In this document: positions 1 through 64,000 of the stretch, piece by piece
How positions within the stretch are numbered: the first letter of the stretch is position 1
Layout of the letters: each line of letters starts with the position of its first letter
Assembly: GCA_048595255.1 (NCBI GenBank)
Contig: JBMDWK010000025.1
Location: forward strand, 4,342 to 68,341
DNA: 64,000 nt
Direction: 5' to 3'
Source of the DNA: Sphingobacterium sp.
GTDB taxonomy: Bacteria > Bacteroidota > Bacteroidia > Sphingobacteriales > Sphingobacteriaceae
Program-made: the position numbers and the translations under genes
The notes under the pieces: generated by a model
The model's database searches: none
Told to the model about the DNA's origin: nothing
The model's input: only the letters and a program-made list of their open reading frames with translations

Positions 1-1
1 A

Positions 2-538
2 AATCTTCAGGTTAGAAATGAAGCTACAGAAATGGAGTTGATGCCCTTTTACAAGTTACATGATAGTCGTTATATCATCTATTGGCCAAAGGTGAATTCC
101 TCATCAGAATTGGCAGAACGACTGGTAAAATACGAACGTGATGATTACCAAAGAAAACTCAATGCCATCACAGTTGATCAAGTACACTGCGGACAACAAC
201 AATCAGAGTCGGATCATGCTATTCAATACGAACTTTCCAATACCGGATCGGATAATGGTGTACAATGGCGGAATGCAACGGGATGGTTTGCTTATGAATT
301 AGCGAACAAAAATAAGCGTGCGAAACTACTTTGGATAGCAGATTTAGAAGGTAATTCGCAAAATTTCAATGTGCTGATCAATGGAGCTGTTGTAACCCCT
401 ACCGAAGTAAATGCTGATGGTAGATACTATCTGCTGGAGGATATAAATGAAAATATTAAGGTAAAACTCCAGGCCTTGCCGAATCAATCGGTTCCCAAAA
501 TTAAGGAAGTTAGGCTTTTATCGAATAAAATAGATTAA
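2..538 (+). CDS. C-terminal part of a GH146/GH127 beta-L-arabinofuranosidase-family protein (5'-truncated by window edge)
   Basis: Frame is open from base 2. 'LMPFYKLHDSRYIIYW' and 'VDQVHCGQQQSESDH' resemble the C-terminal region of Bacteroidota GH127/146 proteins. The catalytic domain lies outside the window. Confidence 0.7.
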   Translation, partial: NLQVRNEATEMELMPFYKLHDSRYIIYWPKVNSSSELAERLVKYERDDYQRKLNAITVDQVHCGQQQSESDHAIQYELSNTGSDNGVQWRNATGWFAYELANKNKRAKLLWIADLEGNSQNFNVLINGAVVTPTEVNADGRYYLLEDINENIKVKLQALPNQSVPKIKEVRLLSNKID

Positions 539-559
539 CTCCTAACATACAAACTCGCC

Positions 560-2491
560 ATGATGAATTTGAAAAGAATTATTCTTCCTTTTATAATTGT
601 CTTTGCCAATAGTGTTTTTGCACAACAAGAGCCAGTTGAAACTCAATTCGAAGGCTATCTCTTTGCTTATTTTGAAGGGAAGAGCGATCCGATGAAGCGC
701 GAGCATTTGCGGTTTGCGACGAGTTCGGATGCTCTTAAATGGAAAGCTTTAAATAACAATCATGCAGTGATTTCTTCCGATACCATTTCGAGTACTGGAG
801 GTATTCGCGACCCTCACTTATTACGCGGAGAAAATAAAGGTTTTTATTTGGTAGCTACAGATATGAAGACTTTTAAGGATGGATGGGACAATAATCCGGG
901 TATTGTGATGATGTATTCGGACAATTTGGTGGATTGGAAACATCAGGTCATCAATCTTGAAAAATCGTATCCTAAAAAGTTTAAAAATGTAAAATGGGTA
1001 TGGGCACCTCAAACATTTTATGATGCCAAGAAGGATAAATATCTGGTGTATTTCACTGTTCGTTATCATCATAATGATAAGTTAGATTTTTATGCCGCAT
1101 ATGCAAATAAGGATTTTACAGGTTTTGAATCGGAACCTAAATTGCTATTCAGTCCCCAATATGGAGGTATCGATGGAGATATAATTTTTGATAAAGGAAT
1201 TTATCACTTCTTCTACAAAGGAAACACCAAGGATGCAGCTGGCAAAGAATTCCAAAATGGTATCAAAGTGGCCACTTCAGCATCACTCTGGGGACCTTGG
1301 AGAGAAAATGAAGGATATGTAGACAGTTATGCAGATACATCTACTGTGGTAGAAGGATCTAGTATATTCAAACTCAATAATTCGGACGAATATATTCTGA
1401 TGTATGACGTATACGCAGATGGTCGCTATGAGTTTCAAAGAAGCACAGATTTATCTTCTTTTACACAAAAGCCTGAGACATTTACAAAGAATTTTGATCC
1501 GCGTCACGGCAGCATAATCTCTATTACGAAAGAAGAAGCTAGGAATTTGGATCGCAAATGGGGAGGTGTGGTGCCGGAGTTAGTTCAGCCAACGAAAAAA
1601 AATGATCGCTATGTATTCCAATCCAAAGGAAATCCTATTATTACACACCATTACACGGCAGATCCAGCTGCATTGGTTATGAATGATACGTTATGGATGT
1701 ATACAGGACATGATTTTGAAGGTGGGCAGCGTGATTACATCATGCGCGACTGGTTGGTGTATTCGACTACCGATATGAAAACTTGGACTGAATATCCAGT
1801 TCCACTGAAAGTAACAGACTTTGAGTGGGCGACTAGCAAGTCTGCATTTGCGGGCCATGTGGCAGAAAGAAATGGAAAATACTATTGGTATATCAGTACA
1901 AATTGGACAGGAATAGGTGTGGCTGTCGCGGATCGGCCTGAGGGTCCTTTCAAAGATGCTTTAGGAAAACCCTTATTGACCAATGAAGATTGTTTTGCTT
2001 CTACACATTCTTGGGCATGTATTGATCCTGCAATTTTTATTGATGATGACGGTACACCTTGGATATTTTGGGGTAATAGAGAATGCTATTATGCGAAGTT
2101 GAAAGATAATATGATTGAAATCGATGGGGAAATCAAACAAATTGATTTTGAAGGTTTTTCTTTCACAGAAGCTCCTTGGATGCATAAATATAAGGATAAG
2201 TATTATTTGACCTATGCAACAGAATTTCCTGAAAAGATAGCTTATGCAATGGCCGACAATGTCGAAGGACCATATGAATATAAAGGAATATTGAATGAGA
2301 TAGCTGGAAATAGCAATACCAACCATCAATCTATTGTGGAATTTAAAGGGGAATGGTACTTCCTTTATCATAATGGAGGAATTCAGACCGACGGGGGAAG
2401 TTATAGTCGTTCGGTATGCATTGATCGTATGGAGTATAATGCGGACGGTACAATCAAGCGCATTATTATGACTACTGAAGGAATATTATAA
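560..2491 (+). CDS. Secreted double-domain GH43 glycoside hydrolase (probable alpha-L-arabinofuranosidase)
   Basis: Signal peptide. Domain 1 motifs YLFAYF/IRDPH/WAPQ/IDGD/VEGS; domain 2 motifs NPII..YTADPA/WAC IDPA/FTEAPW/NHQS, typical of five-bladed GH43. Confidence 0.88.
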   Translation: MMNLKRIILPFIIVFANSVFAQQEPVETQFEGYLFAYFEGKSDPMKREHLRFATSSDALKWKALNNNHAVISSDTISSTGGIRDPHLLRGENKGFYLVATDMKTFKDGWDNNPGIVMMYSDNLVDWKHQVINLEKSYPKKFKNVKWVWAPQTFYDAKKDKYLVYFTVRYHHNDKLDFYAAYANKDFTGFESEPKLLFSPQYGGIDGDIIFDKGIYHFFYKGNTKDAAGKEFQNGIKVATSASLWGPWRENEGYVDSYADTSTVVEGSSIFKLNNSDEYILMYDVYADGRYEFQRSTDLSSFTQKPETFTKNFDPRHGSIISITKEEARNLDRKWGGVVPELVQPTKKNDRYVFQSKGNPIITHHYTADPAALVMNDTLWMYTGHDFEGGQRDYIMRDWLVYSTTDMKTWTEYPVPLKVTDFEWATSKSAFAGHVAERNGKYYWYISTNWTGIGVAVADRPEGPFKDALGKPLLTNEDCFASTHSWACIDPAIFIDDDGTPWIFWGNRECYYAKLKDNMIEIDGEIKQIDFEGFSFTEAPWMHKYKDKYYLTYATEFPEKIAYAMADNVEGPYEYKGILNEIAGNSNTNHQSIVEFKGEWYFLYHNGGIQTDGGSYSRSVCIDRMEYNADGTIKRIIMTTEGIL

Positions 2492-2532
2492 AAATAACAT
2501 AGCAGCATTAACTAACGGATTAGAAGGATAGA

Positions 2533-4452
2533 ATGAAACTACAACAACACAAAATTGCAATACTAATATTTTTTATTTTTCAAAGTATAGGGCATTATAC
2601 CTGTGCTCAAGAATATAAATCAGGGCCTGCCGAAAAAGATTATATAGGCTATTTATTCACGTATTTCAAAGGAAATGCCGTGGTAGATGAGGCTGTGTGC
2701 TATGCAGTGAGCACCGACGGATATAATTTTAAGACATTAAATAATAACCAACCTATTCTAAATTCTTCGGTCATCAGTTTGACAGGAGGGGTTCGTGATC
2801 CGCATATATTGCGCGGTCAGGATGGCAAGACTTTTTATATGGTCATCACGGATATGACTTCGAGTAAAGGTTGGGATTCCAATCGCGCCATGGTGCTATT
2901 GAAGTCAGATGATTTGATTAATTGGACACATTCTAATATCCATATTCAAAAGCGATTCATAGGTCATGATGATCTTAAACGTGTGTGGGCTCCCCAAACT
3001 ATTTATGATGAGTCGGTTGGGAAATATATGATTTATTGGTCAATGCAGCATGGTGATGGACCTGATATTATCTATTATTCCTATGCTAATGCAGATTTTA
3101 CGGATCTAGAAACAGAACCAAAACCTTTGTTTATTCCAAAAAACAAAAAATCCTGTATCGACGGCGATATCATTAATAAAAATGGTTTATTCTATCTTTT
3201 TTATAAAACAGAAGGTGATGGAAATGGTCTGCGCCTTGCGATTACGGATTCATTGACTTCGGGAAAATGGATTGAACAGCCAGGATACAAGCAACAGACA
3301 CAAGATGCGGTGGAAGGGTCGAGTATTTTTAAATTAAATCATTCGGACAAATACATTCTTATGTATGATGTCTATACCAAAGGCCGTTATGAATTTTGTG
3401 AGAGTGTAGATTTAGATAGATTTGAATTAATAGATCAAAATATATCGATGGATTTTCACCCAAGACATGGCTCTATTATTCCTATTTCAAGGTCTGAATT
3501 GATAGCCTTGACCGATAAATGGGGTAAACCGGAAGGTATTGAAATTCCTAAATCTAATAATCCTGTTTTAGAAGGCTATTATGCGGATCCAGACATTATT
3601 TATTCGCATAAACATAAAAAATATTACTTATATCCTACGAGTGATGGGTTTGATGGTTGGGGTGGCTATTATTTCAAGGCTTTCTCTTCCGACAATCTAA
3701 AAGATTGGAAGGATGAAGGTGTTATCTTGGATTTGAAAAAAGATGTGCCTTGGGGAAGTCGAAATGCTTGGGCGCCAACTATTACGGAGAAAAAGATAGG
3801 AAAAAATTATAAATACTTCTATTACTTCACAGCAGCGCAGAATATAGGTGTTGCGGTTGCGGATGAGCCAACTGGCCCTTTCAAAGATTCGGGTAAGGCA
3901 TTGATAGATTTCAAACCTGAGGGAGTACAAGGGGGACAAGAAATAGATCCAGCGGTGTTTAATGATCCAAAATCGGGTAAGAGCTACTTGTATTGGGGAA
4001 ATGGTTATTTGGCGGTAGCCGAATTGGAAAAGGATATGGTGAATATCAAGAAAAACACAATAAAGACCATTACACCCGATCGTACTTTTAGGGAAGGTGC
4101 TTTTGTAATTTATAGGCAAGGTAAATACTATTTCTTTTGGTCTGAAGACGACACAAGAAGTCCAAATTATAGTGTACGCTATGGCTATGCGGATTCACCA
4201 GTGGGTCCTATAACTGTTCCCGAGAATAATAAGATCTTACAAAAGGATGCCTCGAAAGGTATTTATGGACCAGGGCATAATTCTGTTATTCAGGTGCCTG
4301 GAAAGGATGAATGGTATATCGTCTATCATCGTTTTAGCATTCCAAATGGTGTTAAAATGGGAGATGCGGCTGGGTTTCACCGCGAAGTATGTATAGACCC
4401 CCTTGTATTTGACGAGAAGGGATATATTTTACCAGTTAATCCAAGCCTATAA
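2533..4452 (+). CDS. Secreted double-domain GH43 glycoside hydrolase
   Basis: Signal peptide. Domain 1 YLFTYF/VRDPH/WAPQ/IDGD/VEGS; domain 2 NPVLEGYYADPD/WAP/IDPA/FREG/GPGHNS. Confidence 0.88.
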   Translation: MKLQQHKIAILIFFIFQSIGHYTCAQEYKSGPAEKDYIGYLFTYFKGNAVVDEAVCYAVSTDGYNFKTLNNNQPILNSSVISLTGGVRDPHILRGQDGKTFYMVITDMTSSKGWDSNRAMVLLKSDDLINWTHSNIHIQKRFIGHDDLKRVWAPQTIYDESVGKYMIYWSMQHGDGPDIIYYSYANADFTDLETEPKPLFIPKNKKSCIDGDIINKNGLFYLFYKTEGDGNGLRLAITDSLTSGKWIEQPGYKQQTQDAVEGSSIFKLNHSDKYILMYDVYTKGRYEFCESVDLDRFELIDQNISMDFHPRHGSIIPISRSELIALTDKWGKPEGIEIPKSNNPVLEGYYADPDIIYSHKHKKYYLYPTSDGFDGWGGYYFKAFSSDNLKDWKDEGVILDLKKDVPWGSRNAWAPTITEKKIGKNYKYFYYFTAAQNIGVAVADEPTGPFKDSGKALIDFKPEGVQGGQEIDPAVFNDPKSGKSYLYWGNGYLAVAELEKDMVNIKKNTIKTITPDRTFREGAFVIYRQGKYYFFWSEDDTRSPNYSVRYGYADSPVGPITVPENNKILQKDASKGIYGPGHNSVIQVPGKDEWYIVYHRFSIPNGVKMGDAAGFHREVCIDPLVFDEKGYILPVNPSL

Positions 4453-6938
4453 TGAATCTTATTGCAAAACTACTTTTAAGCCATCTCCTATATTTTTGTT
4501 TTTTAGCTATCTCATTAGCACAACCAGGTTTTGGTGAGCCGACGAAGCTAAATAAGGGCTGGTTTTTCAAATTAGGTGATATACAGAATGGACAAAACCT
4601 AACTCAATTCGATCCTTCATTTCAACGATTAGATTTACCGCACGACTGGTCTGTAAAACAAAGTTTGAGTCCTACATTAGCAAGTGCTACAGGCTATTTG
4701 CCTGGCGGCATCGCTTGGTATTATAAAGTGGTGAATTTTTCGAAAGAAGATGCAGGAAAGAAATACTATGCATACTTCGAAGGGGTATATAATCGCAGTG
4801 ATGTATATATCAATGGACAATCATTAGGTCATCGCCCTAACGGTTACGTTTCATTTATGTATGATTTGTCTGCTCATATCAAGTACGGTGAACAGAATGT
4901 TATCGCTGTTCGAGTGAATCACAGTCAAGATGCAGATTCTCGCTGGTATACGGGATCTGGTATTTATCGTAACGTTTGGTTAGTCAAATCCGAGCCTGTA
5001 CATATAGATTTGTGGGGTGTATACTGCTATCCAGAGTTGAGTAAGGATAACGGAACGTTGCAGGTAGAATTGAACTTGGTTAACCACCTAAGTACTACAA
5101 AAAAATTAAAAGTGCAATACGAGCTTATTGATCCATTGGGTAAAGTTGTAGCTTTTAAAAGTGCATCAGAGAATATTCTTGCAAATGAAAAAAGAGTTTT
5201 CAAATCCAATCTCAATGTTTCCAAACCCCAACTTTGGTCCGTTGAGTCACCTCAATTATACCAATTGAAAACTAAAATTTTTGATAATAACAAATTGATT
5301 GATAGTAGCACCGTTAATACTGGTTTTCGTAAATTCACTTTTGACCCCAATAAGGGCTTTGCTTTGAATGATAAATGGATGAAAGTAAAAGGAATCTGTT
5401 TTCACCATGATGCAGGGGTATTGGGAGCCGAAGTGTATAAGGAGGTGTGGGAACGCCGTTTGTTGAATCTCAAAAAAATAGGGGTGAATGCAGTGCGCAC
5501 GAGTCACAATCCTCAATCTCCGATTATTTATGAATTGTGTGATAGGCTTGGGCTATTGGTGTTGAACGAAGTATACGATGAATGGGAATTCCCTAAACGT
5601 AAATGGCTTCAAGGCTGGAATATAGGCACTCCTGGTTTTCAAGGTACATTCGATTTTTTTGAAGAATGGGGCGAACGAGACTTAGCCGATATAGTGCGAC
5701 GCGATCGCAACCATCTATCTGTATTTGCATGGAGTATTGGTAATGAAGTGGATTATCCGAATGATCCCTATTCTCACCCTATATTGAACGGTGACAAAAA
5801 CCAAGGTTTTACGCAAGCTATCTATGGCGGATACAAGAAAGACGCTCCTGATGCGATGCGTTTGGGAATTATTGCTAAGAAGTTAACAGCGGTAGTGAAA
5901 AAATACGATCAAAGTCGCCCTGTGACAGCTGGTCTGGCTGGCGTAGCTATGTCCAATGAAACAGAATACCCTGGCGCCTTAGATATTACCGGTTACAATT
6001 ATACGGAGAGCAAATATCACGAGGATCACAAGAGATATCCAAATCGTATAATCTTTGGCAGTGAAAACAGACATGATTTGGCTGCTTGGAAAGCAGTGGT
6101 AGATAATGATTTCATTTTTGGTCAATTCTTATGGACGGGGATTGATTATTTAGGAGAATCAAGAGCATGGCCTTCTCGTGGATTTTATTCGGGATTAATG
6201 GATTTGGGCGGTTTCATCAAACCGAGAGGCTATTTTAGACAATCTCTCTGGGCTGAAGAACCTATGATTTATATCGGAACATACCCATTATCAGATACTA
6301 AGTGGGAAAATAATTCTTTTGTTTTTGAAATCAATGAACGTCGTAAACTTGATCCCCCATCTATTGACGCATGGCCTCATTGGAATTATCAATCTGGACA
6401 ATTAGTTCGTGTAGTGGTTTATACCAATGCAACGCAAGCTTACTTGTTATTAAATGGAAAACCAATTGACGAAAAAAAATCGGATAAAGGTAGTTTTGGT
6501 GTTCTATATTGGGATGTACCATACTCCGCAGGCATATTGGAAGCTATTGGATTAGATGAGAATGGTAAAGAAATATCTCGTCATTCGATACAGACAAGTG
6601 GTCGTCCTGATGCGATTACTGTCAATCAAGAGCAAATTGAAGTGGCGAAGAATGATGGTGCAGGACAAATTGAAATTCAAATTGTTGATGCAAAAGGAAT
6701 ACCCGTATCATTATCAGAGGAGGAAATTACTTTTGAATCTACACCCAATATTAGATTGTTGGGTATGGAAGCAGGGAATAATTCAGATATGACAAGTTAT
6801 ACCGATAATCGGCATCGCGTATTTAGGGGTAGAATGATTATTTATTTCAAATCGCACGATGAAACAAGTAAGGAAGGTAAAATTTTGCTAAAATCAGACT
6901 GGCTGAAACCAAAGGAAGTGACCGTTATATTTAAATAA
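4452..6938 (+). CDS. GH2 glycoside hydrolase (beta-galactosidase-like)
   Basis: LPHDW, YFEGVY, RWYTGSGIYRNV, RTSHNP, WSIGNEV (acid/base) and FGSE (nucleophile) motifs. Start overlaps the upstream stop (TAATG). Confidence 0.92.
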   Translation: MNLIAKLLLSHLLYFCFLAISLAQPGFGEPTKLNKGWFFKLGDIQNGQNLTQFDPSFQRLDLPHDWSVKQSLSPTLASATGYLPGGIAWYYKVVNFSKEDAGKKYYAYFEGVYNRSDVYINGQSLGHRPNGYVSFMYDLSAHIKYGEQNVIAVRVNHSQDADSRWYTGSGIYRNVWLVKSEPVHIDLWGVYCYPELSKDNGTLQVELNLVNHLSTTKKLKVQYELIDPLGKVVAFKSASENILANEKRVFKSNLNVSKPQLWSVESPQLYQLKTKIFDNNKLIDSSTVNTGFRKFTFDPNKGFALNDKWMKVKGICFHHDAGVLGAEVYKEVWERRLLNLKKIGVNAVRTSHNPQSPIIYELCDRLGLLVLNEVYDEWEFPKRKWLQGWNIGTPGFQGTFDFFEEWGERDLADIVRRDRNHLSVFAWSIGNEVDYPNDPYSHPILNGDKNQGFTQAIYGGYKKDAPDAMRLGIIAKKLTAVVKKYDQSRPVTAGLAGVAMSNETEYPGALDITGYNYTESKYHEDHKRYPNRIIFGSENRHDLAAWKAVVDNDFIFGQFLWTGIDYLGESRAWPSRGFYSGLMDLGGFIKPRGYFRQSLWAEEPMIYIGTYPLSDTKWENNSFVFEINERRKLDPPSIDAWPHWNYQSGQLVRVVVYTNATQAYLLLNGKPIDEKKSDKGSFGVLYWDVPYSAGILEAIGLDENGKEISRHSIQTSGRPDAITVNQEQIEVAKNDGAGQIEIQIVDAKGIPVSLSEEEITFESTPNIRLLGMEAGNNSDMTSYTDNRHRVFRGRMIIYFKSHDETSKEGKILLKSDWLKPKEVTVIFK

Positions 6939-6971
6939 TATAAGGAAACGTAGAATTTGGAAATGCGTCGG

Positions 6972-7002
6972 AGGCTATAATAATATATTGTAGCCTTTTT
7001 TC
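6972..7002 (+). terminator. Intrinsic terminator after the GH operon
   Basis: AGGCTATA...TGTAGCCT stem (one G-U) followed by a T-run. Confidence 0.65.
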
Positions 7003-7059
7003 TTAAAGTGCTTCTTGCAGAATATTCTAATGAAGTTTCAAACGGTATTTATTTTTTTG

Positions 7060-7124
7060 GTTAAAATACGATTCTATGTAGTTAATATTTGAAGTATAAA
7101 GGCTTGATTTTGAATTTAAATTTG
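7060..7124 (+). promoter_or_regulatory. susC1 promoter: direct-repeat activator site plus -7 box
   Basis: GTTAAAAT (7060) and GTTAATAT (7081) 21 bp apart; TAAATTTG at 7117 matches Bacteroidota TAnnTTTG. Confidence 0.7.
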
Positions 7125-7161
7125 GTAGTTAAAACTACCAATCATTACTAAATTATTTAAA

Positions 7162-10100
7162 ATGAGAGCCATTTTACTATTTGTATCGCTTTTGTTTTCC
7201 ATACATTGTTTTGGACAGCAAATCAAAGGTATCGTGGTAGACCAAGACAACAAGCCCATCGCTGGTGCTACTGTTCGGAATCTACAGACATCGTTGAATA
7301 CACAAACCAATCTTAAGGGAGAATTCGTCTTGAACGGCATGATCAATCAAGAGTTTGAAGTGCATTACATTGGATACGAACGACTTCGGGTTAAAGTCAA
7401 TCAGGCCGAGATGCGTATCCAATTGTTAGAAACATTAAGCACATTGGATGAAGCCGTGGTCATTGGTTATCAAACTGTATCCCGAAAAAAAGCTACAGCT
7501 GCTATTTCAAGTATTTCGGGTAAAGAGTTAGAAAATATTCCGGCCGCAAGTTTCGACATGCTACTGCAAGGGAGGCTTGCAGGTGTGAATGTTCAAAACT
7601 TTACAGGAGCACCCGGCGCAGCACCAACTTTATCCGTAAGGGGGTCCTCTGCGGTGAGTACAGCTTATTCAGGAGATGATTATTACAATGTTATTTCTAG
7701 TCCTTTGTATGTCATTGATGGAGTTCCTCAGCCTACAGAACAGTTTGTCGGCCCTAACACCGGAACAGGGACCAACTATCTTGCAGGTTTGAATCCAAAT
7801 GATATTGAATCTGTAGACGTGCTGCGTGATGCTTCTGCTGCTGCAATCTATGGGTCTAGAGCTGCAAATGGTGTTGTAATGATTACGACAAAAAAAGGTA
7901 TTAATGGAGAACCAAGAGTACAATTAACAGCTTATTCGGGACTAACTCAACGGCCAGAACTTAGGGAGGTCACTATTGGAGCTGCCGAGAGACGGCAAAA
8001 ATTGGGCGTATTAAATAATCAGCTCTCTGAGAATGATTTAAGATACCTTCCTTATCTTTTGACGGACTCCTTAAATCCAGCTTTCAATGGAAATACGGAT
8101 TGGCAAGATTTATTTTATCAAAGAGGTGCAGTAAACAGCGTAAATATGGCTGTGACGGGTGGTAGTGGAACCACAAATTATCGTTTTAGTGGGGACTATT
8201 TTAATGAGGATGGAATTATTAAGGCTACAGGCTTTCAGCGGTTTAGTGGTCGTTTAAATTTAGCGACTAAAGCGTTGAAAGAACGTCTGATGATCAATCC
8301 TATAGTGGCCTACTCGTATTCAACCCGTGATAGAGGTAATGGAAGTTCTTCGAGCCCAATAGCTTTGGGAGCGGGTAATATGCCTTCTTCATTATTTAAT
8401 CTTTCGGACGAAAAGCGGGAATTCTTATTAGGTCAATACGATTCGAATTTGGATGTCAACGAGAATACAAATTTGAATGCTAACCTTAACTTGCATTTAC
8501 AGATTTTGCCGAATTTAAAATTTACGTCGCAATCATCTTATATCATCAACTCCGCAAAACGTGATTACAACCGTCCAGCAGCTTTGATGAGCGGTGCAGG
8601 AAACTATTCTTACGCATACGCGTATGGCGACAACCAATTGCGTATTTCGAATATATTATCCTACACCAATTCATTTGGGAAACACAATTTGGACGTTTTC
8701 ATAGGTCAAGAAGCGGAAAAGAATAGACTAAATACTGTCGGAGCTTGGGGAAGTCAAGGGGTCTCCGATCAGATTAAAGTGGTTAATGGTTTTTTGCAAA
8801 ATAATATCGGCGCTTCCTCTGATATTCAACGTTGGACCCAACTGTCCTTCTTAAGCCGTTTGACTTACGACTTTGATGATAAATATTTATTCTCAGGAGC
8901 CATTCGTGCAGATGGTTCTTCACGCTTTGGAGCCAATAATAAGTGGGGATATTTCCCTTCGGTGTCTGCTGGGTGGATACTTTCCGAAGAAGATTTCCTA
9001 AAAGATTCAGAATGGTTAAGCTTGCTGAAAATTCGAGGCAGTTACGGATTAACAGGAGCATTGCCGGGAAGTAATTATTTACAATATAACTTGTACAATG
9101 TAAATGCTGGGGCCTACCAAGGTAACGATAACTCAGCTTCATACAATGGACAAGTGGTTATTAGACCTAATTTCTATAATGGGGTAGCCCAAAGCAACTT
9201 AAGTTGGGAAAAAAATAAGCAATGGAATATCGGTACAGATATAAACCTTTATGGAGGTAAATTTTCATTTATGGTGGATATCTTCAACAAGGAAAATTAT
9301 GAAGGACTTTTTAATGTGGAATTACCGATAACTACAGGCTATGATATTGCTCAAACAAACTCTGTAGCCATTCGAAACTCAGGCTTAGATTTTCAATTCT
9401 CAGCAAGCATATTACCTAAATCCTCTACTGTAGATTGGCGCTCTAATTTTAATATTTCGTATGTCAAGAATCGGATTATGAGTCTTCCTAACGGTAACCG
9501 TGATTTGGTGATGAGCGGAGACCGATTTGATAAGTCTCATATTTTATCAGTGGGAAGCCCAGTTAATGCATTCTATTTGTATAAAACCTTAGGCGTATAT
9601 AGTACAATGGATGATATACCTGTAAACCCATATACCGGCGAAAGATATGGTAATTCTAATGGTCTATTTAATGCGGGTGATTTCTATTTTGCGGATTTAG
9701 ATGGCGATTATTTTATTGACGTTTTCAATAGTGGAATCAATCCTGATAAAATACCAATGGGAGATCCTAATTTCAAATGGGTAGGTGGTTGGAATAATAT
9801 TATTTCTTACAAAGACTTTTCGTTTACCTTTCATTTTACCTATGGCTTTGATCGAGACGTGTTGAATTTATTTGAGGCAGACCAATTTTCAAACTCTACA
9901 GCAGGAGACGCGGTTAGTAACTTTGTATATTATTCAACTCCAAATTTGGATAAACTAAATATATGGAGACAACCAGGTGATCAAGCAGAGTATGCTAAAT
10001 ATGACTTGGGAACATACCGTTATTATTATACTTCTGCACAATCATTCTTCTTAGAGAGGGGATCATATATCCGTTGGAAAAACTTTATTGTATCATACAA

Positions 10101-10293
10101 CTTACCTAAAAATACTATAAAGAAATTAGGCATATCAAACATGCGTGTCTTTGGATTGATGGATAATGTACTTATGTGGCAACAATCTAAAAAATTACCA
10201 GATGCAGAAGCGGTGAATCCTTATGGAGAGTACAATGGTGGGGGATATCCAATACCTCGTAAATACACAATAGGTTTAGAAATGTCACTATAA
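7162..10293 (+). CDS. susC: SusC/RagA TonB-dependent transporter (pair 1)
   Basis: N-terminal carboxypeptidase-regulatory-like domain, plug motifs 'PLYVIDGVP' and 'DASAAAIYGSRAANGVVMITTKKG', 'RADGSSRFG', 'LSWEK'; followed by a SusD-like gene. Confidence 0.95.
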   Translation: MRAILLFVSLLFSIHCFGQQIKGIVVDQDNKPIAGATVRNLQTSLNTQTNLKGEFVLNGMINQEFEVHYIGYERLRVKVNQAEMRIQLLETLSTLDEAVVIGYQTVSRKKATAAISSISGKELENIPAASFDMLLQGRLAGVNVQNFTGAPGAAPTLSVRGSSAVSTAYSGDDYYNVISSPLYVIDGVPQPTEQFVGPNTGTGTNYLAGLNPNDIESVDVLRDASAAAIYGSRAANGVVMITTKKGINGEPRVQLTAYSGLTQRPELREVTIGAAERRQKLGVLNNQLSENDLRYLPYLLTDSLNPAFNGNTDWQDLFYQRGAVNSVNMAVTGGSGTTNYRFSGDYFNEDGIIKATGFQRFSGRLNLATKALKERLMINPIVAYSYSTRDRGNGSSSSPIALGAGNMPSSLFNLSDEKREFLLGQYDSNLDVNENTNLNANLNLHLQILPNLKFTSQSSYIINSAKRDYNRPAALMSGAGNYSYAYAYGDNQLRISNILSYTNSFGKHNLDVFIGQEAEKNRLNTVGAWGSQGVSDQIKVVNGFLQNNIGASSDIQRWTQLSFLSRLTYDFDDKYLFSGAIRADGSSRFGANNKWGYFPSVSAGWILSEEDFLKDSEWLSLLKIRGSYGLTGALPGSNYLQYNLYNVNAGAYQGNDNSASYNGQVVIRPNFYNGVAQSNLSWEKNKQWNIGTDINLYGGKFSFMVDIFNKENYEGLFNVELPITTGYDIAQTNSVAIRNSGLDFQFSASILPKSSTVDWRSNFNISYVKNRIMSLPNGNRDLVMSGDRFDKSHILSVGSPVNAFYLYKTLGVYSTMDDIPVNPYTGERYGNSNGLFNAGDFYFADLDGDYFIDVFNSGINPDKIPMGDPNFKWVGGWNNIISYKDFSFTFHFTYGFDRDVLNLFEADQFSNSTAGDAVSNFVYYSTPNLDKLNIWRQPGDQAEYAKYDLGTYRYYYTSAQSFFLERGSYIRWKNFIVSYNLPKNTIKKLGISNMRVFGLMDNVLMWQQSKKLPDAEAVNPYGEYNGGGYPIPRKYTIGLEMSL

Positions 10294-10307
10294 AAATTTT
10301 TAGAATC

Positions 10308-11921
10308 ATGAATAAAGTAAATAAATCGATAATATCTTGTGCACTTGTTGCCTTAATATCACTATGTTCTTCATGTAAAGATTTTCTAGTGGAAGAGCCG
10401 GTGAACTCCACCTATTCAGATGCTTTTTGGAAAAAGTCGTCAGATTTGCGTAGTGCATTGGCTGGAAATTATGCCTTAATCCGTGATGTAATGAGTTCAG
10501 GAAACTGGAACGTCAGTCCGCGCTACTATATGTACGGTGATGCGGTAGCTAAAACTTATTTTACCATGCAATACACAGGTGATGGTCTAGAAGGAATTCA
10601 GAACGGAGATTATACATTTCAATATAATGTAGAAAGCTTAGGCGATTGGACTAAATATTACAAAGCCATCAGTATGAGTAATATTCTTATTAATAGAGTT
10701 CCTAAGGTAGACGCTACGCAATTCACTGATGTTGCTAACCCGGAGAAATTTAAGAATGAAATCTTAGGTGAAGCTTATTTCTTGAGAGCTTTAGCTTATT
10801 TTATGTTGGTCCGTGTATGGGGAGATGTACCTATTGTTACAGAAGAATATGAAGACCCTATTACCGCTCCTGAACTGCCACGTAGCCCTAAAGCTGATGT
10901 AATGGCACTGATAGAAGAAGATTGTATCAAAGCGAGAGATCTTTTGGAGTGGCAATACGCTAATATCGGCGATGCAAAAGTGACAGCAAATAAAGGATCA
11001 GTACATGCTTTACTAGCTCATTTATACCTGTGGAAAGCTACAATGATAAATGTACAAACGAATGCCGTAAATCTCGAAGACGTACAAAAAGCAGATGCCT
11101 CTATCGATCAAGTTATCCAAAGTGGCATGTATTCCCAAACCGATACAAGCAATTATTATAAAACATTTATTGGAAAGTCATCTGAAGGAATTTTTGAAAT
11201 AAGCATTGATGAAAATAACCGTGAAGGTAGTAATATGCATGTAGCGAATTTGTTTTTACGCACATCGCATATCCAGTACTATGGAACAAATTCAAGATGT
11301 TATGTGAATCCAGAATACCTTACAAACCATTTTTATAAGATTATCAAAGAATGGAATTGGTATTGGAACTATACGCTAAACGAATGGGAATGGAGGGAAG
11401 GCGAAGTGTATGCACTGGATGATAAGGATGTACGACTTAAAAAAAGTTTTACCGATATCGATACAGACCGCCCTACTTGTATAAAGTATAGTAACGTTTC
11501 CTATCGAAATACTTCTCAGAATCAAGATGCATATCTATCGAACAATATAATTGTTTTTCGTTTGAGTGACTTATTATTGCTAAAGGCGGAGATAGCTTTG
11601 TATCGTGGTGAAGTGGGTAAGGCCATTGACATTATAAACGGCTTCCGTAGACGTAATGGTGCTGATAGTTCTTCATACTTGGCTACCAATTTGTCTAAGG
11701 AAGATGTAATGTACGAATATGCTTTGGAGAGAGGTAAAGAAATGTATTTAGAAGGCCATTTGATGTATGATCTTTTAAGAACTCGTCAATACAATAATTT
11801 CGTAGGATGGTTATCGGAATCAAGATTCAAACAAGAGGGGTTTTATTGGCCTATCAATCCAGCCTTATTCAAAAACAATAACAAACTCGTCCAAACCAGT
11901 TACTGGAGAGGAAAGGTATAA
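10308..11921 (+). CDS. susD: SusD/RagB lipoprotein (pair 1)
   Basis: Lipobox SSC; 'GEAYFLRALAYFMLVRVWGDVP', 'RLSDLLLLKAE', 'ERGKEMYLEGH' SusD motifs. Confidence 0.93.
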   Translation: MNKVNKSIISCALVALISLCSSCKDFLVEEPVNSTYSDAFWKKSSDLRSALAGNYALIRDVMSSGNWNVSPRYYMYGDAVAKTYFTMQYTGDGLEGIQNGDYTFQYNVESLGDWTKYYKAISMSNILINRVPKVDATQFTDVANPEKFKNEILGEAYFLRALAYFMLVRVWGDVPIVTEEYEDPITAPELPRSPKADVMALIEEDCIKARDLLEWQYANIGDAKVTANKGSVHALLAHLYLWKATMINVQTNAVNLEDVQKADASIDQVIQSGMYSQTDTSNYYKTFIGKSSEGIFEISIDENNREGSNMHVANLFLRTSHIQYYGTNSRCYVNPEYLTNHFYKIIKEWNWYWNYTLNEWEWREGEVYALDDKDVRLKKSFTDIDTDRPTCIKYSNVSYRNTSQNQDAYLSNNIIVFRLSDLLLLKAEIALYRGEVGKAIDIINGFRRRNGADSSSYLATNLSKEDVMYEYALERGKEMYLEGHLMYDLLRTRQYNNFVGWLSESRFKQEGFYWPINPALFKNNNKLVQTSYWRGKV

Positions 11922-11939
11922 CCCATAATGATTCAATTT

Positions 11940-12623
11940 ATGAAAAAGGTATTAATTAAAGCTTTAGTATTATTCTTCATTTGTACTTCTTGCCAGAAAG
12001 ATGATTACAGAGTAGATGGAGGTACGAGCGATCCAAATGTGAACACTACGACTTATGACTTTTTGAAGAGTCATGGTAAGTTTGACTCATTAGTGCGCAT
12101 AATAGATCATGCAGGTCTTAAAGATATAGTCAATTCAAATGTGACCTTATTTGCAACGACAGACTACGGAGTACGTGATTATGTAGCAGCAAAAAAACAA
12201 GAAAAAATAGTGCAAGTAGGAGATGAGAACATTTCTTTCTCCATATCGGATATTCCAAAGCAGGAACTAAGGGATTCCATGATGATTTATCTCTTTGATG
12301 GTAAAATTACTCGTGAAACCTTGACTACAGATAATAAATTCTTTGGAAGTATGCTGGGCAACATCCCGAATGTGCGTTTTAATATCAAATTGAGAAGAAC
12401 TTATTCATATAGTTCATATTTGGACTATGTGGATTTCGTGAATTTCACGAAAGTAATCAAGACTCTGGATGCGGATGAGCCGGATTATTCTAAAATTCCG
12501 GATGCTGAACTTGATCGTTCTTTTGATTGTCAAACCTCCGGACTGATTTCCACTACAGGCGTAATTCATGTGCTGGACAATTCGCACCGATTGTTTTTTA
12601 ATAGAGGCAAGATGGCCCAATAG
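11940..12623 (+). CDS. Fasciclin-like surface lipoprotein
   Basis: Lipobox TSC from ATG 11940 (ORF track starts 11928). 'TTYDFL', 'TLFATTD' and 'GVIHVLD' match FAS1 H1/H2 motifs. Confidence 0.7.
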   Translation: MKKVLIKALVLFFICTSCQKDDYRVDGGTSDPNVNTTTYDFLKSHGKFDSLVRIIDHAGLKDIVNSNVTLFATTDYGVRDYVAAKKQEKIVQVGDENISFSISDIPKQELRDSMMIYLFDGKITRETLTTDNKFFGSMLGNIPNVRFNIKLRRTYSYSSYLDYVDFVNFTKVIKTLDADEPDYSKIPDAELDRSFDCQTSGLISTTGVIHVLDNSHRLFFNRGKMAQ

Positions 12624-12639
12624 TTTAAAATGAAAAGTT

Positions 12640-13629
12640 ATGAAAACCAATAGAATAAAAATATTAGCATTAGTAGGGTTAGGTCTTGCTGTGGGGGCGT
12701 GTTCCAAAATTGAGAATGGCTTTCAAAGCGATAATATCCGTTATAAATCCGATATTATATTTTGCAAAAGAGGAATGTCACTCACGATGTCTGATCGGAT
12801 TAATGCTGACGGAAGTACCCCTCCATATACTTTTGAAATGTTGAATCTTCGAAATGCAGAAACGGGTGAGCCAGCTCCTAGCGAATTTTTCAATGAATAT
12901 GAGATTATAAGTTTTAAGAATGGAATGGTATTCAATGCAGAGACCGATACCACTGTCGAACTGTTAAATCAGAAAAGAGAAGTGGTAAAAAAGCCACCTA
13001 TGGAATTTAACCCGGTGAGTGGGCAGTTAGTGTTTAATCGTGCTTCTGCAAATTTGCCTTTGGGTAAATATAAATTTGATGTTAATTTCACCAATTCACG
13101 TGGAACCAAATTATTTAAAGACTTAGCTACTATAGAAATTGTAGAACCCACTATTGACGATATGTTTGAAGTGACATATGAAGCTGCAACGGGCTCAAAT
13201 GCCTCCGAAACTTTTACTACCACTACTGCTCCGAAATTAAGCTGTACAAAAGTGAGTAACGAGGGGGCTCGAGTAATCTTGAAGATCGTAGACAAGGCTG
13301 GTAGACCTTTTAATCCAAAGGCTGGTGAAATCGTAAAACGTGGAGACCGCCCCATGTTTGAATCACATGTGAAGTTCAATCCTGTTATAACAACTGATAC
13401 AGCTCTGATTTGTGATTTTGAAGTTGCCCCCTTTCCTTTGACCAAGTTGGTGGATAAAGCGGGTACGGACTGGGGATATTTGAATTATTACCGCATCCCT
13501 ATGTCATTTGCGCAAGTAGACGGTTTACCTAATAACAATGTGAATCCCGTATTTGGTTTTCGGGTCAAGATGGAAGGCACTTACTTGGTGGAAGTCCGAT
13601 TACCAAGTGTAACGCGAGTTAATCGTTAA
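12640..13629 (+). CDS. DUF5007-like surface lipoprotein
   Basis: Lipobox GAC. Position after susC-susD-fasciclin is the arrangement I associate with DUF5007; family call is from recall, not a search. Confidence 0.55.
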   Translation: MKTNRIKILALVGLGLAVGACSKIENGFQSDNIRYKSDIIFCKRGMSLTMSDRINADGSTPPYTFEMLNLRNAETGEPAPSEFFNEYEIISFKNGMVFNAETDTTVELLNQKREVVKKPPMEFNPVSGQLVFNRASANLPLGKYKFDVNFTNSRGTKLFKDLATIEIVEPTIDDMFEVTYEAATGSNASETFTTTTAPKLSCTKVSNEGARVILKIVDKAGRPFNPKAGEIVKRGDRPMFESHVKFNPVITTDTALICDFEVAPFPLTKLVDKAGTDWGYLNYYRIPMSFAQVDGLPNNNVNPVFGFRVKMEGTYLVEVRLPSVTRVNR

Positions 13630-13642
13630 GTCTATAATATAC

Positions 13643-13672
13643 AGGTGGGAACTAGTTCCCACCTTTTCTTTT
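13643..13672 (+). terminator. Intrinsic terminator; perfect 22-bp palindrome
   Basis: AGGTGGGAACTAGTTCCCACCT (13643-13664) followed by TTTCTTTT. Confidence 0.8.
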
Positions 13673-13710
13673 ATGGCACAACCATATTTAAAGATAAATG
13701 TGGTTATGTT

Positions 13711-13775
13711 GTTAAAATCCTCATCATATTAGCTAAAATCCTTATGCCTGATCACCTATCATTTTTCTACTTTTA
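13711..13775 (+). promoter_or_regulatory. GH146 promoter: direct-repeat site plus degenerate -7 box
   Basis: GTTAAAAT (13711) and GCTAAAAT (13732); TACTTTTA at 13768, the same offsets as at susC1. Confidence 0.65.
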
Positions 13776-13818
13776 TAATTGTATGCTTATTCTGCAATTG
13801 ATTATCTAAAATATACTG

Positions 13819-16800
13819 ATGATGGTACTTATAAAAATAATTTCTAAGATTTTGCTGACATTAATAATAGTGTGTTTTTCTAATATGGTGAAGGCACAAA
13901 GTGGTGACCAAATACTGGATGGTATTGGTGAGACAGGAATGGTTTCTCGCTACATCTTCAATGGTGATCTTAAAGATTGGTCGCGCAATAACTTACATGG
14001 AAATTATCAGGGTGGTCAGCCAAAATTTGTATCTGATCCAAAGTTCAATAAAGTATTATCTTTTGAAAATAAAAAGGAGGCAATATTATCCCTACCGAGC
14101 GACGTATTATTGAATATCGAATCTTTAAGTATTTCAGCATGGGTGTTCTCAAAATCCAATACAAAAGCACAGACTATTTTGGACTTTGGAAAGAATAATA
14201 ATTCTTTGCTTCACGTCTTTCAAGCGAAAGGTAAGCTATGTCTTTCTTTTGCGGGGAATGTCATAGAAGGTACTGCTTTACCCTTGAATAAATGGTCTCA
14301 TCTAGTTGTCGTGTTAGATGCTCCTGCAAAATCCATAGGCCTATATGCCGACAACAAGCTTTTGGTCGAAATGACCGATATAAATATAGACTTAACAAAA
14401 CTATTCGGTGCAAAATCTGTTGACGGTACTACGCTTTGGATAGGAAATTCGCCAGCTAAAAAAGAATCTTCTCTTCAGGCTTTGTTGCATGATTTTAGAA
14501 TATATCGTGTACCGCTCAGTAAGAGACAGATAGCTGGGATCTATAATAATGTGGTAAAAGGAGTGCGGCAAGATGAAGCACGTATGGGAAAGGTAGAAGA
14601 CAATCTTCAAGACTTTCCACTCACACAATCTCAGCTTTATAATAGTTATTTGGTCAATGTATCGGATGTGGAAGTAGAAACGCAAGTGGGCGAATTGCCA
14701 AGATTACCAAGCTATATACAAGGTGAATATAATGGAAATATGGTCGGACCTAAAGTGCGTGTAATCTGGCCCTCACCTATAGATAATGCTGAAGTATTAA
14801 AGGCTGGTCAATATACCATTACGGGTAAAATACCAGGTTCGTCTCTTATTCCTAAAGCTGTTGTTACTGTTAAATCAAAAGTTCAAGGTAATGCTCCGTC
14901 TATAAAATTGGCTGCTTTCCCACTCGAGCAAGTTTCTTTAAATAATGATGCGAATAGTCAGCAGACTAAATTTATTGAGAATAGAGACAAATTTTTAGGA
15001 ACATTAGCCAATACAGATCCTAATTCGTTTTTGTATATGTTTCGCAATGCCTTTGGACAAGCCCAACCCGCAGGTGCTAAACCGCTAGGAGTATGGGACA
15101 GCCAAGACACAAAATTGCGCGGACATGCTACTGGACATTATCTAACGGCATTGGCACAGGCTTATGCGAGCACAAAAGCAGATAAGAAACTAAATGAGAA
15201 TTTTTCGCAAAAGATGTCCTACATGGTGGATGTTTTATACCAATTAGCGCAACTTTCCGGTACAGCAAATAGCAAAGGGGAGTCCGTATCGGATCCTTTG
15301 GCTGTTCCGATAGGACCTAACAAGGAGACTTATGACTCAGATTTAAGTGTAGAAGGAATCCGTACAGATTATTGGAATTGGGGTAAAGGATTTATAAGTG
15401 CTTATCCACCAGACCAATTTATTATGTTGGAAAAAGGCGCTAAATATGGCGGTCAGAAAAATCAGGTTTGGGCTCCATATTATACATTACACAAGATTTT
15501 AGCAGGACTATTGGATGTATACATAGTAAGTGGGAATCAAAAAGCGTTGGATATCGCAGTAGGCATGACAGATTGGTTGCATCTGCGCTTGAATGCTCTA
15601 CCTAAAGAAACATTGATCGCCATGTGGAATACCTACATCGCAGGCGAATTTGGTGGTATGAATGAGACTTTAGCTCATCTCGCAGCTATTACTAAGGATA
15701 ATAAATATCTTAAAACAGCACAGCTTTTTGATAATATAGACTTGTTCTTCGGAAATGCAGAGCATACACATGGTCTTGCCAAAAATGTAGACTCATTCCG
15801 CGGATTGCATGCTAATCAACATATCCCTCAGATTGTAGGAAGTATTGAGATGTACCGTGTGTCGAATATGGAAGATTATTACAAAGTCGCAGATAACTTT
15901 TGGTACAAAGCGGTAAATGATTACATGTATAGTATTGGCGGTGTAGCTGGAGCACGCAACCCAGCCAATGCAGAGTGTTTTACAAAAGAGCCTTCTACGC
16001 TGTATGAGAATGGTTTTTCGGCAGGTGGACAGAACGAAACATGTGCAACTTATAATATGCTCAAATTAACTTCTAACCTATTCATGTATGATCAAAAGGC
16101 AGAGTATATGGATTATTACGAACGCGCTTTATATAATCATATTTTAGCATCGGTTGATGAGCATACACCAGCAAACACATACCATGTGCCACTCCGTCCA
16201 GGGTCGATCAAGCAATTCGGCAACCCAAATATGACAGGTTTTACCTGTTGTAATGGAACCGCAATAGAAAGTAATACGAAACTTCAAACAGCTATTTATA
16301 ATAAAAGTATAGACAATCAATCGTTGTATGTCAATTTATATATACCATCTACTTTGGATTGGAAAGAGCGTAATGTAATTATCGAACAGATTACTAATTT
16401 CCCTAAAGAAGATAATACAAGCTTGGTAGTAAAAGGAGAAGGTAATTTTACTATCAACCTGCGTCTACCACAATGGGCTAAAAAAGGCTTTACTGTAAAG
16501 ATTAATGGTAAGCAAGAAATAGTGAAAGCAGAAGTAGGCACCTATTTGGCTTTGCAACGACATTGGAAGAATGGGGATACTATTGAATTACAAATGCCTT
16601 TTGAATTCCATTTGGATCCTGTGATGGACCAGCAAAATATAGCGAGTTTGTTCTATGGCCCTATACTATTGGCTGCACAAGAGCCTGAGGCACGCGTAGA
16701 TTGGAGAAAAGTGACTTTGGATGCCAAAGATTTGAACAAGACGATCCAAGGAGATCCAAAAACTTTAGAGTTTACTATAGATGGGGTAAAATTCAAACCA

Positions 16801-16854
16801 TTCTATGACACCTATGGCAGGCATTCTGTCTACCTTGACGTAACTTTAAAATAA
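13819..16854 (+). CDS. GH146 (GH127-like) beta-L-arabinofuranosidase with N-terminal LamG-like and Ig-like domains
   Basis: Signal peptide; LamG-like region; 'LRGHATGHYL', 'EFGGMNE', 'LHANQHIP', 'NETCATYNMLKL', 'FTCCNGT' (Glu/3xCys Zn site). Confidence 0.88.
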   Translation: MMVLIKIISKILLTLIIVCFSNMVKAQSGDQILDGIGETGMVSRYIFNGDLKDWSRNNLHGNYQGGQPKFVSDPKFNKVLSFENKKEAILSLPSDVLLNIESLSISAWVFSKSNTKAQTILDFGKNNNSLLHVFQAKGKLCLSFAGNVIEGTALPLNKWSHLVVVLDAPAKSIGLYADNKLLVEMTDINIDLTKLFGAKSVDGTTLWIGNSPAKKESSLQALLHDFRIYRVPLSKRQIAGIYNNVVKGVRQDEARMGKVEDNLQDFPLTQSQLYNSYLVNVSDVEVETQVGELPRLPSYIQGEYNGNMVGPKVRVIWPSPIDNAEVLKAGQYTITGKIPGSSLIPKAVVTVKSKVQGNAPSIKLAAFPLEQVSLNNDANSQQTKFIENRDKFLGTLANTDPNSFLYMFRNAFGQAQPAGAKPLGVWDSQDTKLRGHATGHYLTALAQAYASTKADKKLNENFSQKMSYMVDVLYQLAQLSGTANSKGESVSDPLAVPIGPNKETYDSDLSVEGIRTDYWNWGKGFISAYPPDQFIMLEKGAKYGGQKNQVWAPYYTLHKILAGLLDVYIVSGNQKALDIAVGMTDWLHLRLNALPKETLIAMWNTYIAGEFGGMNETLAHLAAITKDNKYLKTAQLFDNIDLFFGNAEHTHGLAKNVDSFRGLHANQHIPQIVGSIEMYRVSNMEDYYKVADNFWYKAVNDYMYSIGGVAGARNPANAECFTKEPSTLYENGFSAGGQNETCATYNMLKLTSNLFMYDQKAEYMDYYERALYNHILASVDEHTPANTYHVPLRPGSIKQFGNPNMTGFTCCNGTAIESNTKLQTAIYNKSIDNQSLYVNLYIPSTLDWKERNVIIEQITNFPKEDNTSLVVKGEGNFTINLRLPQWAKKGFTVKINGKQEIVKAEVGTYLALQRHWKNGDTIELQMPFEFHLDPVMDQQNIASLFYGPILLAAQEPEARVDWRKVTLDAKDLNKTIQGDPKTLEFTIDGVKFKPFYDTYGRHSVYLDVTLK

Positions 16855-16890
16855 CAAGATCAAAAGAGTACACGTGACGATTAAAAATTT

Positions 16891-16921
16891 ATCCCTCAGA
16901 ACAATTTCTGTTCTGAGGGAT
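16891..16921. terminator. Hairpin between convergent genes (bidirectional terminator)
   Basis: ATCCCTCAGAACA-atttc-TGTTCTGAGGGAT, a 13-bp perfect stem. Confidence 0.8.
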
Positions 16922-16931
16922 TTTAGTAGAG

Positions 16932-18329
16932 CTATGAGAGATTAGCATCCCGATAATTTTCGATTTCGTCTATAGATTGAAATAGATGAGGGCCTAAAGT
17001 GCGATAGCCATCTTCAGTAATTACATAGTTATCTTCAATACGGATACCTCCAAAGTCTTTATATTTTTCTAATTGGTTATAATTGATAAATTCTGCATGC
17101 TTTCTTTCCGCGGTCCACATATCAATTAGTGTAGGGATGAAATAAATCCCTGGCTCTACGGTAAGCACATTCCCGGTGTTTAATTTTTTTGCTAATCGCA
17201 GAGATTTCCATCCGAAAGTTTTAGTGTCTTTAGGCTCTTCGTCTATGTAACCTACGTATTGCTCTCCCAAATCTTCCATATCATGCACGTCCAATCCCAT
17301 CATATGACCTGTGCCACATTGGAAAAACAGCGTGAAAGCATTGGATTCTACAGCATCGTCTACATTTCCTTGGACGATTCCTAAATCTTTCAGTCCTTCC
17401 ATTAAAGTCGTTACAGAGCGGAGGTGAACATCGCGGAATTTGGTCTGAGGAGCTAGCATACTGCTAGCAGATTGGATAGCAGCATGCACTATGCTATATA
17501 TATCCCGTTGGACTGGTGTAAATTTATTCGCCACAGGATAAGTACGTGTTAAATCTGCAGCATAACCTTTATCCGTTTCGCAGCCTGAGTCATTTAAGAC
17601 CATGTCGCCCAAAGATAATAGGTGATGGCTATGCAGATTGTGCAATATTTCGCCATGCTTTGTGACTATAGGCGGATATGCAAATGTACAGCCGTGGTCT
17701 TCAGCATAGTGACGCATCACATTGATGATTTCATATTCTTTCATGCCTGGCTGGGTAGCAAGCATTGCCAATTTGTGCATTTCTACAGTAACCGCTAGCG
17801 CTTTTTCAATATCTTCAATCTCTTGTTTTTCTTTGACTGATCGTTGACTTACTACTGCTTTTATAAAAGGAATAGAAGGCTGTAATTGTGAAATAGGTTT
17901 TTGTATTAATTGTGAAAGTAAAATTTTATTGTAAGCTTGATAAGGAGGTAGATAATGAACAGTTCGATCTTGCTTAATAACTTTTTCTACATAATCAAAT
18001 ATCTCTTTTTTGGGGACAGTTTTTTGAATACCTGATTTATGAGCCTTCTCTTTTAGAGTTTCTAATTTTCCCGTCCATATGATGTCATCTATGCTCGCTT
18101 CATCTCCAAAAAGGATGGTTTCATTTGAATCCAAATCTAGTACAACGTAAATTTCCGGAGCGTTGATGCCAAAATAATACAAAAAACTGCTATCCTGTCT
18201 GAAAGGATAGCAGTTGTGTTCGAAATTAATAGGGCTCTCTTTATTCGTTAAAAATAGAAGAATTCCCTTTGAATCGATGTTATGTATTAATTGTTGTCTA
18301 CGTCTAATGTAAGTTTCAGTCGAAAACAT
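16932..18329 (-). CDS. pepP: Xaa-Pro aminopeptidase (M24B), cytoplasmic
   Basis: Pita-bread metal ligands: 'LHN', 'DSGCE', 'DLTRT', 'GHMMGLDVHD', 'TVEPGIYF', 'GIRIEDN'. No signal peptide. Confidence 0.92.
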   Translation of the reverse strand: MFSTETYIRRRQQLIHNIDSKGILLFLTNKESPINFEHNCYPFRQDSSFLYYFGINAPEIYVVLDLDSNETILFGDEASIDDIIWTGKLETLKEKAHKSGIQKTVPKKEIFDYVEKVIKQDRTVHYLPPYQAYNKILLSQLIQKPISQLQPSIPFIKAVVSQRSVKEKQEIEDIEKALAVTVEMHKLAMLATQPGMKEYEIINVMRHYAEDHGCTFAYPPIVTKHGEILHNLHSHHLLSLGDMVLNDSGCETDKGYAADLTRTYPVANKFTPVQRDIYSIVHAAIQSASSMLAPQTKFRDVHLRSVTTLMEGLKDLGIVQGNVDDAVESNAFTLFFQCGTGHMMGLDVHDMEDLGEQYVGYIDEEPKDTKTFGWKSLRLAKKLNTGNVLTVEPGIYFIPTLIDMWTAERKHAEFINYNQLEKYKDFGGIRIEDNYVITEDGYRTLGPHLFQSIDEIENYRDANLS

Positions 18330-18331
18330 AT

Positions 18332-21043
18332 TTATATTTTTTTTAATAAAATAGTTGTAGTCCCTTTTGGAATAATGTACTTACCGTTAGAATTTCTTTT
18401 GAAACCTTCCAACATATAACCACTTTGTTCATTCAAAGATAGAATTATGTTGTCGATATCTATATTGTTGACTTTACTATGGAGTGCAAGTGTTACTTCT
18501 TTAGATTTAATATCATATGTAATGTTGTTGATTTCCCCCACATCAGTTGTTATCCATAGATTTTCTTCCGCTAAAAATATTCTAGCTTGTGATGCTGTAG
18601 TGATTTCAACAGAAATAGTATTTTGATTTTCGGTCAAATTACCAGAAAATGCTAACCAACCGAATTCAGGATGATTAATAATATAAGTGCCGGAATTAAC
18701 AGCATAACCATAAAATCCACTACCGTAATCCCCTGATATTCCATCAATAGCTAAGGTAGAAGGATAAGAGTGGAAAGCTGCTGGTCCAAAACCATCTTCC
18801 GTCACATTCGCTAGTGCCCCCATTGTTCCTGCATGTCCGACACGAAGGAGGTAAAAATCCTCTGGTTTGGATCGATATTCATGTAATACCGGAATAGCGT
18901 TTAATGCAGATCCGTAATGATGCAATTGTCGCTCGATGCGTGATAATTTCCCCCCATATACAAAGTCCCAATACCGGCGTGCACTTCCATTATAACCCCA
19001 ATGAGGTACAGTAGGCATATAGGCTAGGATAGCATTTAGCGTTACTAAGGCTTTATCATCAAAGCCAAAATATTTTGACCACAAATACACTTCTTCCTGT
19101 CCCGTAGAATCCCAAGGCATCTCACTGCCAAATGGATAATTCAGTGTACGCCAATGTTCGGCTCTCTTGCGCATAGTCGCTTCCAAATGATTTGCTTCCG
19201 CTGTTAATCCTTCATTTTTCAGATCATTCAGGATAAACAAAAATACACTACCTTCCATCTGCCCGAATTGAGCATAATAGGGCGCCTTTTCGACCATAGC
19301 TATCACTGTATGGTAAGCGCGTTGCAGGTATATAGACCAATCCTCTTCAGTAACCAAATTTTTATAATTCCTGCTCAATTTATATAGCACCCAATGAGCA
19401 GCTGCTACGTGCGGATAGTTGTACGAACGTCCGATGTTGTCAGCTTCTTTTTTAGGCCAAGCGGACCAAGTTTCCCAATTAATATCTTTACTGTATGTCC
19501 CTGCAGGCATAGAATCGGGTTCATAATAGAACAAACTTTTTACTACACCATATTTATTTTTGCCTTCTTTGTGCTGTATGCGACCAAATAGAGTTTCGTT
19601 TGTAAAGCGTTTTAATTTATTAATCTCTTGAGGCTCGGGTTGTAGCAATTGTTTCATTATAGCTGCGAGCCAACTTGCAGCACCAGCTTCATCACTTAGA
19701 CCTGCATACCAAGCCCTTTTCTCTTGCGTAATGTGTGATTTTGTTTCATAATCATAAGAAATAACCGAAGGCGATCGACCGAATAAATCATTTGGATTTT
19801 CATACCACTGTACTGTCGTCAAGAAATGACCTAAATCCTTGACCACATCTTTTTCGGATTTAATAATTTTATAATGCACCGTTTGTATACTTCCATCTGA
19901 GTAAGTAATTTCTACACGCGCACGTCCCCATTTTCTTCCTTTTATATTATACTTCGTCCACTTGTTAGTGGTGCTAGGCTCTTTTTTCAGTTCTAAGGCA
20001 TCAGTAGGATAAGATTGAATGGATTTAATAGCTTTTGTGGACTTCAAAAATAGTTGAGCGGTGTTATTTATAGGAAGGACATAGCCCGGCACACCCACTG
20101 CAACAGGTCGCTGTTGGCGAATTAATTCATCTTCAATCTCCTTAATGCTCGGAGCAAGAGTAAAACGCAGAGCAAAAGATTTGCTTTGACCGGGCCTTAG
20201 AATGGTTGAGGTAGGTGTATTCCATTGTTCCACACCTTTCCACTCGGTCTCCGCATAAGCCTTGCTATGAATTACCCATTCATGAAATCCTTCAAATGTA
20301 ATACTGCGTGGAGTAGGGTCTGTATTTAGGGGATTATAAGCTTCGAAACCCGCATTTTCGTAGGGTAATACTAATAAACTTGGACCCTTTCCGTGCAATC
20401 GGTTAACCTGCAAATAGCCAGCATCTTTACCGATATATGGATCAAAAAACACATTATCCATGTGTGCCGTATCTAAGTTTTTCCAATCCAAATTGTTGTT
20501 GAAAATCATCGGAATACCTAAACCTCCGATTTCAAAGGATTCATTTGTAGTGTTTTTTATTTCAAATTTTAGGACTAGGTCACCGTTATTATTTTGCCAA
20601 TAACGGTGAACCTGCAAGGGGATATCTCCGAGAGCAGCTGATATATTTGCCGCTGCAAGTGATTTTTTGTCTACTAATGTCTTTACATCAACTCTTTTCG
20701 TGGAAGATGAATATTTTTTCCACTCCGAAGTTCCTACTTGTTTGATACTGATATTTAAATCCCCTAAGTGATAAAATTTATCCCTATCTCTTTTATCCAG
20801 CAATTCGTCGGGTGTATAATCAAACTTTGAGTCGGTTTTTAATTTGAGGCTTGACACCGTTTGTGAAGAATTAAGAATTGATAGATTCAAGCTGCTAAGC
20901 GAAAAATCTTTAGTTCCTTTATCAATGCCCAGTGTGGCAGGTTGTTTTTTTACTTCCTCCCAAAATGGATTTTGTGCGAATACGTTGTGCGAAGCGGCAA
21001 AAGTTAATAAGTAAAATGCTAAATAGAGGATGATGCTCTTCAT
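18332..21043 (-). CDS. DUF5695-like secreted protein, putative glycoside hydrolase of unknown specificity
   Basis: Signal peptide. Motifs 'GLSDEAGA', 'RSYNYPHV', 'GSEMPWDSTGQE', 'WGYNGSARRYWDF', 'ERQLHHYGS' recalled as DUF5695; no HMM was run. Confidence 0.65.
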   Translation of the reverse strand: MKSIILYLAFYLLTFAASHNVFAQNPFWEEVKKQPATLGIDKGTKDFSLSSLNLSILNSSQTVSSLKLKTDSKFDYTPDELLDKRDRDKFYHLGDLNISIKQVGTSEWKKYSSSTKRVDVKTLVDKKSLAAANISAALGDIPLQVHRYWQNNNGDLVLKFEIKNTTNESFEIGGLGIPMIFNNNLDWKNLDTAHMDNVFFDPYIGKDAGYLQVNRLHGKGPSLLVLPYENAGFEAYNPLNTDPTPRSITFEGFHEWVIHSKAYAETEWKGVEQWNTPTSTILRPGQSKSFALRFTLAPSIKEIEDELIRQQRPVAVGVPGYVLPINNTAQLFLKSTKAIKSIQSYPTDALELKKEPSTTNKWTKYNIKGRKWGRARVEITYSDGSIQTVHYKIIKSEKDVVKDLGHFLTTVQWYENPNDLFGRSPSVISYDYETKSHITQEKRAWYAGLSDEAGAASWLAAIMKQLLQPEPQEINKLKRFTNETLFGRIQHKEGKNKYGVVKSLFYYEPDSMPAGTYSKDINWETWSAWPKKEADNIGRSYNYPHVAAAHWVLYKLSRNYKNLVTEEDWSIYLQRAYHTVIAMVEKAPYYAQFGQMEGSVFLFILNDLKNEGLTAEANHLEATMRKRAEHWRTLNYPFGSEMPWDSTGQEEVYLWSKYFGFDDKALVTLNAILAYMPTVPHWGYNGSARRYWDFVYGGKLSRIERQLHHYGSALNAIPVLHEYRSKPEDFYLLRVGHAGTMGALANVTEDGFGPAAFHSYPSTLAIDGISGDYGSGFYGYAVNSGTYIINHPEFGWLAFSGNLTENQNTISVEITTASQARIFLAEENLWITTDVGEINNITYDIKSKEVTLALHSKVNNIDIDNIILSLNEQSGYMLEGFKRNSNGKYIIPKGTTTILLKKI

Positions 21044-21129
21044 AATTAATGGTTTAAATTCTAATACTTTTTAGGAAACAGTTCTTGTGAATTGATTACC
21101 AATCCCTTCCATATATTCTTTTTCTGTTA

Positions 21130-21193
21130 CAAATATGTTTATTATTCTGCTGCTGAATGACTAAATATTATCCCATTATACTTTATTTTTAGC
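21130..21193 (-). promoter_or_regulatory. DUF5695-pepP promoter: direct-repeat site plus degenerate -7 box
   Basis: On the minus strand: GCTAAAAA (21193-21186), GATAATAT (21172-21165), CATATTTG (21137-21130). Confidence 0.55.
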
Positions 21194-21268
21194 CGGTTGC
21201 ATTTTTTGTTGCTTATTTCTAGTTAGAATATTTAAATTTAATATAACTTCTAACCGAATTAATGAACC

Positions 21269-22153
21269 ATGAAAGCTTTACACTATAACTTAAACATCCC
21301 GAATGATCGAACTATTTTCGTTCAAGATGAGGTATTGGATTCATTTTATCCCTATTTTCATAAGCATCCAGAGTATCAGTTGGTATGGGTCGCTGAGGGG
21401 AGTGGTAAACTCATTGTAGATAACAATATGCATGAGTTTGATTGTGGTGAAGTATTTTTGATAGGAGCAAATCAACCTCATGTTTTCAAAGGGGATAAGC
21501 TTCCACTTCATGTGAGAACAGTTTCGGTATTTTTTAATTTAAAGGGCTCCTTGGAATATATTTTTAACCTACCTGAACTCAAAAGTTTGCAAAATTTCCT
21601 TATCACTAACAGCCATGGCTTTCGAGTTCCAAAACATTATTTAAAAGATGTATGTGATAGCATAGAAATTTTGAAAAATTCGGATGGTGCAGATAGACTA
21701 GTGAATTTTATATACTTATTGAAACTATTAAATATTATCTCTAAAGATGTATCCCCCCTCTCAGGATCTATCATTAAAGAGATCAATGATATAGCATCTA
21801 TTCGAATCATAAGTTTGTGCACGTATATCAAGAATAATTTTCGTAAAGAACTCAATCTTAATGATATTGCAGAGAAGGCTAATCTGACTCCTCAAGCTTT
21901 CTGTCGGTATTTCAAAAAATGTACAGGTAAAACATTTGTATGTTATTTGAATGAATTACGTGTTAGTGAGGCATGTAGACTTTTGGTTAATGAACGATAT
22001 GATTGCATCTCAATGATTGCGTATAACAGTGGCTTCAATAGTATAACTAATTTTAATCGTGTATTTCGTTCTATTACAGGAGTTTCGCCAAAGGAATATG
22101 TTTTAAGATATCAAAGTTCAATAAATCAAAAACCTTTACAAGAAGTTAATTAA
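21269..22153 (+). CDS. AraC-family transcriptional regulator (cupin sensor + double HTH)
   Basis: N-terminal 'HKHPEYQL' cupin; C-terminal 'LTPQAFCRYFKK' and 'IAYNSGFNSITNFNRVF'. Confidence 0.95.
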   Translation: MKALHYNLNIPNDRTIFVQDEVLDSFYPYFHKHPEYQLVWVAEGSGKLIVDNNMHEFDCGEVFLIGANQPHVFKGDKLPLHVRTVSVFFNLKGSLEYIFNLPELKSLQNFLITNSHGFRVPKHYLKDVCDSIEILKNSDGADRLVNFIYLLKLLNIISKDVSPLSGSIIKEINDIASIRIISLCTYIKNNFRKELNLNDIAEKANLTPQAFCRYFKKCTGKTFVCYLNELRVSEACRLLVNERYDCISMIAYNSGFNSITNFNRVFRSITGVSPKEYVLRYQSSINQKPLQEVN

Positions 22154-22209
22154 TGGTCGTTATTTGTCAATAGGTGGTTAGGGTTTGTTTTTATTAATAA
22201 ATACTTTTG
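22145..22209 (+). promoter_or_regulatory. Hyp operon promoter: degenerate direct-repeat site plus -7 box
   Basis: GTTAATTA (22145) and GTCAATAG (22166); TACTTTTG at 22202, the same 57-bp offset. Confidence 0.5.
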
Positions 22210-22236
22210 AGAGTAAGTTATTAATTGAAAATAGAT

Positions 22237-23160
22237 ATGGCAAATTTAAATTGGGAAGGAATTTATCCCGCAGTTTTAACACCTTTTGATGAACAATACA
22301 ATATAGACTTTGCAATGTTTGCGAAGAATACCGAAGCACAAATCCAAGCAGGTGTGCATGGGATTATTCTTGCTGGATCGCTAGGAGAAGCAAGTGCTTT
22401 GTCTCAAGATGAAAAGTTTTTATTGCTCGAGAAGGCTCTGGAGATAGTTAATGGAAGAGTGCCTGTCATTCTAAATTTAACAGAGAACACCACAAAGGAT
22501 GCTGTCGAATTTGCCCAGAAAGCTGAAAAGCTTGGCGCAGATGGTCTAATGGTATTGCCGCCCATGCGTTATAAGGCAGATGATCGTGAAGTAGTAGCTT
22601 ATTATAAAGCCATTGCACAGAGTTCATCTCTACCCATTTTAGTTTATAACAACCCGGTTGACTATGCTACTTATATCACATTGGAAATGATGGAAGATTT
22701 ATTAGAGGAGCCAACCATTCAGGCAGTAAAAGAATCTACTCGGGATTTGGCAAATGTAACTCGTTTGAAAAATAGATTTTCAAACCGCTTGAAAATTTTA
22801 GGTGGAGTTGATACGATTTGTTTAGAATCTTTAATGTTGGGGGCTGATGGTTTAGTAGCAGGGCTGGTTGATGCATTTCCTAAAGAAACAATGGCTCTTT
22901 ACAACTTAGTAAAAGCTGGTGAATATCAAAAAGCTGTAGAAATCTATCGCTGGTTCATGCCTTTGTTAGAATTGGATATTCATCCCAAATTAATACAATA
23001 TATCAAATTAGCAGCAAGCTATGAGGGAATCTCTACGCCATATACGCGCGCTCCTCGTCTGCCTTTAATAGGGGAAGAGAAAGAAAGAATCGAAAGGATT
23101 ATTGAAGATGCTATTGCTATAAGGCCGCAACTAACCGTATATAATTATGCTACAACCTAA
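22237..23160 (+). CDS. DapA-family protein, probable delta1-pyrroline-4-hydroxy-2-carboxylate deaminase (LhpC-like)
   Basis: GSLGE (instead of GTTGE), YNNP, KES Schiff-base Lys; operon context. ATG 22237 preferred over TTG 22225. Confidence 0.82.
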   Translation: MANLNWEGIYPAVLTPFDEQYNIDFAMFAKNTEAQIQAGVHGIILAGSLGEASALSQDEKFLLLEKALEIVNGRVPVILNLTENTTKDAVEFAQKAEKLGADGLMVLPPMRYKADDREVVAYYKAIAQSSSLPILVYNNPVDYATYITLEMMEDLLEEPTIQAVKESTRDLANVTRLKNRFSNRLKILGGVDTICLESLMLGADGLVAGLVDAFPKETMALYNLVKAGEYQKAVEIYRWFMPLLELDIHPKLIQYIKLAASYEGISTPYTRAPRLPLIGEEKERIERIIEDAIAIRPQLTVYNYATT

Positions 23161-24598
23161 TATAAATGAGCTTGAAATGGTAGTGGCAGAAGCAGTAGAT
23201 GGATACAAATATCTACAGCAATTGTCACGAAAGGATAGGGCATCATTAATGGGTGCTATCGCCTCTAAAATTGAGTCTTTGGGCGAAGAACTCATCCAAG
23301 TGGCTCATCAAGAGACCAACTTACCTTTCGCACGCCTAAATGGCGAAAAGGCCAGAACTATTCATCAATGGCGTTTATATTCTGATGTAACGGCTGCGGG
23401 CGTATTATTGGATGCGCGTATAGATAATGGTGAGGGTAAGAACGATATCCGTAAATACAATGTAGGTTTGGGTCCAGTTGTTGTATTTGGAGCTTCAAAT
23501 TTTCCCTTTGCTTTTTCTACAGCCGGAGGGGATACAGCAAGTGCAATAGGGGCGGGTTGTTCTGTGATTTATAAAGAACACCCCGGACACCCACGGACTT
23601 CGCAAATTATGGCACAAGCTATATATGCTGGATTAGAAGCTTTTGGCGCTCCCAAATCAGTTTTTGGATATGTCGCTGATGCTTCGCATGAGACTGGACA
23701 AAATTTAGTAAGACATCCTAAAGTAAAGGCTGTGGCTTTTACAGGTTCTTTCAAAGGTGGAATGGCTTTATACAAAATCGGAGCAAATAGACCAGATCCA
23801 ATTCCTGTATTTGCAGAAATGGGTAGTTTGAATCCTGTAATTGCCTTGCCAAAATATTTACAATCGAATGCAGATCCTTTTGCCAAAGATTATATTGCAT
23901 CATTAACATTAGGTTGTGGTCAATTTTGTACTAATCCCGGTCTTTTATTTATAGTTAAGAATGAAAATTCAGAGCAACTTAAGAATGCTATCAAAGCTGA
24001 ATTAGCTTCTGTGTCAGTTATTCCGATGTTAAATACTGGAATACGACAATCCTATGATGCAGGACTGCGTTTGTTACATTCTATTGAAGCAGCACATAGC
24101 GTAGCACAGACAGAATCAACAGAGCGTATTCCTTCAGCGACTGTATTTACCATATCCGCATCTAATTTTATTACCAATAAGCATTTACATGAGGAAGTAT
24201 TTGGTCCATGTGGAATTATCGTTGAATGCGATTCAATTGCTCAATTGGAAGAAAGTATAGAAGTATTAGGAGGTCAATTGACAATTACATTTGCTGCTTC
24301 CCCCGAGGACTTTAAGGAAAATCCATCTTTAATAGCTCGGGTACAGGAAAAATGTGGTCGTTTACTTTTCAATGGCATGCCGACCGGAGTAGATGTAGTT
24401 TACGCCATGCAACATGGAGGCGTATTTCCGTCTACCACGGATAGTCGCTTTACATCAGTCGGTCCAGATGCTATGAAAAGATTTTTGAGGCCGGTTAGTT
24501 TTCAGAATTGGCCAGATGATTTATTGCCGGCGGAATTACAAAATGCTAACCCTACAAAAATTGAACGAATCGAAAATAATAAACGTATATCACCTTAA
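23147..24598 (+). CDS. alpha-ketoglutarate semialdehyde dehydrogenase (ALDH, NADP+)
   Basis: 'VFGASNFPFAFST', 'EMGSLNP', 'GQFCTNPG', 'EEVFGP'; start overlaps the upstream gene. Confidence 0.85.
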   Translation: MLQPNINELEMVVAEAVDGYKYLQQLSRKDRASLMGAIASKIESLGEELIQVAHQETNLPFARLNGEKARTIHQWRLYSDVTAAGVLLDARIDNGEGKNDIRKYNVGLGPVVVFGASNFPFAFSTAGGDTASAIGAGCSVIYKEHPGHPRTSQIMAQAIYAGLEAFGAPKSVFGYVADASHETGQNLVRHPKVKAVAFTGSFKGGMALYKIGANRPDPIPVFAEMGSLNPVIALPKYLQSNADPFAKDYIASLTLGCGQFCTNPGLLFIVKNENSEQLKNAIKAELASVSVIPMLNTGIRQSYDAGLRLLHSIEAAHSVAQTESTERIPSATVFTISASNFITNKHLHEEVFGPCGIIVECDSIAQLEESIEVLGGQLTITFAASPEDFKENPSLIARVQEKCGRLLFNGMPTGVDVVYAMQHGGVFPSTTDSRFTSVGPDAMKRFLRPVSFQNWPDDLLPAELQNANPTKIERIENNKRISP

Positions 24599-24603
24599 TT
24601 TAT

Positions 24604-25602
24604 ATGAAGAAGACCTTTACCTGTATCGATTCACATACATGTGGCTGTCCAGTTCGCTTAGTCGCGGGTGGTGGCCCATTTTTAAAAGGTAATAGCATGA
24701 TGGAGCGTAGGCTCCATTTTATGCAAGAATTCGATTGGATCCGCAAAGGCCTCATGTTTGAGCCACGTGGTCATGATATGATGAGCGGAAGTATTTTGTA
24801 TCCACCCCTTGATGAACTAAATGATGTGGGTGTTTTATATATTGAAACGAGTGGCTGTCTTCCAATGTGTGGTCATGGTACCATTGGGACGGTGACCATA
24901 GCCATAGAAGAAGGTCTGATTACTCCAAAAGTTCCTGGTAAACTTCGTTTGGAAACACCTGCGGGATTAGTATTGGTGGATTACAAGCAAGAAGGAGAAA
25001 AGGTTACTTCGGTAAAACTTACCAACGTAAAATCATTTCTTTATAAAGAGGCTTTGCATGTAGATTGTCCCGATTTAGGAGATATTTATGTGGATGTGGC
25101 TTATGGGGGCAATTTTTATGGTATAATCGATCCCCAAACTAACTTCTCAGACATTTCAGACTTTACAGCAGCAAAGCTCATTCATTATGGCAAAATTATT
25201 CGTCGTTTATTAAATGAAAAATATGAATTTATTCATCCAGAAGACGCTAATATTCATGGGTTGAGCCATATTCAATGGACAGGAAAACCTACAAAAAGCA
25301 ATTCTTCAGGACGTAACGCCGTACTTGTGGGTGAGAACGCATTGGATAGATCTCCATGTGGTACTGGTACCTCAGCACGTATGGCCCAATGGTTTGCTAA
25401 GGGCATGTTGAGAGCAGGAGAACAGTTTATACACGAAAGTTATATTGGTTCACAATTTACAGGTAAGATAGAAGGTGTGACGGAAGTTGCTGGACAGCAA
25501 GCTATTATACCATCGGTAGAAGGCTGGGCACGGATTACAGGATATAATACAATTTTTATAGACGATCAAGATCCTTACAAAGAAGGTTTTCAAGTTATTT
25601 AA
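24604..25602 (+). CDS. 4-hydroxyproline 2-epimerase (proline racemase family)
   Basis: Two catalytic Cys in 'MCGHGT' and 'DRSPCGTG'; 'EPRGHDMMSG'. Confidence 0.9.
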   Translation: MKKTFTCIDSHTCGCPVRLVAGGGPFLKGNSMMERRLHFMQEFDWIRKGLMFEPRGHDMMSGSILYPPLDELNDVGVLYIETSGCLPMCGHGTIGTVTIAIEEGLITPKVPGKLRLETPAGLVLVDYKQEGEKVTSVKLTNVKSFLYKEALHVDCPDLGDIYVDVAYGGNFYGIIDPQTNFSDISDFTAAKLIHYGKIIRRLLNEKYEFIHPEDANIHGLSHIQWTGKPTKSNSSGRNAVLVGENALDRSPCGTGTSARMAQWFAKGMLRAGEQFIHESYIGSQFTGKIEGVTEVAGQQAIIPSVEGWARITGYNTIFIDDQDPYKEGFQVI

Positions 25603-25628
25603 AAGCACAATAAGAATTTATTTAGAAG

Positions 25629-26882
25629 ATGAATAAAGGTACGGTACTCATAGTTGGAGCCGGGATAGCAGGATTATCTACAGCTTATTATTTAGTCAAT
25701 GATGGATGGAATGTGCATATCATTGAGCAAAATTCGTTAGATAATAATTGTTCGTATGGAAATGCCGGAATGATTGTACCCAGCCATTTTACGACTATGG
25801 CATCGCCAGGTATTGTGGCCCAAGGGATTCGTTGGATGTTTGACAAAAAAAGCCCGTTTTACGTTCGCCCTGCTTTAAATTGGAATTTGATGGATTGGGG
25901 TATGAAGTTTATCAAATATGCCAACAAGCGTCATGTGGATGCACATGTGGAATCTCTACGTGATCTGCATGTTTACAGCAGCAAATTATATGATTTATTG
26001 AATAATGATTCCGCATTCGATTTTGAATTAGAACAAAGTGGTATTATGATGCTTTACAAAACTAAGGCTGTGGAGCATGAAGAAATAGAATTAGCAAAGC
26101 GGGCACAGGACTTGGGTTTGGATGTAGAAATCAGAACAGCGGATGAAATGCAAGCATTGGAGCCAAACGTGAAGTTTGATGTATTGGGCGGTACATATTA
26201 TAAATGTGATGGAAAGCTTAATCCAATGAAATTGATGAACCAGTTAATTGGATATCTGAAAAATAGAGGAGTTCAATTTTATGAACATACAACGGTCAAA
26301 GGCTATAAGATTTCTGGTAGGCAAGTAAAAGAAATAGTCACAGATAAAGGTAATTTCCAAGGCGATGAATTTGTAATTGCTCCTGGTGCTAATTTGATGG
26401 AATTATCAAATAAACTAAAGCTAAAATTACCCTTAATGCCTGGCAAAGGATATTCATTTATGTACACACCTCCATCAGATATAAAATTGCAACATGCTGC
26501 TTTGCTATTGGAAGCAAAAGTTGCGGTGACACCTATGGATGGAAAAATAAGATTTGGCGGAACAATGGAACTCGGCTCACCAAATAATAAAATATATCAA
26601 AACCGGGTAGAAGGTATTGTCAGCTCAATTCCAAAATATCTTAAAAACCTCCATGTTGAGTACCCGAAGCAAGATATATGGTATGGATACAGACCCTGTA
26701 CTCCTGATGGTCTCCCTTACTTAGGAAGAACTGACAAATATGATAATATAACTATTAATGCTGGCGCAGGTATGATGGGATTAAGCCTAGGACCAGCAAT
26801 GGGTAAAGCTATAAGTGATATTCTTGCCCATAGAAAATTTAAAACAAATATAGCCTCTTTCACACCAGATCGGTTTGGATAA
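25629..26882 (+). CDS. FAD-dependent D-amino acid dehydrogenase, probable cis-4-hydroxy-D-proline dehydrogenase
   Basis: GAGIAG FAD motif, 'SYGNAG', 'PGKGYS', 'GYRPCTPDGLP'; operon context. Confidence 0.85.
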   Translation: MNKGTVLIVGAGIAGLSTAYYLVNDGWNVHIIEQNSLDNNCSYGNAGMIVPSHFTTMASPGIVAQGIRWMFDKKSPFYVRPALNWNLMDWGMKFIKYANKRHVDAHVESLRDLHVYSSKLYDLLNNDSAFDFELEQSGIMMLYKTKAVEHEEIELAKRAQDLGLDVEIRTADEMQALEPNVKFDVLGGTYYKCDGKLNPMKLMNQLIGYLKNRGVQFYEHTTVKGYKISGRQVKEIVTDKGNFQGDEFVIAPGANLMELSNKLKLKLPLMPGKGYSFMYTPPSDIKLQHAALLLEAKVAVTPMDGKIRFGGTMELGSPNNKIYQNRVEGIVSSIPKYLKNLHVEYPKQDIWYGYRPCTPDGLPYLGRTDKYDNITINAGAGMMGLSLGPAMGKAISDILAHRKFKTNIASFTPDRFG

Positions 26883-26911
26883 GTAGATATGAAAAACTAA
26901 TAACCTACATT

Positions 26912-28663
26912 ATGAACACTGCCAAAACAGCCAATTTAATTCTTACTTTGTTTCTTACCAACACTGTCCTAATGGCGCAAGACTTATATCAACACACTAC
27001 ACCTATTGAACCGCTTGTGATTCAATATGGCCATGATCAGCAAGCTATCAATTACTTTTATGGCCCTATGCCCAAAGGTTGGGGCTATCAACAAGCTGCA
27101 GAGTCACCTGAGCAGATTCAGCGTCTCATCACTTTGGATAATGAATATCTTCGAAAGTTAAAAGATTTCCCTTATTCTCAATTGAATACCAATGGGCAGG
27201 TTGATTATATTTTACTTGATCGTAAGGTGAAATTTGATTTGGAAGCCTTGCAAGAGCAGTTGAAAACCTATGAACGATTGAAAAGTTATGTGCCCTTTGA
27301 TCATATAATCTATGACTTCGAAAAACTTAGAAGACGAGGTACATCGATAAATGGAGAAGAAATAGCGGGAAATTTACAGCATGCCATTAAGCTAGTTAAA
27401 GAAGCTTCTGAAAAATTAAATAATGTAGATGCTATTCCATATGCAGATGTAGGTTTTCTAAAAGAGGTTATTAACTCCTTAAAGCTTCGGTTAACGAGTG
27501 CCTTTGATTTCTATAATGAATACGATCCCCTATTCACTTGGTGGGTACCGGCGCCCTACCAACAGTTATCGGAAGAATTGAACAATTACAGTAAATTGAT
27601 CACCGAAAAGAGCGATTGGAAAGTATTTAATGATGGAAGTAATATTGGAGGTGCTCCAATCGGAAAACAAGCATTCAACAAGCAATTAAAAGATGAAATG
27701 ATTGCTTACACCACAGATGATTTGCTTCGGTTAGCAGAACAAGAATTCGCATGGTGTGAAGCAGAACTTTTAAAAGCTTCACAGGAAATGGGCTTCGGCA
27801 AAGATTGGAAAGCAGCACAAGAAAAAGTTAAAAACACGTATGTTCCTGAAGGAAAGCAACCAGAGCTGATCCTAAAATTATATAACGATGCGCAAGAGTT
27901 TATCCGTAAGCATGATCTGATGGATATTCCAGCACTGGCTGATGAAACTTGGGGAATGATAATGATGACTGCAGAGCGGCAATTGGTGAATCCCTTTTTT
28001 ACAGGTGGACGTGAAATCAGTATTTCGTATCCAACGAATACCATGACACAAGAGCAAAAACTGATGAGTATGCGCGGGAATAATCCTTACTTTTCCCGTG
28101 GAACGGTACAGCATGAACTAAATCCTGGTCATCACTTACAATATTTCATGAATAGAAGATACAAACCTTACCGTGAAAGAGCTTTCAATACGCCATTCTG
28201 GACAGAGGGATGGACCTTGTACTGGGAGTTATTGATGTACGAAAAAGGTTTTGCAAACACGCCAGAAGAAAGAATCGGTATGTTGTTTTGGCGTATGCAC
28301 CGTTGTGCACGAATCACCTTTAGTATCAAATTCCATTTGGGAGAATGGACACCGCAGCAATGTATAGATTATTTGGTAGATAGGGTAGGTTTTGAGCGTG
28401 CGAATGCGCATGGAGAGGTTAAACGTTCATTTGAGGGCTCATATGGTCCATTATACCAATTGGCGTATTTGGTGGGAGGCTTACAAATGATGAGTATTAA
28501 AAAAGAAGTGGTAGATACCGGAAAAATGACTTACAAAGAATTCCATGATCGTGTGATTAAGGAAAATTATATGCCCTTAGAGATGTTACGCGCGATTTTG
28601 ACTGATCAAAAGCTAGCGCCCGATCATCAGACATCTTGGAAGTTTTATCAATTTAAAAGATAA
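26912..28663 (+). CDS. DUF885-family protein (putative zinc metallopeptidase)
   Basis: N-terminal signal-like segment; 'HELNPGHHLQ', 'EGWTLYWE', 'YQLAYLVG' motifs. Confidence 0.75.
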   Translation: MNTAKTANLILTLFLTNTVLMAQDLYQHTTPIEPLVIQYGHDQQAINYFYGPMPKGWGYQQAAESPEQIQRLITLDNEYLRKLKDFPYSQLNTNGQVDYILLDRKVKFDLEALQEQLKTYERLKSYVPFDHIIYDFEKLRRRGTSINGEEIAGNLQHAIKLVKEASEKLNNVDAIPYADVGFLKEVINSLKLRLTSAFDFYNEYDPLFTWWVPAPYQQLSEELNNYSKLITEKSDWKVFNDGSNIGGAPIGKQAFNKQLKDEMIAYTTDDLLRLAEQEFAWCEAELLKASQEMGFGKDWKAAQEKVKNTYVPEGKQPELILKLYNDAQEFIRKHDLMDIPALADETWGMIMMTAERQLVNPFFTGGREISISYPTNTMTQEQKLMSMRGNNPYFSRGTVQHELNPGHHLQYFMNRRYKPYRERAFNTPFWTEGWTLYWELLMYEKGFANTPEERIGMLFWRMHRCARITFSIKFHLGEWTPQQCIDYLVDRVGFERANAHGEVKRSFEGSYGPLYQLAYLVGGLQMMSIKKEVVDTGKMTYKEFHDRVIKENYMPLEMLRAILTDQKLAPDHQTSWKFYQFKR

Positions 28664-28668
28664 ACCAG

Positions 28669-30081
28669 ATGGAAGCGGAAAAACCAATCTTTAAAAAATC
28701 ACTGACGCTTTTGGATGCTACCATGCTGGTGGTGGGTAGCATGATTGGCTCAGGAATTTTTATTGTGACAGCGGATATTGTACGTAATACTGGTTCAGCA
28801 GGATGGATGATGATAATCTGGACAATAAGTGGTATTATGACTTTGATTGCCGCAATAACCTATGGAGAGCTGAGTGCGATGTTTCCAAAAGCAGGAGGTC
28901 AGTATGTCTATTTACGTGAAGCGTACAATCCTTTAGTGAGTTTTGTGTTTGGCTGGACATTTTTTGCAGTTATTCAGACAGCGACAATTGCTGCGGTGGG
29001 GGTAGCTTTTGCCAAATTTACAGCGTATCTGTTTCCCGTATTGGACGAAGACGTGATATTGCTCACGTTAGGGAGTTTCAAAATTTCTTCTGCTCAACTC
29101 TTATCTATAGGTATTATTTTGGTTTTGACATTTATTAATTCAAGAGGTGTCAATGCGGGGAAATGGGTGCAGACGAGTGTTACGTTGTTCAAATTATTAA
29201 GCTTGTCTTTGTTAGTATTATTTGGGTTCTTAGCCTTCAAGCATGAGGTTTGGAATCTGAATTGGCTATCCGCGGACACCTGGACTCTACGCAAACTAAA
29301 CCTTGATGGCTCATTTGAAAACTACAGTACATTCGCCGCTTTAGGCGCTATATCTGCTGCAATGGTAGGGGCACTTTTCAGCAGTGACTCTTGGCATTCT
29401 TCTTCAGCTGTTGCAGGAGAAATAAAGAATCCACAACGAAATATAGGATTAAGTCTGGCTTTAGGAACAATAATCGTAACCATAATTTATCTGCTCACTA
29501 ATCTGATGTACAGTACCGTGCTGGATCTCAATACGATGATCAATGCCCCGAAAGATCGTGTTGCGATGAGCGTAGCACAGGAAATTTTTGGTCCTGTGGG
29601 AATTACTATTCTGGCTATTATGATCATGATTAGCACATTTGGCTGTAACAATGGATTAATTATGGCAGGGGCTAGAGTGTATTATTCAATGGCTGAAGAT
29701 GGATTATTCTTCAAGAAGGCTAAAGGTTTGAATACGTATTCTGTTCCCGGGTATGCGTTATGGATACAAGGATTAGTTTCTTCGCTTTGGTGTTTAAGTG
29801 GTAAATATGGGGATTTACTCGATATGATAACATGTGTAGTGGTGGTATTCTATGTGTTAGCGATTTATGGTGTGATTCGTTTACGAAAGAAAAAACCTAA
29901 TTTAGAACGCCCTTATAAAGCTTTTGGGTATCCGATACTGCCTATACTTTATATAATCATGGGAATGGCTTTTATCATTTCCCTCATATTATTCAAACCA
30001 ACTTATACAATTTTGGGAGCCGTAATAGCACTATTGGGCATTCCCATATATTACCTTATAAAATCTAAGCAACATGATTAG
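28669..30081 (+). CDS. APC-family amino acid permease
   Basis: 'GSMIGSGIF', 'ELSAMFPKAGGQYVYL', about 12 hydrophobic segments. Confidence 0.92.
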   Translation: MEAEKPIFKKSLTLLDATMLVVGSMIGSGIFIVTADIVRNTGSAGWMMIIWTISGIMTLIAAITYGELSAMFPKAGGQYVYLREAYNPLVSFVFGWTFFAVIQTATIAAVGVAFAKFTAYLFPVLDEDVILLTLGSFKISSAQLLSIGIILVLTFINSRGVNAGKWVQTSVTLFKLLSLSLLVLFGFLAFKHEVWNLNWLSADTWTLRKLNLDGSFENYSTFAALGAISAAMVGALFSSDSWHSSSAVAGEIKNPQRNIGLSLALGTIIVTIIYLLTNLMYSTVLDLNTMINAPKDRVAMSVAQEIFGPVGITILAIMIMISTFGCNNGLIMAGARVYYSMAEDGLFFKKAKGLNTYSVPGYALWIQGLVSSLWCLSGKYGDLLDMITCVVVVFYVLAIYGVIRLRKKKPNLERPYKAFGYPILPILYIIMGMAFIISLILFKPTYTILGAVIALLGIPIYYLIKSKQHD

Positions 30082-32308
30082 AAAAATATTAATTATAATT
30101 CTGTTTATTGCAAATGTAGGGGCTGCTGCTGCTCAGGGAACGTTAGCAGATTATCAGCGTTCTAAAAAGTTTCGGGAGGCATTGGCTGATATTTATTACA
30201 TTCCCACTAATATAAAGTGGAATAAGGGCGGAAATGCTTTTTTATATGAACAGCGGACACCGCAAGGAAGAGAATTTGTATGGGTAGATGTTGCAGCACG
30301 CAAGAAGGAGGCCTTGTTTGACATTAGGTTGTTAGCCGAGCAGCTAGATAAGCAGTCTGGGCAACAGTTAGATATTAATTTGTTAAGTGGCTTTACAACC
30401 AAATTGTTGGGTAAAGACACGGTCGAGTTTACTTACAAAAATGCAATATGGCAATGGAATAGAATATCTTCAAACTTGAAGAAAGTTCGTGATGTAGAAG
30501 AAAATCCGAGGTCGGGAGGTTATTGGGGGCAGCGTCGGGATGATACCCAAGGCAGACCTGTGGTATCACCTGATAAAAAGAAAACAGCTTATATCAAAAA
30601 CCATAACTTGTATTTTGCTCTCGTGGATGATCCAAAATCGGAAAAGCAACTGACTTATGATGGCAATCCCGGCGAATATTATGCCGCCAATATACAATGG
30701 TCCCCCGATAGTAAAAAAATTGCTGGTTCGCGTGTGACCAAACAGGACGTGCGAATATTAACACTATTGGAATCTTCTCCAGCAGATCAATTACAGCCTA
30801 AACTGCAAACGCGTCATTATGCAAAACCTGGTGATGCATTGCCTCAATACTATCCCGTGATTTGTAATATCGAAACGAATAAGGTTTTTGCTATTGACAA
30901 GCAATTTGTAGACAATCAATTTTCCCTCGGATATGCTTCATGGCGGCAGGATAGTAAAAGTGTGACTTTTGAATTTAATAAACGTGGACATCAGCAATAT
31001 GCGATAGTGAAGCTGGACGCTGAAACGGGACAAAGTAAGTATATAATTAATGAGGTAAGCAACACGTTTATTGATTACAGTGGCAAGAAATTTAGATATG
31101 ATGTTAATGATGGAAAGGAAATCATTTGGTCATCAGAAAGAAATGGCTGGAATCATCTATACCTTTTTGACGGAGAATCTGGACAAATAATTAATCAGAT
31201 TACTGAAGGTGAATGGGTAGTAAGGAAAGTTGTAAATGTAGATGAGAAAAATCGTCAGATTATCTTTGAAGGGAGTGGACGTAATAAAAAGGAAGATCCT
31301 TATTTAATTCACTATTACAAAGTGGGTTTTGACGGTAAGAATTTGAAAGAACTTACCAAAGAAGAGGCAAACCATACTGCCTATTTCAATGAAGATTTCT
31401 CGTATTTTGTAAATCAATATTCCCTGATCAATAAAGTTCCTGTAACTGTATTACGGGATGGATCTGGAAAGGTGGTCATGGAGTTAGAAAGTGGAAATGT
31501 ATCTAAATTGCAAGACTTTGGCTGGAGAGCGCCTGAAGTGTTCACGGCAAAAAGCAGAGATAACAAATTTGATATCTGGGGAATTATCGTTCGTCCTACG
31601 AATTTCGACCCTTCCAAAAAATACCCAGTGATTGAGTATATTTATGCAGGGCCCCACAGTTCCTTTGTGCCTAAAACATTCAACGCAAACCCGAGTGGTA
31701 TGCAAGAACTTGCAGAATTAGGATTCATTGTGGTGCAAATAGATGGAATGGGGACATCCAATCGATCCAAAGAATTTCATAATGTAGCCTGGAAAAATTT
31801 GAAAGACGCAGGCTTTCCGGATCGTATAAAATGGATACAAGCAGCTGCTCAAAAGTATAATTACTTGGATATTGAGCGGGTAGGTATTTATGGTACTTCT
31901 GCGGGAGGCCAAAGCTCCACTGGTGGCGTATTATTCCATCCCGAATTTTATAAAGTGGCTGTATCTTCTTGTGGTTGTCATGATAATAGAATGGACAAAA
32001 TTTGGTGGAATGAACAGTGGATGGGCTGGCCTGTCGGTCCTGAATATGCTGAATGTTCTAATATTGAAAATGCTTACCGCTTACAAGGTAAATTGATGTT
32101 GATTGTGGGTGAATTGGATGATAATGTTGATCCATCATCTACGTATCAATTAACTAATGCATTGATCAAAGCAAACAAAGATCACGAACTGATTGTAGTA
32201 CCAGGAATGGGGCACTCTTCGGGAGGAGACTACGGAGAAAGAAAACGTCGCGACTTCTTCGTAAAAAATCTTCATGGTGTAACTCCCCCTGCTTGGAACA
32301 CATATTAA
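30074..32308 (+). CDS. S9B (DPP-IV-like) prolyl oligopeptidase, secreted/periplasmic
   Basis: Signal peptide, beta-propeller region, catalytic triad GTSAGG / LDDNV / GMGH. Confidence 0.9.
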   Translation: MIRKILIIILFIANVGAAAAQGTLADYQRSKKFREALADIYYIPTNIKWNKGGNAFLYEQRTPQGREFVWVDVAARKKEALFDIRLLAEQLDKQSGQQLDINLLSGFTTKLLGKDTVEFTYKNAIWQWNRISSNLKKVRDVEENPRSGGYWGQRRDDTQGRPVVSPDKKKTAYIKNHNLYFALVDDPKSEKQLTYDGNPGEYYAANIQWSPDSKKIAGSRVTKQDVRILTLLESSPADQLQPKLQTRHYAKPGDALPQYYPVICNIETNKVFAIDKQFVDNQFSLGYASWRQDSKSVTFEFNKRGHQQYAIVKLDAETGQSKYIINEVSNTFIDYSGKKFRYDVNDGKEIIWSSERNGWNHLYLFDGESGQIINQITEGEWVVRKVVNVDEKNRQIIFEGSGRNKKEDPYLIHYYKVGFDGKNLKELTKEEANHTAYFNEDFSYFVNQYSLINKVPVTVLRDGSGKVVMELESGNVSKLQDFGWRAPEVFTAKSRDNKFDIWGIIVRPTNFDPSKKYPVIEYIYAGPHSSFVPKTFNANPSGMQELAELGFIVVQIDGMGTSNRSKEFHNVAWKNLKDAGFPDRIKWIQAAAQKYNYLDIERVGIYGTSAGGQSSTGGVLFHPEFYKVAVSSCGCHDNRMDKIWWNEQWMGWPVGPEYAECSNIENAYRLQGKLMLIVGELDDNVDPSSTYQLTNALIKANKDHELIVVPGMGHSSGGDYGERKRRDFFVKNLHGVTPPAWNTY

Positions 32309-32323
32309 AAAACAGATTTTATA

Positions 32324-32354
32324 AAAGAAAGATTCCACATAGGAATCTTTTTTT
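32324..32354 (+). terminator. Intrinsic terminator ending the Hyp operon
   Basis: AAAGATTCC-acata-GGAATCTTT followed by Ts. Confidence 0.8.
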
Positions 32355-32481
32355 GTTGTAGATCAGTAAATATGTGCAAAATGTATCTATATATACATGA
32401 CGATTTCATGGTGTAATACACTGCGTTTCTTTTTAAGAAGTAAGTGTTGCGTGCCTATGTTTATCTTATTGTACCAAAAAA

Positions 32482-32546
32482 GTTAAAATGATGCTGTGAT
32501 AGGATAAAATAATTGTAAAAATGACACGTAATCGTGGGTAATTTTA
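32482..32546 (+). promoter_or_regulatory. susC2 promoter: direct-repeat site plus degenerate -7 box
   Basis: GTTAAAAT (32482) and GATAAAAT (32503); TAATTTTA at 32539. Confidence 0.65.
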
Positions 32547-32570
32547 ATATGCGATTTAAAACTCAAGGTT

Positions 32571-35516
32571 ATGAAAAGAATTATACTATTATTACTTCTA
32601 ACCTTTAACGTCATTTCTTATTGTATAGCACAGCAGAAAATCATGTTAAAAGGTAAAGTTGTCACGTCGAATGGAGAAGCTGTAGCGGGAGCAACGGTTA
32701 GTTTACAAGGTACATCTACTCAAACATCAACAGATACGGATGGTCTTTTTTCCATCGAGTACGCCAACCCAAGTACAGTTGTAGTCACAGCCATTGGATA
32801 TAACACATATCAAACTGCTCTAAATGGACAAACTACACTTTCTTTTCAACTGGAAGCCTCTTCAGAATCGATAGAACAAGTCGTGGTAGTAGGATATGGT
32901 ACCCAAAAAAGAGGAGAGGTGACGAGTTCGATTGCGAGTGTGCGTGCTGAGGATTTTACGAAAGGTGCTATCAAAGATGCGGGCCAATTAATCCAAGGTA
33001 AGGTAGCGGGTTTACGTGTTACTACTCCAAATGGTGACCCCAATGGTATAACTCAAATTAATTTGAGAGGTTTGAATTCTATTAATGGTTCTCAAAATCC
33101 ATTGGTTATTATCGATGGAATTCCTGGGAATATTAACACCGTGGCTCCTGAAGATATTGAGTCCGTAGATGTATTGAAAGATGGTTCAGCAGCGGCTATT
33201 TACGGTACACGTGCTACGAGCGGTGTGATTCTGATTACGACGCGCAGAAATACCTCTAAAGAAAGCAAATCTACTGTCGAATATAATAATTATGTGAATT
33301 GGCAAACGCTTTTCAGAAAGCCAGAAATGCTTACAGCTGATGATTATAGAAGATTAATAGGTGAAGGTAAAACATATGAAGATCTAGAAAGTAATACAAA
33401 TTGGGTAGACGAGGTCACCCAAAGTCCAGTAAGCCATAATCATAATTTGATTTTTTTTGGAGGAAATGCACAAACTAACTTTACCGGAACTGTAAATTAC
33501 AGAAACTGGGAAGGGGTGTTATTGAAAAGTGGCCAAGACCGTTTAAATCTTCGTGCGAATTTGAATCATGACATGTTTGATGGTAAGGTAAAAACCAATA
33601 TTCAGGTGATGAATCAAAGCATTAAAGCACTGCAAGGAGGTTCTTCGGATTACATGTGGAGACAAGCCATTATTCGCAATCCTACTGATGCTATTTATAA
33701 TACAGCAGGCAAATGGCAAGAAAGAAATGCGTATATGTATGATAACCCTTTGGGTATGATTCATGAAACGATAAATGATCGCATCTGGCGTGAAACACGT
33801 ATGAATGGTTCGGTGGATTATAGACCCATTAGAGATTTAAGCATCAAAGCCTTGATGTCTCGTGTACAAACAAATGATTTGTACGGAAATGCCACATCTT
33901 TTGACCATGTCAATACAACAAAAAACAACTTAAATGGTACGGCTTCGCGATCTACTAATGCGGATGTAGAGAATCTATTGGAATTGACCGCCAACTTTTC
34001 AAAGACTCTGGGTGACCATAAACTTGGTGGATTGGTAGGATACAGTTATCAAGATAATACAGCAGAAAATTTTTATGCCTATAACTTTGACTTCCCTACA
34101 GATAATTACACCTATAATAAATTGGAAGCTGGTACAGCGTTACAACGTGGTATGGCTACCATGACCAGTTACAAAAGCGAATGGAAATTAGCAGGATTCT
34201 TCGCACGTGCCACATATAGTTTTAAAGAGAAATATATGGCTATGGCTTCTATTCGTCGTGAAGGTTCATCTACTTTCGGTGAGAATAATAAATGGGGTAA
34301 TTTTCCAGCGGTCTCAGTAGGTTGGGATATATCAAAAGAAGACTTCTTACTTGATAACGGAAGTATCAACCAATTGAAATTAAGAGCAGGATTTGGTGTG
34401 ACAGGTACTATTGCATCCTCCTCATACATGTCCCAGACCAGTTATAATTTTGATAGAGGACAAGGAGCATATATCAATGGCCGATGGGTGCCGGGATTTG
34501 TTCCTGTACGTAATTTTAACCCGGATCTACGCTGGGAGAAAAAACAAGAATACAATTTTGGTATAGATTATAGTTTATTCAATAATCGTGTGTATGGTTC
34601 ATTGGATTATTATTCTAGACAGATTAAAGACCTCTTATACCAATTTAACGTTCCCTCTCCACCGTATTTGTATTCAAGCATGATGCTAAATGCGGGTGAG
34701 CTGAGTAATCGGGGTTTTGAAATGCTAGTGAATGTCAACGCTATTCAAAAAGATACCTTCAAATGGCGTTCAGGAATCACTCTCTCTACAAATAAAAATA
34801 AATTATCAAATTTATCCAACGACAAATTCAACGTCACAGTACCATTTTTTGACGCAGGCTATACAGGAGAGCCTATTCAGACTTCAACACATCGTGTAGA
34901 AGTAGGTCGCGCGGTGGGAGATTTCTTTGTATGGAAGACTGTAGGTGTCGACGACGACGGCAAATGGTTGGTGGAAAACAAGGAGGGGGAAACTATTTCT
35001 CTTGCGAATGCTGGTCCTGATGATAGACAATACTATGGTAATGGTATCCCAGATTTTAATTTGGGATGGAATAATAGCTTTATGTATAAAAATGTGGATT
35101 TGAGCTTCAGTTTCAGAGGTGCCTTCGGTCACCAAATCCTAAATATGACGCGCATGTATTATGAAAATCCTATTAATAAAGCATACAATGTTTTAAAAAC
35201 AGCTTATGACCCCGTATATGGTAAGACCTTGAATAACGATCTAGTGTATGTTTCTCATTATATCGAAGATGGTGATTATTTGAAATTGGATAATTTAACT
35301 ATAGGATACACTTTTCCTCAGCAACTCATCAAAGGGGTTTCAGCATTACGTGTGTATGCATCAGGATTAAACTTACTCACTATCACAAACTACAAAGGTT
35401 TGGATCCAGAAGCGACGAGTTTCTCGGGTGACTTTACTTTCGCTCCAGGTATAGAGCATAGAGATAGATATCCTACTACTAGAACTTTCACTGCAGGTCT
35501 TAATGTTTCATTCTAA
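32571..35516 (+). CDS. susC: SusC/RagA TonB-dependent transporter (pair 2)
   Basis: 'VVVGYGTQK', 'PLVIIDGIP', 'DGSAAAIYGTRA', 'LRWEKK', C-terminal F. Confidence 0.95.
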   Translation: MKRIILLLLLTFNVISYCIAQQKIMLKGKVVTSNGEAVAGATVSLQGTSTQTSTDTDGLFSIEYANPSTVVVTAIGYNTYQTALNGQTTLSFQLEASSESIEQVVVVGYGTQKRGEVTSSIASVRAEDFTKGAIKDAGQLIQGKVAGLRVTTPNGDPNGITQINLRGLNSINGSQNPLVIIDGIPGNINTVAPEDIESVDVLKDGSAAAIYGTRATSGVILITTRRNTSKESKSTVEYNNYVNWQTLFRKPEMLTADDYRRLIGEGKTYEDLESNTNWVDEVTQSPVSHNHNLIFFGGNAQTNFTGTVNYRNWEGVLLKSGQDRLNLRANLNHDMFDGKVKTNIQVMNQSIKALQGGSSDYMWRQAIIRNPTDAIYNTAGKWQERNAYMYDNPLGMIHETINDRIWRETRMNGSVDYRPIRDLSIKALMSRVQTNDLYGNATSFDHVNTTKNNLNGTASRSTNADVENLLELTANFSKTLGDHKLGGLVGYSYQDNTAENFYAYNFDFPTDNYTYNKLEAGTALQRGMATMTSYKSEWKLAGFFARATYSFKEKYMAMASIRREGSSTFGENNKWGNFPAVSVGWDISKEDFLLDNGSINQLKLRAGFGVTGTIASSSYMSQTSYNFDRGQGAYINGRWVPGFVPVRNFNPDLRWEKKQEYNFGIDYSLFNNRVYGSLDYYSRQIKDLLYQFNVPSPPYLYSSMMLNAGELSNRGFEMLVNVNAIQKDTFKWRSGITLSTNKNKLSNLSNDKFNVTVPFFDAGYTGEPIQTSTHRVEVGRAVGDFFVWKTVGVDDDGKWLVENKEGETISLANAGPDDRQYYGNGIPDFNLGWNNSFMYKNVDLSFSFRGAFGHQILNMTRMYYENPINKAYNVLKTAYDPVYGKTLNNDLVYVSHYIEDGDYLKLDNLTIGYTFPQQLIKGVSALRVYASGLNLLTITNYKGLDPEATSFSGDFTFAPGIEHRDRYPTTRTFTAGLNVSF

Positions 35517-35527
35517 CCCTTACTATT

Positions 35528-37141
35528 ATGAAAATGTTTAAAACGATTAAAAGTAGTTTTTACTATATATTATTAGCTTCAGCATGTACAGTAATGAATG
35601 CATGTACAGATTTGGATGAAAAAGTATATTCTGAGGTGTTATCTAGCGATTTTCAACCATCCGAGCGGGATTTGCCATATATCATGGCTCCAGTTTATTC
35701 ATCATTTCGTACGCTTATGTTTGGTTGGCAAGGTTATTTTGATTTACAGGAAGAGTCCGCAGACCATATCATTACACCCGTCAGACCTAATGGCTGGGAT
35801 GATGGAGGTACTTATCGTCGTATGCACCAACACGCTTGGAATGCGTTGCAATGGCAACCATACAATACTTGGCAACAGGCGTATTCGAGTATTACCAAGG
35901 CAAATATGGTGATCATGCAGATAGAAGATGGTACTTTGCCTTTACAAGGAGATGTCGCTAAAGCTGCTATAGCCGAATTACGTGCTGCAAGAGCACTAGC
36001 ATACTACCTCTTATTGGACAATCATGGTAACGTACCTATCGTAACAGATTATCGTGATGTCGAATTGCCACAACAAAAAACACGCAAGGAATTGTATGAT
36101 TTTTTATTGAAAGAATTAACGGAAGCTATTCCTGATCTGTCTACAGAAGTGAGCTCCATGTATGGTAGAATGAATGTATGGGCAGCTAAATCGTTATTAG
36201 CCAGAATATACTTGAATGCACAAGTATACATAGGTACTCCAGAATGGGAAAAAGTAATCACACTGACGAATGAAATTATAAACTCCAATCATTATCGGTT
36301 GGATAATGATTACAAAAATGTGTTCTCATCAACAAATCACACTTCTCCCGAAATAATCTTTGCTGTACCTTATGATGAAATCTATGGTCAGGGTAGTCAG
36401 TTACATATGAAAACTTTAGATCCCTTGAGCCGATTGGTATATAATATGACTGCTGGTCCTTGGGGAGGTAACTGTGCTGTTCCTCAATTCATAGATACTT
36501 ACGATGTAGAGGACCAACGTCTTTATGATAGTTGGATTCAAGGTCCTCAATACCATGCTTCTTCGGGAGAGTTGGTGATTACTTATGTCAAAGAAGTTCC
36601 AGGTATAGGTGGTGATGGAACTATCGCTCCTTCAAATTCTGGCTACCGTATAGGTAAATATGCAATCAAAAATGGAGCAACTAACAATCTCGATAATGAT
36701 TACCCAATGTTCAGATACGCGGAAATCTTAATGATGAAAGCAGAAGCTCTTTTAAGAACAGGAAGAGCTAATGAGGCTGCTGGATTAGTAACACAAGTGC
36801 GCGAAAGAGCTTTCCGTATTAATCCAACAAAAGCAACAGTTACAGGAGCACAATTGAATGGTGGTAGTGTCTATAATTATGGATTGCAAAATAAAAACGG
36901 AACAGTTAATGGATCCGCAGGAGGAGCTGACATACAATATGGACGTTTCTTGGATGAATTAGGATGGGAATTTACTGCGGAAGCCAAGAGAAGACAAGAT
37001 ATTATCCGCTTTGGCGTATTTCAAACCAAATCATGGTTTAATCATAGCCCACATGTCAATGCGCAAAGCCGAACATTATTTCCTATTCCCGAAAATGAAT
37101 TAAACAAAAACTCGAATCTGAGCCAAAATCAAGGATATTAA
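35528..37141 (+). CDS. susD: SusD/RagB lipoprotein (pair 2)
   Basis: Lipobox NAC; 'RAARALAYYLLLDNHGNVP', 'FRYAEILMMKAEA', 'ELGWEFTAEAKRRQDIIRF'. Confidence 0.93.
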   Translation: MKMFKTIKSSFYYILLASACTVMNACTDLDEKVYSEVLSSDFQPSERDLPYIMAPVYSSFRTLMFGWQGYFDLQEESADHIITPVRPNGWDDGGTYRRMHQHAWNALQWQPYNTWQQAYSSITKANMVIMQIEDGTLPLQGDVAKAAIAELRAARALAYYLLLDNHGNVPIVTDYRDVELPQQKTRKELYDFLLKELTEAIPDLSTEVSSMYGRMNVWAAKSLLARIYLNAQVYIGTPEWEKVITLTNEIINSNHYRLDNDYKNVFSSTNHTSPEIIFAVPYDEIYGQGSQLHMKTLDPLSRLVYNMTAGPWGGNCAVPQFIDTYDVEDQRLYDSWIQGPQYHASSGELVITYVKEVPGIGGDGTIAPSNSGYRIGKYAIKNGATNNLDNDYPMFRYAEILMMKAEALLRTGRANEAAGLVTQVRERAFRINPTKATVTGAQLNGGSVYNYGLQNKNGTVNGSAGGADIQYGRFLDELGWEFTAEAKRRQDIIRFGVFQTKSWFNHSPHVNAQSRTLFPIPENELNKNSNLSQNQGY

Positions 37142-37253
37142 AATTTAATGTGATGGTTTGACGCTCCATTTAATATATCAAAAGCTTTTCAAAGTTTTGT
37201 AATAGTCCTTTGACCGTATATTAGTGAGTAACCAACTAAAGAAGCCTCTTCCA

Positions 37254-37288
37254 AAAAAGAAAGCCATTACGAGTATGGCTTTCTTTTT
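37254..37288. terminator. Bidirectional terminator
   Basis: AAAAAGAAAGCCAT-7nt-ATGGCTTTCTTTTT between convergent genes. Confidence 0.85.
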
Positions 37289-37289
37289 A

Positions 37290-37889
37290 TTACGAATCTC
37301 TTTTCATCTGTTCATCTAAGAGTTGGCGTTTTAGCTTTTGTTCAGTTTCTAGTGCTTTTTTCTTGAATGTCTGTAATTCGCTTTGTAATTCTTCGGCAGT
37401 TTTTTGATGTTCTACAGCATCAACTTTCGCTTTGCGGAACGAAATTAAAAGAATGAAAAAAGCAAGTCCCAAGACCGTAATGATGCTCCATACAAGCGTG
37501 TGGTATGCGGATTTAGAAAAATCCATGCCTAAGAAGGAAATGCTATCTGTCTTGGCGCGCTCTGCAGCTAGGTCCGTGCTCAATGTCTGTACCGAGTCCT
37601 TCAGCGACTGAATCTGTTGTGTAGACGTAGACGTAGAATTTTTTAGTGATGCAATTTCTTTTGTATATCGTGATAAAGAGTCTGCTACATTTCGTTGTAT
37701 AATTTCTACATTACTTCTACGAATTATCTTAAAATCAGCGTCTTGATTGCGCGACTGATTAAGCAAAGTCTGGAATTGAGCATTTATAGGGATGTTCGAT
37801 TGAAGTTTTTGCTGTAAAGTAGGCTGCGGTTGGGCAATAGAAGCAAAGGATATTAAGGTAAAAATGAATGCGAGAGATATTTTATACAT
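37290..37889 (-). CDS. Hypothetical membrane protein (signal peptide, coiled coil, one TM, cytoplasmic coiled coil)
   Basis: Architecture read from the translation; no catalytic motif seen. Confidence 0.75.
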   Translation of the reverse strand: MYKISLAFIFTLISFASIAQPQPTLQQKLQSNIPINAQFQTLLNQSRNQDADFKIIRRSNVEIIQRNVADSLSRYTKEIASLKNSTSTSTQQIQSLKDSVQTLSTDLAAERAKTDSISFLGMDFSKSAYHTLVWSIITVLGLAFFILLISFRKAKVDAVEHQKTAEELQSELQTFKKKALETEQKLKRQLLDEQMKRDS

Positions 37890-38014
37890 AGTATTTTGAT
37901 ATTTTCTTGATTGCTAGGCGTAAAGTTGTTAAATAATTTGGTCAATAGCAAAAATACCAGCTTTTAAATCTTGAATAACTCTAATCACCACGACATTAAT
38001 GGACTATATACAAT

Positions 38015-38042
38015 AAAAAAGCTCCAACGAATTGGAGCTTTT
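38015..38042 (-). terminator. Intrinsic terminator after the DUF4136 gene
   Basis: AAAAGCTCCAA-cgaa-TTGGAGCTTTT with an A-run on + (U-tract on -). Confidence 0.8.
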
Positions 38043-38045
38043 GGT

Positions 38046-38609
38046 TTATTTTATTTGTAAGGGATATTTTTTCATTACACCTTCCACGATTTTGGGTAGG
38101 TTGTTGATTGCTTTCTCTGGCACATTGACCTCAGATGTTCCACGAGCTTGCCATATTACTGATTTTGATTTCGTATCTAAAGCTTCTAGTATAATATGAC
38201 CATATCGTACACGTCGTTCACCGACTACATACGGATGGTAATTATACCCATAGAATCCCCATGGCTGGTACCAACCCCATGGTCCACCAAATGCATATGG
38301 ATGAGCGTGAACCAAGCGTTTTTTATTGTTGACAATAGTCACGTAGCGGAATAAAATATCTGGATTATCCTTGCTGTATTGGAGACCTCTGCGTTCTATT
38401 TCCTTATTAGCTGTAGTCATTATATTATGCTTAGCTATATCATTATTGAAATAGTCTTTGGACAAAGAATCAATAGGAGGTAACCATCCATACGTTTTAT
38501 ATTGATTAAAATCTAAATTTTGAATACGTGTCGTGTTATACCGATTGGATGAGCATGAAGCTACCCCAAATAGCACCACAGCAATGAATATTATACCTAA
38601 ATTTTTCAT
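38046..38609 (-). CDS. DUF4136-like lipoprotein
   Basis: Lipobox ASC; 'FNQYKTYGW', 'PDIL', G/Y/P-rich insert, 'VIWQARG'. Confidence 0.75.
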   Translation of the reverse strand: MKNLGIIFIAVVLFGVASCSSNRYNTTRIQNLDFNQYKTYGWLPPIDSLSKDYFNNDIAKHNIMTTANKEIERRGLQYSKDNPDILFRYVTIVNNKKRLVHAHPYAFGGPWGWYQPWGFYGYNYHPYVVGERRVRYGHIILEALDTKSKSVIWQARGTSEVNVPEKAINNLPKIVEGVMKKYPLQIK

Positions 38610-38673
38610 AATTAAGCCAGATTATATAGCATATGACATGGGAATATAAAAAAGGTTTAATTTAATTTTTCAA

Positions 38674-39462
38674 TTATTTCCATTCCTCCGGAATATCACA
38701 TACGGGTATAGGTTGAATTTTGTGCTGCGCAGCTTTGTGCATGCGATCAAATATTTTGAATACCTCCAAATCCCTGCCTGTATAGTCGTTTTCGGTCTTT
38801 GTGCCGTATTCTTTTTGGATTTTTTCGAGTTCTGGATAAGTGGCGCCGATCTGTTGTTCGTCGGTCCGTTCGGCATCCCACAATCCATCAGTCGGTATGG
38901 CATTTTTGATGCTTTCTGGCAGATCCAGCGCTCTCGCTAAAGCGTAGACTTCTGTTTTGTAAAGATCCGCTATAGGGGAGAGGTCGACTCCTCCATCGCC
39001 ATATTTGGTGTAGAAACCAATACCAAAGTCTTCTACTTTATTGCCTGTACCGCATACTAATAGCGCGTTCGTCTGACCATAATAGTAAAGAGACAACATG
39101 CGCAATCGCGATCGTGTATTCGCTAATGCTAAATCTCTATGAAGAATATCCGGTTGATTTGCGTCAAAGATCTTTGTTAATTCATCAAAGGCAGAAGTCA
39201 AATCTATATTAAGTCCTCTTACATTCGTGAATTTGGCTTTCAGATAATCAATATGTTCTGAAGCACGGTCGACTTGATCCGCCTTTTGACGAATAGGCAT
39301 CTGTACCACCAATACTTCCATACCCGTCATGGCACACAGTGTTGAGACTACACCCGAGTCCACACCGCCCGATACACCTACTACGAATCCCTTTACTTTT
39401 GCATTATGCGCATAATCTTTCAGCCACGTAACAATTCTATCGATGATTTTTTCTGTCTGCAT
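38674..39462 (-). CDS. nadE: NH3-dependent NAD+ synthetase
   Basis: 'GVSGGVDS', 'NTRSRLRM', 'GTGNKVE', 'FYTKYGDGGVD', 'PIADLYKTEV'. Confidence 0.95.
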   Translation of the reverse strand: MQTEKIIDRIVTWLKDYAHNAKVKGFVVGVSGGVDSGVVSTLCAMTGMEVLVVQMPIRQKADQVDRASEHIDYLKAKFTNVRGLNIDLTSAFDELTKIFDANQPDILHRDLALANTRSRLRMLSLYYYGQTNALLVCGTGNKVEDFGIGFYTKYGDGGVDLSPIADLYKTEVYALARALDLPESIKNAIPTDGLWDAERTDEQQIGATYPELEKIQKEYGTKTENDYTGRDLEVFKIFDRMHKAAQHKIQPIPVCDIPEEWK

Positions 39463-39481
39463 ATAGGTAATTTTTAAATAA

Positions 39482-39532
39482 AAAACGAGGTTAATACGAA
39501 TTTAAAGATAGAATTCGTATTAACCTCGTTTT
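39482..39532. repeat. 21-bp perfect inverted repeat (9-nt loop) upstream of nadE
   Basis: AAAACGAGGTTAATACGAATT / AATTCGTATTAACCTCGTTTT. Confidence 0.9.
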
Positions 39533-39552
39533 ATTTTCTTTTTTAGCTTCTA

Positions 39553-40209
39553 CTAAAAGAATATACCTAAGTTAAGGGCTACGTAAGATGACTTTGGTTT
39601 ACCTTCTTTGATGGCTCTACTGAATCCGTTGTTGAAAGTTATACCTGTCATTAAGCCTAGATTGTCGGATAGTGTCCATTCTTTACCGCCACCCAATTGT
39701 AGGCCTAAACGGAAGATGTTGTCGCCATCGATAGCTCTTTTGGTACCGTCGATTGTTTCTTTGCCCGATACCTTGATACCTGCTGTGAAACCAAATTGAC
39801 CATAAAATCTACCCGTTTCGTTTTCTTCTGATTTTAGTTTTATTGTCAATGGAACTTCTGCATATTGAAGACGGATTTTTTCTCTATCAGGTTCTCCCGC
39901 CGGAAAATCTACCTTAGAGTTGATAGATGTAATTAATAAACCGGTCGAGAAATAGTAGTTTTTAGAAAAACCTAAATCAGCTATCAAACCATAAGAAAAT
40001 CCTACTTTGGAGCTCGCATCATAATCATCATCATAACGTAACCAGCCGATATTCGGATTAACCGATAGACCTAAACGGAAATTTTTCTCTTCTGCGTAAT
40101 CCTTATTTTTTGATTTCGTGTAATAATCTTGCGCATTCGCTTTCGAAGCAAATAATAAAATTACTAGAGACGCTAATGTTGTGATTGTAGTTTTTGTAAA
40201 ATTTAACAT
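39553..40209 (-). CDS. Outer-membrane beta-barrel (porin/PorT-like) protein
   Basis: Signal peptide from ATG 40209; alternating beta-strands, 'YAEVPLTIKL', terminal Phe. Confidence 0.8.
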   Translation of the reverse strand: MLNFTKTTITTLASLVILLFASKANAQDYYTKSKNKDYAEEKNFRLGLSVNPNIGWLRYDDDYDASSKVGFSYGLIADLGFSKNYYFSTGLLITSINSKVDFPAGEPDREKIRLQYAEVPLTIKLKSEENETGRFYGQFGFTAGIKVSGKETIDGTKRAIDGDNIFRLGLQLGGGKEWTLSDNLGLMTGITFNNGFSRAIKEGKPKSSYVALNLGIFF

Positions 40210-40256
40210 TGTTATAATTTTAGTTTTAAATTTATGGTTATAACTTCGCGATACTG

Positions 40257-41294
40257 ATGAAATTAAAACCACTACAAAAGTATTTCTTTTTTTTTACAGT
40301 TGCTATAGCGTCTTGTCGTGAAACAACTACAATAAATCGTCCTAAAGTAAATCATATTGCAGTCGATGTAAAAATTGAGCGATTTGATAAAGAACTCGCA
40401 GCGATAAAACCAGAAGAACTGCTGTACTATAACAACCTGTGGCAACAAAAATATGGCGCATTTTATAATGACTATATGAACCAAATGCTACAAATCGGGG
40501 ACCCCAAGGATAGTATTCGCGTCTATGAATATCTGCGTCAGATTTTACTTCAAAAAGATTTTATCGACCTGAATAACGCCGTCATTAAGGCGTATCCGAA
40601 TATGGAGCGCTACGAAAAAGAATTGGCGACTGCGATGAAATATGTGAAACACTATTTTCCCAATTATACTATTCCACGATTCATTACATATGTGAGTGGT
40701 TTTGCTTACCAGACGCCGATAGGCGAAGATTATATCGGGATCGGACTGGATATGTTCCTGGGTGCAGATTCAGAGTTTTATCCTGCCTTGGTACAGTCCA
40801 TTCCGCTCTACATTTCGAGACGTTTTACTTCTGAAAATATTACGCCAAGAGTGGTCGAAGCATTGTTGCGCGAAGACCTTTACCCGTTGCCTGATCTTAC
40901 TCAAAATACCCTTCAGCATATGGTATACAATGGTAAGATTCTCTATGCGATGGATATGTTGTTGGAGGATGTGCCGGACGAAATAAAAATTGGCTACACA
41001 GCCGAGCAGTTGGCATGGGCCAAACGTTACGAAGCGGATGTGTGGACTTGGTTTTTGCAGGAGAACTTACTGTACCACACCGATTATTTGCGTATTCAGA
41101 AATATTTTACCGAAGCGCCTTTCACACCGGAACTCGGAGAAAATAATGAATCGGCGCCAAAGCTGGGCACTTACATCGGCTGGAAGATTGTTCGAAAATA
41201 TATGGATAAACATCCAGAGGTCACGCTCAAGGAATTGCTGGAAGATACTGATGCTCAGTTTATTCTAGAAAAGTCAAAATATAAAGGCAAATAA
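40257..41294 (+). CDS. gldB: GldB-family lipoprotein
   Basis: Lipobox ASC; 'KIERFDKEL', 'IGLDMFLG', 'APFTPEL..ESAPKLGTYIGWKIVRKYM'; sits near nadE as in other Bacteroidota. Confidence 0.85.
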   Translation: MKLKPLQKYFFFFTVAIASCRETTTINRPKVNHIAVDVKIERFDKELAAIKPEELLYYNNLWQQKYGAFYNDYMNQMLQIGDPKDSIRVYEYLRQILLQKDFIDLNNAVIKAYPNMERYEKELATAMKYVKHYFPNYTIPRFITYVSGFAYQTPIGEDYIGIGLDMFLGADSEFYPALVQSIPLYISRRFTSENITPRVVEALLREDLYPLPDLTQNTLQHMVYNGKILYAMDMLLEDVPDEIKIGYTAEQLAWAKRYEADVWTWFLQENLLYHTDYLRIQKYFTEAPFTPELGENNESAPKLGTYIGWKIVRKYMDKHPEVTLKELLEDTDAQFILEKSKYKGK

Positions 41295-41325
41295 AAAAGG
41301 GTACATCTTTCGGATGTACCCTTTT
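41295..41325. terminator. Bidirectional terminator
   Basis: AAAAGGGTACATC-tttcg-GATGTACCCTTTT. Confidence 0.85.
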
Positions 41326-41343
41326 ATCTATTTTCAAATATTT

Positions 41344-41922
41344 TTATTTAATATTTACGACTTCAATCTCGAAGAATAATGGAGAATTGGCCGGGATTTT
41401 ACCTTGTTGGCTGGCTCCATAACCATAATAAGAAGGCGTTACAATTCGGATTTTGCTTCCTATTTGTAGACCGGAAGGTGTAAGGCCGCCAAATTTAAAT
41501 TCGCCTATATCTTTTGGAATAAATGCCAGTTGCCATGCTCCAATCAAATTGTTCAATTTGCTGGTAAGACCAGCTGTTGTTGTATTGGAATCAAACACAG
41601 AATTATCCGAAATCAGCTTACCTGTATAACGAACGGTAATTGTCGGCATGCGCAACGCTTTTACGGTTTGTCCATACATGTTTGTCGTATCGACTACTTT
41701 GTATTCATAGCTATTGGGCATTCCTTCATCTACAATTTCAAACCATATTCCAGTAGTATCATTAAGTGTCATTTCAGGATAATTACTGTTTACATAGGAT
41801 TTGATAATTGGTTTTTCAGATTCGAATTGAGCAATAGGATCAAAGACATTACTCTCCTTTGTACATGCTGTAAAAAGAGATATAATGATTGTTAGGCAAA
41901 ATAATTGTTTAATAAAATTCAT
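41344..41922 (-). CDS. FKBP-type peptidyl-prolyl isomerase lipoprotein
   Basis: Lipobox TAC from ATG 41922; 'VRYTGKL..VFDS', 'LIGAW', 'PSYYGYG', 'IPANSPLFFEIEV'. Confidence 0.85.
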   Translation of the reverse strand: MNFIKQLFCLTIIISLFTACTKESNVFDPIAQFESEKPIIKSYVNSNYPEMTLNDTTGIWFEIVDEGMPNSYEYKVVDTTNMYGQTVKALRMPTITVRYTGKLISDNSVFDSNTTTAGLTSKLNNLIGAWQLAFIPKDIGEFKFGGLTPSGLQIGSKIRIVTPSYYGYGASQQGKIPANSPLFFEIEVVNIK

Positions 41923-41936
41923 AGCTCTAAAATAAC

Positions 41937-41973
41937 AAAAAAGAGATAAAATCATATATTTTATCTCTTTTTT
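41937..41973 (-). terminator. AT-rich 16-bp hairpin between the two FKBP genes
   Basis: AAAAAAGAGATAAAAT-catat-ATTTTATCTCTTTTTT. Confidence 0.6.
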
Positions 41974-41983
41974 TATCCTTCGA

Positions 41984-42637
41984 TTATTGAATTTCTAGAA
42001 CTTCAATTTCGTACACTAGAGGTGAATTCGCAGGAATGTCACCAACTTTGTTTCCACCGAAAGCCCACAAAGATGGCGTAATGTATCTGATTTTACTTCC
42101 TTTTTTCAGACCATCCTTAGTCAATCCGCCCAATCCACTAATTTTCACATCTACACCATTGAATTTTACTGCATAAGGGAAAAATGCAAAATACCAGGAG
42201 TTGTTGAAAATATTGTTACTACCTGTAGTAAATGAATATTGGGTTCCTTGTAAGTCTGACTGAACTACTGTGCCATTTAATAATTTTGCCGTATACTTTG
42301 CCTTGAAAGTAGGTGCTGTCAATTGTTGCGTATTTACGGCTTTGTATTCGTAAGAATTGTCCGTAGGTGGGTTAAGGATTTCGTACCAAATACCTCTATT
42401 TACGGGGCCTTTATTCAAGTATGTATACCTGATTTTTACAGTATCCTCTACCTCGTTTTGAAAATGTAGATTGACATATTCTTCGATTTTGATCTTTTCT
42501 GCACTAAGAATAGAGTCTATAGCTCGCTCTTGTTGTAAAATTTGTTGTTCGTAATCGACATCAACACTATCATTACATGAAGTAAATGTAATGGCCATTA
42601 ATACAGCAGCAGTTAGTGTGCTAAATAAGTTTTTCAT
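41984..42637 (-). CDS. FKBP-like lipoprotein with diverged active site
   Basis: Lipobox TSC; 'KYTAKLLNG', 'KKGSKIRYITPSLWAFG', 'IPANSPLVYEIEV'. Confidence 0.75.
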   Translation of the reverse strand: MKNLFSTLTAAVLMAITFTSCNDSVDVDYEQQILQQERAIDSILSAEKIKIEEYVNLHFQNEVEDTVKIRYTYLNKGPVNRGIWYEILNPPTDNSYEYKAVNTQQLTAPTFKAKYTAKLLNGTVVQSDLQGTQYSFTTGSNNIFNNSWYFAFFPYAVKFNGVDVKISGLGGLTKDGLKKGSKIRYITPSLWAFGGNKVGDIPANSPLVYEIEVLEIQ

Positions 42638-42713
42638 AAAAAATAATTACTAGTTATAATAGAGCATAACGCTAAAAACAGACGGAATGCTACATGGTTT
42701 TACATTTTTTTTT

Positions 42714-43196
42714 CTAATTCGTTGATAAAGATTTTTCCATAACGAGTAAGAGCTGATTTAATTGTGCAGGATTTAGTAATCCGGGCTGTCTGAATAATGG
42801 ATTATAGGTAGCATCGAGAAGAATCCATGTCGGATAGGAGATTTGATCGCTTCCATTCAATGCTATTGCTAGCTCATGTGTACCCAAATTGATTCCTCGA
42901 GGTATGAATTTGTATTCTCTCCCTTGAAATACAACTTTATCCCTACTTTCAGCATTAAAGTCCACGAAGTAAAACTGATGATGTTGCTCAGCAAACTGTT
43001 TATTTTTCTGTATTTGTTGTTTCTGCATCGCACAATATTGACACCAGTCCGTCGAAATCAAAAGGAGTATAGGCTTCGGCTCTGTTTTCATCAAGCTATC
43101 TACTTTTGCAATGGGTACAGGAATAATCTGTGCAGATGCGTAGGCAGCTGCACAGGTATATATCATGAACAATATTAGCTTACGAACATGTAACAT
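42714..43196 (-). CDS. Exported thioredoxin-family protein
   Basis: Signal-like N-terminus, WCQYC motif, 'SYPT' cis-Pro loop. Confidence 0.85.
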   Translation of the reverse strand: MLHVRKLILFMIYTCAAAYASAQIIPVPIAKVDSLMKTEPKPILLLISTDWCQYCAMQKQQIQKNKQFAEQHHQFYFVDFNAESRDKVVFQGREYKFIPRGINLGTHELAIALNGSDQISYPTWILLDATYNPLFRQPGLLNPAQLNQLLLVMEKSLSTN

Positions 43197-43215
43197 AGTC
43201 GCTCTTTAAACTTTT

Positions 43216-45444
43216 TTATAAAATATTATACCGTAGCCCTAAGAATCCACGTATACCCTGATTGGGTCCGTATACGTAGCTTGGGTCAAATGGCAATAGA
43301 TTAGGATCATCAATTCTCTCAAAAGGATCGTGTGCTCGCGAGATAATTTCAATACCGCCACGTGTTGGTGTCCAGTTTAACAGATTTTTTACTCCCCCGA
43401 ATATTTCCAATCCATTATTGAAGTTTTTGGTGAGTTGGATATTTTGAATGCTCCAGGCTTTGGATTTATCAGGTCTTGTATCTTGTGGCCCAAGAACAGG
43501 CAGGCGCATTGGTCCGATTACATTTCCGGTATAATCAATTGTCAATCCAAGACGTCTTAGGTTGTAACCGATGGTCCATGTGCCCATCGCTTTTTCCGTC
43601 AGCATCTGCCATTCTTTGACTCCATCTTCCACGCTGTATACATCCATGACGGTAGCGCCGATCATGGCTTTCAGTCCACTGGTGTGCGCCCAATCCAAGT
43701 TGAGGGACACTCCTTTTGAAACCGCATGACCATTTAAGTTCTCATAGATAATCTTGTTGACATCGGATTCATAATCTGGAATGATTTTGTTGTTAAAGTA
43801 GGTGTAAAAGGCACTCGCATCAATTGCAAATACCGAACCACCATCCATATAGAATTTCTTTATGTAATTTACATTTCCATTCCAGGAGGTTTCGGGTTTT
43901 AGATCTTCTTCAAAAGTCACATCGCGTGCTCCTGTGAGCGCTGCGTGGTCTTCCGTAAACACATTTGCAACACGGTATCCGTTGCCAACACCTACACGGA
44001 GCACTTGTGTGCGATCCAGCGAGTTCCATTTATAATTCACACGTGGAGAAACAATACTTCCGTGAATAGAATTGTAATCATAACGTGCTCCCAGCAATAA
44101 TTTATGCTGCGGATGTAAGGTGATTTCGTCCTGAATAAACAATCCGGGAAGATGGGTGCGTGAGGAATTGACTGTTGCGGGTGTATTGTCATTATAATAG
44201 GTATAACGATAAGCTAATCCCGTTAGTAGATCATGATTATTAATTTCCTTGCGCCATGTCAACTGTCCAAATGCTATTTTTTGATCAGCTAAATAGCGGG
44301 TATCTCCATATACAGAATTTTGGTCGTGACCATTTACGCTGAAAGTAAACGTTAAGTTTTCGCTTGTTGGTAAATCATACGCACCCATCAATTCCCAACG
44401 TTTTGTATATATACTTTCGCCGTATACCTCATCTCCTCCGCGGTACTTTCTGGACCAGTTCATTTCGCCTCCCCAACGATCCTCGTACACATATCGACCA
44501 GCCAAAGTGAACAATTTGTTGTCTTTGCGCGCAAAATTCCATTTGTTGAATAGCGAAAATCTATTTTGTAACGTTACGTCCGTGAAATTGTCACCATTTT
44601 TGTCAATTGGATTGCTATAATTGAAATAATTAGCGCCAATTAGTGACTGTGAGGAACCTACGTTAAATTTTCCACCCAAGTCGAGATTGTACTCTTGCCA
44701 TGAAGTTCCAAAAGTTTCTATGTTTAATCGTGGTGCGGAATTTGGGCTTTTGGTGATAATATTTATGAGTCCGCCCACGGCTTCGCTACCATAAAGGGTA
44801 GAAGCTGGTCCTTTGACAATTTCCACACGCTCGATCAACGCTTGTGGAATACCATTTAAACCGTACACTGTAGAAAGTCCCGACACTATGGGTAATCCAT
44901 CAATCATAACCATCGTATAGGGGCCTTCTAGACCATTGATGTGGATATCCCCCGTATTACATACGCTACAGTTGATTTGCGGACGTACTCCATTGATATT
45001 TTGCAATGACTCGAATATCGTAGGCGCCGGATTAGATTGGAAAAATTTTGCTGTAAAAACTTCTACAGGGATAGGGCTATCCAATTTGGATACCTGTTTG
45101 AGCGTGCCGGACACGACTACTTCTTCAAGATTGCGGTTGTCGCTGTCCAAGATGATTTCTAGTCCTTCTTGGTAGGTGGTATTGGCAAGGTCTTTCTTTG
45201 CCGGCATATAACCTACAGCGCGTGCCGTGATTTTTGATTTTCCGCTAGGCAATTGAATGGTGAAATTTCCTTCCGAATTCGTGGAGATTGCCACCTTCGT
45301 GCCATCCACAGATATAGTTGCATTGTCGATCGGATTACCGTCCGAATCTTTTATAGTTCCTTTGATTAGATTTTGTGCATGTAATATGAAAGCAAAGCTA
45401 ACCAACAAGGCAGTTAGCGTACAGCTTTTGATAAGTTGTAACAT
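43216..45444 (-). CDS. TonB-dependent outer-membrane receptor (non-SusC; probable metal/metallophore uptake)
   Basis: Carboxypeptidase-like N-domain; plug 'NCSVCNTGDIHINGLEGPYT', 'IERVEIVKGPASTLYGSEAVGGLINIITK'; C-terminal 'GFLGLRY'. Confidence 0.9.
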   Translation of the reverse strand: MLQLIKSCTLTALLVSFAFILHAQNLIKGTIKDSDGNPIDNATISVDGTKVAISTNSEGNFTIQLPSGKSKITARAVGYMPAKKDLANTTYQEGLEIILDSDNRNLEEVVVSGTLKQVSKLDSPIPVEVFTAKFFQSNPAPTIFESLQNINGVRPQINCSVCNTGDIHINGLEGPYTMVMIDGLPIVSGLSTVYGLNGIPQALIERVEIVKGPASTLYGSEAVGGLINIITKSPNSAPRLNIETFGTSWQEYNLDLGGKFNVGSSQSLIGANYFNYSNPIDKNGDNFTDVTLQNRFSLFNKWNFARKDNKLFTLAGRYVYEDRWGGEMNWSRKYRGGDEVYGESIYTKRWELMGAYDLPTSENLTFTFSVNGHDQNSVYGDTRYLADQKIAFGQLTWRKEINNHDLLTGLAYRYTYYNDNTPATVNSSRTHLPGLFIQDEITLHPQHKLLLGARYDYNSIHGSIVSPRVNYKWNSLDRTQVLRVGVGNGYRVANVFTEDHAALTGARDVTFEEDLKPETSWNGNVNYIKKFYMDGGSVFAIDASAFYTYFNNKIIPDYESDVNKIIYENLNGHAVSKGVSLNLDWAHTSGLKAMIGATVMDVYSVEDGVKEWQMLTEKAMGTWTIGYNLRRLGLTIDYTGNVIGPMRLPVLGPQDTRPDKSKAWSIQNIQLTKNFNNGLEIFGGVKNLLNWTPTRGGIEIISRAHDPFERIDDPNLLPFDPSYVYGPNQGIRGFLGLRYNIL

Positions 45445-45624
45445 AAATTGTTATTCTTGATTAATGATTAGTTGGTACAATATGAACCACGCAATAAGCG
45501 GGAAATAAGTCAATATACAGCTGTATACAGAGCTATTTTCCAATCCACATGGAGTTCATCAAATTATAATCTGTTCTAAAAAAGTAATTTGCAAAGCCTC
45601 TGCTCAGCAAAATTTAGGAAATCA

Positions 45625-45987
45625 TTAAGCAAGAGAGGGAGGTCCTCTTAGGTAATTGTGAAATAGGGGTACGGGCCTATTTGAGCGTGTGTATCCTATA
45701 TCAACGGGGGTAGAAAATTCGGGAATAATTGGGGCTTCGAAAGTGATAAAATCACTCTCAATAAATACGCCTTGATAAACAACATCCAAAAAGCGAATCT
45801 CCGCATCGCTTTTGTGCTGGTGTTTTTGTTTTTTGGTAAAGTCATAAGGGTGAATGTGCGTGATGATTTCACCCTTAGAGGTTACCTCTTTGTGCATAAA
45901 CACTATTCCACTAATCACAATAATACTCATCCAGCACGTCAGCAACGTGGCTATGAGTCTGCGATATGTCGAAATTAGGTTAATCAC
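45625..45987 (-). CDS. His-rich leader (uORF) ending in RGPP, candidate ribosome-arrest peptide
   Basis: GTG start, hydrophobic N-terminal helix, H-K..H-I-H-P..H-Q-H cluster, C-terminal LRGPPSLA*; directly upstream of the TBDT gene. Confidence 0.75.
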   Translation of the reverse strand: MINLISTYRRLIATLLTCWMSIIVISGIVFMHKEVTSKGEIITHIHPYDFTKKQKHQHKSDAEIRFLDVVYQGVFIESDFITFEAPIIPEFSTPVDIGYTRSNRPVPLFHNYLRGPPSLA

Positions 45988-46003
45988 AAAAATAATATAC
46001 GTG

Positions 46004-46354
46004 TTATTTTATTAATCTATTGTTGTCGTCTGGAAAAACAAGTTTTGGTTTGTGTGCTCTTGCTTCTTCTCTGTCCATCAGCCCGTACGAAATGATGATA
46101 ACGATATCACCTACTTGTACCAATCTAGCTGCTGCACCATTCAAACAAATTGTTCCTGTACCTCGTTTTCCAGGGATGACGTAAGTTTCTAATCTTGCGC
46201 CGTTATTATTATTTACAATCTGTACTTTCTCGTTTGCAATTATATCTGCTTCATCCATCAAATCTTCGTCGATGGTAATACTTCCCACATAATTCAATTC
46301 AGCTTGCGTTACACGAGCGCGATGAATTTTGGATTTCATTACTTCAATCATCAT
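46004..46354 (-). CDS. panD: Aspartate 1-decarboxylase
   Basis: '[20 protein letters not shown]' (G-S autocleavage), 'TYVI', 'NGAAARL'. Confidence 0.97.
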
Positions 46355-46394
46355 GATACAAAGTTACGCTTTATATTTAAAAATGTATATGTTA

Positions 46395-47246
46395 TTAATC
46401 GTTCAAAAACATATTGTCTATTAATCTAACTCCTTCTATCCAAGCGACAATATGAGCCACATATTGCTTGCCTTCTTCAGTGGATTCGGCTCTTTCTAAT
46501 GTGCGAACTTCACTCAAGGCAAAATATTCCAGTTCCACGCCTTCTTTGTCGGCTATCATTTTTTCGGCCAATTGTTGGCAGACGGATAGAGGTTTCCCTT
46601 CGGCAAATGCAGATTTGACAGCTTGTAAGGTTTTGTATAATATGAGTGCTTTTTCTTTGCCTTCTGCCGATAGTCGAGCGTTTCTAGAGCTTAAAGCTAG
46701 TCCAGATTCGCTTCGAATGATGGGACAAATGACCAACTCGATGTCGAGGTTCTTCAGCTCGATCATGCGTTGTATGACCATGACCTGCTGAAGGTCTTTC
46801 TGTCCAAAGCAAGCAATATCCGGATTTACTAGCGTAAATAGTTTGTAGACAATCTGTGTGACCCCCTGAAAATGTCCTGGTCGCTGTTCCCCTTCCCATA
46901 TCAAGTCGAGTCGGCCTAGATCAAGATGCCATTGTTCGTTCGTGTCAGGATACATCTCTTCTACTGTAGGAAGAAATAGCACATCACAGCCATTATCGGA
47001 TAGCAGCTTTATGTCGTTTTCGATCGGTCGAGGATATTTTTCTAGATCCTTAGGATCATTGAATTGAGTAGGGTTGACGAAAATGCTACATATTATAATA
47101 TCGGCCTTCGCTCGGGCCTGCTGTATAAGCGAAAGATGACCTTCGTGTAGCGCTCCCATCGTTGGTACCAAAGCTATTTTCTTTTGTTGTGCACGAGGCG
47201 CCTCTAGATAGGCGCGTAGTTCATTTTGGGTGTGAATAACTTTCAT
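46395..47246 (-). CDS. panC: Pantoate--beta-alanine ligase
   Basis: 'VPTMGALHEGH', 'SIFVNPTQF', 'RPGHFQGV', 'FGQKD', 'GLALSSRN', 'RLIDN'; ATG 47246 preferred. Confidence 0.97.
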   Translation of the reverse strand: MKVIHTQNELRAYLEAPRAQQKKIALVPTMGALHEGHLSLIQQARAKADIIICSIFVNPTQFNDPKDLEKYPRPIENDIKLLSDNGCDVLFLPTVEEMYPDTNEQWHLDLGRLDLIWEGEQRPGHFQGVTQIVYKLFTLVNPDIACFGQKDLQQVMVIQRMIELKNLDIELVICPIIRSESGLALSSRNARLSAEGKEKALILYKTLQAVKSAFAEGKPLSVCQQLAEKMIADKEGVELEYFALSEVRTLERAESTEEGKQYVAHIVAWIEGVRLIDNMFLND

Positions 47247-47318
47247 TCGTGTAGGAGTAAAATAGGGGGCAAAAATGCATAATAAATTTGTAATCTGAAA
47301 GCTATAAATTACAAAGAA

Positions 47319-47349
47319 TTGTAAAATTTGTTTATTATTTGTATCTTTG
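47319..47349 (+). promoter_or_regulatory. Bacteroidota sigma-A type promoter
   Basis: TTG (47319)-N20-TATCTTTG (47342). Confidence 0.6.
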
Positions 47350-47391
47350 TACACCGATTTTACTGTTCAAATAATAAAAAAACAATTGGAG

Positions 47392-48219
47392 ATGGCAAAA
47401 ACGAAAATATTGTTTATTACCCACGAGATGTCGCCTTTCCTTGAAATAAGTAAAATTTCTGAAATAACACGCCAATTACCGCAAGCGATGCAAGAAAAAG
47501 GATTTGAAATCCGTATTCTAATGCCACGTTTTGGTAATATTAATGAGCGCAGAAATCGTCTACACGAGGTGATAAGGTTGTCGGGAATGAATATAGTGGT
47601 GGATAATAACGATAATCCATTGATCATTAAAGTAGCATCGTTGCCAACAGCTCGTATGCAGGTTTATTTCTTAGATAATGAGGAATACTTCCAACGCAAG
47701 AAGGTGTTTAGAGATGAGAGTGGAAAATTCTTTGAAGATAACAACGAGCGTTCGTTGTTCTTCTGTAAAGGTGCATTAGAGACTGTTAAGAAATTAGGCT
47801 GGTCTCCGGATGTAGTACACTGTCACGGCTGGTTTACAGCTATGGTTCCATTGTACTTGAAGAAAGTATATCATGATGATCCTACTTTCAAAGATGTAAA
47901 AGTGATGTATTCATTATTCAATGAAGAATCAGACTTTGGTAAAGACTCACTGACTACGAAGTACGCGGACATGGCAGCACAAGAAGATGTGTCGGCTGAA
48001 GATGCCGCTGTGTATGGCTCAGGAAGCTATGCGGATGTATACAAAGGTGCTTTGACCTATACGGATATTGTCGTTAAAGCAGATGAAAATCTGGATGCCG
48101 ATGTGTTGAAATTTGTTGAAGAGCAAAATATCCGTACGTTCACGCCAGAATCTATTGATGATTACGAAGGGTATTCGTCACTTTACGAGGAATTTGCTTC
48201 AGAAGAAGTCGAAGCTTAA
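47392..48219 (+). CDS. Glycogen/starch synthase N-terminal (GT5) domain-only protein
   Basis: 'EIRILMPRFG', 'YFLDNEEYF', 'PDVVHCHGW'; about 275 aa, no second Rossmann domain. ATG 47392 preferred. Confidence 0.85.
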   Translation: MAKTKILFITHEMSPFLEISKISEITRQLPQAMQEKGFEIRILMPRFGNINERRNRLHEVIRLSGMNIVVDNNDNPLIIKVASLPTARMQVYFLDNEEYFQRKKVFRDESGKFFEDNNERSLFFCKGALETVKKLGWSPDVVHCHGWFTAMVPLYLKKVYHDDPTFKDVKVMYSLFNEESDFGKDSLTTKYADMAAQEDVSAEDAAVYGSGSYADVYKGALTYTDIVVKADENLDADVLKFVEEQNIRTFTPESIDDYEGYSSLYEEFASEEVEA

Positions 48220-48238
48220 TGGCTTCATCGCAACATAC

Positions 48239-48270
48239 AAAAAAGGCTTTCCCTACGGAAAGCCTTTTTT
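48239..48270. terminator. Bidirectional terminator
   Basis: AAAAAAGGCTTTCC-ctac-GGAAAGCCTTTTTT. Confidence 0.88.
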
Positions 48271-48273
48271 GTA

Positions 48274-48594
48274 TTATAGCATAATCACTTTTTCGATGGT
48301 CGATACCTTTTTATAATAATCAATTACTTCGTCTGCAGACTGCACAAATGTTTCTACAGTTAGCGAATTATATTTTCCAGTTTTTGAGTCTTTCACAGAA
48401 ATTTTTGTGCTAGGATGCTCGAAAATCTTTTCAATATCCTCTTTTTTTGCTGCTTCCGCTGGAACAATAAATTTAAATGTATATATAGACGGAAACTGTT
48501 CGATATCAATTAGTTTTTGTCTAAAGGTATTGTAAAAATCATCACCATTATTGTCGTTAACGTCTTGAATGCTGATGTTGTTGAAATCACTCAT
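48274..48594 (-). CDS. DUF493 (YbeD-like) protein
   Basis: 'FPSIYTFKFIVP', 'SKTGKYNSLT', 'VIML'. Confidence 0.85.
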   Translation of the reverse strand: MSDFNNISIQDVNDNNGDDFYNTFRQKLIDIEQFPSIYTFKFIVPAEAAKKEDIEKIFEHPSTKISVKDSKTGKYNSLTVETFVQSADEVIDYYKKVSTIEKVIML

Positions 48595-48919
48595 TATTAA
48601 ATCCTTTCTGTTATAGTGTTACGCTATATAATCAATTTACGTGCCGCTGCTATTCTGTCAGTTGATCAGGACTTAATGTCGTATATTTATCTGTTTTTTT
48701 TAGTTCTGATTGGCAGGGTAGAGTTCTGGTTTTATTTGTTGAAGTTCACGCTACAGCAACATTTTTACCATGCTTAGCAGGTGGGGATAGATGACTTCTA
48801 AGGATTAGAAATTGTTACAAAAAGGGTTTTTTGCTTATTTTTGCTTAACTTATCAACAAATCAAGTGTCAAGAATAATTTGAACCATTATTACCGACTAA
48901 TTATTATTAACATTAGGAA

Positions 48920-49906
48920 ATGAAAAAAAGACTTTCTATTAGCGATATTGCTAACAACCTTGGGGTATCGGTTACTACGGTTTCTTTTATCCTTAATGGT
49001 AAGGCCAAAGAAAAGCGAATCAGTGACGCCCTAACAAAAAGGGTGCAGGATTATGTTAAGAAAGTTGACTATAAGCCCAATCAGTTAGCCAAAAGTTTGC
49101 GTACCGGAAAGTCTAAAAGTATTGGTCTCCTGGTCGAGGATATATCGAATCCATTCTTTGCGAATATAGCGGACCATATCGAGAAGATGGCTTACGACAA
49201 TGGCTATCATATTATCTATTGTAGTATGAATAATGACGAGCAACGTGCCCGCGAGCTTATCCAGTTATTTCGTGATAGACAAATTGATGGCTTCGTGATC
49301 GCGCCCACTGAAGGTTTAAGTGAGGTGATAAACAGTCTCATCAAGCAGGCGGTGCCGGTGGTGCTTTTTGACAGACCATTGGCGGATGTCGAGACACATA
49401 CCGTCTTGTCCGAAAATATGAATGGTGCATATGAAGGGACGATGTATTTACTGGAGAAGAAAAAAGCAAAACGCATAGGTTTTGTTACGACCACGAGCAC
49501 GCAATCTCAGATGAAAGGACGATTGGAAGGGTATATGAAAGCAATCGATAAGGTGGGTATGGATCTGTTAGTCAAGAAAATCAACCCTTCGTTGACGGAA
49601 GAAGATGTTGCTCTGCAGTTGCAAAGCTTTATAGTTGACAATAAGCTGGATGCGGTTCTTTTTGCTACGAATTACTTGGCAATCAATGGTTTAAAGATTA
49701 TTAAGAAATACAAAATAGCAATTGACAAGTTGGTGTCCTTTGATGAAAACACGGCGTTTGCTTTGGTAGAACCACCCGTATCGGCTATTTCTCAAAACAT
49801 TAAAGGAATAGCCAGTGAAGTGGTGCGGATACTGTTGAGTCAGATAGATGGTAAATCCACCGATATTGAAAAGGTGGTTATACCTTGTGATTTGATTGAA
49901 CGCTAG
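48920..49906 (+). CDS. LacI-family transcriptional regulator
   Basis: 'SISDIANNLGVSVTTVSFILNG', 'YKPNQLAKSLRTG', 'NPFF'. Confidence 0.95.
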   Translation: MKKRLSISDIANNLGVSVTTVSFILNGKAKEKRISDALTKRVQDYVKKVDYKPNQLAKSLRTGKSKSIGLLVEDISNPFFANIADHIEKMAYDNGYHIIYCSMNNDEQRARELIQLFRDRQIDGFVIAPTEGLSEVINSLIKQAVPVVLFDRPLADVETHTVLSENMNGAYEGTMYLLEKKKAKRIGFVTTTSTQSQMKGRLEGYMKAIDKVGMDLLVKKINPSLTEEDVALQLQSFIVDNKLDAVLFATNYLAINGLKIIKKYKIAIDKLVSFDENTAFALVEPPVSAISQNIKGIASEVVRILLSQIDGKSTDIEKVVIPCDLIER

Positions 49907-49911
49907 ATAAA

Positions 49912-50391
49912 TTATTTGGCAGCGACAAATTTCATCGAAATGGAATTTACGCAGTGTCTCGTGTTTTTGGCAGTGAACCCTTCGCCCTCAAATACATGCC
50001 CAAGGTGAGCACCGCAATTGTTACATAGTATTTCGACTCTTCGGCCATCAGCATCCGTTTCTCTTTTTACGGCTCCCGGGATTTCGTCATCGAAGCTTGG
50101 CCATCCACAGTGTGATTCGAATTTATCTTGAGAATGATACAATGATGCATCGCAGCGCTTGCAAATGTATGTTCCTTTTTCTTTGTTGTCTAGTAATTCA
50201 CCTGTAAAAGGCATTTCGGTGCCTTTGTGTACAATTACATATTCTTCTTCTTTCGTTAGTTTATTGTATTTATTGCTGTCCATGGTAGCGTTGATTTTAG
50301 TTTTAGAAGCAGCTGTTTTGTTGTTTTGACAAGCTTCTAAAAGTAAAGTTAAGAAAAGTGCTATGAATATAATTGAAAATTGTCGTGGCAT
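49912..50391 (-). CDS. msrB: Peptide-methionine (R)-S-oxide reductase with lipoprotein signal
   Basis: 'GTEMPFTG', CKRC/CNNC Zn pair, 'GWPSF', 'HLGHVF', 'RHCVNS'; N-terminal LEAC lipobox. Confidence 0.93.
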
Positions 50392-50543
50392 AGCTATAAA
50401 ATTATGTTTATTTTAATAAAGAATAAATGACAAATGAAATAAAAAAAAGTTTCAAATACCATTTATTGAAACTAGTGGAATAATTAGGAATGCAAAATTC
50501 ATTTTATGCCTTTAAACCTTATATATACGCAAAAAATAATCTT

Positions 50544-50562
50544 ATTTAGAATGATTTTAAAT
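50544..50562. promoter_or_regulatory. Fur-box-like 19-bp palindrome between msrB and actA
   Basis: ATTTAGAATGATTTTAAAT, a near-perfect 9-1-9 palindrome. Confidence 0.5.
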
Positions 50563-50582
50563 TGATATTTTGAGTCATTAAA

Positions 50583-50615
50583 TTGTCAGGGATTGCTTAT
50601 AAAGTTATACTTTTG
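50583..50615 (+). promoter_or_regulatory. Probable act operon promoter
   Basis: TTG (50583)-N22-TACTTTTG (50608). Confidence 0.5.
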
Positions 50616-50699
50616 TGCATTGTTTGATGGGAAAAATCCCTTTAGACAGTACATTAAGTAATTTTTATATTCATAAATAAATAGTATAAAGTGCTAAAT

Positions 50700-51983
50700 A
50701 TGAGAAATATCTCATCCGTATTGGGAAGGTTTGCAAAGTCAATATCAGTTAGTTTGGTGTTGTTATTTGCTGTTACGATGTCGTCGAATGCGCAAGATGC
50801 TAAAGAAGGAGCGGCGTTGTTTAAGGCGAACTGTACTGCCTGTCACAAGGTAGACAGAAAAATGACTGGTCCTGCATTGGCGGGTATGTCCGAAAGACAT
50901 TCTGAGGAGTGGTTGGTGAAGTGGATTAAAAATTCAGGTGCTTTGATTGCTTCTGGCGATCCGGTTGCTAATCAAATTTTCGAAGAATGGAATAAAGTAG
51001 CGATGCCTGCTTTTACACAATTTTCTGATGATCAAATCAAAGGTATCATCGCTTATGTAAAAGAGGAAGAAGCAAAAGCTGCTGCTGGTGGCGGCCAAGG
51101 TGGTGCTACTGCGGGTGCTGCTGCTAGTTCAGATGCTAACAATTTGATGATTCTTGGGGTTGCTGCGATTTTGTTGTTGGCTATTGGTGTGATCGTGATC
51201 TTGAGTCGTGTTATTAAGACTTTGGAGAAAGTTATTGCTAATAATGCTGCTGCAATTGAAGCTGCTAAAGTTCGCAACGAAGCTTATGAAGAGTCTGGTA
51301 AAGTTAAGTTTGCTCAAAAATTCTTAAAGAACAAGAAGTTAGTTGGTTTCACTGCGCTGATGCTGGTTGGTTTGTTAGCTGTTGTAGGTTGGCAAACGAT
51401 GTGGAACGTAGGTGTCCATACGGGTTATAAGCCTGTACAACCTATCAAGTTCTCTCACCAGATCCACGCGGGTGTAAATCAGATTGACTGTCAATACTGT
51501 CACGGTGGTGCATATAAATCCAAAAATGCATCTATTCCTTCAGCTAATGTGTGTATGAACTGTCATAACACCGTAACTGCTGCAGATCACTACGAAGGTA
51601 ATATCTCTCCAGAGATATTGAAATTGTACCGTGCGGTAGATTTTAATCCAGATACACGTGAATACGGCAATAATCCGCGTCCGATTGAGTGGGTTAGAAT
51701 TCATAACTTACCAGATTTCGCGTATTTCAATCACTCACAACACGTTAGTGTAGCAGGTGTTGAATGTCAAACATGTCACGGTCCTATCGAGTCTATGGAA
51801 GAGGTGTATCAATATTCTCCATTGACAATGAAATGGTGTGTGGACTGTCACAGAACTACCGAAGTGAATACAGATAACAAATACTACGATCAATTAATCG
51901 AAGCACACGAGAAATTGAAAAAAGGAGAGAAGATGACAGCTGCGATGATCGGTGGATTAGAGTGTGGTAAGTGTCACTATTAA
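50700..51983 (+). CDS. actA: Alternative complex III hexaheme cytochrome c subunit
   Basis: Six CxxCH motifs (CTACH; CQYCH, CMNCH, CQTCH, CVDCH, CGKCH): monoheme + pentaheme domains. ATG 50700 or GTG 50691. Confidence 0.92.
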   Translation: MRNISSVLGRFAKSISVSLVLLFAVTMSSNAQDAKEGAALFKANCTACHKVDRKMTGPALAGMSERHSEEWLVKWIKNSGALIASGDPVANQIFEEWNKVAMPAFTQFSDDQIKGIIAYVKEEEAKAAAGGGQGGATAGAAASSDANNLMILGVAAILLLAIGVIVILSRVIKTLEKVIANNAAAIEAAKVRNEAYEESGKVKFAQKFLKNKKLVGFTALMLVGLLAVVGWQTMWNVGVHTGYKPVQPIKFSHQIHAGVNQIDCQYCHGGAYKSKNASIPSANVCMNCHNTVTAADHYEGNISPEILKLYRAVDFNPDTREYGNNPRPIEWVRIHNLPDFAYFNHSQHVSVAGVECQTCHGPIESMEEVYQYSPLTMKWCVDCHRTTEVNTDNKYYDQLIEAHEKLKKGEKMTAAMIGGLECGKCHY

Positions 51984-52021
51984 TAATTAATTAGGAAAAC
52001 GCAATCTTATATACAGCTTAA

Positions 52022-55000
52022 ATGGATAGCAATAAAAAATATTGGAAAGGTTTAGAGGAATTAAATCAAACTCCTGCTTTCGTTGAGAATAGCAAGAGTG
52101 AGTTTGCTGAGCCTATTCCTGTAGAAGATGTATTAAACGAAGCAGGCTTAAGTACAAGAACTCCACGTCGTGATTTCTTGAAGGCTTTAGGTTTTGGTTT
52201 GGGAGCTGTTACTTTGGCAGCGTGTAACCGTACGCCGGTACACAAAGCTGTTCCTTATGTAATAAAGCCAGAAGAGATTACTCCTGGTATTCCTAACTAT
52301 TATGCTTCATCATTCAATGGACAGAGTATTTTAGTAAAAACACGTGAGGGTCGTCCAATCTTCATCGAGCCTAATCCAAACGGTGTAGGCTTGAATCAAG
52401 GTACAGATGCTGCTACGGTAGCGTCAGTATTGGATCTTTACGACATGTCTAAATTGCAAAATCCGCAATTAGATGGTAAAGATGTAGAATGGTCTAAGTT
52501 AGATAGCACAGTGGTGGCTGCTTTGAATAAAGCTGCTCAAGCTGGTAAACAAATCGCTATCGTTTCGACTACAGTAAATTCTCCATCAACGTTAGCTTCT
52601 ATCGCTACATTCACTGCCAAATACCCTACTGCTACATTAATTCAAGTAGATGCAGTTTCGTATAGCGGAATTATTGAAGCCAACAAAAATTCATTCGGCA
52701 AAGCTGTTGTCCCTTCGTACAACTTCGGTAATGCGCAAGTGGTAGTTTCAGTTGCTGCGGATTTCTTAGGTTCGTGGTTGTCGGGTGAGGAGCATTCTCA
52801 AGATTACATGAAAAATCGTGACTACAAATCATTGAAAAATGGTAAAATGTCACGCCATATCCAATTCGAGTCCGGTTTATCTATGACAGGTTCGAATGCA
52901 GATGTTCGTATCGCTATCAAACCTTCTGAAGAAGGCGCTGTATTGATTTCATTGTACAATGAAATCACAGGTCAAACTGTAGCGGGTGGTACTACAAATG
53001 CAAAAGCACAAACTGCGATCAAATTAGTAGCTAAGGAATTAATAGCGGCTAAAGGTTCGGCAGTAGTGGTAGCAGGAGCGAATGATGTAAACATTCAATC
53101 TTTAGTTAACGCTATCAACACACAATTGGGTGCGTACGGAGCAATTATCGATTTAGATAATTACTCTAAACAATTCCAAGGATCAGATGCTAGCTTCCAA
53201 CAATTCTTGACTGCTGCAAAAGCGGGTCAAGTTGGTGTAGCGTTATTCTTGAATAGCAACCCAATGTACAACTACTTCAATGCAGATGATGTAAAAGCAG
53301 CTATTGAAAAAGTAGAATTTACATTGTCATTCGCAGATCGCGCAGATGAAACAGCTTCATTAGTGAAGGGTATCGCACCAGTTCCTAACTATTTAGAGTC
53401 ATGGGGTGATTCATCAGCGAAAGAAGGATTGTTCACAATCGTACAACCGACTATCAACCCAATCTACAACACACGTCAAGCTGAGCAAAGTTTCTTAGTA
53501 TGGGCGGGTGATACAACAAATGTTTACGATTTCGTAAAACAAAATTGGGAAGCAAATATTCTAGCTGGCTCTGGTAAAGCTTGGAAAGAAGTTTTACAAG
53601 CAGGTTATATATTCAAAGGTACTACCGTTGGTTCTTCTTATTCAGCTAATGTAGATGTGGCTTCAGTGGCTGCAGCTATCGTGGCAGATGCTAAGAAAAT
53701 CGCTGGTGATGTAGAATTGAAATTGTACGAATCGACTACACTACGTGACGGTCGCTATGCAAACAATGCTTTCTTGCAAGAGTTGCCTGATCCAGTATCT
53801 AAAGTTACTTGGGACAACTACGCAGCTATCAACCCTAAATTTGCTGAGCAATTGGGCGTAGGCGAGAATGGTAAAGTTAAAGTTGAGGCAAACGGTAAAT
53901 CTATCGAATTGCCAGTGCTGATGCAACCGGGGCAAGCTATGGGTACAGTCTCTGTAGCTGTTGGTTACGGTCGTACATCAGTAGGTAAAGCAGGTAACAA
54001 TGTTGGTCAAAATGCTTTCCCATTGGCTTCTGTAGTTAATGGAACAGTACAATTTGCTGCTAAAGCTTCAGTATCAAAAATATCAGGAACTTACGAATTA
54101 GCACAAACTCAAACACACCATACTATCGAAGGTCGTAACATCATCCGTGAGACTACTTTCGCTAAATATCAAAAAGATCCTAACTCAGAATCTGGTCGTT
54201 TCGCTGATACACACAAAACTTACGATTTGTGGAACAAATTTGAGCAACCAGGTCACAAATGGGTAATGGCTATCGACTTGAATGCTTGTACAGGTTGTGG
54301 TGCTTGTATCGTGGCTTGTAACGTAGAGAACAACATTCCAGTTGTAGGTCGTGACGAGGTTCGTCGTCGTCGTGAGATGCACTGGTTGCGTATTGACCGT
54401 TACTACACAATTGAAGATAACGGCACGAAGTACACCAAAGAGAATGATATTGCTGATGTACAAGATTTCGAAAATGTAACAGTAGTTCACCAACCAATGT
54501 TGTGTCAACACTGTGAGCATGCACCTTGTGAGACAGTATGTCCTGTATTAGCTACAGTACACTCGTCAGAAGGTCTTAACCATATGGCTTACAACAGATG
54601 TTTCGGTACTCGTTACTGTGCAAACAACTGTCCATACAAAGTACGTCGTTTCAACTGGTTCAACTACTGGAATGATTCACGCGTTGATAACTACTTGAAC
54701 AATGAATGTACACAATTAGTATTGAACCCAGATGTAACAACACGTTCACGTGGTGTTATGGAAAAATGTTCGATGTGTATCCAACGTATTCAAGGTGGTA
54801 AACTGAAAGCAAAAATGGAAAACCGCAAATTGGTTGACGGAGATGTGAAAATGGCATGTCAAGCAGCATGTTCGGCAAACGCTATCATCTTCGGTGATGC
54901 AAATGATCCAGAATCAGAGGTGTCAAGAGCATTGCGCAACGAGCGTGTTTACTATGTGTTAGAAGAGATCAATGTTCAACCGAATATCGGTTACATGACT

Positions 55001-55027
55001 AAAGTTAGAAACACATTTGAAGCATAA
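52022..55027 (+). CDS. actB: Alternative complex III molybdopterin-oxidoreductase-like/Fe-S subunit
   Basis: Tat motif RRDFLK plus lipobox LAAC; C-terminal ferredoxin Cys clusters (CTGCGAC, CQHC..C..VC, C..C..C..NC). Confidence 0.93.
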   Translation: MDSNKKYWKGLEELNQTPAFVENSKSEFAEPIPVEDVLNEAGLSTRTPRRDFLKALGFGLGAVTLAACNRTPVHKAVPYVIKPEEITPGIPNYYASSFNGQSILVKTREGRPIFIEPNPNGVGLNQGTDAATVASVLDLYDMSKLQNPQLDGKDVEWSKLDSTVVAALNKAAQAGKQIAIVSTTVNSPSTLASIATFTAKYPTATLIQVDAVSYSGIIEANKNSFGKAVVPSYNFGNAQVVVSVAADFLGSWLSGEEHSQDYMKNRDYKSLKNGKMSRHIQFESGLSMTGSNADVRIAIKPSEEGAVLISLYNEITGQTVAGGTTNAKAQTAIKLVAKELIAAKGSAVVVAGANDVNIQSLVNAINTQLGAYGAIIDLDNYSKQFQGSDASFQQFLTAAKAGQVGVALFLNSNPMYNYFNADDVKAAIEKVEFTLSFADRADETASLVKGIAPVPNYLESWGDSSAKEGLFTIVQPTINPIYNTRQAEQSFLVWAGDTTNVYDFVKQNWEANILAGSGKAWKEVLQAGYIFKGTTVGSSYSANVDVASVAAAIVADAKKIAGDVELKLYESTTLRDGRYANNAFLQELPDPVSKVTWDNYAAINPKFAEQLGVGENGKVKVEANGKSIELPVLMQPGQAMGTVSVAVGYGRTSVGKAGNNVGQNAFPLASVVNGTVQFAAKASVSKISGTYELAQTQTHHTIEGRNIIRETTFAKYQKDPNSESGRFADTHKTYDLWNKFEQPGHKWVMAIDLNACTGCGACIVACNVENNIPVVGRDEVRRRREMHWLRIDRYYTIEDNGTKYTKENDIADVQDFENVTVVHQPMLCQHCEHAPCETVCPVLATVHSSEGLNHMAYNRCFGTRYCANNCPYKVRRFNWFNYWNDSRVDNYLNNECTQLVLNPDVTTRSRGVMEKCSMCIQRIQGGKLKAKMENRKLVDGDVKMACQAACSANAIIFGDANDPESEVSRALRNERVYYVLEEINVQPNIGYMTKVRNTFEA

Positions 55028-55056
55028 TTTTATTCTTTATTTGAAATAAAACAACT

Positions 55057-56547
55057 ATGTCATCGCATAACGAATCAATATTAAGAGAACCATTAATGAC
55101 TGGTAAAGACATCACGTATGCACAAATTACGGATGATATCTTATTACCAGTTGAAAATAAACCCAACAAAGCTTGGTGGATTGGATTTATCGTAGCCGCA
55201 TGTGGAGCTATGTTATGGGTTATTAGCGTTGGATACACGTTTTGGACGGGTATCGGTGCTTGGGGTCTAAACAAAACAGTGGGTTGGGCATGGGATATCA
55301 CCGACTTCGTATGGTGGGTAGGTATCGGTCACGCCGGAACACTAATTTCAGCAGTATTATTAATTTTCCGCCAAAACTGGCGTAACTCGATCAACCGTTC
55401 TGCGGAAGCGATGACGATTTTCGCCGTAATCTGTGCCGCTACTTACGTTGTGGCTCACATGGGTCGCCCGTGGTTGGCATATTGGATTTTCCCACTTCCA
55501 AATCAATTTGGATCACTGTGGGTAAACTTTAACTCGCCACTTGTTTGGGATGCCTTTGCGATCTCTACATATTTCACGGTATCATTAGTATTCTGGTACT
55601 GTGGTCTATTACCTGATATCGCTTCAGTACGTGACCGCGCTACAGGCTTACGTAAGAAGATGTACTCGATCTTTTCATTCGGATGGAATGGTTCTGTTAA
55701 GACTTGGCAACGTTTTGAGATTGTGTCATTGATTTTGGCAGGTATCTCTACTCCATTAGTACTTTCGGTACACACTATCGTATCCATGGACTTTGCGACA
55801 TCCGTAATTCCAGGATGGCACACGACGATCTTCCCTCCATATTTCGTGGCAGGAGCGATCTTCTCAGGTTTCGCAATGGTACAAACATTATTGTTGATCT
55901 TGCGTAAAGTGATGAACTTCGAGCACTACATTACAATGTTCCACATCGAATCGATGAATAAAATCATCATGGTGACAGGATCGATCGTAGGTGTAGCTTA
56001 TTTGACAGAGTTATTCATTGCATGGTACTCTGGCTCGGAATATGAAATGTATGCATTCGCGAATCGTGTTGCTGGTCCATATGCTTGGGCATACTGGGCG
56101 ATGATGACGTGTAACGTGATTTCACCTCAATTATTCTGGTTCAAAAAAATTCGTACAAGTATTCCTATTTCTTGGGTATTGTCTATTATCGTAAATATCG
56201 GTATGTGGTTTGAGCGATTTGTAATTATCGTTACATCATTACACCGTGACTATTTACCCTCGTCATGGGCAATGTTCTACCCGACATGGGTTGACGTAGG
56301 TATCTTTGTTGGATCAATAGGTTTATTCTTTACTCTTTTCTTGTTATTCTTGCGCTTTTTACCTGGTATAGCTATTGCCGAAGTAAAATTATTATTGAAG
56401 AGCTCGAGTTTACAACATAAGACTAAGCTTATTAAAGAAGGAGCTTTCCCTGCAGAACAAGTTCAACATTTTGCGAACTCTCTAGAGAAATACGATTCAG
56501 TATCAGCAGAGGAAATTAACGAAATTCGTAAAGCAGTAAATAAATAA
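55057..56547 (+). CDS. actC: Alternative complex III NrfD-type quinol-binding membrane subunit
   Basis: 'WVGIGHAGTLISA', 'INRSAEAM', 'HMGRPW', 'SVHTIVSMDFA'. Confidence 0.93.
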   Translation: MSSHNESILREPLMTGKDITYAQITDDILLPVENKPNKAWWIGFIVAACGAMLWVISVGYTFWTGIGAWGLNKTVGWAWDITDFVWWVGIGHAGTLISAVLLIFRQNWRNSINRSAEAMTIFAVICAATYVVAHMGRPWLAYWIFPLPNQFGSLWVNFNSPLVWDAFAISTYFTVSLVFWYCGLLPDIASVRDRATGLRKKMYSIFSFGWNGSVKTWQRFEIVSLILAGISTPLVLSVHTIVSMDFATSVIPGWHTTIFPPYFVAGAIFSGFAMVQTLLLILRKVMNFEHYITMFHIESMNKIIMVTGSIVGVAYLTELFIAWYSGSEYEMYAFANRVAGPYAWAYWAMMTCNVISPQLFWFKKIRTSIPISWVLSIIVNIGMWFERFVIIVTSLHRDYLPSSWAMFYPTWVDVGIFVGSIGLFFTLFLLFLRFLPGIAIAEVKLLLKSSSLQHKTKLIKEGAFPAEQVQHFANSLEKYDSVSAEEINEIRKAVNK

Positions 56548-56552
56548 TAGCA

Positions 56553-57089
56553 ATGAGCAATACAAAATATATAGTAGGAAGTTTTGCGGATCCCGATGAA
56601 ATGATGCATGGGATTGAGAAATTGCAAGCGAACAATATCAGTATATATGACTGTTATACCCCTATGCCAATTCACGGTATAGAGGCTAAGTTAGGCGTGA
56701 AACCATCTAGATTACCTATAGCAGCATTTTGTTTTGGTACTTTAGGATTCGTATTAGGATTTAGCTTATTATACTACACGATGGCTCATGATTGGCCAAT
56801 GAATATCGGTGGTAAGCCTACCTTACCATTACCTAACTTTGTACCGGTAACATTTGAGGTGACGATTTTATTATGTGCATTAGGTATGGTGGCGACGTTT
56901 TTCTACCGCAATCACTTATTTCCAGGACGTGCACCACGTGTGATGGACTTGAGAGCAACAGACGATCGTTTTATCTTAGCAGTTGATGCTCGTGAAAATA
57001 CAGATCATGCTTTAGTTGACAGTTTATTGAGAGAAGCTGGAGCAGTAGAGGTTAAATACAATGAAAGAAAATATGTTAGTTATGAATAA
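56553..57089 (+). CDS. actD: Alternative complex III subunit (DUF3341)
   Basis: 'YTPMPIHG', 'NIGGKP', 'VTFEVTIL'; operon order. Confidence 0.9.
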   Translation: MSNTKYIVGSFADPDEMMHGIEKLQANNISIYDCYTPMPIHGIEAKLGVKPSRLPIAAFCFGTLGFVLGFSLLYYTMAHDWPMNIGGKPTLPLPNFVPVTFEVTILLCALGMVATFFYRNHLFPGRAPRVMDLRATDDRFILAVDARENTDHALVDSLLREAGAVEVKYNERKYVSYE

Positions 57090-57717
57090 GAAGAATTTTC
57101 TTGGCGCTGTATGTATGGCTGTAGCTTTCGCAGCAGTAACTACTGCATGTGGAGATGGTACTACGCGTAGCACGGGTTGGGAATTTTCGCGTAATATGTA
57201 CGATCCGATAGCTTATAATCCAGATCAGCCAAACAATAATTTTAGTAATAAACAAACAGCACAAACTCCTCCAGCAGGTACTTTACCTCAAGGATTTGAA
57301 AGGTTTGCTGCTGAATATTCAAATACACCTGAAGATTACGCAAGAGCGGGAGCAGAATTGTCTAACCCACTTGAGGTAAATGAGGAGAACCTTGCACAAG
57401 GTCAACACTTATATCTGGTAAACTGTGCGGTATGTCACGGTGCTGAAGGTAAAGGTGATGGAGCCATTACTAAAGATCGCTCGGTAACAGACTCAAGAGG
57501 TACTCGTCAGTTGGAAAACTTCCCTAATCCTCCAGCTTATAGTAGATCAGCTGCAGCAAACTCTTCAAGAGGTGGATTAATGGCAGATTTGACTGCTGGT
57601 AAAATTTATCATACTATTTACTACGGTTTGAATACAATGGGATCACATGCATCTCAATTGAATCCAGAAGAACGTTGGAAAGTAGTTATGTATGTTCAAG
57701 AATTACAAAAGAAATAA
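57082..57717 (+). CDS. actE: Alternative complex III monoheme cytochrome c lipoprotein
   Basis: Lipobox TAC; CAVCH; 'MGSHASQL'. ATG 57082 preferred (ORF track 57061). Confidence 0.9.
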   Translation: MNKKNFLGAVCMAVAFAAVTTACGDGTTRSTGWEFSRNMYDPIAYNPDQPNNNFSNKQTAQTPPAGTLPQGFERFAAEYSNTPEDYARAGAELSNPLEVNEENLAQGQHLYLVNCAVCHGAEGKGDGAITKDRSVTDSRGTRQLENFPNPPAYSRSAAANSSRGGLMADLTAGKIYHTIYYGLNTMGSHASQLNPEERWKVVMYVQELQKK

Positions 57718-57736
57718 TCTAACATCAATTAAATAA

Positions 57737-58963
57737 ATGGGAACTCACAATCATCATCACGATTATAATTTCAGCGAGCAATATACATTTGCTGGTACAG
57801 CGAAGATTGTTAGCTTGGTTGCTATTGTATTAGGTGTTGCTGCCATTGCATATGGTTTGTATACAGGTGATACAATGCGAACTTTCGCCAATCTACTATT
57901 GATGGGATATTATTTTGCTTGTGTATGTGCTGCTGGAGCATTCTTTGTTGCGCTTCAGTTAGTAACACAGTCCGCGTGGTCAGCTGGTCTATTACGTATT
58001 CCACAGGCCATGGCTTCTGTATTGCCTATTGCATCGATTATCTTATTAATTATCGCAGCAGGAGGTATCTATACACACACATTATACCACCACTGGACTG
58101 ATCCGGATTTATTCGATCCAAACAGCCCTAAATATGATGCGTTGGTAGCAGGTAAAGCGGCATTCTTAAACATTCCTGGATTCTTTATCCGTCAGATTTT
58201 GTTTATGGGATGTTACAGTATCTTTGCTTTCATCTTAGCGAAATTATCTTACAAAGAAGATTTAGAAGGCGGATTGAATACGTACAAACAAGGTTTCAAA
58301 CTATCTGCTATTTTCTTAGTAATCTTCGGATTTACTACTCCTATCTGGTCTTTTGATACAATCATGTCATTAGAAGCGCACTGGTTCTCTACCATGTTTG
58401 GTTGGTACAACTTTGCTGCGATGTGGGTTAGTGGTATTGCAGTAATCACTGTAATCTTAATCCTTTTGAAAAAGGCTGGTTACATGGCATGGGTAAACGA
58501 GAATCACTTGCATGACTTAGGTAAATTAATGTTTGGTTTCTCAATATTCTGGACTTATGTGTGGTTTGCACAGTTCATGTTAATTTGGTACTCAAATATT
58601 CCTGAAGAAACAGTATACTTCTACAAACGTTGGGAGCCAGAGTACAAACCATGGTTCTGGTTAAGTATCGTAATTAATTTCTTAGCGCCTTTATTGCTAT
58701 TGGTTGATAGAGATGCTAAACGTAAACAAAATATGATGTTGTTCGTTGCAATATTATTATTGTGTGGTCACTGGTTAGACTACTATATTATGATTATGCC
58801 AGGTACAGTAGAAACAGATAGAGGATTTGGGCTTTTAGAAATAGGTACGGCTATAGGATTTGCAGGTTTATTTACATTCTTAGTGATGAATAAGATCAGC
58901 AAGCATGCCTTGGCACCTAAACATCATCCATTCCTTGATGAAAGTTTAAACCACCAGATTTAA
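57737..58963 (+). CDS. actF: Alternative complex III membrane subunit
   Basis: Polytopic; 'MSLEAHWFSTMFG', 'HLHDLGKLMFGFS', 'WYSNIPEET'. Confidence 0.9.
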   Translation: MGTHNHHHDYNFSEQYTFAGTAKIVSLVAIVLGVAAIAYGLYTGDTMRTFANLLLMGYYFACVCAAGAFFVALQLVTQSAWSAGLLRIPQAMASVLPIASIILLIIAAGGIYTHTLYHHWTDPDLFDPNSPKYDALVAGKAAFLNIPGFFIRQILFMGCYSIFAFILAKLSYKEDLEGGLNTYKQGFKLSAIFLVIFGFTTPIWSFDTIMSLEAHWFSTMFGWYNFAAMWVSGIAVITVILILLKKAGYMAWVNENHLHDLGKLMFGFSIFWTYVWFAQFMLIWYSNIPEETVYFYKRWEPEYKPWFWLSIVINFLAPLLLLVDRDAKRKQNMMLFVAILLLCGHWLDYYIMIMPGTVETDRGFGLLEIGTAIGFAGLFTFLVMNKISKHALAPKHHPFLDESLNHQI

Positions 58964-59005
58964 TATTGAATTGAAAGAAGTTACGTTCAAACGTTTATAT
59001 AAGAA

Positions 59006-60331
59006 ATGAATTTAAAAATTAATAACAGGTTTAAATCCATAGCGGGTTTACTACTTTTAATCAGCTTATTTTTTGCAGCACCCGTGCTTGCAGTGCAGGA
59101 TGATTCGACGGTAGTTGACACTACGGCGGTAGCGCAAGCTACTACCGAGGCAAGTACGGTTGATAGTTCCTCGGCAGCACCTACAGATACAACAGCAGCC
59201 GCTGCTGTATCTGCAGATAATGCAAATGCTACCACAACTACAGCGGCAACAGCAAGTGTAGAAGAAGTGAAAAGTATAGATCCTCAAGTCTATAAAAATT
59301 TTTTCTACTACTTATTACTATTCTTGGTGATCTGTACGATCGTTGCTGTCATTGGTAAGATCCATTCAGTCTATGTATTGACTAGAAAAATGAATGGTAA
59401 ATACAATGAATATGGTAATAACAACTTACAAGCTACACTATTACTTGTTTTTTTAATAGCTTTCTTAGCTTTTGTATATTACTCGTATGATGTATGGGGC
59501 AGTTGGTCATGGAGAGATGCAGTGACAGAACACGGTAAAGACATTGACCGCATGTTCATCATTACATTAGTAATTACTACTGTAGTTTTAATCTTGACAC
59601 ACATTGTTCTTTTTGTATTCACATACATCTATAGAGCAAAAGCAAAGAGCAAAGCTTATTACTATCCGCACAATGATGCTATTGAGAGATTATGGACTAT
59701 CGTTCCAGCTATCGTATTGACGGTATTGGTGTTATTTGGTTTCTTCACATGGAGATCAATTACGAATGTACCTGAGGAATTACAGAAATCAGCTATTCAA
59801 GTTGAGGTATTAGGTGAGCAGTTTGCTTGGCACGTAAGATACCCAGGATTAGATGGTAAAATCGGTAAGCGTAATTATAAAATGACTACGCCTACGAACC
59901 CTTATGGTATCGATTTCAATGACCAAGCTTCATGGGATGATTTGCAAACACAAGATATTGTAATCCCTGTGAATAAATCAGTGCGTTTCCATATTATTTC
60001 AAAAGATATTATTCACTCATTTTATATTCCTGACTTCCGTGTTCAAATCAATGCGGTACCAGGTATGACAAACTATTTTCAGTTCACACCTACAGTGACA
60101 ACAGAAGAAATGCGTGATAAGATGAATGATCCTAATTATGATTTTATTATGTTATGTAATAAAATCTGTGGTCAAGGTCACTATAATATGGGTAAAAAAG
60201 TCATTGTTGTTACTGAAGCAGAATACAAAGAGTGGTTGGCTACTCAAAACAAGTATTTCACAGAAGATTTGCAAAAAGAATTCGCTAGTAACAATACAGT
60301 AGAAGGTGTTCAAACAGCTTCAATCAATTAA
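59006..60331 (+). CDS. ctaC: Cytochrome c oxidase subunit II with N-terminal extension
   Basis: CuA motifs 'DIIHSF' and 'CNKICGQGHYNM'; 'IERLWTIVP'. Confidence 0.93.
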   Translation: MNLKINNRFKSIAGLLLLISLFFAAPVLAVQDDSTVVDTTAVAQATTEASTVDSSSAAPTDTTAAAAVSADNANATTTTAATASVEEVKSIDPQVYKNFFYYLLLFLVICTIVAVIGKIHSVYVLTRKMNGKYNEYGNNNLQATLLLVFLIAFLAFVYYSYDVWGSWSWRDAVTEHGKDIDRMFIITLVITTVVLILTHIVLFVFTYIYRAKAKSKAYYYPHNDAIERLWTIVPAIVLTVLVLFGFFTWRSITNVPEELQKSAIQVEVLGEQFAWHVRYPGLDGKIGKRNYKMTTPTNPYGIDFNDQASWDDLQTQDIVIPVNKSVRFHIISKDIIHSFYIPDFRVQINAVPGMTNYFQFTPTVTTEEMRDKMNDPNYDFIMLCNKICGQGHYNMGKKVIVVTEAEYKEWLATQNKYFTEDLQKEFASNNTVEGVQTASIN

Positions 60332-60356
60332 TTATAGAAGATTTTTATAAAATAAT

Positions 60357-62231
60357 ATGTCAAGTACAGTTTTATCACACGACGCAGCTCATCATGATGC
60401 ACATGGTCATCACCATGAGACGTTCCTTACTAAATATGTATTTAGTCAGGATCACAAGATGATTGCGAAGCAATTCTTGATCACTGGTATCATTATGGCA
60501 GTTTTTGCCATGTTATTGTCTCTTTTATTCCGTATCCAATTAGCTTGGCCGGACAAAGAGTTTCCGATCTTAGAAGTATTTTTGGGTAAATGGGCAGAAG
60601 GTGGTCGTATTAAACCTGAATTCTTTCTATCCTTAGTTACTATTCACGGTACAATGATGGTATTCTTCGTTTTGACAGCGGGTCTATCAGGTACATTTAG
60701 TAACTTATTAATTCCATATCAAATTGGAGCGCGCGATATGGCGTCGCCATTAATGAACATGCTATCATACTGGTTCTTCTTTATAGCATGTGTTATTATG
60801 ATTGCTTCATTCTTTATTGAAAGTGGACCTGCTTCTCCAGGATGGACTATCTATCCACCATTATCTGCTGTTCCGACAGCGATAGCTGGATCGGGATTAG
60901 GTATGACTATGTGGTTAGCTTCTATGACTTTATTTATCGTTTCACAGGTATTGGGTGGTGTTAACTACATCTCTACAGTCTTAAATATGCGTACTAAAGG
61001 TATGGATCTTTGGAAAATGCCATTGACAATTTGGGCATTCTTCTTGACAGCTATCGTAGGTTTATTATCATTCCCAGTATTAGTTTCGGCGGTTGTATTA
61101 TTAATTTTTGACCGTTCGGCTGGTACTTCATTTTATTTGTCAGACTTAGTAGTACAAGGTCAGATCTTACCTAATGAAGGTGGTTCTCCTATATTATTCC
61201 AACACTTATTCTGGTTCTTAGGTCACCCTGAGGTATACATCGTTGTAATGCCTGCATTAGGTTTGACTTCAGAAGTAATCTCTACAAATTCTCGTAAACC
61301 AATCTTTGGTTACCATGCGATGGTTTACTCTTTAGTAGGTATTACCGTATTATCATTTATTGTATGGGGTCACCACATGTTCGTGACAGGTATGAATCCT
61401 TTCTTAGGAGGTGTATTTATGATCACGACATTGATTATCGCGGTACCTTCAGCAGTAAAATCGTTCAACTACATGGCTACATTGTGGAGAGGTAACATTC
61501 GTTTCACTCCAGCGATGATGTTTGCTATTGGTATGGTTTCATTCTTCATCTCAGGTGGTTTGACAGGTTTATTCCTAGGTAATGCTGCTTTGGATATCAA
61601 CTTGCACGATACATACTTCGTGGTAGCTCACTTCCACTTGGTAATGGGTTCTGCTTCTATCTTCGGTATGTTGTGTGGTGTATATCACTGGTTCCCTAAG
61701 ATGTTTGGTAGAATGATGAATGAGAAGTTGGGTTATTTCCACTTCTGGTTGACATTTATCGGTGCTTACCTTGTATTCTTCCCAATGCACTTTATGGGTG
61801 TAGATGGTGTACCTCGTCGTTACTATTCATTTACTGAATTTGCTTTCATGGAGAAATGGGTTTCAGTAAACATCTTAGTTACATGGGCTGCTATCATCGC
61901 TGGTGTAGGTCAATTGGCATTCTTGATTAACTTCTTTGGTTCTATCTTTAAAGGTAAAGTAGCTCCTCAAAACCCTTGGAACTCGAATACGTTAGAGTGG
62001 ACTACACCTGTAGAGCATATCCACGGAAACTGGCCAGGAGAAATCCCTACAGTACACCGTTGGCCATATGATTACAGTAAACCAGGTCACAACGAGGATT
62101 TCATCCCTCAACATATTCCTTTCTCGCAAACTATGAGTTCGAATATGCCTCACGATTTCGAAGGAAATGAAGAAGCTATCCGTATTCAGGAGCAATGGAA
62201 TAAAGAAAATAATAGAGTAGTAGAAGGTTAG
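60357..62231 (+). CDS. ctaD: Cytochrome c oxidase subunit I (A1-type)
   Basis: 'DHKMI', 'HGTMM', 'GHPEVY', 'WGHHMF', 'HFH'. Confidence 0.97.
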   Translation: MSSTVLSHDAAHHDAHGHHHETFLTKYVFSQDHKMIAKQFLITGIIMAVFAMLLSLLFRIQLAWPDKEFPILEVFLGKWAEGGRIKPEFFLSLVTIHGTMMVFFVLTAGLSGTFSNLLIPYQIGARDMASPLMNMLSYWFFFIACVIMIASFFIESGPASPGWTIYPPLSAVPTAIAGSGLGMTMWLASMTLFIVSQVLGGVNYISTVLNMRTKGMDLWKMPLTIWAFFLTAIVGLLSFPVLVSAVVLLIFDRSAGTSFYLSDLVVQGQILPNEGGSPILFQHLFWFLGHPEVYIVVMPALGLTSEVISTNSRKPIFGYHAMVYSLVGITVLSFIVWGHHMFVTGMNPFLGGVFMITTLIIAVPSAVKSFNYMATLWRGNIRFTPAMMFAIGMVSFFISGGLTGLFLGNAALDINLHDTYFVVAHFHLVMGSASIFGMLCGVYHWFPKMFGRMMNEKLGYFHFWLTFIGAYLVFFPMHFMGVDGVPRRYYSFTEFAFMEKWVSVNILVTWAAIIAGVGQLAFLINFFGSIFKGKVAPQNPWNSNTLEWTTPVEHIHGNWPGEIPTVHRWPYDYSKPGHNEDFIPQHIPFSQTMSSNMPHDFEGNEEAIRIQEQWNKENNRVVEG

Positions 62232-62251
62232 GTTATTAAACCTACCTTCTA
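62221..62251 (+). terminator. Hairpin overlapping the coxI stop (weak terminator or mRNA stabiliser)
   Basis: TAGAAGGT(T)AGGTT-atta-AACCTACCTTCTA; weak U-tract. Confidence 0.45.
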
Positions 62252-62294
62252 TTCCTTAAAAAATTTATAGTAGACAAATATAAATTAGGGCGTA

Positions 62295-63338
62295 ATGTAT
62301 CCAGCTGGTGAGAAGAGATTTATAAATGTTAATAGAATCACTATTATCACTTTGTTTCTTGTTATTCTCGCTGGTGGTGTGGTCCGAAGCACAGGTTCGG
62401 GTATGGGTTGTCCAGACTGGCCTAAATGCTTTAACCAAATTATTCCTCCGACAGATGCAAGTCAACTGCCAGAAGGATATGAAGAACACTATATAGAGGG
62501 CAGAGTAAAGAAAAATCAGCGTTTTGCAAAGATGATTGATTTTTTCGGATACGCTGAGATGGCCGACAAAATCCGCCACGACGAATCTATATTACAACAT
62601 GAAGAATTTAATGCCGCTAAGACCTGGACGGAATATATCAATCGTCTGGTAGGTGTGCTAGCTGGTTTTGCTTTATTGTTTACAGCTGTTTTTTCGTTCA
62701 TTTATATTAAGTCAAAGCCAAGCATAGTCGTTTGGAGCGTTCTTAATGTAATTCTTGTTATTATTCAAGCATGGTTAGGGTCGATTGTCGTATCGACCAA
62801 TCTGATGCCTTGGATTATTACAGTGCACATGTTGCTGGCATTAATAATAGTTGCTGTAAGCATCTATACATTCTATGTGGCGACGACATTAAGAAACAAA
62901 CAGATATTAATTAACTATTCATTCCCAGGTCTCAAAGCCTTAGCGATAGTATCCTTAATCATTACCTTGATACAAGTCGTATATGGTACAGAGGTACGGG
63001 AGATAATAGATCATCTCAATAGCGAGGGGATCCCACGCACGAAATGGATAGATTCTATAGGTGCAAATTATAATATCCACCGGATATTGGCTTATGTGAC
63101 ATTGTTACTTACCGGTTTGTTGTTCTTTTTGGTGAAGAGTAGATTCAGCAAATCGTCAATACAGAGTCAATATGCATGGATTATCTTAATATTAGTACTG
63201 ATACAAATGTTGTCTGGAATTATATTAGCTAGATTTGCAGTTCCAGCTTTTGCGCAGACAACACACTTAGTAATTGCAAGTTTGTTTTTCGGAGCTCAAT
63301 ATTATTTGATGCTTTTGATGACGAAGCTGAAAAGGTAA
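62295..63338 (+). CDS. ctaA: Heme A synthase (COX15/CtaA)
   Basis: 'GGVVRSTGSGMGCPDWPKC', 'EYINR', 'VHM', 'HRI', 'HLV'. Confidence 0.9.
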   Translation: MYPAGEKRFINVNRITIITLFLVILAGGVVRSTGSGMGCPDWPKCFNQIIPPTDASQLPEGYEEHYIEGRVKKNQRFAKMIDFFGYAEMADKIRHDESILQHEEFNAAKTWTEYINRLVGVLAGFALLFTAVFSFIYIKSKPSIVVWSVLNVILVIIQAWLGSIVVSTNLMPWIITVHMLLALIIVAVSIYTFYVATTLRNKQILINYSFPGLKALAIVSLIITLIQVVYGTEVREIIDHLNSEGIPRTKWIDSIGANYNIHRILAYVTLLLTGLLFFLVKSRFSKSSIQSQYAWIILILVLIQMLSGIILARFAVPAFAQTTHLVIASLFFGAQYYLMLLMTKLKR

Positions 63339-63384
63339 GCACAAGAGCTTATTATTGAGAAGGAAAAAGGAGAAGAGTAGTCAA

Positions 63385-64000
63385 ATGAAAACTTTTATTT
63401 CAGATTTTAACAAACTTGTCAAATTACGACTGACGTTAACTGTTGTATTTTCAGCATCTATTGCATTTTTGATAGGTGCCAAGCAGCAGGGTGATATCAT
63501 GTGGTTCAATTGGTTATTATTGACGATTGGCGGTTTTTTGGTGACAGGAGCAGCTAATGGTTTTAATGAGATCATTGAAAAGGACATCGATAAATTGATG
63601 AAGCGTACAATGGACCGTCCACTTCCCGCCGAAAGAATGACTACTGGTCAGGCTTTGGTGTTGAGTGTGTTCATGGGCATATTGGGTACGATGGTATTGG
63701 TAAAGCTTAATTTCGTAGCCGGCTTACTATCCGTTTTTTCAATTTTCTTGTATGCTTTTCTATATACTCCGTTAAAGCCAAAATCACGAATCGCCGTATT
63801 TGTAGGCGCTATACCTGGTGCATTGCCACCGCTAATTGGTTATTTTGCGGCTTTCGAATCTTTAGGATTTGGTTTAGCTTATGCTGCACAAAATGAATCG
63901 GCTATTGTCATTACTCCTTTTGTATTGTTCTTGATTCAGTTTTTCTGGCAATATCCGCATTATTGGGCGATTGCTTGGGTAGCGGATGAGGACTATAAAA
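63385..64000 (+). CDS. cyoE: Protoheme IX farnesyltransferase (heme O synthase), 3'-truncated by window edge
   Basis: Not in the ORF track; translated by hand from ATG 63385: 'AANGFNEIIEKDIDKLMKRTMDRPLP', 'YTPLK', 'GAIPGALPPLIG', 'WQYPHYWAIAW'. Confidence 0.93.
   Translation, partial: MKTFISDFNKLVKLRLTLTVVFSASIAFLIGAKQQGDIMWFNWLLLTIGGFLVTGAANGFNEIIEKDIDKLMKRTMDRPLPAERMTTGQALVLSVFMGILGTMVLVKLNFVAGLLSVFSIFLYAFLYTPLKPKSRIAVFVGAIPGALPPLIGYFAAFESLGFGLAYAAQNESAIVITPFVLFLIQFFWQYPHYWAIAWVADEDYK

Follow-up and report, generated by a model that had tools for sequence, protein, structure and literature searches.

A candidate glycopeptide utilisation locus combining arabinofuranosidases, prolyl peptidases and hydroxyproline catabolism in Sphingobacterium

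The first 37,141 nucleotides of the window, a 64,000-nucleotide stretch of Sphingobacterium sp. DNA, carry 21 genes (Table 1) that probably constitute a glycopeptide utilisation locus for plant (or algal) hydroxyproline-rich glycoproteins (HRGPs) bearing L-arabinofuranosylated hydroxyproline (Hyp). HRGPs, which include extensins, AGPs, solanaceous lectins and algal wall proteins, make up a large nitrogen-containing share of plant and algal walls. To our knowledge their microbial turnover is poorly understood, and the systems known to us from Bifidobacterium and Xanthomonas take only the arabinose. If our reading is correct, the concept of the polysaccharide utilisation locus (PUL) would widen from glycan to glycopeptide and imino acid, covering deglycosylation, proteolysis, uptake and Hyp catabolism. 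It would also point to a natural substrate, open to experimental test, for those beta-L-arabinose PULs that still lack one, and give a biological context for three uncharacterised families, DUF5695, DUF885 and DUF6055. Since cultured carriers exist, the hypothesis is directly testable.

Table 1. Predicted features of the locus, with positions counted from the start of the window.
Feature	Position	Strand	Evidence
GH127-type beta-L-arabinofuranosidase, 3' end	2..538	+	Pfam DUF6805 (2e-32) and DUF4986
GH43a, secreted, two GH43 domains	560..2491	+	Pfam, two stretches; signal peptide; PDB 3qed (1e-97)
GH43b, secreted, two GH43 domains	2533..4452	+	Pfam, two stretches; PDB 3qz4 (1e-108)
GH2, beta-galactosidase type	4452..6938	+	Pfam GH2 N/TIM/C5; PDB 5t9a (3e-160), many beta-galactosidases
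SusC-like TonB-dependent transporter 1	7162..10293	+	Pfam Plug, CarboxypepD_reg
SusD-like lipoprotein 1	10308..11921	+	Pfam SusD-like_3, SusD_RagB; lipoprotein signal
Lipoprotein, candidate surface glycan-binding protein	11928..12623	+	Lipoprotein signal; no Pfam match
DUF5007-like lipoprotein, candidate surface glycan-binding protein	12640..13629	+	Pfam DUF5007, weak, below cut-off; lipoprotein signal
Predicted GH146 beta-L-arabinofuranosidase, N-terminal LamG and Big_4	13819..16854	+	Pfam PF07944 (3e-74), PF20736
M24B Xaa-Pro amino/dipeptidase, cytoplasmic	16932..18329	-	Pfam AMP_N, Peptidase_M24; no signal peptide
DUF5695 protein, 903 aa, secreted, PL27-like fold	18332..21043	-	Pfam, 1296 bits
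AraC-family regulator (cupin and HTH)	21269..22153	+	Pfam; divergent from DUF5695-M24, upstream of Hyp operon
DHDPS-family enzyme, putative pyrroline-4-hydroxy-2-carboxylate deaminase	22225..23160	+	Pfam DHDPS
Aldehyde dehydrogenase, putative 2-oxoglutarate semialdehyde dehydrogenase	23147..24598	+	Pfam Aldedh; conserved in Hyp loci
4-hydroxyproline 2-epimerase	24604..25602	+	NCBIfam NF010578, equivalog
FAD-dependent DAO-family enzyme, putative D-hydroxyproline dehydrogenase	25629..26882	+	Pfam DAO (4e-63); conserved in Hyp loci
DUF885, secreted, putative zinc peptidase	26912..28663	+	Pfam; HELNPGHH motif
APC-family amino-acid permease, putative Hyp/small-peptide uptake	28669..30081	+	Pfam AA_permease_2
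S9 prolyl di/tripeptidyl peptidase (DPPIV-type), secreted	30074..32308	+	Pfam DPPIV_N, Peptidase_S9
SusC-like TonB-dependent transporter 2, putative glycopeptide importer	32571..35516	+	Pfam
SusD-like lipoprotein 2	35528..37141	+	Pfam

Adjacent susC-like and susD-like genes, the pairing by which a PUL is recognised, are present twice (7162-11921 and 32571-37141), and two GH43 proteins, a GH2, a GH146, a GH127-type tail, the DUF5695 protein with its CAZyme-like fold and an AraC-family regulator are co-located with them. Pfam, NCBIfam and PDB searches bore out nearly every item of the original prediction at its position: both SusC/SusD pairs, the four GH43 domains (two stretches in each of two proteins), the GH2, the DUF885 protein and the permease, the two proline-directed peptidases (M24 and S9), and a full Hyp route, whose four enzyme families lie at 22225-26882 with the epimerase above its curated cut-off and the other three assigned by superfamily. 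The right edge at 37141 is also correct, because housekeeping genes come after it. Two GH146 enzymes had been claimed, of which one stands; the second is the 3' tail, the last 178 codons, of a GH127-type gene cut by the window edge. As its DUF4986 and DUF6805 domains belong to GH127-type proteins (they also follow GH127 catalytic domains in L150, L025, L055 and L016), this tail cannot tell GH127 from GH146. The prediction's gene list lacked the AraC regulator and the DUF5695 gene, which lies where the two halves of the locus meet. As in the prediction, neither a GH121 nor an alpha-galactosidase (for Ser-O-Gal) was recognised among the window ORFs by the Pfam, NCBIfam and PDB searches. Likewise, the window contains no obvious surface endopeptidase and no recognisable endo-arabinanase or galactanase, and Rfam and tRNA scans of it returned nothing.

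The genes from DHDPS through the S9 peptidase are tightly packed, with gaps of at most 30 bp or overlaps. Signal peptides are predicted for the GH43 proteins, GH2, GH146, DUF5695, DUF885 and the S9 peptidase; M24 and the Hyp enzymes have none. Hairpins at 6970-6998, 13643-13664, 16891-16921 and 32328-32350 fit the intergenic gaps, weakly suggesting unit boundaries. A search for a shared operator among common 11-mers upstream of SusC1, GH146, DUF5695/AraC, DHDPS and SusC2 gave AT-rich or chance-level matches only (e.g., TTATTCTGC, three times), and promoter and terminator scans gave counts no higher than shuffled controls under a sigma-70 model that is not applicable to Bacteroidota. GH146 through S9, spanning both halves, is covered by fragmentary, low-depth wastewater metatranscriptome contigs, which attest presence only; we found no isolate RNA-seq for the locus. 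Metagenomes from straw, root, soil and manure contain almost identical DNA, and the carrier is a soil and plant-litter bacterium of the Sphingobacteriaceae. A homolog search with the tail at the left of the locus returned one fragment; neither this fragment nor GH43a gave a match in exact look-ups.

The most informative gene of the locus is that for DUF5695 (PF18951; at least 2882 homologs), whose modelled structure makes it a candidate new carbohydrate-active enzyme. The AF2 model (pLDDT 83) comprises a beta-sandwich, an (alpha/alpha)6-type helical domain and a further beta-sandwich, and shares the beta-sandwich plus (alpha/alpha)6 barrel fold of PL27; its top Foldseek match is PL27 5nok (E 1.4e-25, TM 0.79 on target, 15-17% identity), and no GH121 structure is among the 50 matches listed. 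At the sequence level, DUF5695 does not group with PL27, as neither phmmer nor a 40-sequence profile matched it to solved proteins, including PL27 5nok and 5no8. The gene lies 2 bp from M24, which is downstream on the same strand in one transcription unit, and four contigs carry DUF5695 as a fusion with a GH127 domain. A literature search, which was not exhaustive, found no publication describing its function, only an irrelevant mention. We tentatively propose, as a possibility somewhat short of even, that DUF5695 founds a new CAZyme family acting with GH127/GH146 on Hyp-linked beta-L-Araf chains, either as a GH121 counterpart or as a peptide-context arabinoside enzyme. If so, the SusCD-GH127/146-DUF5695-S9 module would mark out a 'glycopeptide utilisation locus' for plant HRGPs that is widespread in the Bacteroidota, and would account for orphan beta-L-arabinose PULs in gut Bacteroides as well.

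Sequence comparison places the product of 13819-16854, with its (alpha/alpha)6 catalytic domain of GH127/146 type, closest to GH146 members and within that family: its best PDB match is BT0349 (5opj, 3e-71), Bll3HypBA1 (8k7y) matches at 2e-36, and the GH127 enzyme HypBA1 at 3e-9. The Zn/nucleophile motif E740xC742...C810C811 is present, with residue equivalence judged from spacing. In many loci GH146 orthologs (59-74% identity) have DUF5695 or the S9 peptidase as a neighbour. GH43a, GH43b, GH2 and SusC1/D1 are less firmly tied to this core: with few exceptions their linkage to it is confined to close relatives, and for the three glycosidases these are mainly relatives of at least 84% identity. 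A GH43b ortholog (60%) adjoins DUF5695 and Hyp genes in L022. L083, L087 and L113 have the SusC1/D1 cassette together with the 11928-12623 lipoprotein, and L082, L084 and L085 lack the cassette. The C-terminal domain of GH43a is the one close to 3qed, which we take to be the arabinan alpha-1,2-arabinofuranosidase CjAbf43A. The four GH43 domains are assigned to the family rather than to a HypAA-type or other subfamily, and their closest solved relatives are arabinan or AGP enzymes.

On the catabolic side, the epimerase reaches 572.8 bits with NF010578, above the curated cut-off of 376. The flanking DAO, DHDPS and Aldedh superfamilies are conserved in about 80 loci, the DHDPS-family gene being nearly universal beside the epimerase, and none passes an equivalog-level model; the DHDPS-family enzyme falls below the dapA cut-off (197.5 versus 206.15). 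AraC orthologs adjoin DHDPS in most Hyp loci. The S9 peptidase has the DPPIV_N propeller and the S9 catalytic domain of an S9B enzyme, with a GxSxG nucleophile motif (GTSAG at 607), and its best PDB relatives are 2d5l (2e-54) and 2z3w, presumably the P. gingivalis prolyl tripeptidyl peptidase. M24 matches NCBIfam Xaa-Pro aminopeptidase/dipeptidase models below their cut-offs, and the PDB relatives of DUF885 are uncharacterised. Orthologs of SusC2 (37-54%) and SusD2 (35-75%) occur in SusC-SusD-...-DUF5695-GH127-S9 runs, which SusC2 orthologs head.

A lack of synteny in relatives had been named beforehand as the result that would refute the prediction. Synteny is present, rearranged across orders rather than retained from recent descent alone. 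We anchored one survey on the Hyp genes of 80 Bacteroidota genomes and counted 63 long loci: Pro-peptidases are found in 33/63, M24 in 22/63, the permease in 19/63, DUF885 in 16/63, and GH127/146 or DUF5695 in 9/63. A second survey covered 82 DUF5695 loci; the counts of both surveys are raw ones, over loci related by descent. The commonest neighbour is the S9 ortholog (33/82), followed by GH146 (25/82, plus five in a second GH127 cluster), GH43 (22/82), AraC (20/82), DUF885 (19/82), the permease and DHDPS (17/82 each), Hyp epimerase (13/82), SusD2 (12/82) and SusC2 (10/82). Among the distant DUF5695 loci (<66% identity), a Pro-peptidase ortholog is present in 19/34 and GH127/146 in 21/34. L-arabinose genes also adjoin DUF5695, namely a NUDIX-type AraR (8 loci), araA (7), araB/araD (5) and a mutarotase (7). 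Neighbour sets take at least six different arrangements among the 82 loci, and the rearranged association recurs in Sphingobacteriales, Chitinophagales, Cytophagales and Bacteroidales-type contigs.

The rearrangements themselves are instructive. L116/L122 read SusC2-SusD2, a DUF5695-GH127 fusion, then S9; L138/L151 read permease-S9-GH146-DUF885-DUF5695-GH42-GH43...GH36; and L154 reads DHDPS-HypE-DAO-S9-GH146-DUF5695, then GH51 and GH127, then araB/araD/araA. In L025 (DHDPS-HypE-GH127-M61 peptidase-DAO), the genes for the Hyp epimerase and D-Hyp dehydrogenase are separated by an inserted GH127 gene followed by one for an M61 peptidase. Pontibacter chitinilyticus (L055) has SusCD-S9, AraC, and Hyp4-DUF885-S9-GH127-GH127 as successive blocks, in Olivibacter ginsenosidimutans (L016) GH127 takes the place of DUF5695 between M24 and AraC, and a Proteiniphilum-type locus (L164) reads SusCD-GH127-two HEFAH proteins-DUF5695-S9. 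Relatives of the locus have candidate metalloproteins of the DUF6055 or HEFAH kind, and GH36 is found in one of them. The recurring synteny, the DUF5695-GH127 fusion and the GH127 inside a Hyp operon support the claim that glycosidases, Pro-peptidases and Hyp catabolism form one unit. Among HRGP substrates they do not single out extensin as against AGP or other Hyp-arabinosides, and the DUF5695 fold is nearest an AGP-acting lyase family.

From gene content, predicted protein location, operon spacing, synteny, gene fusion and the DUF5695 fold, we infer enzymatic specificities, substrate and regulation as follows. A SusC/SusD pair, of which SusC2/D2 is the one conserved with the core, would bind and import HRGP fragments. 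In the periplasm, secreted GH43 alpha-arabinofuranosidases would take off alpha-Araf caps, and GH146, the GH127-type enzyme and DUF5695 would remove the beta-L-Araf chain down to Hyp. The exposed Pro/Hyp-rich peptide would be trimmed by DUF885 (putatively a zinc peptidase with an HExxxGHH motif) and the S9 peptidase, Hyp or small peptides would enter via the APC permease, and the cytoplasmic M24 Xaa-Pro peptidase would release Hyp. The epimerase, D-Hyp dehydrogenase, DHDPS-family deaminase and aldehyde dehydrogenase would then convert Hyp to 2-oxoglutarate, with AraC probably controlling both DUF5695-M24 and the Hyp operon. As a counterpoint, the closest solved relatives of the window glycosidases and of the DUF5695 fold (BT0349, CjAbf43A, PL27) point to arabinan or AGP, not extensin. 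The GH146 members XeHypBA1 and Bll4HypBA1 do cleave Araf-beta1-Hyp (PMC10850190).

These affinities could mean that an HRGP locus of the same architecture serves type II arabinogalactan on Hyp instead of extensin-type Hyp-arabinosides, a sub-variant of our explanation rather than an exclusive alternative, which we judge unlikely. GH43, GH146 and GH2 would trim side chains, DUF5695 would act in a PL27-like manner on capped uronic acid, and the peptidases and Hyp route would consume the core protein. The top structural match of DUF5695 belongs to the family of BACCELL_00875, an AGP Rha-GlcA lyase (PMC8377490), and the window's GH146 has LamG, Ig and GH146 domains arranged as in Bll3HypBA1, an enzyme that releases beta1,3-Araf from AGP (PMC10850190); furthermore, the GH2 is of the beta-galactosidase type and L138 carries a GH42 beta-galactosidase. 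However, the similarity of DUF5695 to PL27 does not extend to sequence, and no exo-beta-1,3-galactanase, beta-1,6-galactanase or beta-glucuronidase family was recognised in the window or among the recurrent DUF5695 neighbours. The conserved partners are instead beta-L-arabinofuranosidases and L-arabinose catabolism, and beta-Araf is a minor cap in AGP and the main chain in extensin-type glycans (PMC10850190).

A more radical departure, which we consider improbable, would split the locus into two unrelated neighbours brought together by nutrient-locus clustering: an arabinan/pectin side-chain PUL (GH127, the GH43s, GH2, SusCD1, GH146 and DUF5695) and a peptide/collagen-type Hyp locus (AraC, the Hyp route, DUF885, permease, S9, M24 and SusCD2). 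Arabinan is the substrate of the nearest solved homologs of the glycosidases, terminator-like hairpins set the transcription units apart, and each half is found by itself: the Hyp core with M24 lacks glycosidases in many genera, including Chryseobacterium (Hyp core without any glycosidase in L005-L014), and DUF5695 is accompanied by only GH43 and SusCD, as in L090-L104, with about seven Sphingobacterium-like contigs having DUF5695, GH43 and SusCD and no peptidases. The coupling is therefore frequent, not obligatory. Against the split, the S9 ortholog that heads the DUF5695 neighbours often lies in same-strand runs with GH127/146 and is directly followed by a GH146 ortholog in L004 and L134, the two putative halves meet in the single transcription unit of DUF5695 and cytoplasmic M24, and GH127 enters the Hyp operon of L025 and takes DUF5695's slot in L016. 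Collagen as the sole explanation of the Hyp/peptidase half is rejected, since several genera have GH127 and DUF5695 embedded there; for genera with only the Hyp core, such as Chryseobacterium, this explanation still holds.

The reading we favour, an HRGP glycopeptide locus, has partial counterparts among known systems. We found no paper, in a search that was not exhaustive, that connects a Bacteroidota PUL to extensin or hydroxyproline catabolism or that describes such a locus. Its combination of GH127/GH146 and GH43 is shared by HypBA1/HypBA2/HypAA of Bifidobacterium longum (BLLJ_0211-0213) and XeHypBA1/BA2/AA of Xanthomonas euvesicatoria (XCV2724-2729), clusters devoted to arabinooligosaccharides attached to Hyp; next to xehypAA, Xanthomonas has a prolyl oligopeptidase gene, for which the authors suggested a part in HRGP degradation (PMC6085000, PMC7263609, PMC10850190). 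That Xanthomonas peptidase gene is a pseudogene, whereas the present locus has several Pro-directed peptidases. Moreover, the Bifidobacterium and Xanthomonas systems harvest sugar only and rely on a GH121 arabinobiosidase together with either an ABC transporter or free secretion, whereas here no GH121 is recognised and SusC/SusD import, DUF5695, a permease and a complete Hyp route are co-located.

Within the Bacteroidota, SusC/SusD logic with periplasmic exo-glycosidases is shared with the arabinan PUL of B. thetaiotaomicron (BT0349, the founding GH146) and with the Bacteroides AGP PULs carrying PL27 (BT0263, BACCELL_00875), whose fold is closest to DUF5695; we know of no peptidase or amino-acid catabolic genes in these PULs, which are built around endo-arabinanases or galactanases. 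The classical L-Hyp cluster of Pseudomonas and Sinorhizobium encodes an epimerase, D-Hyp dehydrogenase, Pyr4H2C deaminase and 2-oxoglutarate semialdehyde dehydrogenase, the same four adjacent enzyme families plus a regulator as here. There the free imino acid enters through dedicated transporters, whereas here the route shares a transcript with secreted peptidases and sits amid glycosidases and SusC/SusD transporters. PUL8 of Bacteroides intestinalis (GH127, GH146, GH97), compared by its published description, resembles our locus in being a beta-L-arabinose-targeting Bacteroidota PUL and differs in that no peptidase or Hyp genes are reported; its authors regard the natural substrate as unknown and name HRGPs as one source of beta-L-Ara (PMC11949833).

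Searches of the open reading frames against Pfam, NCBIfam and the PDB place 21 genes in positions 1–37141. The original prediction read this block as a locus for the use of extensins or hydroxyproline-rich glycoproteins (HRGPs), and its gene content is borne out by the gene families, signal peptides, and epimerase and GH146 matches, with three corrections. One of the two GH146 genes it counted is present, while the other is the GH127-type tail at the window edge; the DUF5695 protein at the junction of the two halves had been overlooked; and the AraC regulator lies between the glycosidase half and the hydroxyproline (Hyp)/peptidase half.

Candidate locus genes and downstream flank, in window coordinates
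Feature	Position	Strand	Remark
3' end of a gene (last 178 codons), DUF4986 + DUF6805 tail	2-538		GH127-type tail at window edge
Secreted protein with two GH43 domains (GH43a)	560-2491		
Secreted protein with two GH43 domains (GH43b)	2533-4452		
GH2	4452-6938		beta-galactosidase type
SusC1/SusD1 + two lipoproteins	7162-13629		
LamG-Big_4-GH146 protein	13819-16854		1011 aa
M24 Xaa-Pro peptidase	18329-16932	minus	starts 2 bp after DUF5695
DUF5695 protein	21043-18332	minus	
AraC regulator	21269-22153		between the two halves
DHDPS-family, aldehyde dehydrogenase (ALDH), 4-Hyp epimerase, DAO, DUF885, APC permease, S9 DPPIV-type peptidase (in order)	22225-32308	plus	one run
SusC2/SusD2	32571-37141		
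NAD synthase, GldB, panC, alternative complex III, cytochrome oxidase	downstream of 37141		housekeeping

The run from the DHDPS-family gene to the S9 gene is tightly packed, with gaps of at most 30 bp or overlapping genes. The epimerase scores 572.8 bits against a cut-off of 376 for the curated NCBIfam 4-hydroxyproline-epimerase model. GH146 carries the Glu-x-Cys...Cys-Cys motif and has BT0349 as its best PDB match (3e-71), the DUF885 protein carries a HELNPGHH motif, and the S9 enzyme has 2d5l, the P. gingivalis prolyl tripeptidyl peptidase, as its nearest relative of solved structure. Signal peptides predict export of the glycosidases, DUF5695, DUF885 and the S9 peptidase, while M24 and the Hyp enzymes lack them. 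GC content is even across the window (0.35–0.41), and the block ends where it had been placed, since housekeeping genes lie beyond 37141. Further downstream lies an alternative complex III-like set (50691–57717) that comprises a multiheme cytochrome c, a subunit of the Fe-S/molybdopterin type and an NrfD-type membrane subunit; cytochrome oxidase subunits II and then I come next (59006–62231). The respiratory genes of 50691–62231 represent ordinary aerobic Bacteroidota respiration, unrelated to the locus. Two neighboring FKBP-type peptidyl-prolyl isomerase genes and a thioredoxin-like gene (41344–42637) adjoin a TonB-dependent receptor (43216–45444), and this group (41344–45444) is probably housekeeping as well.

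Synteny in relatives was the check proposed with the original prediction, and glycosidases or DUF5695 do recur with Hyp genes and proline peptidases, in varied arrangements. We scanned one genome per species and took the 10 kb to each side of the Hyp epimerase, which gave 80 Bacteroidota loci, and mapped the window proteins onto these. The AraC, DHDPS, ALDH, epimerase and DAO core is almost universal. Among the 63 loci that span 15 kb or more, counted without regard to kinship, an M24, DUF885 or S9 ortholog occurs in 33, the permease in 19, and a DUF5695 or GH127/146 gene in 9. Chryseobacterium has the core and M24 only, which indicates that the Hyp module can stand alone. In four Sphingobacterium loci (L001–L004) DUF5695 adjoins AraC or comes after the S9 gene, and in L004 a GH146 ortholog (68%) directly follows S9. 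Olivibacter ginsenosidimutans (L016) carries a 789-aa GH127 with a DUF4986/DUF6805 tail between M24 and AraC, exactly the slot of DUF5695 in the window. A Chitinophagaceae locus (L025) reads DHDPS-epimerase-GH127-M61 peptidase-DAO on a single strand with gaps of 23–42 bp, and Pontibacter chitinilyticus (L055) has SusC-SusD-S9, then AraC, then Hyp genes-DUF885-S9-GH127-GH127. Pfam supports the GH127 assignments in these Hyp-anchored loci.

A metagenome scan added 80 loci anchored on DUF5695, in which all open reading frames were clustered without reference to the window. Across 82 DUF5695 loci, with kinship again ignored, the most frequent neighbors are the S9 peptidase ortholog (33), GH146 (25, and a further 5 that fall in another GH127 cluster), a GH43 that also has F5/8-C and LamG domains (22), AraC (20), DUF885 (19), and the permease and DHDPS (17 each). 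ALDH follows in 14, epimerase and DAO in 13 each, SusD2 and a small lipoprotein with a HEFAH motif in 12 each, SusC2 in 10, DUF6055 (HExxH) proteins in 9, NUDIX-type AraR in 8, araA, a sodium-solute symporter and a mutarotase in 7 each, and araB and araD in 5 each. Where DUF5695 is less than 66% identical to that of the window, a proline-peptidase ortholog is present in 19 of 34 loci and GH127/146 in 21 of 34. The chance that an ortholog present in one or two copies lies no more than 10 kb from any given gene of a 5-Mb genome is about 1%, as an estimate rather than a computed control. About seven Sphingobacterium-like contigs form a subgroup with only GH43 and SusCD beside DUF5695, so that the coupling is frequent, not obligatory.

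DUF5695 and a GH127 catalytic domain form a single reading frame in four metagenome contigs (L116, L118, L120 and L122), and the S9 ortholog comes after this natural fusion; the fusion in L116 (10001–15583, 1860 aa) comprises DUF5695 and the Pfam-confirmed GH127 catalytic and middle domains. A Proteiniphilum-type locus packs SusC-SusD-GH127-two HEFAH proteins-DUF5695-S9 into a compact run on one strand. In L154 (17302–21204), L155 (15602–19500), L163 and L142, L-arabinose genes (araB, araD, araA, mutarotase, sodium-solute symporter) and NUDIX-type AraR directly flank GH146-DUF5695-GH127. The close relatives L082–L085 (84–94% identity) keep the whole block, with the permease and the SusC1/D1 cassette optional. 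SusC1/D1 and the two lipoproteins, present in L083, L087 and L113 and absent from L082, L084 and L085, behave as an optional cassette; the pair that stays with the core is SusC2/D2. The tie of GH43a, GH43b and GH2 to the core rests mainly on the close relatives and one further locus (L022). In L113, an ornithine cyclodeaminase/mu-crystallin family gene (18058–18999) lies between DUF885 and DAO of a Hyp locus and may encode a pyrroline-2-carboxylate reductase acting in the trans-3-Hyp route.

At least 2882 homologs of DUF5695 are on record, none of them named; a literature search on the family found nothing relevant, and a sequence comparison with solved structures found no relative. An AlphaFold2 model built on an alignment of 40 sequences (mean pLDDT 83, pTM 0.86) predicts an N-terminal β-sandwich region, a helical (α/α)6-type domain and a C-terminal β-sandwich. 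In a Foldseek search of the PDB with this model, BACCELL_00875 (5nok/5no8) is far ahead (E 1e-25, target TM 0.79, 15–17% identity). This protein founded PL27, the L-rhamnose-α-1,4-glucuronate lyases that uncap gum-arabic arabinogalactan-protein (AGP) (PMC8377490). Hence, DUF5695 is very probably a carbohydrate-active enzyme; the fold does not tell what reaction it catalyzes. In two nearly invariant segments, residues about 678–711 and 755–768 (for example, PHWGYNGSAxRYWDF...RxERQLHHYG), pLDDT falls below 50, as it does in no other internal part of the model, and these segments may be active-site or cofactor-binding loops.

The PL27-like fold leans towards AGP as the substrate, as do the GH146 domain layout, which resembles that of Bll3HypBA1, and the β-galactosidase type of the GH2. 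Leaning instead towards extensin-type Hyp-arabinosides are the dominance of β-L-arabinofuranosidases, the L-arabinose regulon context, and the lack of any galactanase or glucuronidase family. Because Hyp-O-glycosides have no uronic acid on which β-elimination could act, DUF5695 must, if its substrate is an arabinoside, be a hydrolase on a PL27-like scaffold.

The gene set is most simply modeled as a glycopeptide utilization locus. SusC/SusD would import HRGP fragments, from which GH43, GH146, GH127 and DUF5695 would strip α- and β-L-arabinofuranosides in the periplasm. DUF885 and the S9 prolyl di/tripeptidyl peptidase would then act on the bared Pro/Hyp-rich backbone, the APC permease would provide the uptake step, and the cytoplasmic M24 Xaa-Pro peptidase would free Hyp for conversion to 2-oxoglutarate. 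The GH146 members XeHypBA1 and Bll4HypBA1 cleave Araf-β1-Hyp (PMC10850190), which fits this model. The match of the S9 enzyme to 2d5l and the HELNPGHH motif of DUF885 also speak for it. Low-depth metatranscriptome contigs span both halves; no operator common to the window's units was found.

As originally noted for GH121 and α-galactosidase, neither is recognizable in the window, nor is a surface endopeptidase. Related loci offer candidates for these functions. DUF6055 HExxH proteins, without a homolog in the window, stand beside DUF5695 in nine loci (including L150 1274–5146, L125 5109–6911, L119 4871–6865 and L138 21263–22573); one combines fibronectin-III domains with a T9SS sorting tail, DUF4859 occurs in others, and the group could supply the secreted endopeptidase that the window lacks. 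The HEFAH family, likewise absent from the window, comprises exported proteins of about 290 aa, mostly lipoproteins, with an invariant HEFAH and only a faint match to an anthrax lethal-factor domain. Its genes directly precede DUF5695, in some cases as two copies (12 loci, including L116 9052–9942 and L164 8145–8948 and 8989–9864). L138 also encodes a GH42 β-galactosidase and a GH36 α-galactosidase (12694–14793, 18855–21065) on the same strand as permease-S9-GH146-DUF885-DUF5695; this GH36 would fit the Ser-O-α-Gal of extensin, for which the window has no recognizable enzyme of its own.

Among named relatives, Sphingobacterium species come closest (epimerase 82–85% identical, DUF5695 about 70%), and the exact DUF5695 protein of the window is recorded in databases from one metagenome-derived contig only. 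Near-identical DNA occurs in metagenomes of straw, root, soil, manure and bioreactor, and the setting is plant litter and rhizosphere.

Our literature search turned up no account in which Hyp catabolism is coupled to a Bacteroidota PUL. The present locus would be a PUL extended to glycopeptide and imino-acid use, and it probably includes a new enzyme family. Extensin use by Latescibacteria was inferred in silico merely from the presence of GH127 (PMC4454575), and the natural substrate of the B. intestinalis β-L-arabinose PUL was left open (PMC11949833). In Xanthomonas a prolyl oligopeptidase gene, now a pseudogene, lies beside the Hyp-arabinoside genes (PMC6085000), in keeping with the glycopeptide model.

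Follow-up and report, generated by a model that had tools for sequence, protein, structure and literature searches.

The window analysed here, a stretch of 64,000 nucleotides from a soil Sphingobacterium sp., carries five transcription units that join glycan-uptake and hydroxyproline (Hyp) functions. On the plus strand, a susC1-susD1-hypothetical-DUF5007-like unit (7162–13629; Pfam) lies between terminator-like hairpins at 6970–6998 before it and 13643–13664 after it. It is followed on the same strand by the gene for a GH127/146-like beta-L-arabinofuranosidase that also has LamG and Big_4 domains (13819–16854; Pfam); this gene forms its own unit and ends at a hairpin (16891–16921, by terminator scan) that is common to a convergent M24 gene. 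The latter belongs to a minus-strand operon (16932–21043; Pfam) in which genes for DUF5695 (18332–21043) and an M24 Xaa-Pro aminopeptidase (16932–18329) are 2 bp apart. The Hyp operon (22237–32308, plus strand; Pfam), followed by a hairpin at 32328–32350 in the terminator scan, encodes a DHDPS-like enzyme, an aldehyde dehydrogenase, a 4-hydroxyproline epimerase, a DAO-type FAD oxidoreductase, a DUF885 protein, an amino-acid permease and a DPP-IV/S9 peptidase. With 572.8 bits for a cut-off of 376, the epimerase matches NF010578, the NCBIfam equivalog for 4-hydroxyproline epimerase. The adjacent DAO, DHDPS and Aldedh genes are of the families that would supply D-hydroxyproline dehydrogenase/oxidase, Pyr4H2C deaminase and alpha-ketoglutarate semialdehyde dehydrogenase; they reach no specific equivalog model at cut-off and are putatively assigned to these steps by family and gene order. 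The last unit is a susC2-susD2 pair (32571–37141, plus strand), recognised as open reading frames whose orthologues carry the SusC and SusD Pfam families.

With its two susC/susD pairs (7162–11921 and 32571–37141), two GH43 genes, one GH2 gene and the GH127/146-like gene, the locus is a PUL, and none of the usual PUL regulator types (HTCS, SusR-like, ECF sigma/anti-sigma) is found among the genes of positions 1–37 kb. The only regulator gene there, the proposed regulator of the locus (21269–22153, plus strand), encodes a 294-aa member of the AraC family, in which Pfam places a cupin/AraC_binding domain at the N-terminus and an HTH_18/HTH_AraC domain at the C-terminus. The helix-turn-helix match is strong (residues 200–278; PF12833 at 70.1 bits with a cut-off of 33.6, PF00165 at 50.0 bits with a cut-off of 26.6), and the cupin models at residues 26–82 are both narrow passes (PF07883, 29.2 bits with a cut-off of 27.2; PF02311 AraC_binding, 24.5 with a cut-off of 21.1). 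The NCBIfam RhaS model spans residues 16–277 at 74 against a cut-off of 288, and the NCBIfam AraC model aligns with the DNA-binding domain only (64 bits against a cut-off of 208). In the PDB, the nearest solved structures are DNA-binding domains, those of an HTCS, AraC, GadX, ToxT and MarA. The protein has more than 1200 homologues, and across orthologues of 46–85% identity the DNA-binding domain is almost invariant.

Each of the five units is preceded by two direct-repeat half-sites and a -7-like box, and all 15 sequence words that the first-pass annotation had listed were found in place by reading of the sequence and by a regex scan. The susC1 operator-promoter (7060–7124, plus strand) consists of half-sites GTTAAAAT (7060–7067) and GTTAATAT (7081–7088) and the -7 box TAAATTTG (7117–7124), with the start codon at 7162. 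That of the GH127/146-like gene (13711–13775, plus strand) has GTTAAAAT (13711–13718), GCTAAAAT (13732–13739) and the box TACTTTTA (13768–13775) before a start codon at 13819, and that of the DUF5695-M24 operon (21130–21193, minus strand) has GCTAAAAA (21193–21186), GATAATAT (21172–21165) and CATATTTG (21137–21130). At the Hyp operon (22145–22209, plus strand), the half-site GTTAATTA (22145–22152) overlaps the araC stop codon and is followed by GTCAATAG (22166–22173), a conserved GGTTAG at 22176–22181, the box TACTTTTG (22202–22209) and a probable ATG start codon at 22237. The susC2 site (32482–32546, plus strand) comprises GTTAAAAT (32482–32489), GATAAAAT (32503–32510) and the box TAATTTTA (32539–32546), with the start codon at 32571. 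The regulator gene itself is located mid-way among the five sites. The first glycosidase operon, which runs from the left edge to 6938, shows no operator site inside the window.

The geometry reported for these sites is borne out as well: the half-sites follow a 21-bp period at every site, the distance from the first G to the -7 box is 57 bp in four promoters and 56 bp in DUF5695, and AT stands at spacer positions 10–11 in four of five, susC1 being the exception on reading of the sequence. The operator consensus is GTTAAAAT-N13-GnTAAAAT, with its first G 57 bp upstream of a -7 box TAnnTTTG. The half-sites are short and AT-rich. Bacteroidota primary-sigma promoters, as described in Bacteroides and Flavobacterium, have the consensus -33 TTTG / -7 TAnnTTTG. 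The boxes TAAATTTG and TACTTTTG match TAnnTTTG exactly, TACTTTTA and TAATTTTA depart from it in the last base and CATATTTG in the first. A -33 TTTG is expected about 17–23 bp upstream of the -7 box; the fixed 57-bp offset puts half-site 2 roughly 28 bp before the box, at the position that a -33 element would take, and in 38 non-redundant composite sites (pair plus box) TTG/TTTG has no positional peak at offsets 24–46. The lack of such a peak is consistent with activator-dependent promoters.

The spacing is specific within the window. The loosest regular expression that still covers all ten half-sites matches five spacing-21 pairs in 64 kb on both strands, namely the five claimed sites, and 0–3 pairs at each of the comparison spacings of 8–44. 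An 8-bp half-site matrix, trained on other genomes only and used with a pair threshold of at least 12 bits, returns four spacing-21 pairs over the whole window on both strands, all of them claimed sites with a -7-like box at 56–57, and zero in the window's coding DNA. The susC1 pair is the best in the window (24.7 bits), followed by those of the GH127/146-like gene (21.4), susC2 (18.8) and DUF5695, whose site is weak (12.1); the Hyp operon site falls below the threshold. In 1000 dinucleotide-preserving shuffles of the window's 4.3 kb of intergenic DNA (GC 31.7%), pairs numbered 0.18 on average and at most 3, versus the four observed, and a pair with a box at 56–58 appeared in none. Among 43 gene-upstream regions of the window, this composite site precedes only susC1, the GH127/146-like gene, DUF5695 and susC2. 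The first-pass annotation had named an equal frequency in unrelated AT-rich intergenic regions as an outcome that would count against its operator; in the window, the spacing-21 composite stands far above shuffled intergenic DNA, which contradicts a chance excess. The Hyp operon site is the window's top match (24.0 bits) to a 32-bp motif that emerged from orthologous promoters without a seed. This Hyp-type matrix gives 6.1, 0.4 and −1.3 bits on three of the other sites, with DUF5695 outside its top 25; the shuffle maximum averages 8.2 bits, and the matrix taken alone does not set these four sites apart.

In related genomes, an operator with identical geometry precedes orthologues of all five promoters, and the spacers diverge. 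Unseeded EM on 25 orthologous AraC-DHDPS intergenic regions yielded GTTAAaAT...ATTGATTAAAAC. The intergenic DNA of 80 related loci holds 102 pairs at spacing 21 versus 5–44 at other spacings, while the spacing profile of their coding DNA is flat; the -7 box lies at offset 57 in 33 of 77 non-redundant pairs outside the window, with every other offset (30–79) represented at most twice. SusC1-orthologue promoters (29 non-redundant, from metagenomes) have a pair of at least 12 bits in 21 cases and also a box at 56–58 in 16. Both half-sites and a box at 57 are present in 6/7 non-redundant GH127/146-like promoters, again with differing spacers; for DUF5695, the composite site stands at 10 of 19 non-redundant promoters (box at 57 in nine, at 56 in one), and DHDPS promoters reach at least 15 bits in 30/38 non-redundant cases. 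For SusC2, the pair and a -7-like box at 57 are kept in the orthologues L081–L086 (87–68% identity) and not in L087 and L088, and orthologues in Olivibacter and Parapedobacter are without the site. Promoters of unrelated SusC paralogues, taken as controls, have no composite site (0/28); the same holds in relatives for the upstream regions of the operon-internal Aldh, HypE, DUF885 and DPP4 genes, each of which has at most one match to the 32-bp Hyp-type motif.

Conservation extends to gene order. The araC gene is syntenic with Hyp genes, DUF5695, the M24 and DPP-IV peptidases, GH127/146 and SusC/D in 80 loci of at least four genera, as seen across Sphingobacterium, Olivibacter, Mucilaginibacter and Chitinophagaceae. 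As the same two-part site stands at the same promoter distance and is kept in related genomes, one AraC-type regulator probably switches the genes that strip sugars from hydroxyproline-rich plant glycoproteins together with those that burn hydroxyproline. We consider it likely that all five serve as operators of a single conserved regulon, to which the local cupin-AraC protein would bind as an activator.

The main alternative is that the operators are real and are read, wholly or in part, by another AraC-type regulator encoded elsewhere in the genome, such as a paralogue, in which case the locus would not form a regulon under one regulator. Two paralogues occur in each of S. zeae, Sphingobacterium sp. 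HMA12 and CZ-UAM, with about 52–59% and 45% identity to the window protein; one lies next to susC/susD/DUF5007 or to the Hyp operon, the other next to M24/DPP4 and another susC. The operators of both groups read GTTAAnAT-N13-GTnAAnAT-N28-box, and with operators so nearly identical the specificity of a regulator is unreadable from the 8-bp core. We nevertheless regard this alternative as improbable, given that the sole regulator gene of the 37-kb locus sits amid the five sites and that the closest relatives (80–92% identity) retain the single-gene arrangement. The first-pass annotation had proposed a single activator for the whole locus: the conserved operator, the synteny and the sole local regulator support an AraC-type regulon of the glycan and Hyp modules, and in view of the paralogues in relatives the single activator is a putative one.

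If the local protein does activate these units, the mechanism may resemble that of E. coli AraC at araI1-araI2 (pBAD), where class-II activation works through direct-repeat half-sites of 21-bp period, of which the one nearer the promoter extends into the -35 region. A dimer of the cupin-AraC regulator would bind the two half-sites, which the 21-bp period would put on one face of the helix, and the promoter-proximal half-site would occupy the position of the -33 element. Because the promoters are without a conserved -33 TTTG, RNA polymerase would depend on the bound regulator. Under such control would come susC1-susD1 with the two downstream genes, the GH127/146 beta-L-arabinofuranosidase, DUF5695 with the Xaa-Pro aminopeptidase, the operon for hydroxyproline catabolism, uptake and DPP-IV, and susC2-susD2, which together may form a system to use hydroxyproline-rich plant glycoproteins such as extensins. 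Alternatively, the local regulator might act at these operators as a repressor, or in a dual role. AraC-family proteins are capable of repression, and the araC gene of one clade has upstream of it two half-sites with 11 bp between them, directly next to a -7-like box, a layout that fits occlusion better. At the five target promoters, in contrast, the sites lie wholly upstream of the -7 box, in fixed helical phase and in place of the missing -33 element, which is the classical position of an activator, and the exact 57-bp phasing would be needless for a repressor; we therefore hold this to be quite unlikely. Least probable is that the repeats are AT-rich words that occur by chance, or a feature of promoters in general (such as a UP-like element read by RNA polymerase): the half-sites are indeed A/T-rich 8-mers in 32% GC DNA and the full Hyp-type matrix scores the other sites within the shuffle range, but this reading is contradicted by the shuffles, the unrelated SusC controls and other window promoters, the enrichment at spacing 21 only, and half-sites conserved amid diverging flanking DNA.

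Compared with known systems, the regulator shares with E. coli AraC the cupin sensing and dimerisation domain, the dual-HTH domain and the 21-bp direct repeats, but it is not an orthologue, its half-sites have another sequence, the promoters of its host follow the Bacteroidota -33/-7 type and there is no sign of a distal looping site. For the AraC-type DNA-binding domains of Bacteroides HTCS, comparative genomics predicts direct repeats averaging 21 bp apart before susC/susD and glycosidase genes (PMC3878776). An HTCS sits in the membrane and combines a periplasmic sensor with a kinase and a receiver domain, whereas the window protein is a soluble cupin-HTH protein, so its signal must be sensed in the cytoplasm. 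We infer this signal to be hydroxyproline, a Hyp-arabinoside or a Hyp-peptide. Pseudomonas LhpR (PP_4602) is a hydroxyproline-responsive AraC-family activator of hydroxyproline catabolic genes (bioRxiv 10.1101/2023.07.21.550116); it has an N-terminal PAS domain, controls catabolic genes only, without glycan or peptide uptake modules, and belongs to a different phylum. The window regulator, with no PAS match in Pfam and a cupin/AraC_binding domain instead, does not have the architecture of an LhpR orthologue. HypR of Streptomyces coelicolor, which controls hydroxyproline utilisation genes (PMC6608401), is of the GntR family, unlike the window protein, and its target set, as described in the abstract, is without glycan-uptake or glycosidase modules. 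The hypBA clusters of Bifidobacterium longum and Xanthomonas, which serve Hyp-linked beta-L-arabinooligosaccharides, resemble the window in their GH127/GH146/GH43-type enzymes, which, according to the abstracts, take arabinofuranosides off extensin-type glycoproteins (PMC7263609, PMC10850190, PMC6085000). The B. longum cluster is described there as importing through an ABC transporter (PMC7263609), versus SusC/D in the window, and the abstracts make no mention of Hyp catabolism, prolyl peptidases or an AraC operator.

The operator architecture is textbook, and the regulon appears to be undescribed: our literature searches found no paper on such a locus or regulator, and none on the function of DUF5695. 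Roots and litter are rich in plant extensins and other glycoproteins of the hydroxyproline-rich kind, and to our knowledge their consumption by soil Bacteroidota is essentially undescribed. A broader proposal, to which we give slightly less than even credence, is that the cupin-AraC regulator, conserved in Sphingobacteriales and Chitinophagales, senses one cytoplasmic product (hydroxyproline, Hyp-arabinoside or Hyp-peptide) and, through a rigid 21-bp/57-bp operator-promoter module, co-activates SusC/D import at the outer membrane, beta-L-arabinofuranosidases, prolyl peptidases and hydroxyproline catabolism. Soil and rhizosphere Bacteroidota would thereby have a regulon devoted to the use of extensins, whose regulator in some species has split into two paralogues with near-identical operators. 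The PUL would then be under a cytoplasmic AraC-type sensor and not the usual periplasm-sensing systems, and DUF5695 and DUF885 would gain roles. The operator offers a sequence-level handle by which glycan import, deglycosylation, proteolysis and amino-acid catabolism are linked and can be tested as one unit, and it points to DUF5695, DUF885 and the DUF5007-like protein as candidates for steps that are still missing. Its rigid 57-bp geometry, conserved across two orders, is also a candidate compact inducible promoter module for Bacteroidota genetics. Elsewhere, genes that bear the operator encode GH127 (three cases), a GH27 alpha-galactosidase, GH97, GH2, a prolidase and SusC-like receptors, a set that fits extensin degradation.

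The window, assigned to Sphingobacterium by its proteins, holds a single, functionally coherent locus at positions 1–37 kb. At its left edge lies a gene fragment (2–538) with DUF4986 and DUF6805, domains that GH127/146-type proteins carry at their C-terminal end. The first full gene, a GH43 (560–2491), precedes a second GH43 and one GH2, and this block is followed by susC1–susD1 with two small genes (7162–13629) and then by a large GH127/146-like beta-L-arabinofuranosidase gene (here GH146). Genes for a DUF5695 protein and an M24 Xaa-Pro aminopeptidase lie on the minus strand between GH146 and the gene of an AraC-family regulator (21269–22153, plus strand), a cupin and dual-HTH protein of 294 aa that is 92% identical to an S. 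litopenaei protein and 85% identical to one from S. bovistauri. The Hyp operon encodes a DHDPS-like enzyme, an aldehyde dehydrogenase, a 4-hydroxyproline epimerase (572.8 bits against an NCBIfam equivalog cut-off of 376), a DAO-type oxidoreductase, a DUF885 protein, an amino-acid permease and a DPP-IV-type peptidase, and susC2–susD2 are the last units. No HTCS, SusR-like or ECF sigma gene was found within positions 1–37 kb. Terminator-like hairpins at 6970–6998, 13643–13664, 16891–16921 and 32328–32350 separate the units, and three proposed promoters lie just after such a hairpin; they are the terminator hits of a promoter/terminator scan whose promoter hits were discarded. The sigma-70 consensus, which is not applicable to Bacteroidota, performed at chance level in the window. 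For the first Hyp-operon gene, the mechanical ORF start is the TTG at 22225, but the in-frame ATG at 22237, 27 nt past the -7 box, is more probable.

Five promoters in this locus carry one direct-repeat operator, as the first-pass annotation had claimed; direct reading and a regex scan recovered every word that it listed, at the position it had reported. Each operator consists of half-site 1, a spacer, half-site 2 and, after a gap, a -7 box: GTTAAAAT, ACGATTCTATGTA, GTTAATAT and TAAATTTG at susC1 (7060–7124); GTTAAAAT, CCTCATCATATTA, GCTAAAAT and TACTTTTA at GH146 (13711–13775); GTTAATTA, ATGGTCGTTATTT, GTCAATAG and TACTTTTG at the Hyp operon (22145–22209), where the half-sites are degenerate; GTTAAAAT, GATGCTGTGATAG, GATAAAAT and TAATTTTA at susC2 (32482–32546); and, on the minus strand, GCTAAAAA, TAAAGTATAATGG, GATAATAT and CATATTTG at DUF5695 (21130–21193). 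All five have a half-site period of 21 bp. From the first G to the -7 box, the distance is 57 bp in the four plus-strand operators (gap 28 bp) and 56 bp in that of DUF5695 (gap 27 bp).

On both strands of the window, the loosest regex covering the ten half-sites gave five pairs at a spacing of 21, exactly the claimed five, and 0–3 pairs at other spacings. As this regex was defined post hoc from the claimed sites, an independent half-site model was built. Unseeded EM recovered GTTAAaATntGgTaAgtATTGATTAAAACncG from a non-redundant set of 25 AraC-DHDPS intergenic regions in other genomes, and the best match in the window to the full 32-bp motif was the Hyp-operon site (24.0 bits). The other four sites fell within the shuffle range by this matrix alone, so it was replaced by a half-site-only model, the first eight columns (GTTAAAAT) of the EM motif, with a spacing control. 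This model found four pairs at spacing 21 in the window (24.7, 21.4, 18.8 and 12.1 bits), all of them claimed sites, none in coding DNA, and each with a -7-like box at 56–57. The 1000 dinucleotide-preserving shuffles of the intergenic DNA (4.3 kb, GC 31.7%; GC of the window, 38%) yielded 0.18 pairs on average and never more than 3, and none contained a pair with a box at 56–58. Such composite sites occurred in 4 of the 43 upstream regions of the window, those of susC1, GH146, DUF5695 and susC2 only. A second, unrelated susC/susD locus (48920–63338, with a LacI-family regulator at 48920–49906, a multihaem cytochrome c gene at 50691 and susC at 52022) serves as an internal negative control and is without an operator of this kind.

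The operator is conserved in other genomes, among which we compared 80 loci around regulator orthologues and paralogues, 8 around SusC2 orthologues and 76 metagenome loci around SusC1 relatives. Their intergenic DNA held 102 half-site pairs at spacing 21 against 5–44 at other spacings, with minor bumps at 10–11 and 31–32, while the profile of their coding DNA was flat. Outside the window, 33 of 77 non-redundant pairs had a -7-like box at offset 57, and each of the other offsets from 30 to 79 had one twice at most. A Hyp-type operator precedes DHDPS in 30 of 38 non-redundant promoters, and composite sites precede DUF5695 in 10 of 19 and GH146 in 6 of 7, the last with spacers quite unlike those of the window. 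SusC2 orthologues have the operator in 6 of 8 promoters, down to 68% protein identity; for SusC1 orthologues, a pair of at least 12 bits is found in 21 of 29 and the full composite in 16 of 29. Upstream of the operon-internal Aldh, HypE, DUF885 and DPP4 genes there were no composite sites and at most one match each to the 32-bp motif at 15 bits or more, and 28 promoters of unrelated SusC paralogues likewise had none (best-pair median, -3.4 bits). Since both sets of controls are negative, the motif is not equally frequent in unrelated AT-rich intergenic DNA.

The regulator gene is syntenic with these targets: SusC/D pairs, Hyp genes, GH127/146 genes, DUF5695 and the genes of M24 and DPP-IV peptidases are its recurrent neighbours in Sphingobacterium, Olivibacter, Mucilaginibacter, Pedobacter, Puia and Chitinophaga. 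Nothing separates GH2 from the GH146 promoter in S. bovisgrunnientis, S. cavernae and S. bovistauri (L002, L003, L035); therefore the susC1–susD1–DUF5007-like unit (7162–13629) was either inserted at, or lost from, this position. Elsewhere, SusC1 orthologues still have the operator. The earlier proposal of one AraC-type activator and one regulon is supported by comparative genomics. A paralogous regulator might wholly or partly read the sites, as several relatives have two members of this regulator subfamily whose operators are nearly identical, but the window and its closest relatives have a single regulator gene within the merged locus, and we consider this reading unlikely. Paralogue couples occur within one genome (L004/L071, L013/L077, L006/L046), one neighbouring susC/susD/DUF5007 or the Hyp operon, the other M24/DPP4 and another susC. 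Their coexistence looks like regulon subfunctionalisation, and their near-identical operators are a possible source of cross-talk.

The direct repeats share one helical face, and about 28 bp separate the end of the proximal repeat from the -7 box, with no conserved -33 TTG between them. This architecture is that of a class-II AraC-type activator site, and the corresponding arrangement at pBAD is araI1–I2. Repression by the regulator fits this geometry poorly. We infer that the local regulator binds the operators as a dimer and would activate the five promoters. Orthologues of the regulator are only 46–85% identical overall, yet their DNA-binding domains hardly vary, which fits the conserved GTTAAAAT core. 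Weaker conservation extends to ..G..TA after each core and to tATT before half-site 2, of which the AT noted earlier at positions 10–11 of the spacers is a part; this suggests that the half-sites span about 17 bp, as expected for a domain with two helix-turn-helix motifs. Direct repeats with this 21-bp period have also been predicted for AraC-type domains in the HTCS regulators of Bacteroides (PMC3878776). That the repeats are a chance or generic feature of AT-rich promoters is contradicted by the spacing enrichment, the promoter controls and the shuffles, and was rejected.

By its domains the regulator belongs to the AraC/XylS family, but it scores far below every NCBIfam cut-off for the named equivalogs (AraC, RhaS, RhaR and others). 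It is not an orthologue of LhpR, because the N-terminal domain of LhpR is PAS (bioRxiv 10.1101/2023.07.21.550116) where the regulator has a cupin. It also differs from HypR, a known hydroxyproline regulator of the GntR family (PMC6608401). The literature searched held no account of a hydroxyproline or extensin regulon in Bacteroidota, of this operator or of a function for DUF5695, although such accounts may exist elsewhere. The mechanism class is textbook, and the regulon itself appears to be new within that class.

The genes of the locus suggest that it serves the use of extensin-type, hydroxyproline-rich glycoproteins. In other genomes the operator precedes GH127 genes, GH27 alpha-galactosidase, GH97, GH2, prolidase and further SusC-like receptors, and these enzymes match Hyp-O-arabinosides, Ser-O-galactose and a proline/Hyp-rich backbone. 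The regulon has a neat biological logic; the effector sensed, at a guess from this context, would be hydroxyproline or a small Hyp conjugate.

In one Sphingobacterium clade (L016, L019–L024), the regulator gene itself has a half-site pair about 85–95 nt upstream, with a spacing of just 11 bp and directly next to a -7-like box (GTTAATATtnnGTTAATATcgTAACTTTC); weak equivalents lie at 21222 and 21237 of the window. Such couples account for the 10–11 bp bump in the spacing scan, and their placement suggests that the regulator may autoregulate by occlusion in this clade. In SusC1-orthologue promoters of one metagenome clade (L104, L107, L109, L112–L117, L129), extra half-site-like words (GTTAA, GGTAAAAA) occupy the 28-bp gap at roughly +11 and +22 relative to half-site 2, and could be additional binding sites or a variant promoter. 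At susC2, a TGT-N7-ACA palindrome (TTGTAAAAATGACA; 32513–32526) lies between half-site 2 and the -7 box and is kept by SusC2 orthologues; a second regulator may bind there to act on susC2. The perfect form, TTGTCAAATTGACAA, occurs in the S. corticis intergenic region that joins an araB-like kinase gene to susC2, in two Puia loci and at 50318–50332 of the window. The loci with the palindrome in either form are L081, L082, L084, L085, L086, L054, L057 and L088.

Follow-up and report, generated by a model that had tools for sequence, protein, structure and literature searches.

The window, that is, the whole 64,000-nt stretch of Sphingobacterium sp. DNA under analysis, encodes a DUF5695 protein that its family kinship to PL27 and its gene context make a strong candidate for stripping sugars from the hydroxyproline (Hyp)-rich glycoproteins of plant cell walls. 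In the reading that we prefer, with a probability of about 0.45, this protein would be a periplasmic enzyme of the DUF5695/PL27 superfamily that takes sugar off arabinofuranosylated Hyp-rich glycopeptides alongside GH146/GH127 and GH43 enzymes.

A DUF5695 gene within a beta-L-Araf and hydroxyproline locus

The gene and its surroundings comprise the following features.

32..13629, plus strand: upstream PUL arm (GH127/146 C-terminal fragment, two GH43, GH2, SusC/SusD, two lipoproteins)
13819..16854, plus strand: GH146-like beta-L-arabinofuranosidase (GH127 catalytic and middle domains in Pfam) that carries LamG and Big_4 at its N-terminus
16893..16919, no strand: perfect hairpin with an 11-bp stem between the convergent GH146-like and M24 genes (sequence), likely a bidirectional terminator
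16932..18329, minus strand: M24B Xaa-Pro peptidase (AMP_N and Peptidase_M24), starting 2 bp past the DUF5695 stop
18332..21043, minus strand: DUF5695 protein CDS, 903 aa (ORF list and PF18951)
20975..21043, minus strand: putative Sec type I signal peptide, residues 1-23, ending in NVFA before QN (N-terminus read by eye)
about 21155..21212, no strand: block of ~55 nt conserved across Sphingobacterium species, in the divergent region between DUF5695 and AraC (alignment)
21269..22153, plus strand: AraC-family regulator (cupin and HTH_18; Pfam), divergent from DUF5695
22225..26882, plus strand: 4-Hyp catabolic genes (DHDPS-like deaminase, aldehyde dehydrogenase, 4-Hyp epimerase, D-amino-acid (D-Hyp) dehydrogenase)
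26912..32308, plus strand: DUF885 protein, amino-acid permease and DPP-IV (S9) peptidase (domain matches)
32571..37141, plus strand: second SusC/SusD pair, which closes the locus

The earlier note had described a secreted protein of 903 aa with four conserved motifs, encoded 2 bp from an Xaa-Pro peptidase gene inside a beta-L-Araf locus, and each of these points is borne out. The ORF runs from ATG to TAA, and its product scores 1296 bits against PF18951 (DUF5695; gathering threshold, 25.2 bits) over profile positions 2-850 of 857, by which it is a full-length member of this Pfam family. The motifs LSDEAG (residues 449-454), SEMPWDSTGQEE (640-651), RRYWDF (689-694) and ERQLHHY (704-710) show no variation across an alignment of 45 close homologues and are mostly kept in homologues as distant as 22% identity. 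Judged by eye, the N-terminus (MKSIILYLAFYLLTFAASHNVFA followed by QN) resembles a Sec type I signal peptide, in which the same inspection found no lipobox Cys; homologue alignments begin at residue 1. Given a diderm host and a Sec signal, 'secreted' here means periplasmic, and this is the predicted location of the protein.

The DUF5695 stop codon, TAA, is followed by AT and then by the ATG of the M24 gene, whose product scores 207 against the NCBIfam Xaa-Pro aminopeptidase model, under the equivalog cut-off of 465. No signal peptide was found in the M24 N-terminus, which implies that the two products act in different compartments and hence that their tight spacing shows co-expression only. 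Of the 'translationally linked' pair proposed earlier, the 2-bp gap therefore stands, but nothing beyond it does, one product being periplasmic and the other cytoplasmic. As for the beta-L-Araf character of the locus, the best PDB relatives of the 13819-16854 product are the GH146 enzyme BT0349 (5OPJ, 244 bits) and Bll3HypBA1 (8K7X), a GH127/146 C-terminal fragment truncated by the window edge lies at 32-538, and the PUL arm further encodes relatives of 3QED (GH43a), 3QZ4 (GH43b) and 5T9A (GH2). The 4-hydroxyproline epimerase equivalog is matched at 573 bits (cut-off, 376), and signal peptides are present on DUF885 and DPP4. Overall, this PUL is rich in peptidases and poor in galactan-active enzymes.

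A 'shared operator' had also been attributed to the gene, and this claim did not hold. The only short motifs common to PUL promoter regions, TATTCTGC (in three of them) and AATTGATTA (in two), were rejected as operators, being unenriched relative to shuffles and missing from orthologous promoters, and the conserved block at 21155-21212 is confined to the DUF5695/AraC region, with no recurrence above chance elsewhere in the window. From its conservation, this block is a candidate regulator or promoter site.

Predicted fold

The AF2 model of the DUF5695 protein (pTM 0.84) predicts three successive domains.

19856..20923, minus strand: N-terminal beta-sandwich, mutarotase-like super-sandwich, residues ~41-396 (AF2 secondary structure; Foldseek)
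18695..19693, minus strand: (alpha/alpha)6 helical catalytic domain, residues ~451-783 (AF2, Foldseek match to 5NO8, hhalign with PL27)
18338..18688, minus strand: C-terminal beta-sandwich, residues ~786-902 (AF2 model)

All four conserved motifs fall within the predicted (alpha/alpha)6 domain, and the best-conserved ones sit in loops with pLDDT <50 (residues 440-453, 678-711 and 753-773). Foldseek returned 5NO8/5NOK as the top match (E 3.8e-24, TM 0.76 relative to the target), followed after PL27 by GH94/GH116-type proteins at E ~1e-6; GH94, GH116, GH149 and GH161 proteins were matched with a probability of ~1.0 and a low global TM. The N-terminal region alone matched galactose-mutarotase-like proteins and the N-domain of 5NO8. 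With a 12-helix barrel preceded by a super-sandwich, as in GH15/65/94/116, the modelled protein would belong to the six-hairpin glycosidase-like superfamily. The earlier note had looked to HMM, AlphaFold and Foldseek comparisons for an (alpha/alpha)6 fold and to the sequence for catalytic acids, and both are found: the model has a six-hairpin barrel with flanking beta-sandwiches, and D451/E452, E641, D645, E650, D767 and D772 are conserved across the whole DUF5695 family. Its label 'glycosidase' is nevertheless not established, because PL27, the sole characterised relative, is a family of polysaccharide lyases, and its core polar residues are retained.

Distant homology to PL27 and comparison with other enzymes

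The sole strong structural match, BACCELL_00875 (5NO8/5NOK), is the founding member of PL27 and an L-Rha-alpha1,4-GlcA lyase of arabinogalactan proteins (AGPs); BT0263 also belongs to this family. PL27 enzymes take caps off AGP and combine an N-terminal beta-sandwich with an (alpha/alpha)6 barrel (PMC8377490), both of which are common to the window protein according to AF2 and Foldseek. By sequence, a diverse DUF5695 profile finds 5NO8 at E 4.6e-27, aligning the window clade with PL27 by hhalign yields a probability of 97.9% across 543 columns, and a PL27 HMM scores the window protein at 53 bits, with 23.6% identity over 542 aligned positions. On the other hand, neither phmmer nor the profile of 45 close homologues recovered 5NO8 from the PDB at E<=10; the kinship is visible only to profiles built from divergent members and is missed by single-sequence and close-family searches. 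Profile searches thus show true distant homology between DUF5695 and PL27, while by family-level sequence similarity the window protein falls outside CAZy PL27. Full membership of PL27 in PF18951 was rejected, since PL27 proteins match this profile only 'faintly', and we therefore treat PL27 as a sister family of DUF5695; in an NJ tree it forms a long separate branch. The earlier note had passed over this kinship.

Of 96 PL27-invariant polar residues, 33 are identical in the window protein, all barrel motifs included. The residues in common are D451/E452, K464, R539, Y541/N542/Y543, E641, R690, W692/D693, K699, H709/Y710 and R734, among which H709/Y710 correspond to PL27 H612/Y613 and R539, R690 and K699 to R447, R593 and K602. 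Both PL27-invariant barrel tyrosines are kept (Y451 as Y543, Y613 as Y710), and Y710 is invariant in 24/24 diverse DUF5695 members; the abstract of the founding PL27 paper reportedly proposes a Tyr as catalytic base. In contrast, R389, W453, S584, H586, H594, D608 and W614 of PL27 are replaced by S450, H545, H681, G683, Y691, R705 and G711, respectively, at positions that may line the pocket. The window protein is also longer (903 versus 694 aa), with an insertion at 493-521 and an extra C-terminal beta-sandwich absent from PL27, residues 772-903 being left unaligned. Although both come from loci that degrade plant Hyp-rich glycoproteins (probably so for the window protein), their gene contexts differ: PL27 genes occur with GH28, GH115 and esterases, and no Hyp or peptidase genes were found beside true PL27 genes, whereas the window clade keeps company with peptidases, Hyp catabolism, GH127/146 and arabinose genes.

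Two further systems bear comparison. The GH121 beta-L-arabinobiosidase HypBA2 (Bifidobacterium longum, Xanthomonas) resembles the DUF5695 model in its (alpha/alpha)6 barrel with flanking beta-sandwiches and plays a role like the one proposed here, acting upstream of GH127 on Hyp-linked beta-arabino-oligosaccharides, with GH142 and GH63 as its structural neighbours (PMC7263609). However, GH121 is extracellular and cell-anchored and was not seen in the phyla that hold the window clade. The window protein has no PDB sequence match to HypBA2, which is also outside its top 50 Foldseek matches, and judged by HypBA2 similarity and the Glu383/Asp515/Glu713 triad it does not belong to GH121. The GH127/GH146 enzymes (HypBA1, BT0349, Bll3HypBA1) are likewise six-hairpin barrels of the pathway proposed for DUF5695, and among CAZymes they are the neighbour that the window clade keeps most consistently and, in one case, its fusion partner. 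Their Zn-Cys3Glu centre with a Cys nucleophile (PMC10850190) has no counterpart in the window protein, which lacks both this motif and PF07944 and shows no search-level homology to GH127/GH146; the PF07944 domain is carried by the neighbouring gene 13819-16854.

Genomic neighbourhood in two phyla

The window clade is found in Bacteroidota and Acidobacteriota. We scored marker genes within 10 kb at 80 Bacteroidota loci representing 23 genus-level groups. Hyp epimerase was present at 38 loci, DPP4, D-Hyp dehydrogenase and aldehyde dehydrogenase at 35 each, DHDPS-like and GH127/146-like genes at 33 each, DUF885 at 24, M24 at 21 and M1 at 19; AraC neighbours DUF5695 in 27/80 loci, and M24 lies next to it in 21-22/80. 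Counted by genus-level group, proline-specific peptidases are nearby in 18/23, GH127/146-like genes in 17/23, Hyp catabolism genes in 8/23 and at least one of the three in 21/23, which upholds the inference from context made in the earlier note. No marker was found within 10 kb at 21/80 loci, such as Sphingobacterium loci with only GH43-LamG and SusC/D. In Pedobacter, DUF5695 comes first in an operon that also holds M24, M1 and the genes of Hyp catabolism, and here as in Flavobacteriaceae the genes of the locus are co-directional and closely spaced. Among Acidobacteriota, Pyrinomonas shows the order AraC, Hyp epimerase, D-Hyp dehydrogenase subunits, DHDPS-like, aldehyde dehydrogenase, DPP4 and DUF5695; elsewhere in this phylum, GH127 occurs at 4/7 loci and L-arabinose catabolic clusters carry araB, araD, GguC and GH39. 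GH31 is present at 5/7 acidobacterial loci, some of which have only GH31 or GH127 nearby, and GH97 at 4 Bacteroidota loci. Homologues in two phyla are thus strongly associated with GH127/146 and Hyp genes, as the earlier note would have it.

Gene fusions point the same way. One ORF of 1859 aa, found on 3 contigs, joins DUF5695 with a GH127 catalytic domain, and a protein of the same clade (P0121, 55% identical) joins it with GH51 alpha-L-arabinofuranosidase domains. Both fusions count as new support for the context reading of the earlier note. Other members carry LamG modules, and the other long family members yielded no further informative partners beyond these modules and probable eukaryotic gene-model artefacts. 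Metagenomes from roots, straw, soil and manure contain the sequence; the metatranscriptome contigs found were short and of low depth, none spanning the DUF5695-M24 junction.

Proposed role and alternative readings

We infer the kind of substrate that the DUF5695 protein acts on, the bond that it cuts and its chemistry as follows. Glycopeptides, extensin-type and possibly AGP-type too, would enter through the SusC/D pairs. The DUF5695 enzyme, probably an exo-acting pocket enzyme like PL27, would cut a linkage left by the GH146/GH127 beta-L-arabinofuranosidases and the GH43 alpha-L-arabinofuranosidases, its candidate target being the inner Hyp-linked arabinoside chain, with either GH121-like release of arabino-oligosaccharides or cleavage of the innermost Araf-beta-Hyp bond. 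The stripped peptide would be digested by periplasmic DPP-IV and DUF885 and later by cytoplasmic M24, and free Hyp would flow into the epimerase/dehydrogenase pathway. The putative centre shared with PL27 comprises Tyr710/His709, Arg690/Trp692/Asp693, Lys699, Arg539/Asn542/Tyr543, Asp451/Glu452 and Glu641/Asp645. Hydrolysis seems somewhat more likely than beta-elimination, which is a serious alternative because the core residues of the lyase relative are kept, the invariant His-Tyr pair and several Arg/Lys among them.

It is rather unlikely, if worth close attention, that the protein is instead a true PL27-type lyase of altered specificity, which would beta-eliminate L-Araf or L-Rha at O-4 of GlcA in AGP side chains and make the PUL an AGP locus rather than an extensin one. 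PL27 is the sole characterised homologue, strong by both structure and profile, and H709/Y710, R539, R690 and K699 are kept (Y710 throughout the 24 diverse members), but other PL27-invariant residues have changed (R389 to S, H586 to G, H594 to Y, D608 to R). AGPs are Hyp-rich, and the LamG-bearing GH146 and GH39 that both occur in DUF5695 loci would suit such a substrate. The two are known AGP side-chain enzymes (PMC10850190, PMC8939339), yet the window PUL has no evident beta-1,3/1,6-galactanase set, the clusters break down L-arabinose (araB/araD) and not rhamnose, and real PL27 genes neighbour GH28, GH115 and esterases without Hyp or peptidase genes. Uronate-active or unsaturated-uronate genes, with GH88/GH105 and Kdu genes sought, are not recurrent in 87 loci; since GH88/GH105 were not found within 10 kb of true PL27 loci either, this counter-argument is weakened and their absence here is weak evidence only. 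A non-protein, arabinose-rich polysaccharide (pectic arabinan, RG-I side chains or arabinoxyloglucan) as the substrate, with the Hyp and peptidase link reflecting co-regulated scavenging of wall debris, appears very improbable. The GH51 and GH127 fusion partners and GH43 neighbours are generic arabinan enzymes, the GH146 enzyme BT0349 belongs to an RG-I PUL (PMC10850190), Hyp/peptidase markers are missing from 21/80 loci, and some acidobacterial loci have GH31 or GH127 alone. Scavenging fits poorly, however, with proline-specific peptidases within 10 kb in 18/23 genus-level groups, with full Hyp pathways adjoining DUF5695 in two phyla, and with the co-directional, closely spaced genes of Flavobacteriaceae and Pedobacter.

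That the sugar-amino-acid bond itself is cut, as the earlier note specifically proposed, by Araf-beta-1-O-Hyp hydrolysis in a peptide context or by removal of Gal from Ser, strikes us as quite improbable. The data on DUF5695 do not set the sugar-peptide bond (Araf-beta-Hyp, Gal-alpha-Ser) apart from the remaining linkages of these glycans, and the GH127 enzyme HypBA1 already cleaves free Ara-Hyp, so that the Ara-Hyp step is not strictly 'missing', as had been supposed. Proline peptidases and Hyp catabolism do associate with DUF5695 more tightly than any single GH family, and it heads the Pedobacter operon with its M24, M1 and Hyp genes, but the arabinofuranosidase fusions suggest work inside the arabinoside chain. 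Chemically, 4-O-glycosyl-Hyp and 4-O-glycosyl-GlcA are both carboxylate-bearing rings with an O-4 glycoside, and a PL27-derived +1 subsite would plausibly be adaptable to Hyp; the Hyp O-glycoside is nonetheless gamma to the carboxylate and so not beta-eliminable. The Ser case could use PL27-style beta-elimination, Ser-O-Gal sharing the arrangement H-C(alpha)(C=O)-C(beta)-O-sugar with a 4-O-substituted uronate. In favour of this reading, an alpha-galactosidase family is not evident in the window PUL, although that activity could come from GH31 (5/7 acidobacterial loci) or GH97 (4 Bacteroidota loci). A bolder and similarly improbable version gives the window clade a new activity at the glycan-peptide junction, as the first dedicated Araf-beta-Hyp glycopeptide hydrolase or as an O-glycopeptide lyase on Gal-Ser. 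The +1 subsite, built for glucuronate in PL27, would here have been adapted to an amino acid with a carboxylate, and in the lyase form the Tyr/His/Arg machinery of PL27 would beta-eliminate galactose from serine.

Significance for the DUF5695 family

DUF5695 is a large family, with 1696 clusters when grouped at 50% identity and several thousand when grouped at 90%. Its Pfam entry, PF18951, reads 'family of unknown function' and gives no function, and its members are named 'DUF5695 domain-containing protein' or 'six-hairpin glycosidase' in the source records, which reflect neither the PL27 kinship nor the Hyp/arabinoside context; among the papers searched, the one that mentions DUF5695 is unrelated. 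The sister relationship to PL27, the ties of one major clade, in two phyla, to beta-L-arabinofuranosidases, L-arabinose catabolism, proline peptidases and Hyp catabolism, and the arabinofuranosidase fusions within that clade turn this anonymous DUF into a specific enzyme candidate and probably into a new CAZy family or subfamily. Should the enzyme be hydrolytic, DUF5695 would join GH145/PL42 as a hydrolase/lyase switch on one scaffold. Plant cell walls, like root and straw litter, contain Hyp-rich glycoproteins as a major component rich in N and C, and to our knowledge the deglycosylation of extensins and other Hyp-rich glycoproteins by bacteria outside Bifidobacterium and Xanthomonas is poorly known. 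The locus described here outlines what would be a complete route for their utilisation, from SusC/D import through Hyp catabolism.

Genetic setting of the DUF5695 gene

Window positions 1-37141 constitute a single polysaccharide-utilisation-type locus (PUL). The rest of the window carries housekeeping genes, including a respiratory cluster (50691-63338: multihaem cytochrome c, Fe-S protein, NrfD-like protein (alternative complex III-like), COX2, COX1 and CtaA) and the gliding-motility gene gldB (40257-41294), which fits a Sphingobacteriaceae chromosome.

Features of the PUL
32-538: GH127/146 C-terminal fragment, cut by the window edge
560-6938: two GH43 genes and one GH2 gene
7162-13629: SusC/SusD and two lipoproteins
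13819-16854: GH127-family gene with LamG and Big_4 modules
16932-21043, minus strand: M24-DUF5695 pair, convergent
21269-22153: AraC regulator, divergent
22225-26882: DHDPS-like deaminase, aldehyde dehydrogenase (ALDH), 4-hydroxyproline (Hyp) epimerase, D-amino-acid dehydrogenase
26912-32308: DUF885 protein, amino-acid permease, DPP-IV
32571-37141: second SusC/SusD pair

The ORF at 1-538 runs off the left edge and ends with DUF4986/DUF6805, typical of GH127/146 C-termini; the PUL therefore extends past the window with a second beta-L-arabinofuranosidase-type gene. Among proteins of solved structure, those most similar to the GH127-family protein encoded at 13819-16854 are the GH146 beta-L-arabinofuranosidases BT0349 and Bll3HypBA1; the GH43s are nearest to enzymes of the alpha-L-arabinofuranosidase type, and the GH2 is nearest to beta-galactosidases. 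The Hyp epimerase scored 573 bits against a cut-off of 376. Type I signal peptides occur on DUF5695, both GH43s, GH2, the GH146-like protein, DUF885 and DPP-IV, and none was seen on the Hyp enzymes. The PUL is rich in peptidases and holds few galactan-active enzymes. The setting described in the earlier note, a beta-L-Araf locus, is correct.

The two lipoproteins after SusD (11928-13629; 231 aa without a Pfam match and 329 aa with a weak DUF5007 match) are conserved together in 9 loci and probably bind glycans or glycopeptides at the cell surface. The DUF885 protein (26912-28663) has a signal peptide and lacks an HExxH motif. The annotated TTG start of the DHDPS-like gene (22225) is probably wrong, as judged from an ATG four codons downstream (22237). 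Overlaps between the DHDPS-like and ALDH genes (14 nt, 23147-23160) and between the permease and DPP4 genes (8 nt, 30074-30081) suggest tight operonic coupling.

The DUF5695 gene is an ATG-to-TAA ORF of 903 aa (18332-21043, minus strand), whose translation contains all four motifs previously quoted for it.

Motifs of the DUF5695 protein
Residues 449-454: LSDEAG
Residues 640-651: SEMPWDSTGQEE
Residues 689-694: RRYWDF
Residues 704-710: ERQLHHY

The whole protein matches DUF5695 (PF18951; 1296 bits, cut-off 25.2) in Pfam and no model in NCBIfam, and its nearest named relatives are from S. litopenaei and S. cavernae (85-87% identity), in line with a Sphingobacterium-like host. Because its N-terminus (MKSIILYLAFYLLTFAASHNVFA/QN) resembles, by eye, a type I Sec signal peptide and has no lipobox cysteine, the protein, earlier described as secreted, should reside in the periplasm of this diderm host. 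After its stop codon come AT and the ATG of the M24 peptidase gene (AMP_N and Peptidase_M24 domains), confirming the reported 2-bp spacing. Inspection of the M24 N-terminus revealed no signal peptide, and the two products therefore act in separate compartments. The GH146-like and M24 genes converge on a hairpin (16893-16919; perfect 11-bp stem, CCCTCAGAACA-ATTTC-TGTTCTGAGGG, then a T-run) that is probably a bidirectional terminator.

The "shared operator" that the gene had been said to carry could not be confirmed: the only short words common to several PUL promoter regions were not enriched over shuffles and were absent from orthologous promoters at 12 further Sphingobacterium loci. A block of ~55 nt (~21155-21212) in the divergent DUF5695/AraC region is strongly conserved between species and did not recur above chance elsewhere in the window.

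Conservation of the genomic context across phyla

The DUF5695 family comprises 1696 clusters at 50% identity, and 2882-3904 of its proteins at 90% clustering were scored; our literature search retrieved no paper on its function. In 80 Bacteroidota loci encoding relatives 55-87% identical, every ORF up to 10 kb away was included in an unbiased clustering.

Neighbours of DUF5695 in Bacteroidota (loci out of 80)
Hyp epimerase: 38
DPP-IV: 35
D-Hyp dehydrogenase: 35
Aldehyde dehydrogenase: 35
DHDPS-like: 33
GH127/146-like: 33
SusC: 30; SusD: 29
AraC: 27
DUF885: 24
M24: 21
M1 peptidase: 19
GH43-LamG: 18
DUF6055: 12
Prolidase-type M24: 11

Of the 23 genus-level groups into which these loci fall, 17 have GH127/146-like genes, 18 have proline-specific peptidases and 8 have Hyp catabolism; 21 have one or more of the three. 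Marine Flavobacteriaceae carry co-directional Hyp epimerase, DAO, DPP4, GH146-like, DUF885, DUF5695 and GH43 genes, with DUF885 directly upstream of DUF5695, and a run with M24, M1 and Hyp catabolic genes in Pedobacter antarcticus begins with DUF5695. The DUF6055 + DUF4859 protein (~614 aa; locus L004, 16472-18316, and 11 other loci) is another uncharacterised family tied to the pathway.

DUF5695 members that group with the window protein (hereafter the window clade) include Acidobacteriota proteins of ~50% identity. The gene order in Pyrinomonas is AraC, Hyp epimerase, D-Hyp dehydrogenase subunits, DHDPS-like, aldehyde dehydrogenase, DPP4 and then DUF5695. Across seven acidobacterial loci, GH127 was nearby in four, GH31 in five, DPP4 in two and proline dehydrogenase in one, and in two loci DUF5695 lies within a cluster of GH39, GH127 and arabinose genes. 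In one of these two, L087, NCBIfam models for ribulokinase (552 versus 428 bits), L-ribulose-5-P 4-epimerase (349 versus 257) and a GguC/AraD1 protein were matched above curated cut-offs; the harvested sugar is therefore L-arabinose, not rhamnose. GH31 adjoins or lies near DUF5695 in L088, L090, L087, L089 and L091, and GH97 in 4 Bacteroidota loci; these neighbours could provide the alpha-galactosidase that acts on Gal-alpha-Ser or Gal-alpha1,3-Ara.

The association is in places physical. An Alkalitalea MAG (L040, 9986-15565) encodes DUF5695 in-frame with a GH127 catalytic and middle domain (1859 aa, 3 contigs), and the window-clade protein P0121 (1713 aa, 1 contig) joins DUF5695 to GH51-type alpha-L-arabinofuranosidase domains. 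Other members bear LamG modules, and five other Bacteroidales loci have a separate GH127-like gene immediately downstream. DUF5695 is thus linked across phyla to alpha- and beta-L-arabinofuranosidases, L-arabinose catabolism, proline-specific peptidases and Hyp catabolism, which upholds the GH127/146 and Hyp association expected from the window.

Root, straw, soil and manure metagenomes contain the window sequence, for which RNA evidence is too fragmentary to draw on. Some long DUF5695 members (P0171, P0169) carry exportin-like or ShK domains, which points to eukaryotic (probably fungal or protist) proteins or gene-model artefacts; the family appears to extend beyond bacteria.

Fold and kinship to PL27

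Searches of PDB sequences with the single sequence and a close-family profile gave no match. An AlphaFold2 model built on 45 homologues was good overall (pTM 0.84), with poor prediction of the loops that bear the most conserved motifs, and comprises a predicted N-terminal beta-sandwich region (~41-396), a helical domain (~451-783) and a C-terminal beta-sandwich (~786-902). Foldseek returned one outstanding PDB match, 5NO8/5NOK "Polysaccharide Lyase BACCELL_00875" (E 3.8e-24, TM 0.76 relative to target, 16% identity), and far weaker ones to six-hairpin proteins (GH94, GH116) and mutarotase-like domains. Hence, the (alpha/alpha)6 fold anticipated for a glycoside hydrolase is borne out by the model as a predicted six-hairpin CAZyme fold. 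BACCELL_00875 is a founding member of CAZy family PL27. PL27 enzymes are L-rhamnose-alpha-1,4-D-glucuronate lyases that uncap gum-arabic arabinogalactan-protein (AGP) side chains and combine an N-terminal beta-sandwich with an (alpha/alpha)6 barrel (PMC8377490).

A profile built from 24 divergent representatives of DUF5695 matched 5NO8 at E 4.6e-27, comparison of the window clade with a PL27 alignment in hhalign gave 97.9% probability over 543 columns, and the window protein scored 53 bits with a PL27 HMM. These sequence comparisons show real, distant homology that goes beyond fold resemblance. Identity is 23.6% over 542 aligned positions, and the window protein carries additional segments at 493-521 and 772-903. 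PL27 proteins match PF18951 only faintly and form a long separate branch in a neighbour-joining tree, which makes PL27 a sister family with the window protein outside it. In contrast to the window clade, true PL27 genes neighbour an HTCS regulator, SusC/D, GH28, GH43, esterase and GH115, and no Hyp or peptidase genes, so that PL27 membership fails on both family-level similarity and context. Some Bacteroides PL27 loci hold a second, 723-aa PL27/DUF5695-like paralogue between GH43 and esterase (L082, 14932-17103).

Of 96 polar residues invariant in PL27, the window clade conserves 33 unchanged, every barrel motif included.

Equivalent residues (window clade = PL27)
D451/E452 = D390/E391
K464 = K404
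R539 = R447
Y541/N542/Y543 = Y449/N450/Y451
E641 = E537
R690 = R593
W692/D693 = W595/D596
K699 = K602
H709/Y710 = H612/Y613
R734 = R637

Among DUF5695 members as distant as 22% identity, Y710, W682 and E611 never vary, and R539, E641, D451/E452, D645 and E650 are nearly invariant. Conversely, other PL27-invariant residues are systematically changed in the window clade (R389>S450, W453>H545, S584>H681, H586>G683, H594>Y691, D608>R705, W614>G711). This retention of a core alongside replacement of another set suggests a common catalytic scaffold with altered specificity.

Proposed function

At a probability of roughly 45%, our leading reading is that the DUF5695 enzyme would act in the periplasm to take sugar off arabinofuranosylated Hyp-rich glycopeptides, at a linkage that GH43 and GH146/127 would leave uncut, after which peptidases would finish the peptide backbone. 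Extensin-type Hyp-arabinosides contain no uronic acid. They fit this PUL better than type II arabinogalactan because it is peptidase-rich and poor in galactan-active enzymes. On account of this fit and the arabinose context, we rate hydrolysis somewhat above beta-elimination, the sequence alone being compatible with either lyase or hydrolase. In the PL27 founding study, a tyrosine is reportedly the proposed base.

The main rival, a PL27-style lyase taking Araf or Rha off O-4 of GlcA in AGP side chains, would account for the conserved His-Tyr, Arg and Lys residues and for AGP-type partners such as LamG-GH146 and GH39 (PMC10850190, PMC8939339), and we consider it unlikely. GH88/GH105 and Kdu-type genes are not recurrent beside the window clade in the Bacteroidota and acidobacterial loci, which is weak evidence against this rival because PL27 loci likewise lack GH88/GH105 within 10 kb. 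Cleavage of the sugar-amino-acid bond itself, the specific idea of the earlier note, gains a rationale from the PL27 kinship, as 4-O-glycosyl-Hyp is similar to 4-O-glycosyl-GlcA and beta-elimination is formally possible for Ser-O-Gal; we nonetheless deem it improbable, and action on non-protein arabinans slightly more so.

Apart from the operator, the observation in the earlier note is correct. The contextual part of the original proposal is well supported and gains strength from the cross-phylum data and fusions. Its label of a "glycosidase for the sugar-peptide linkage" is not established, and the closest known relative, found by Foldseek and profiles and previously missed, is a lyase family. 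Hyp-rich glycoprotein degradation in Bifidobacterium relies on GH43 HypAA, GH121 HypBA2 and GH127 HypBA1 (PMC7263609); the DUF5695 protein falls within the same logic, yet in none of these families. The window clade is a PL27-related CAZyme clade with a probably new specificity, which makes it a good candidate to become a new CAZy family or to represent a new activity.
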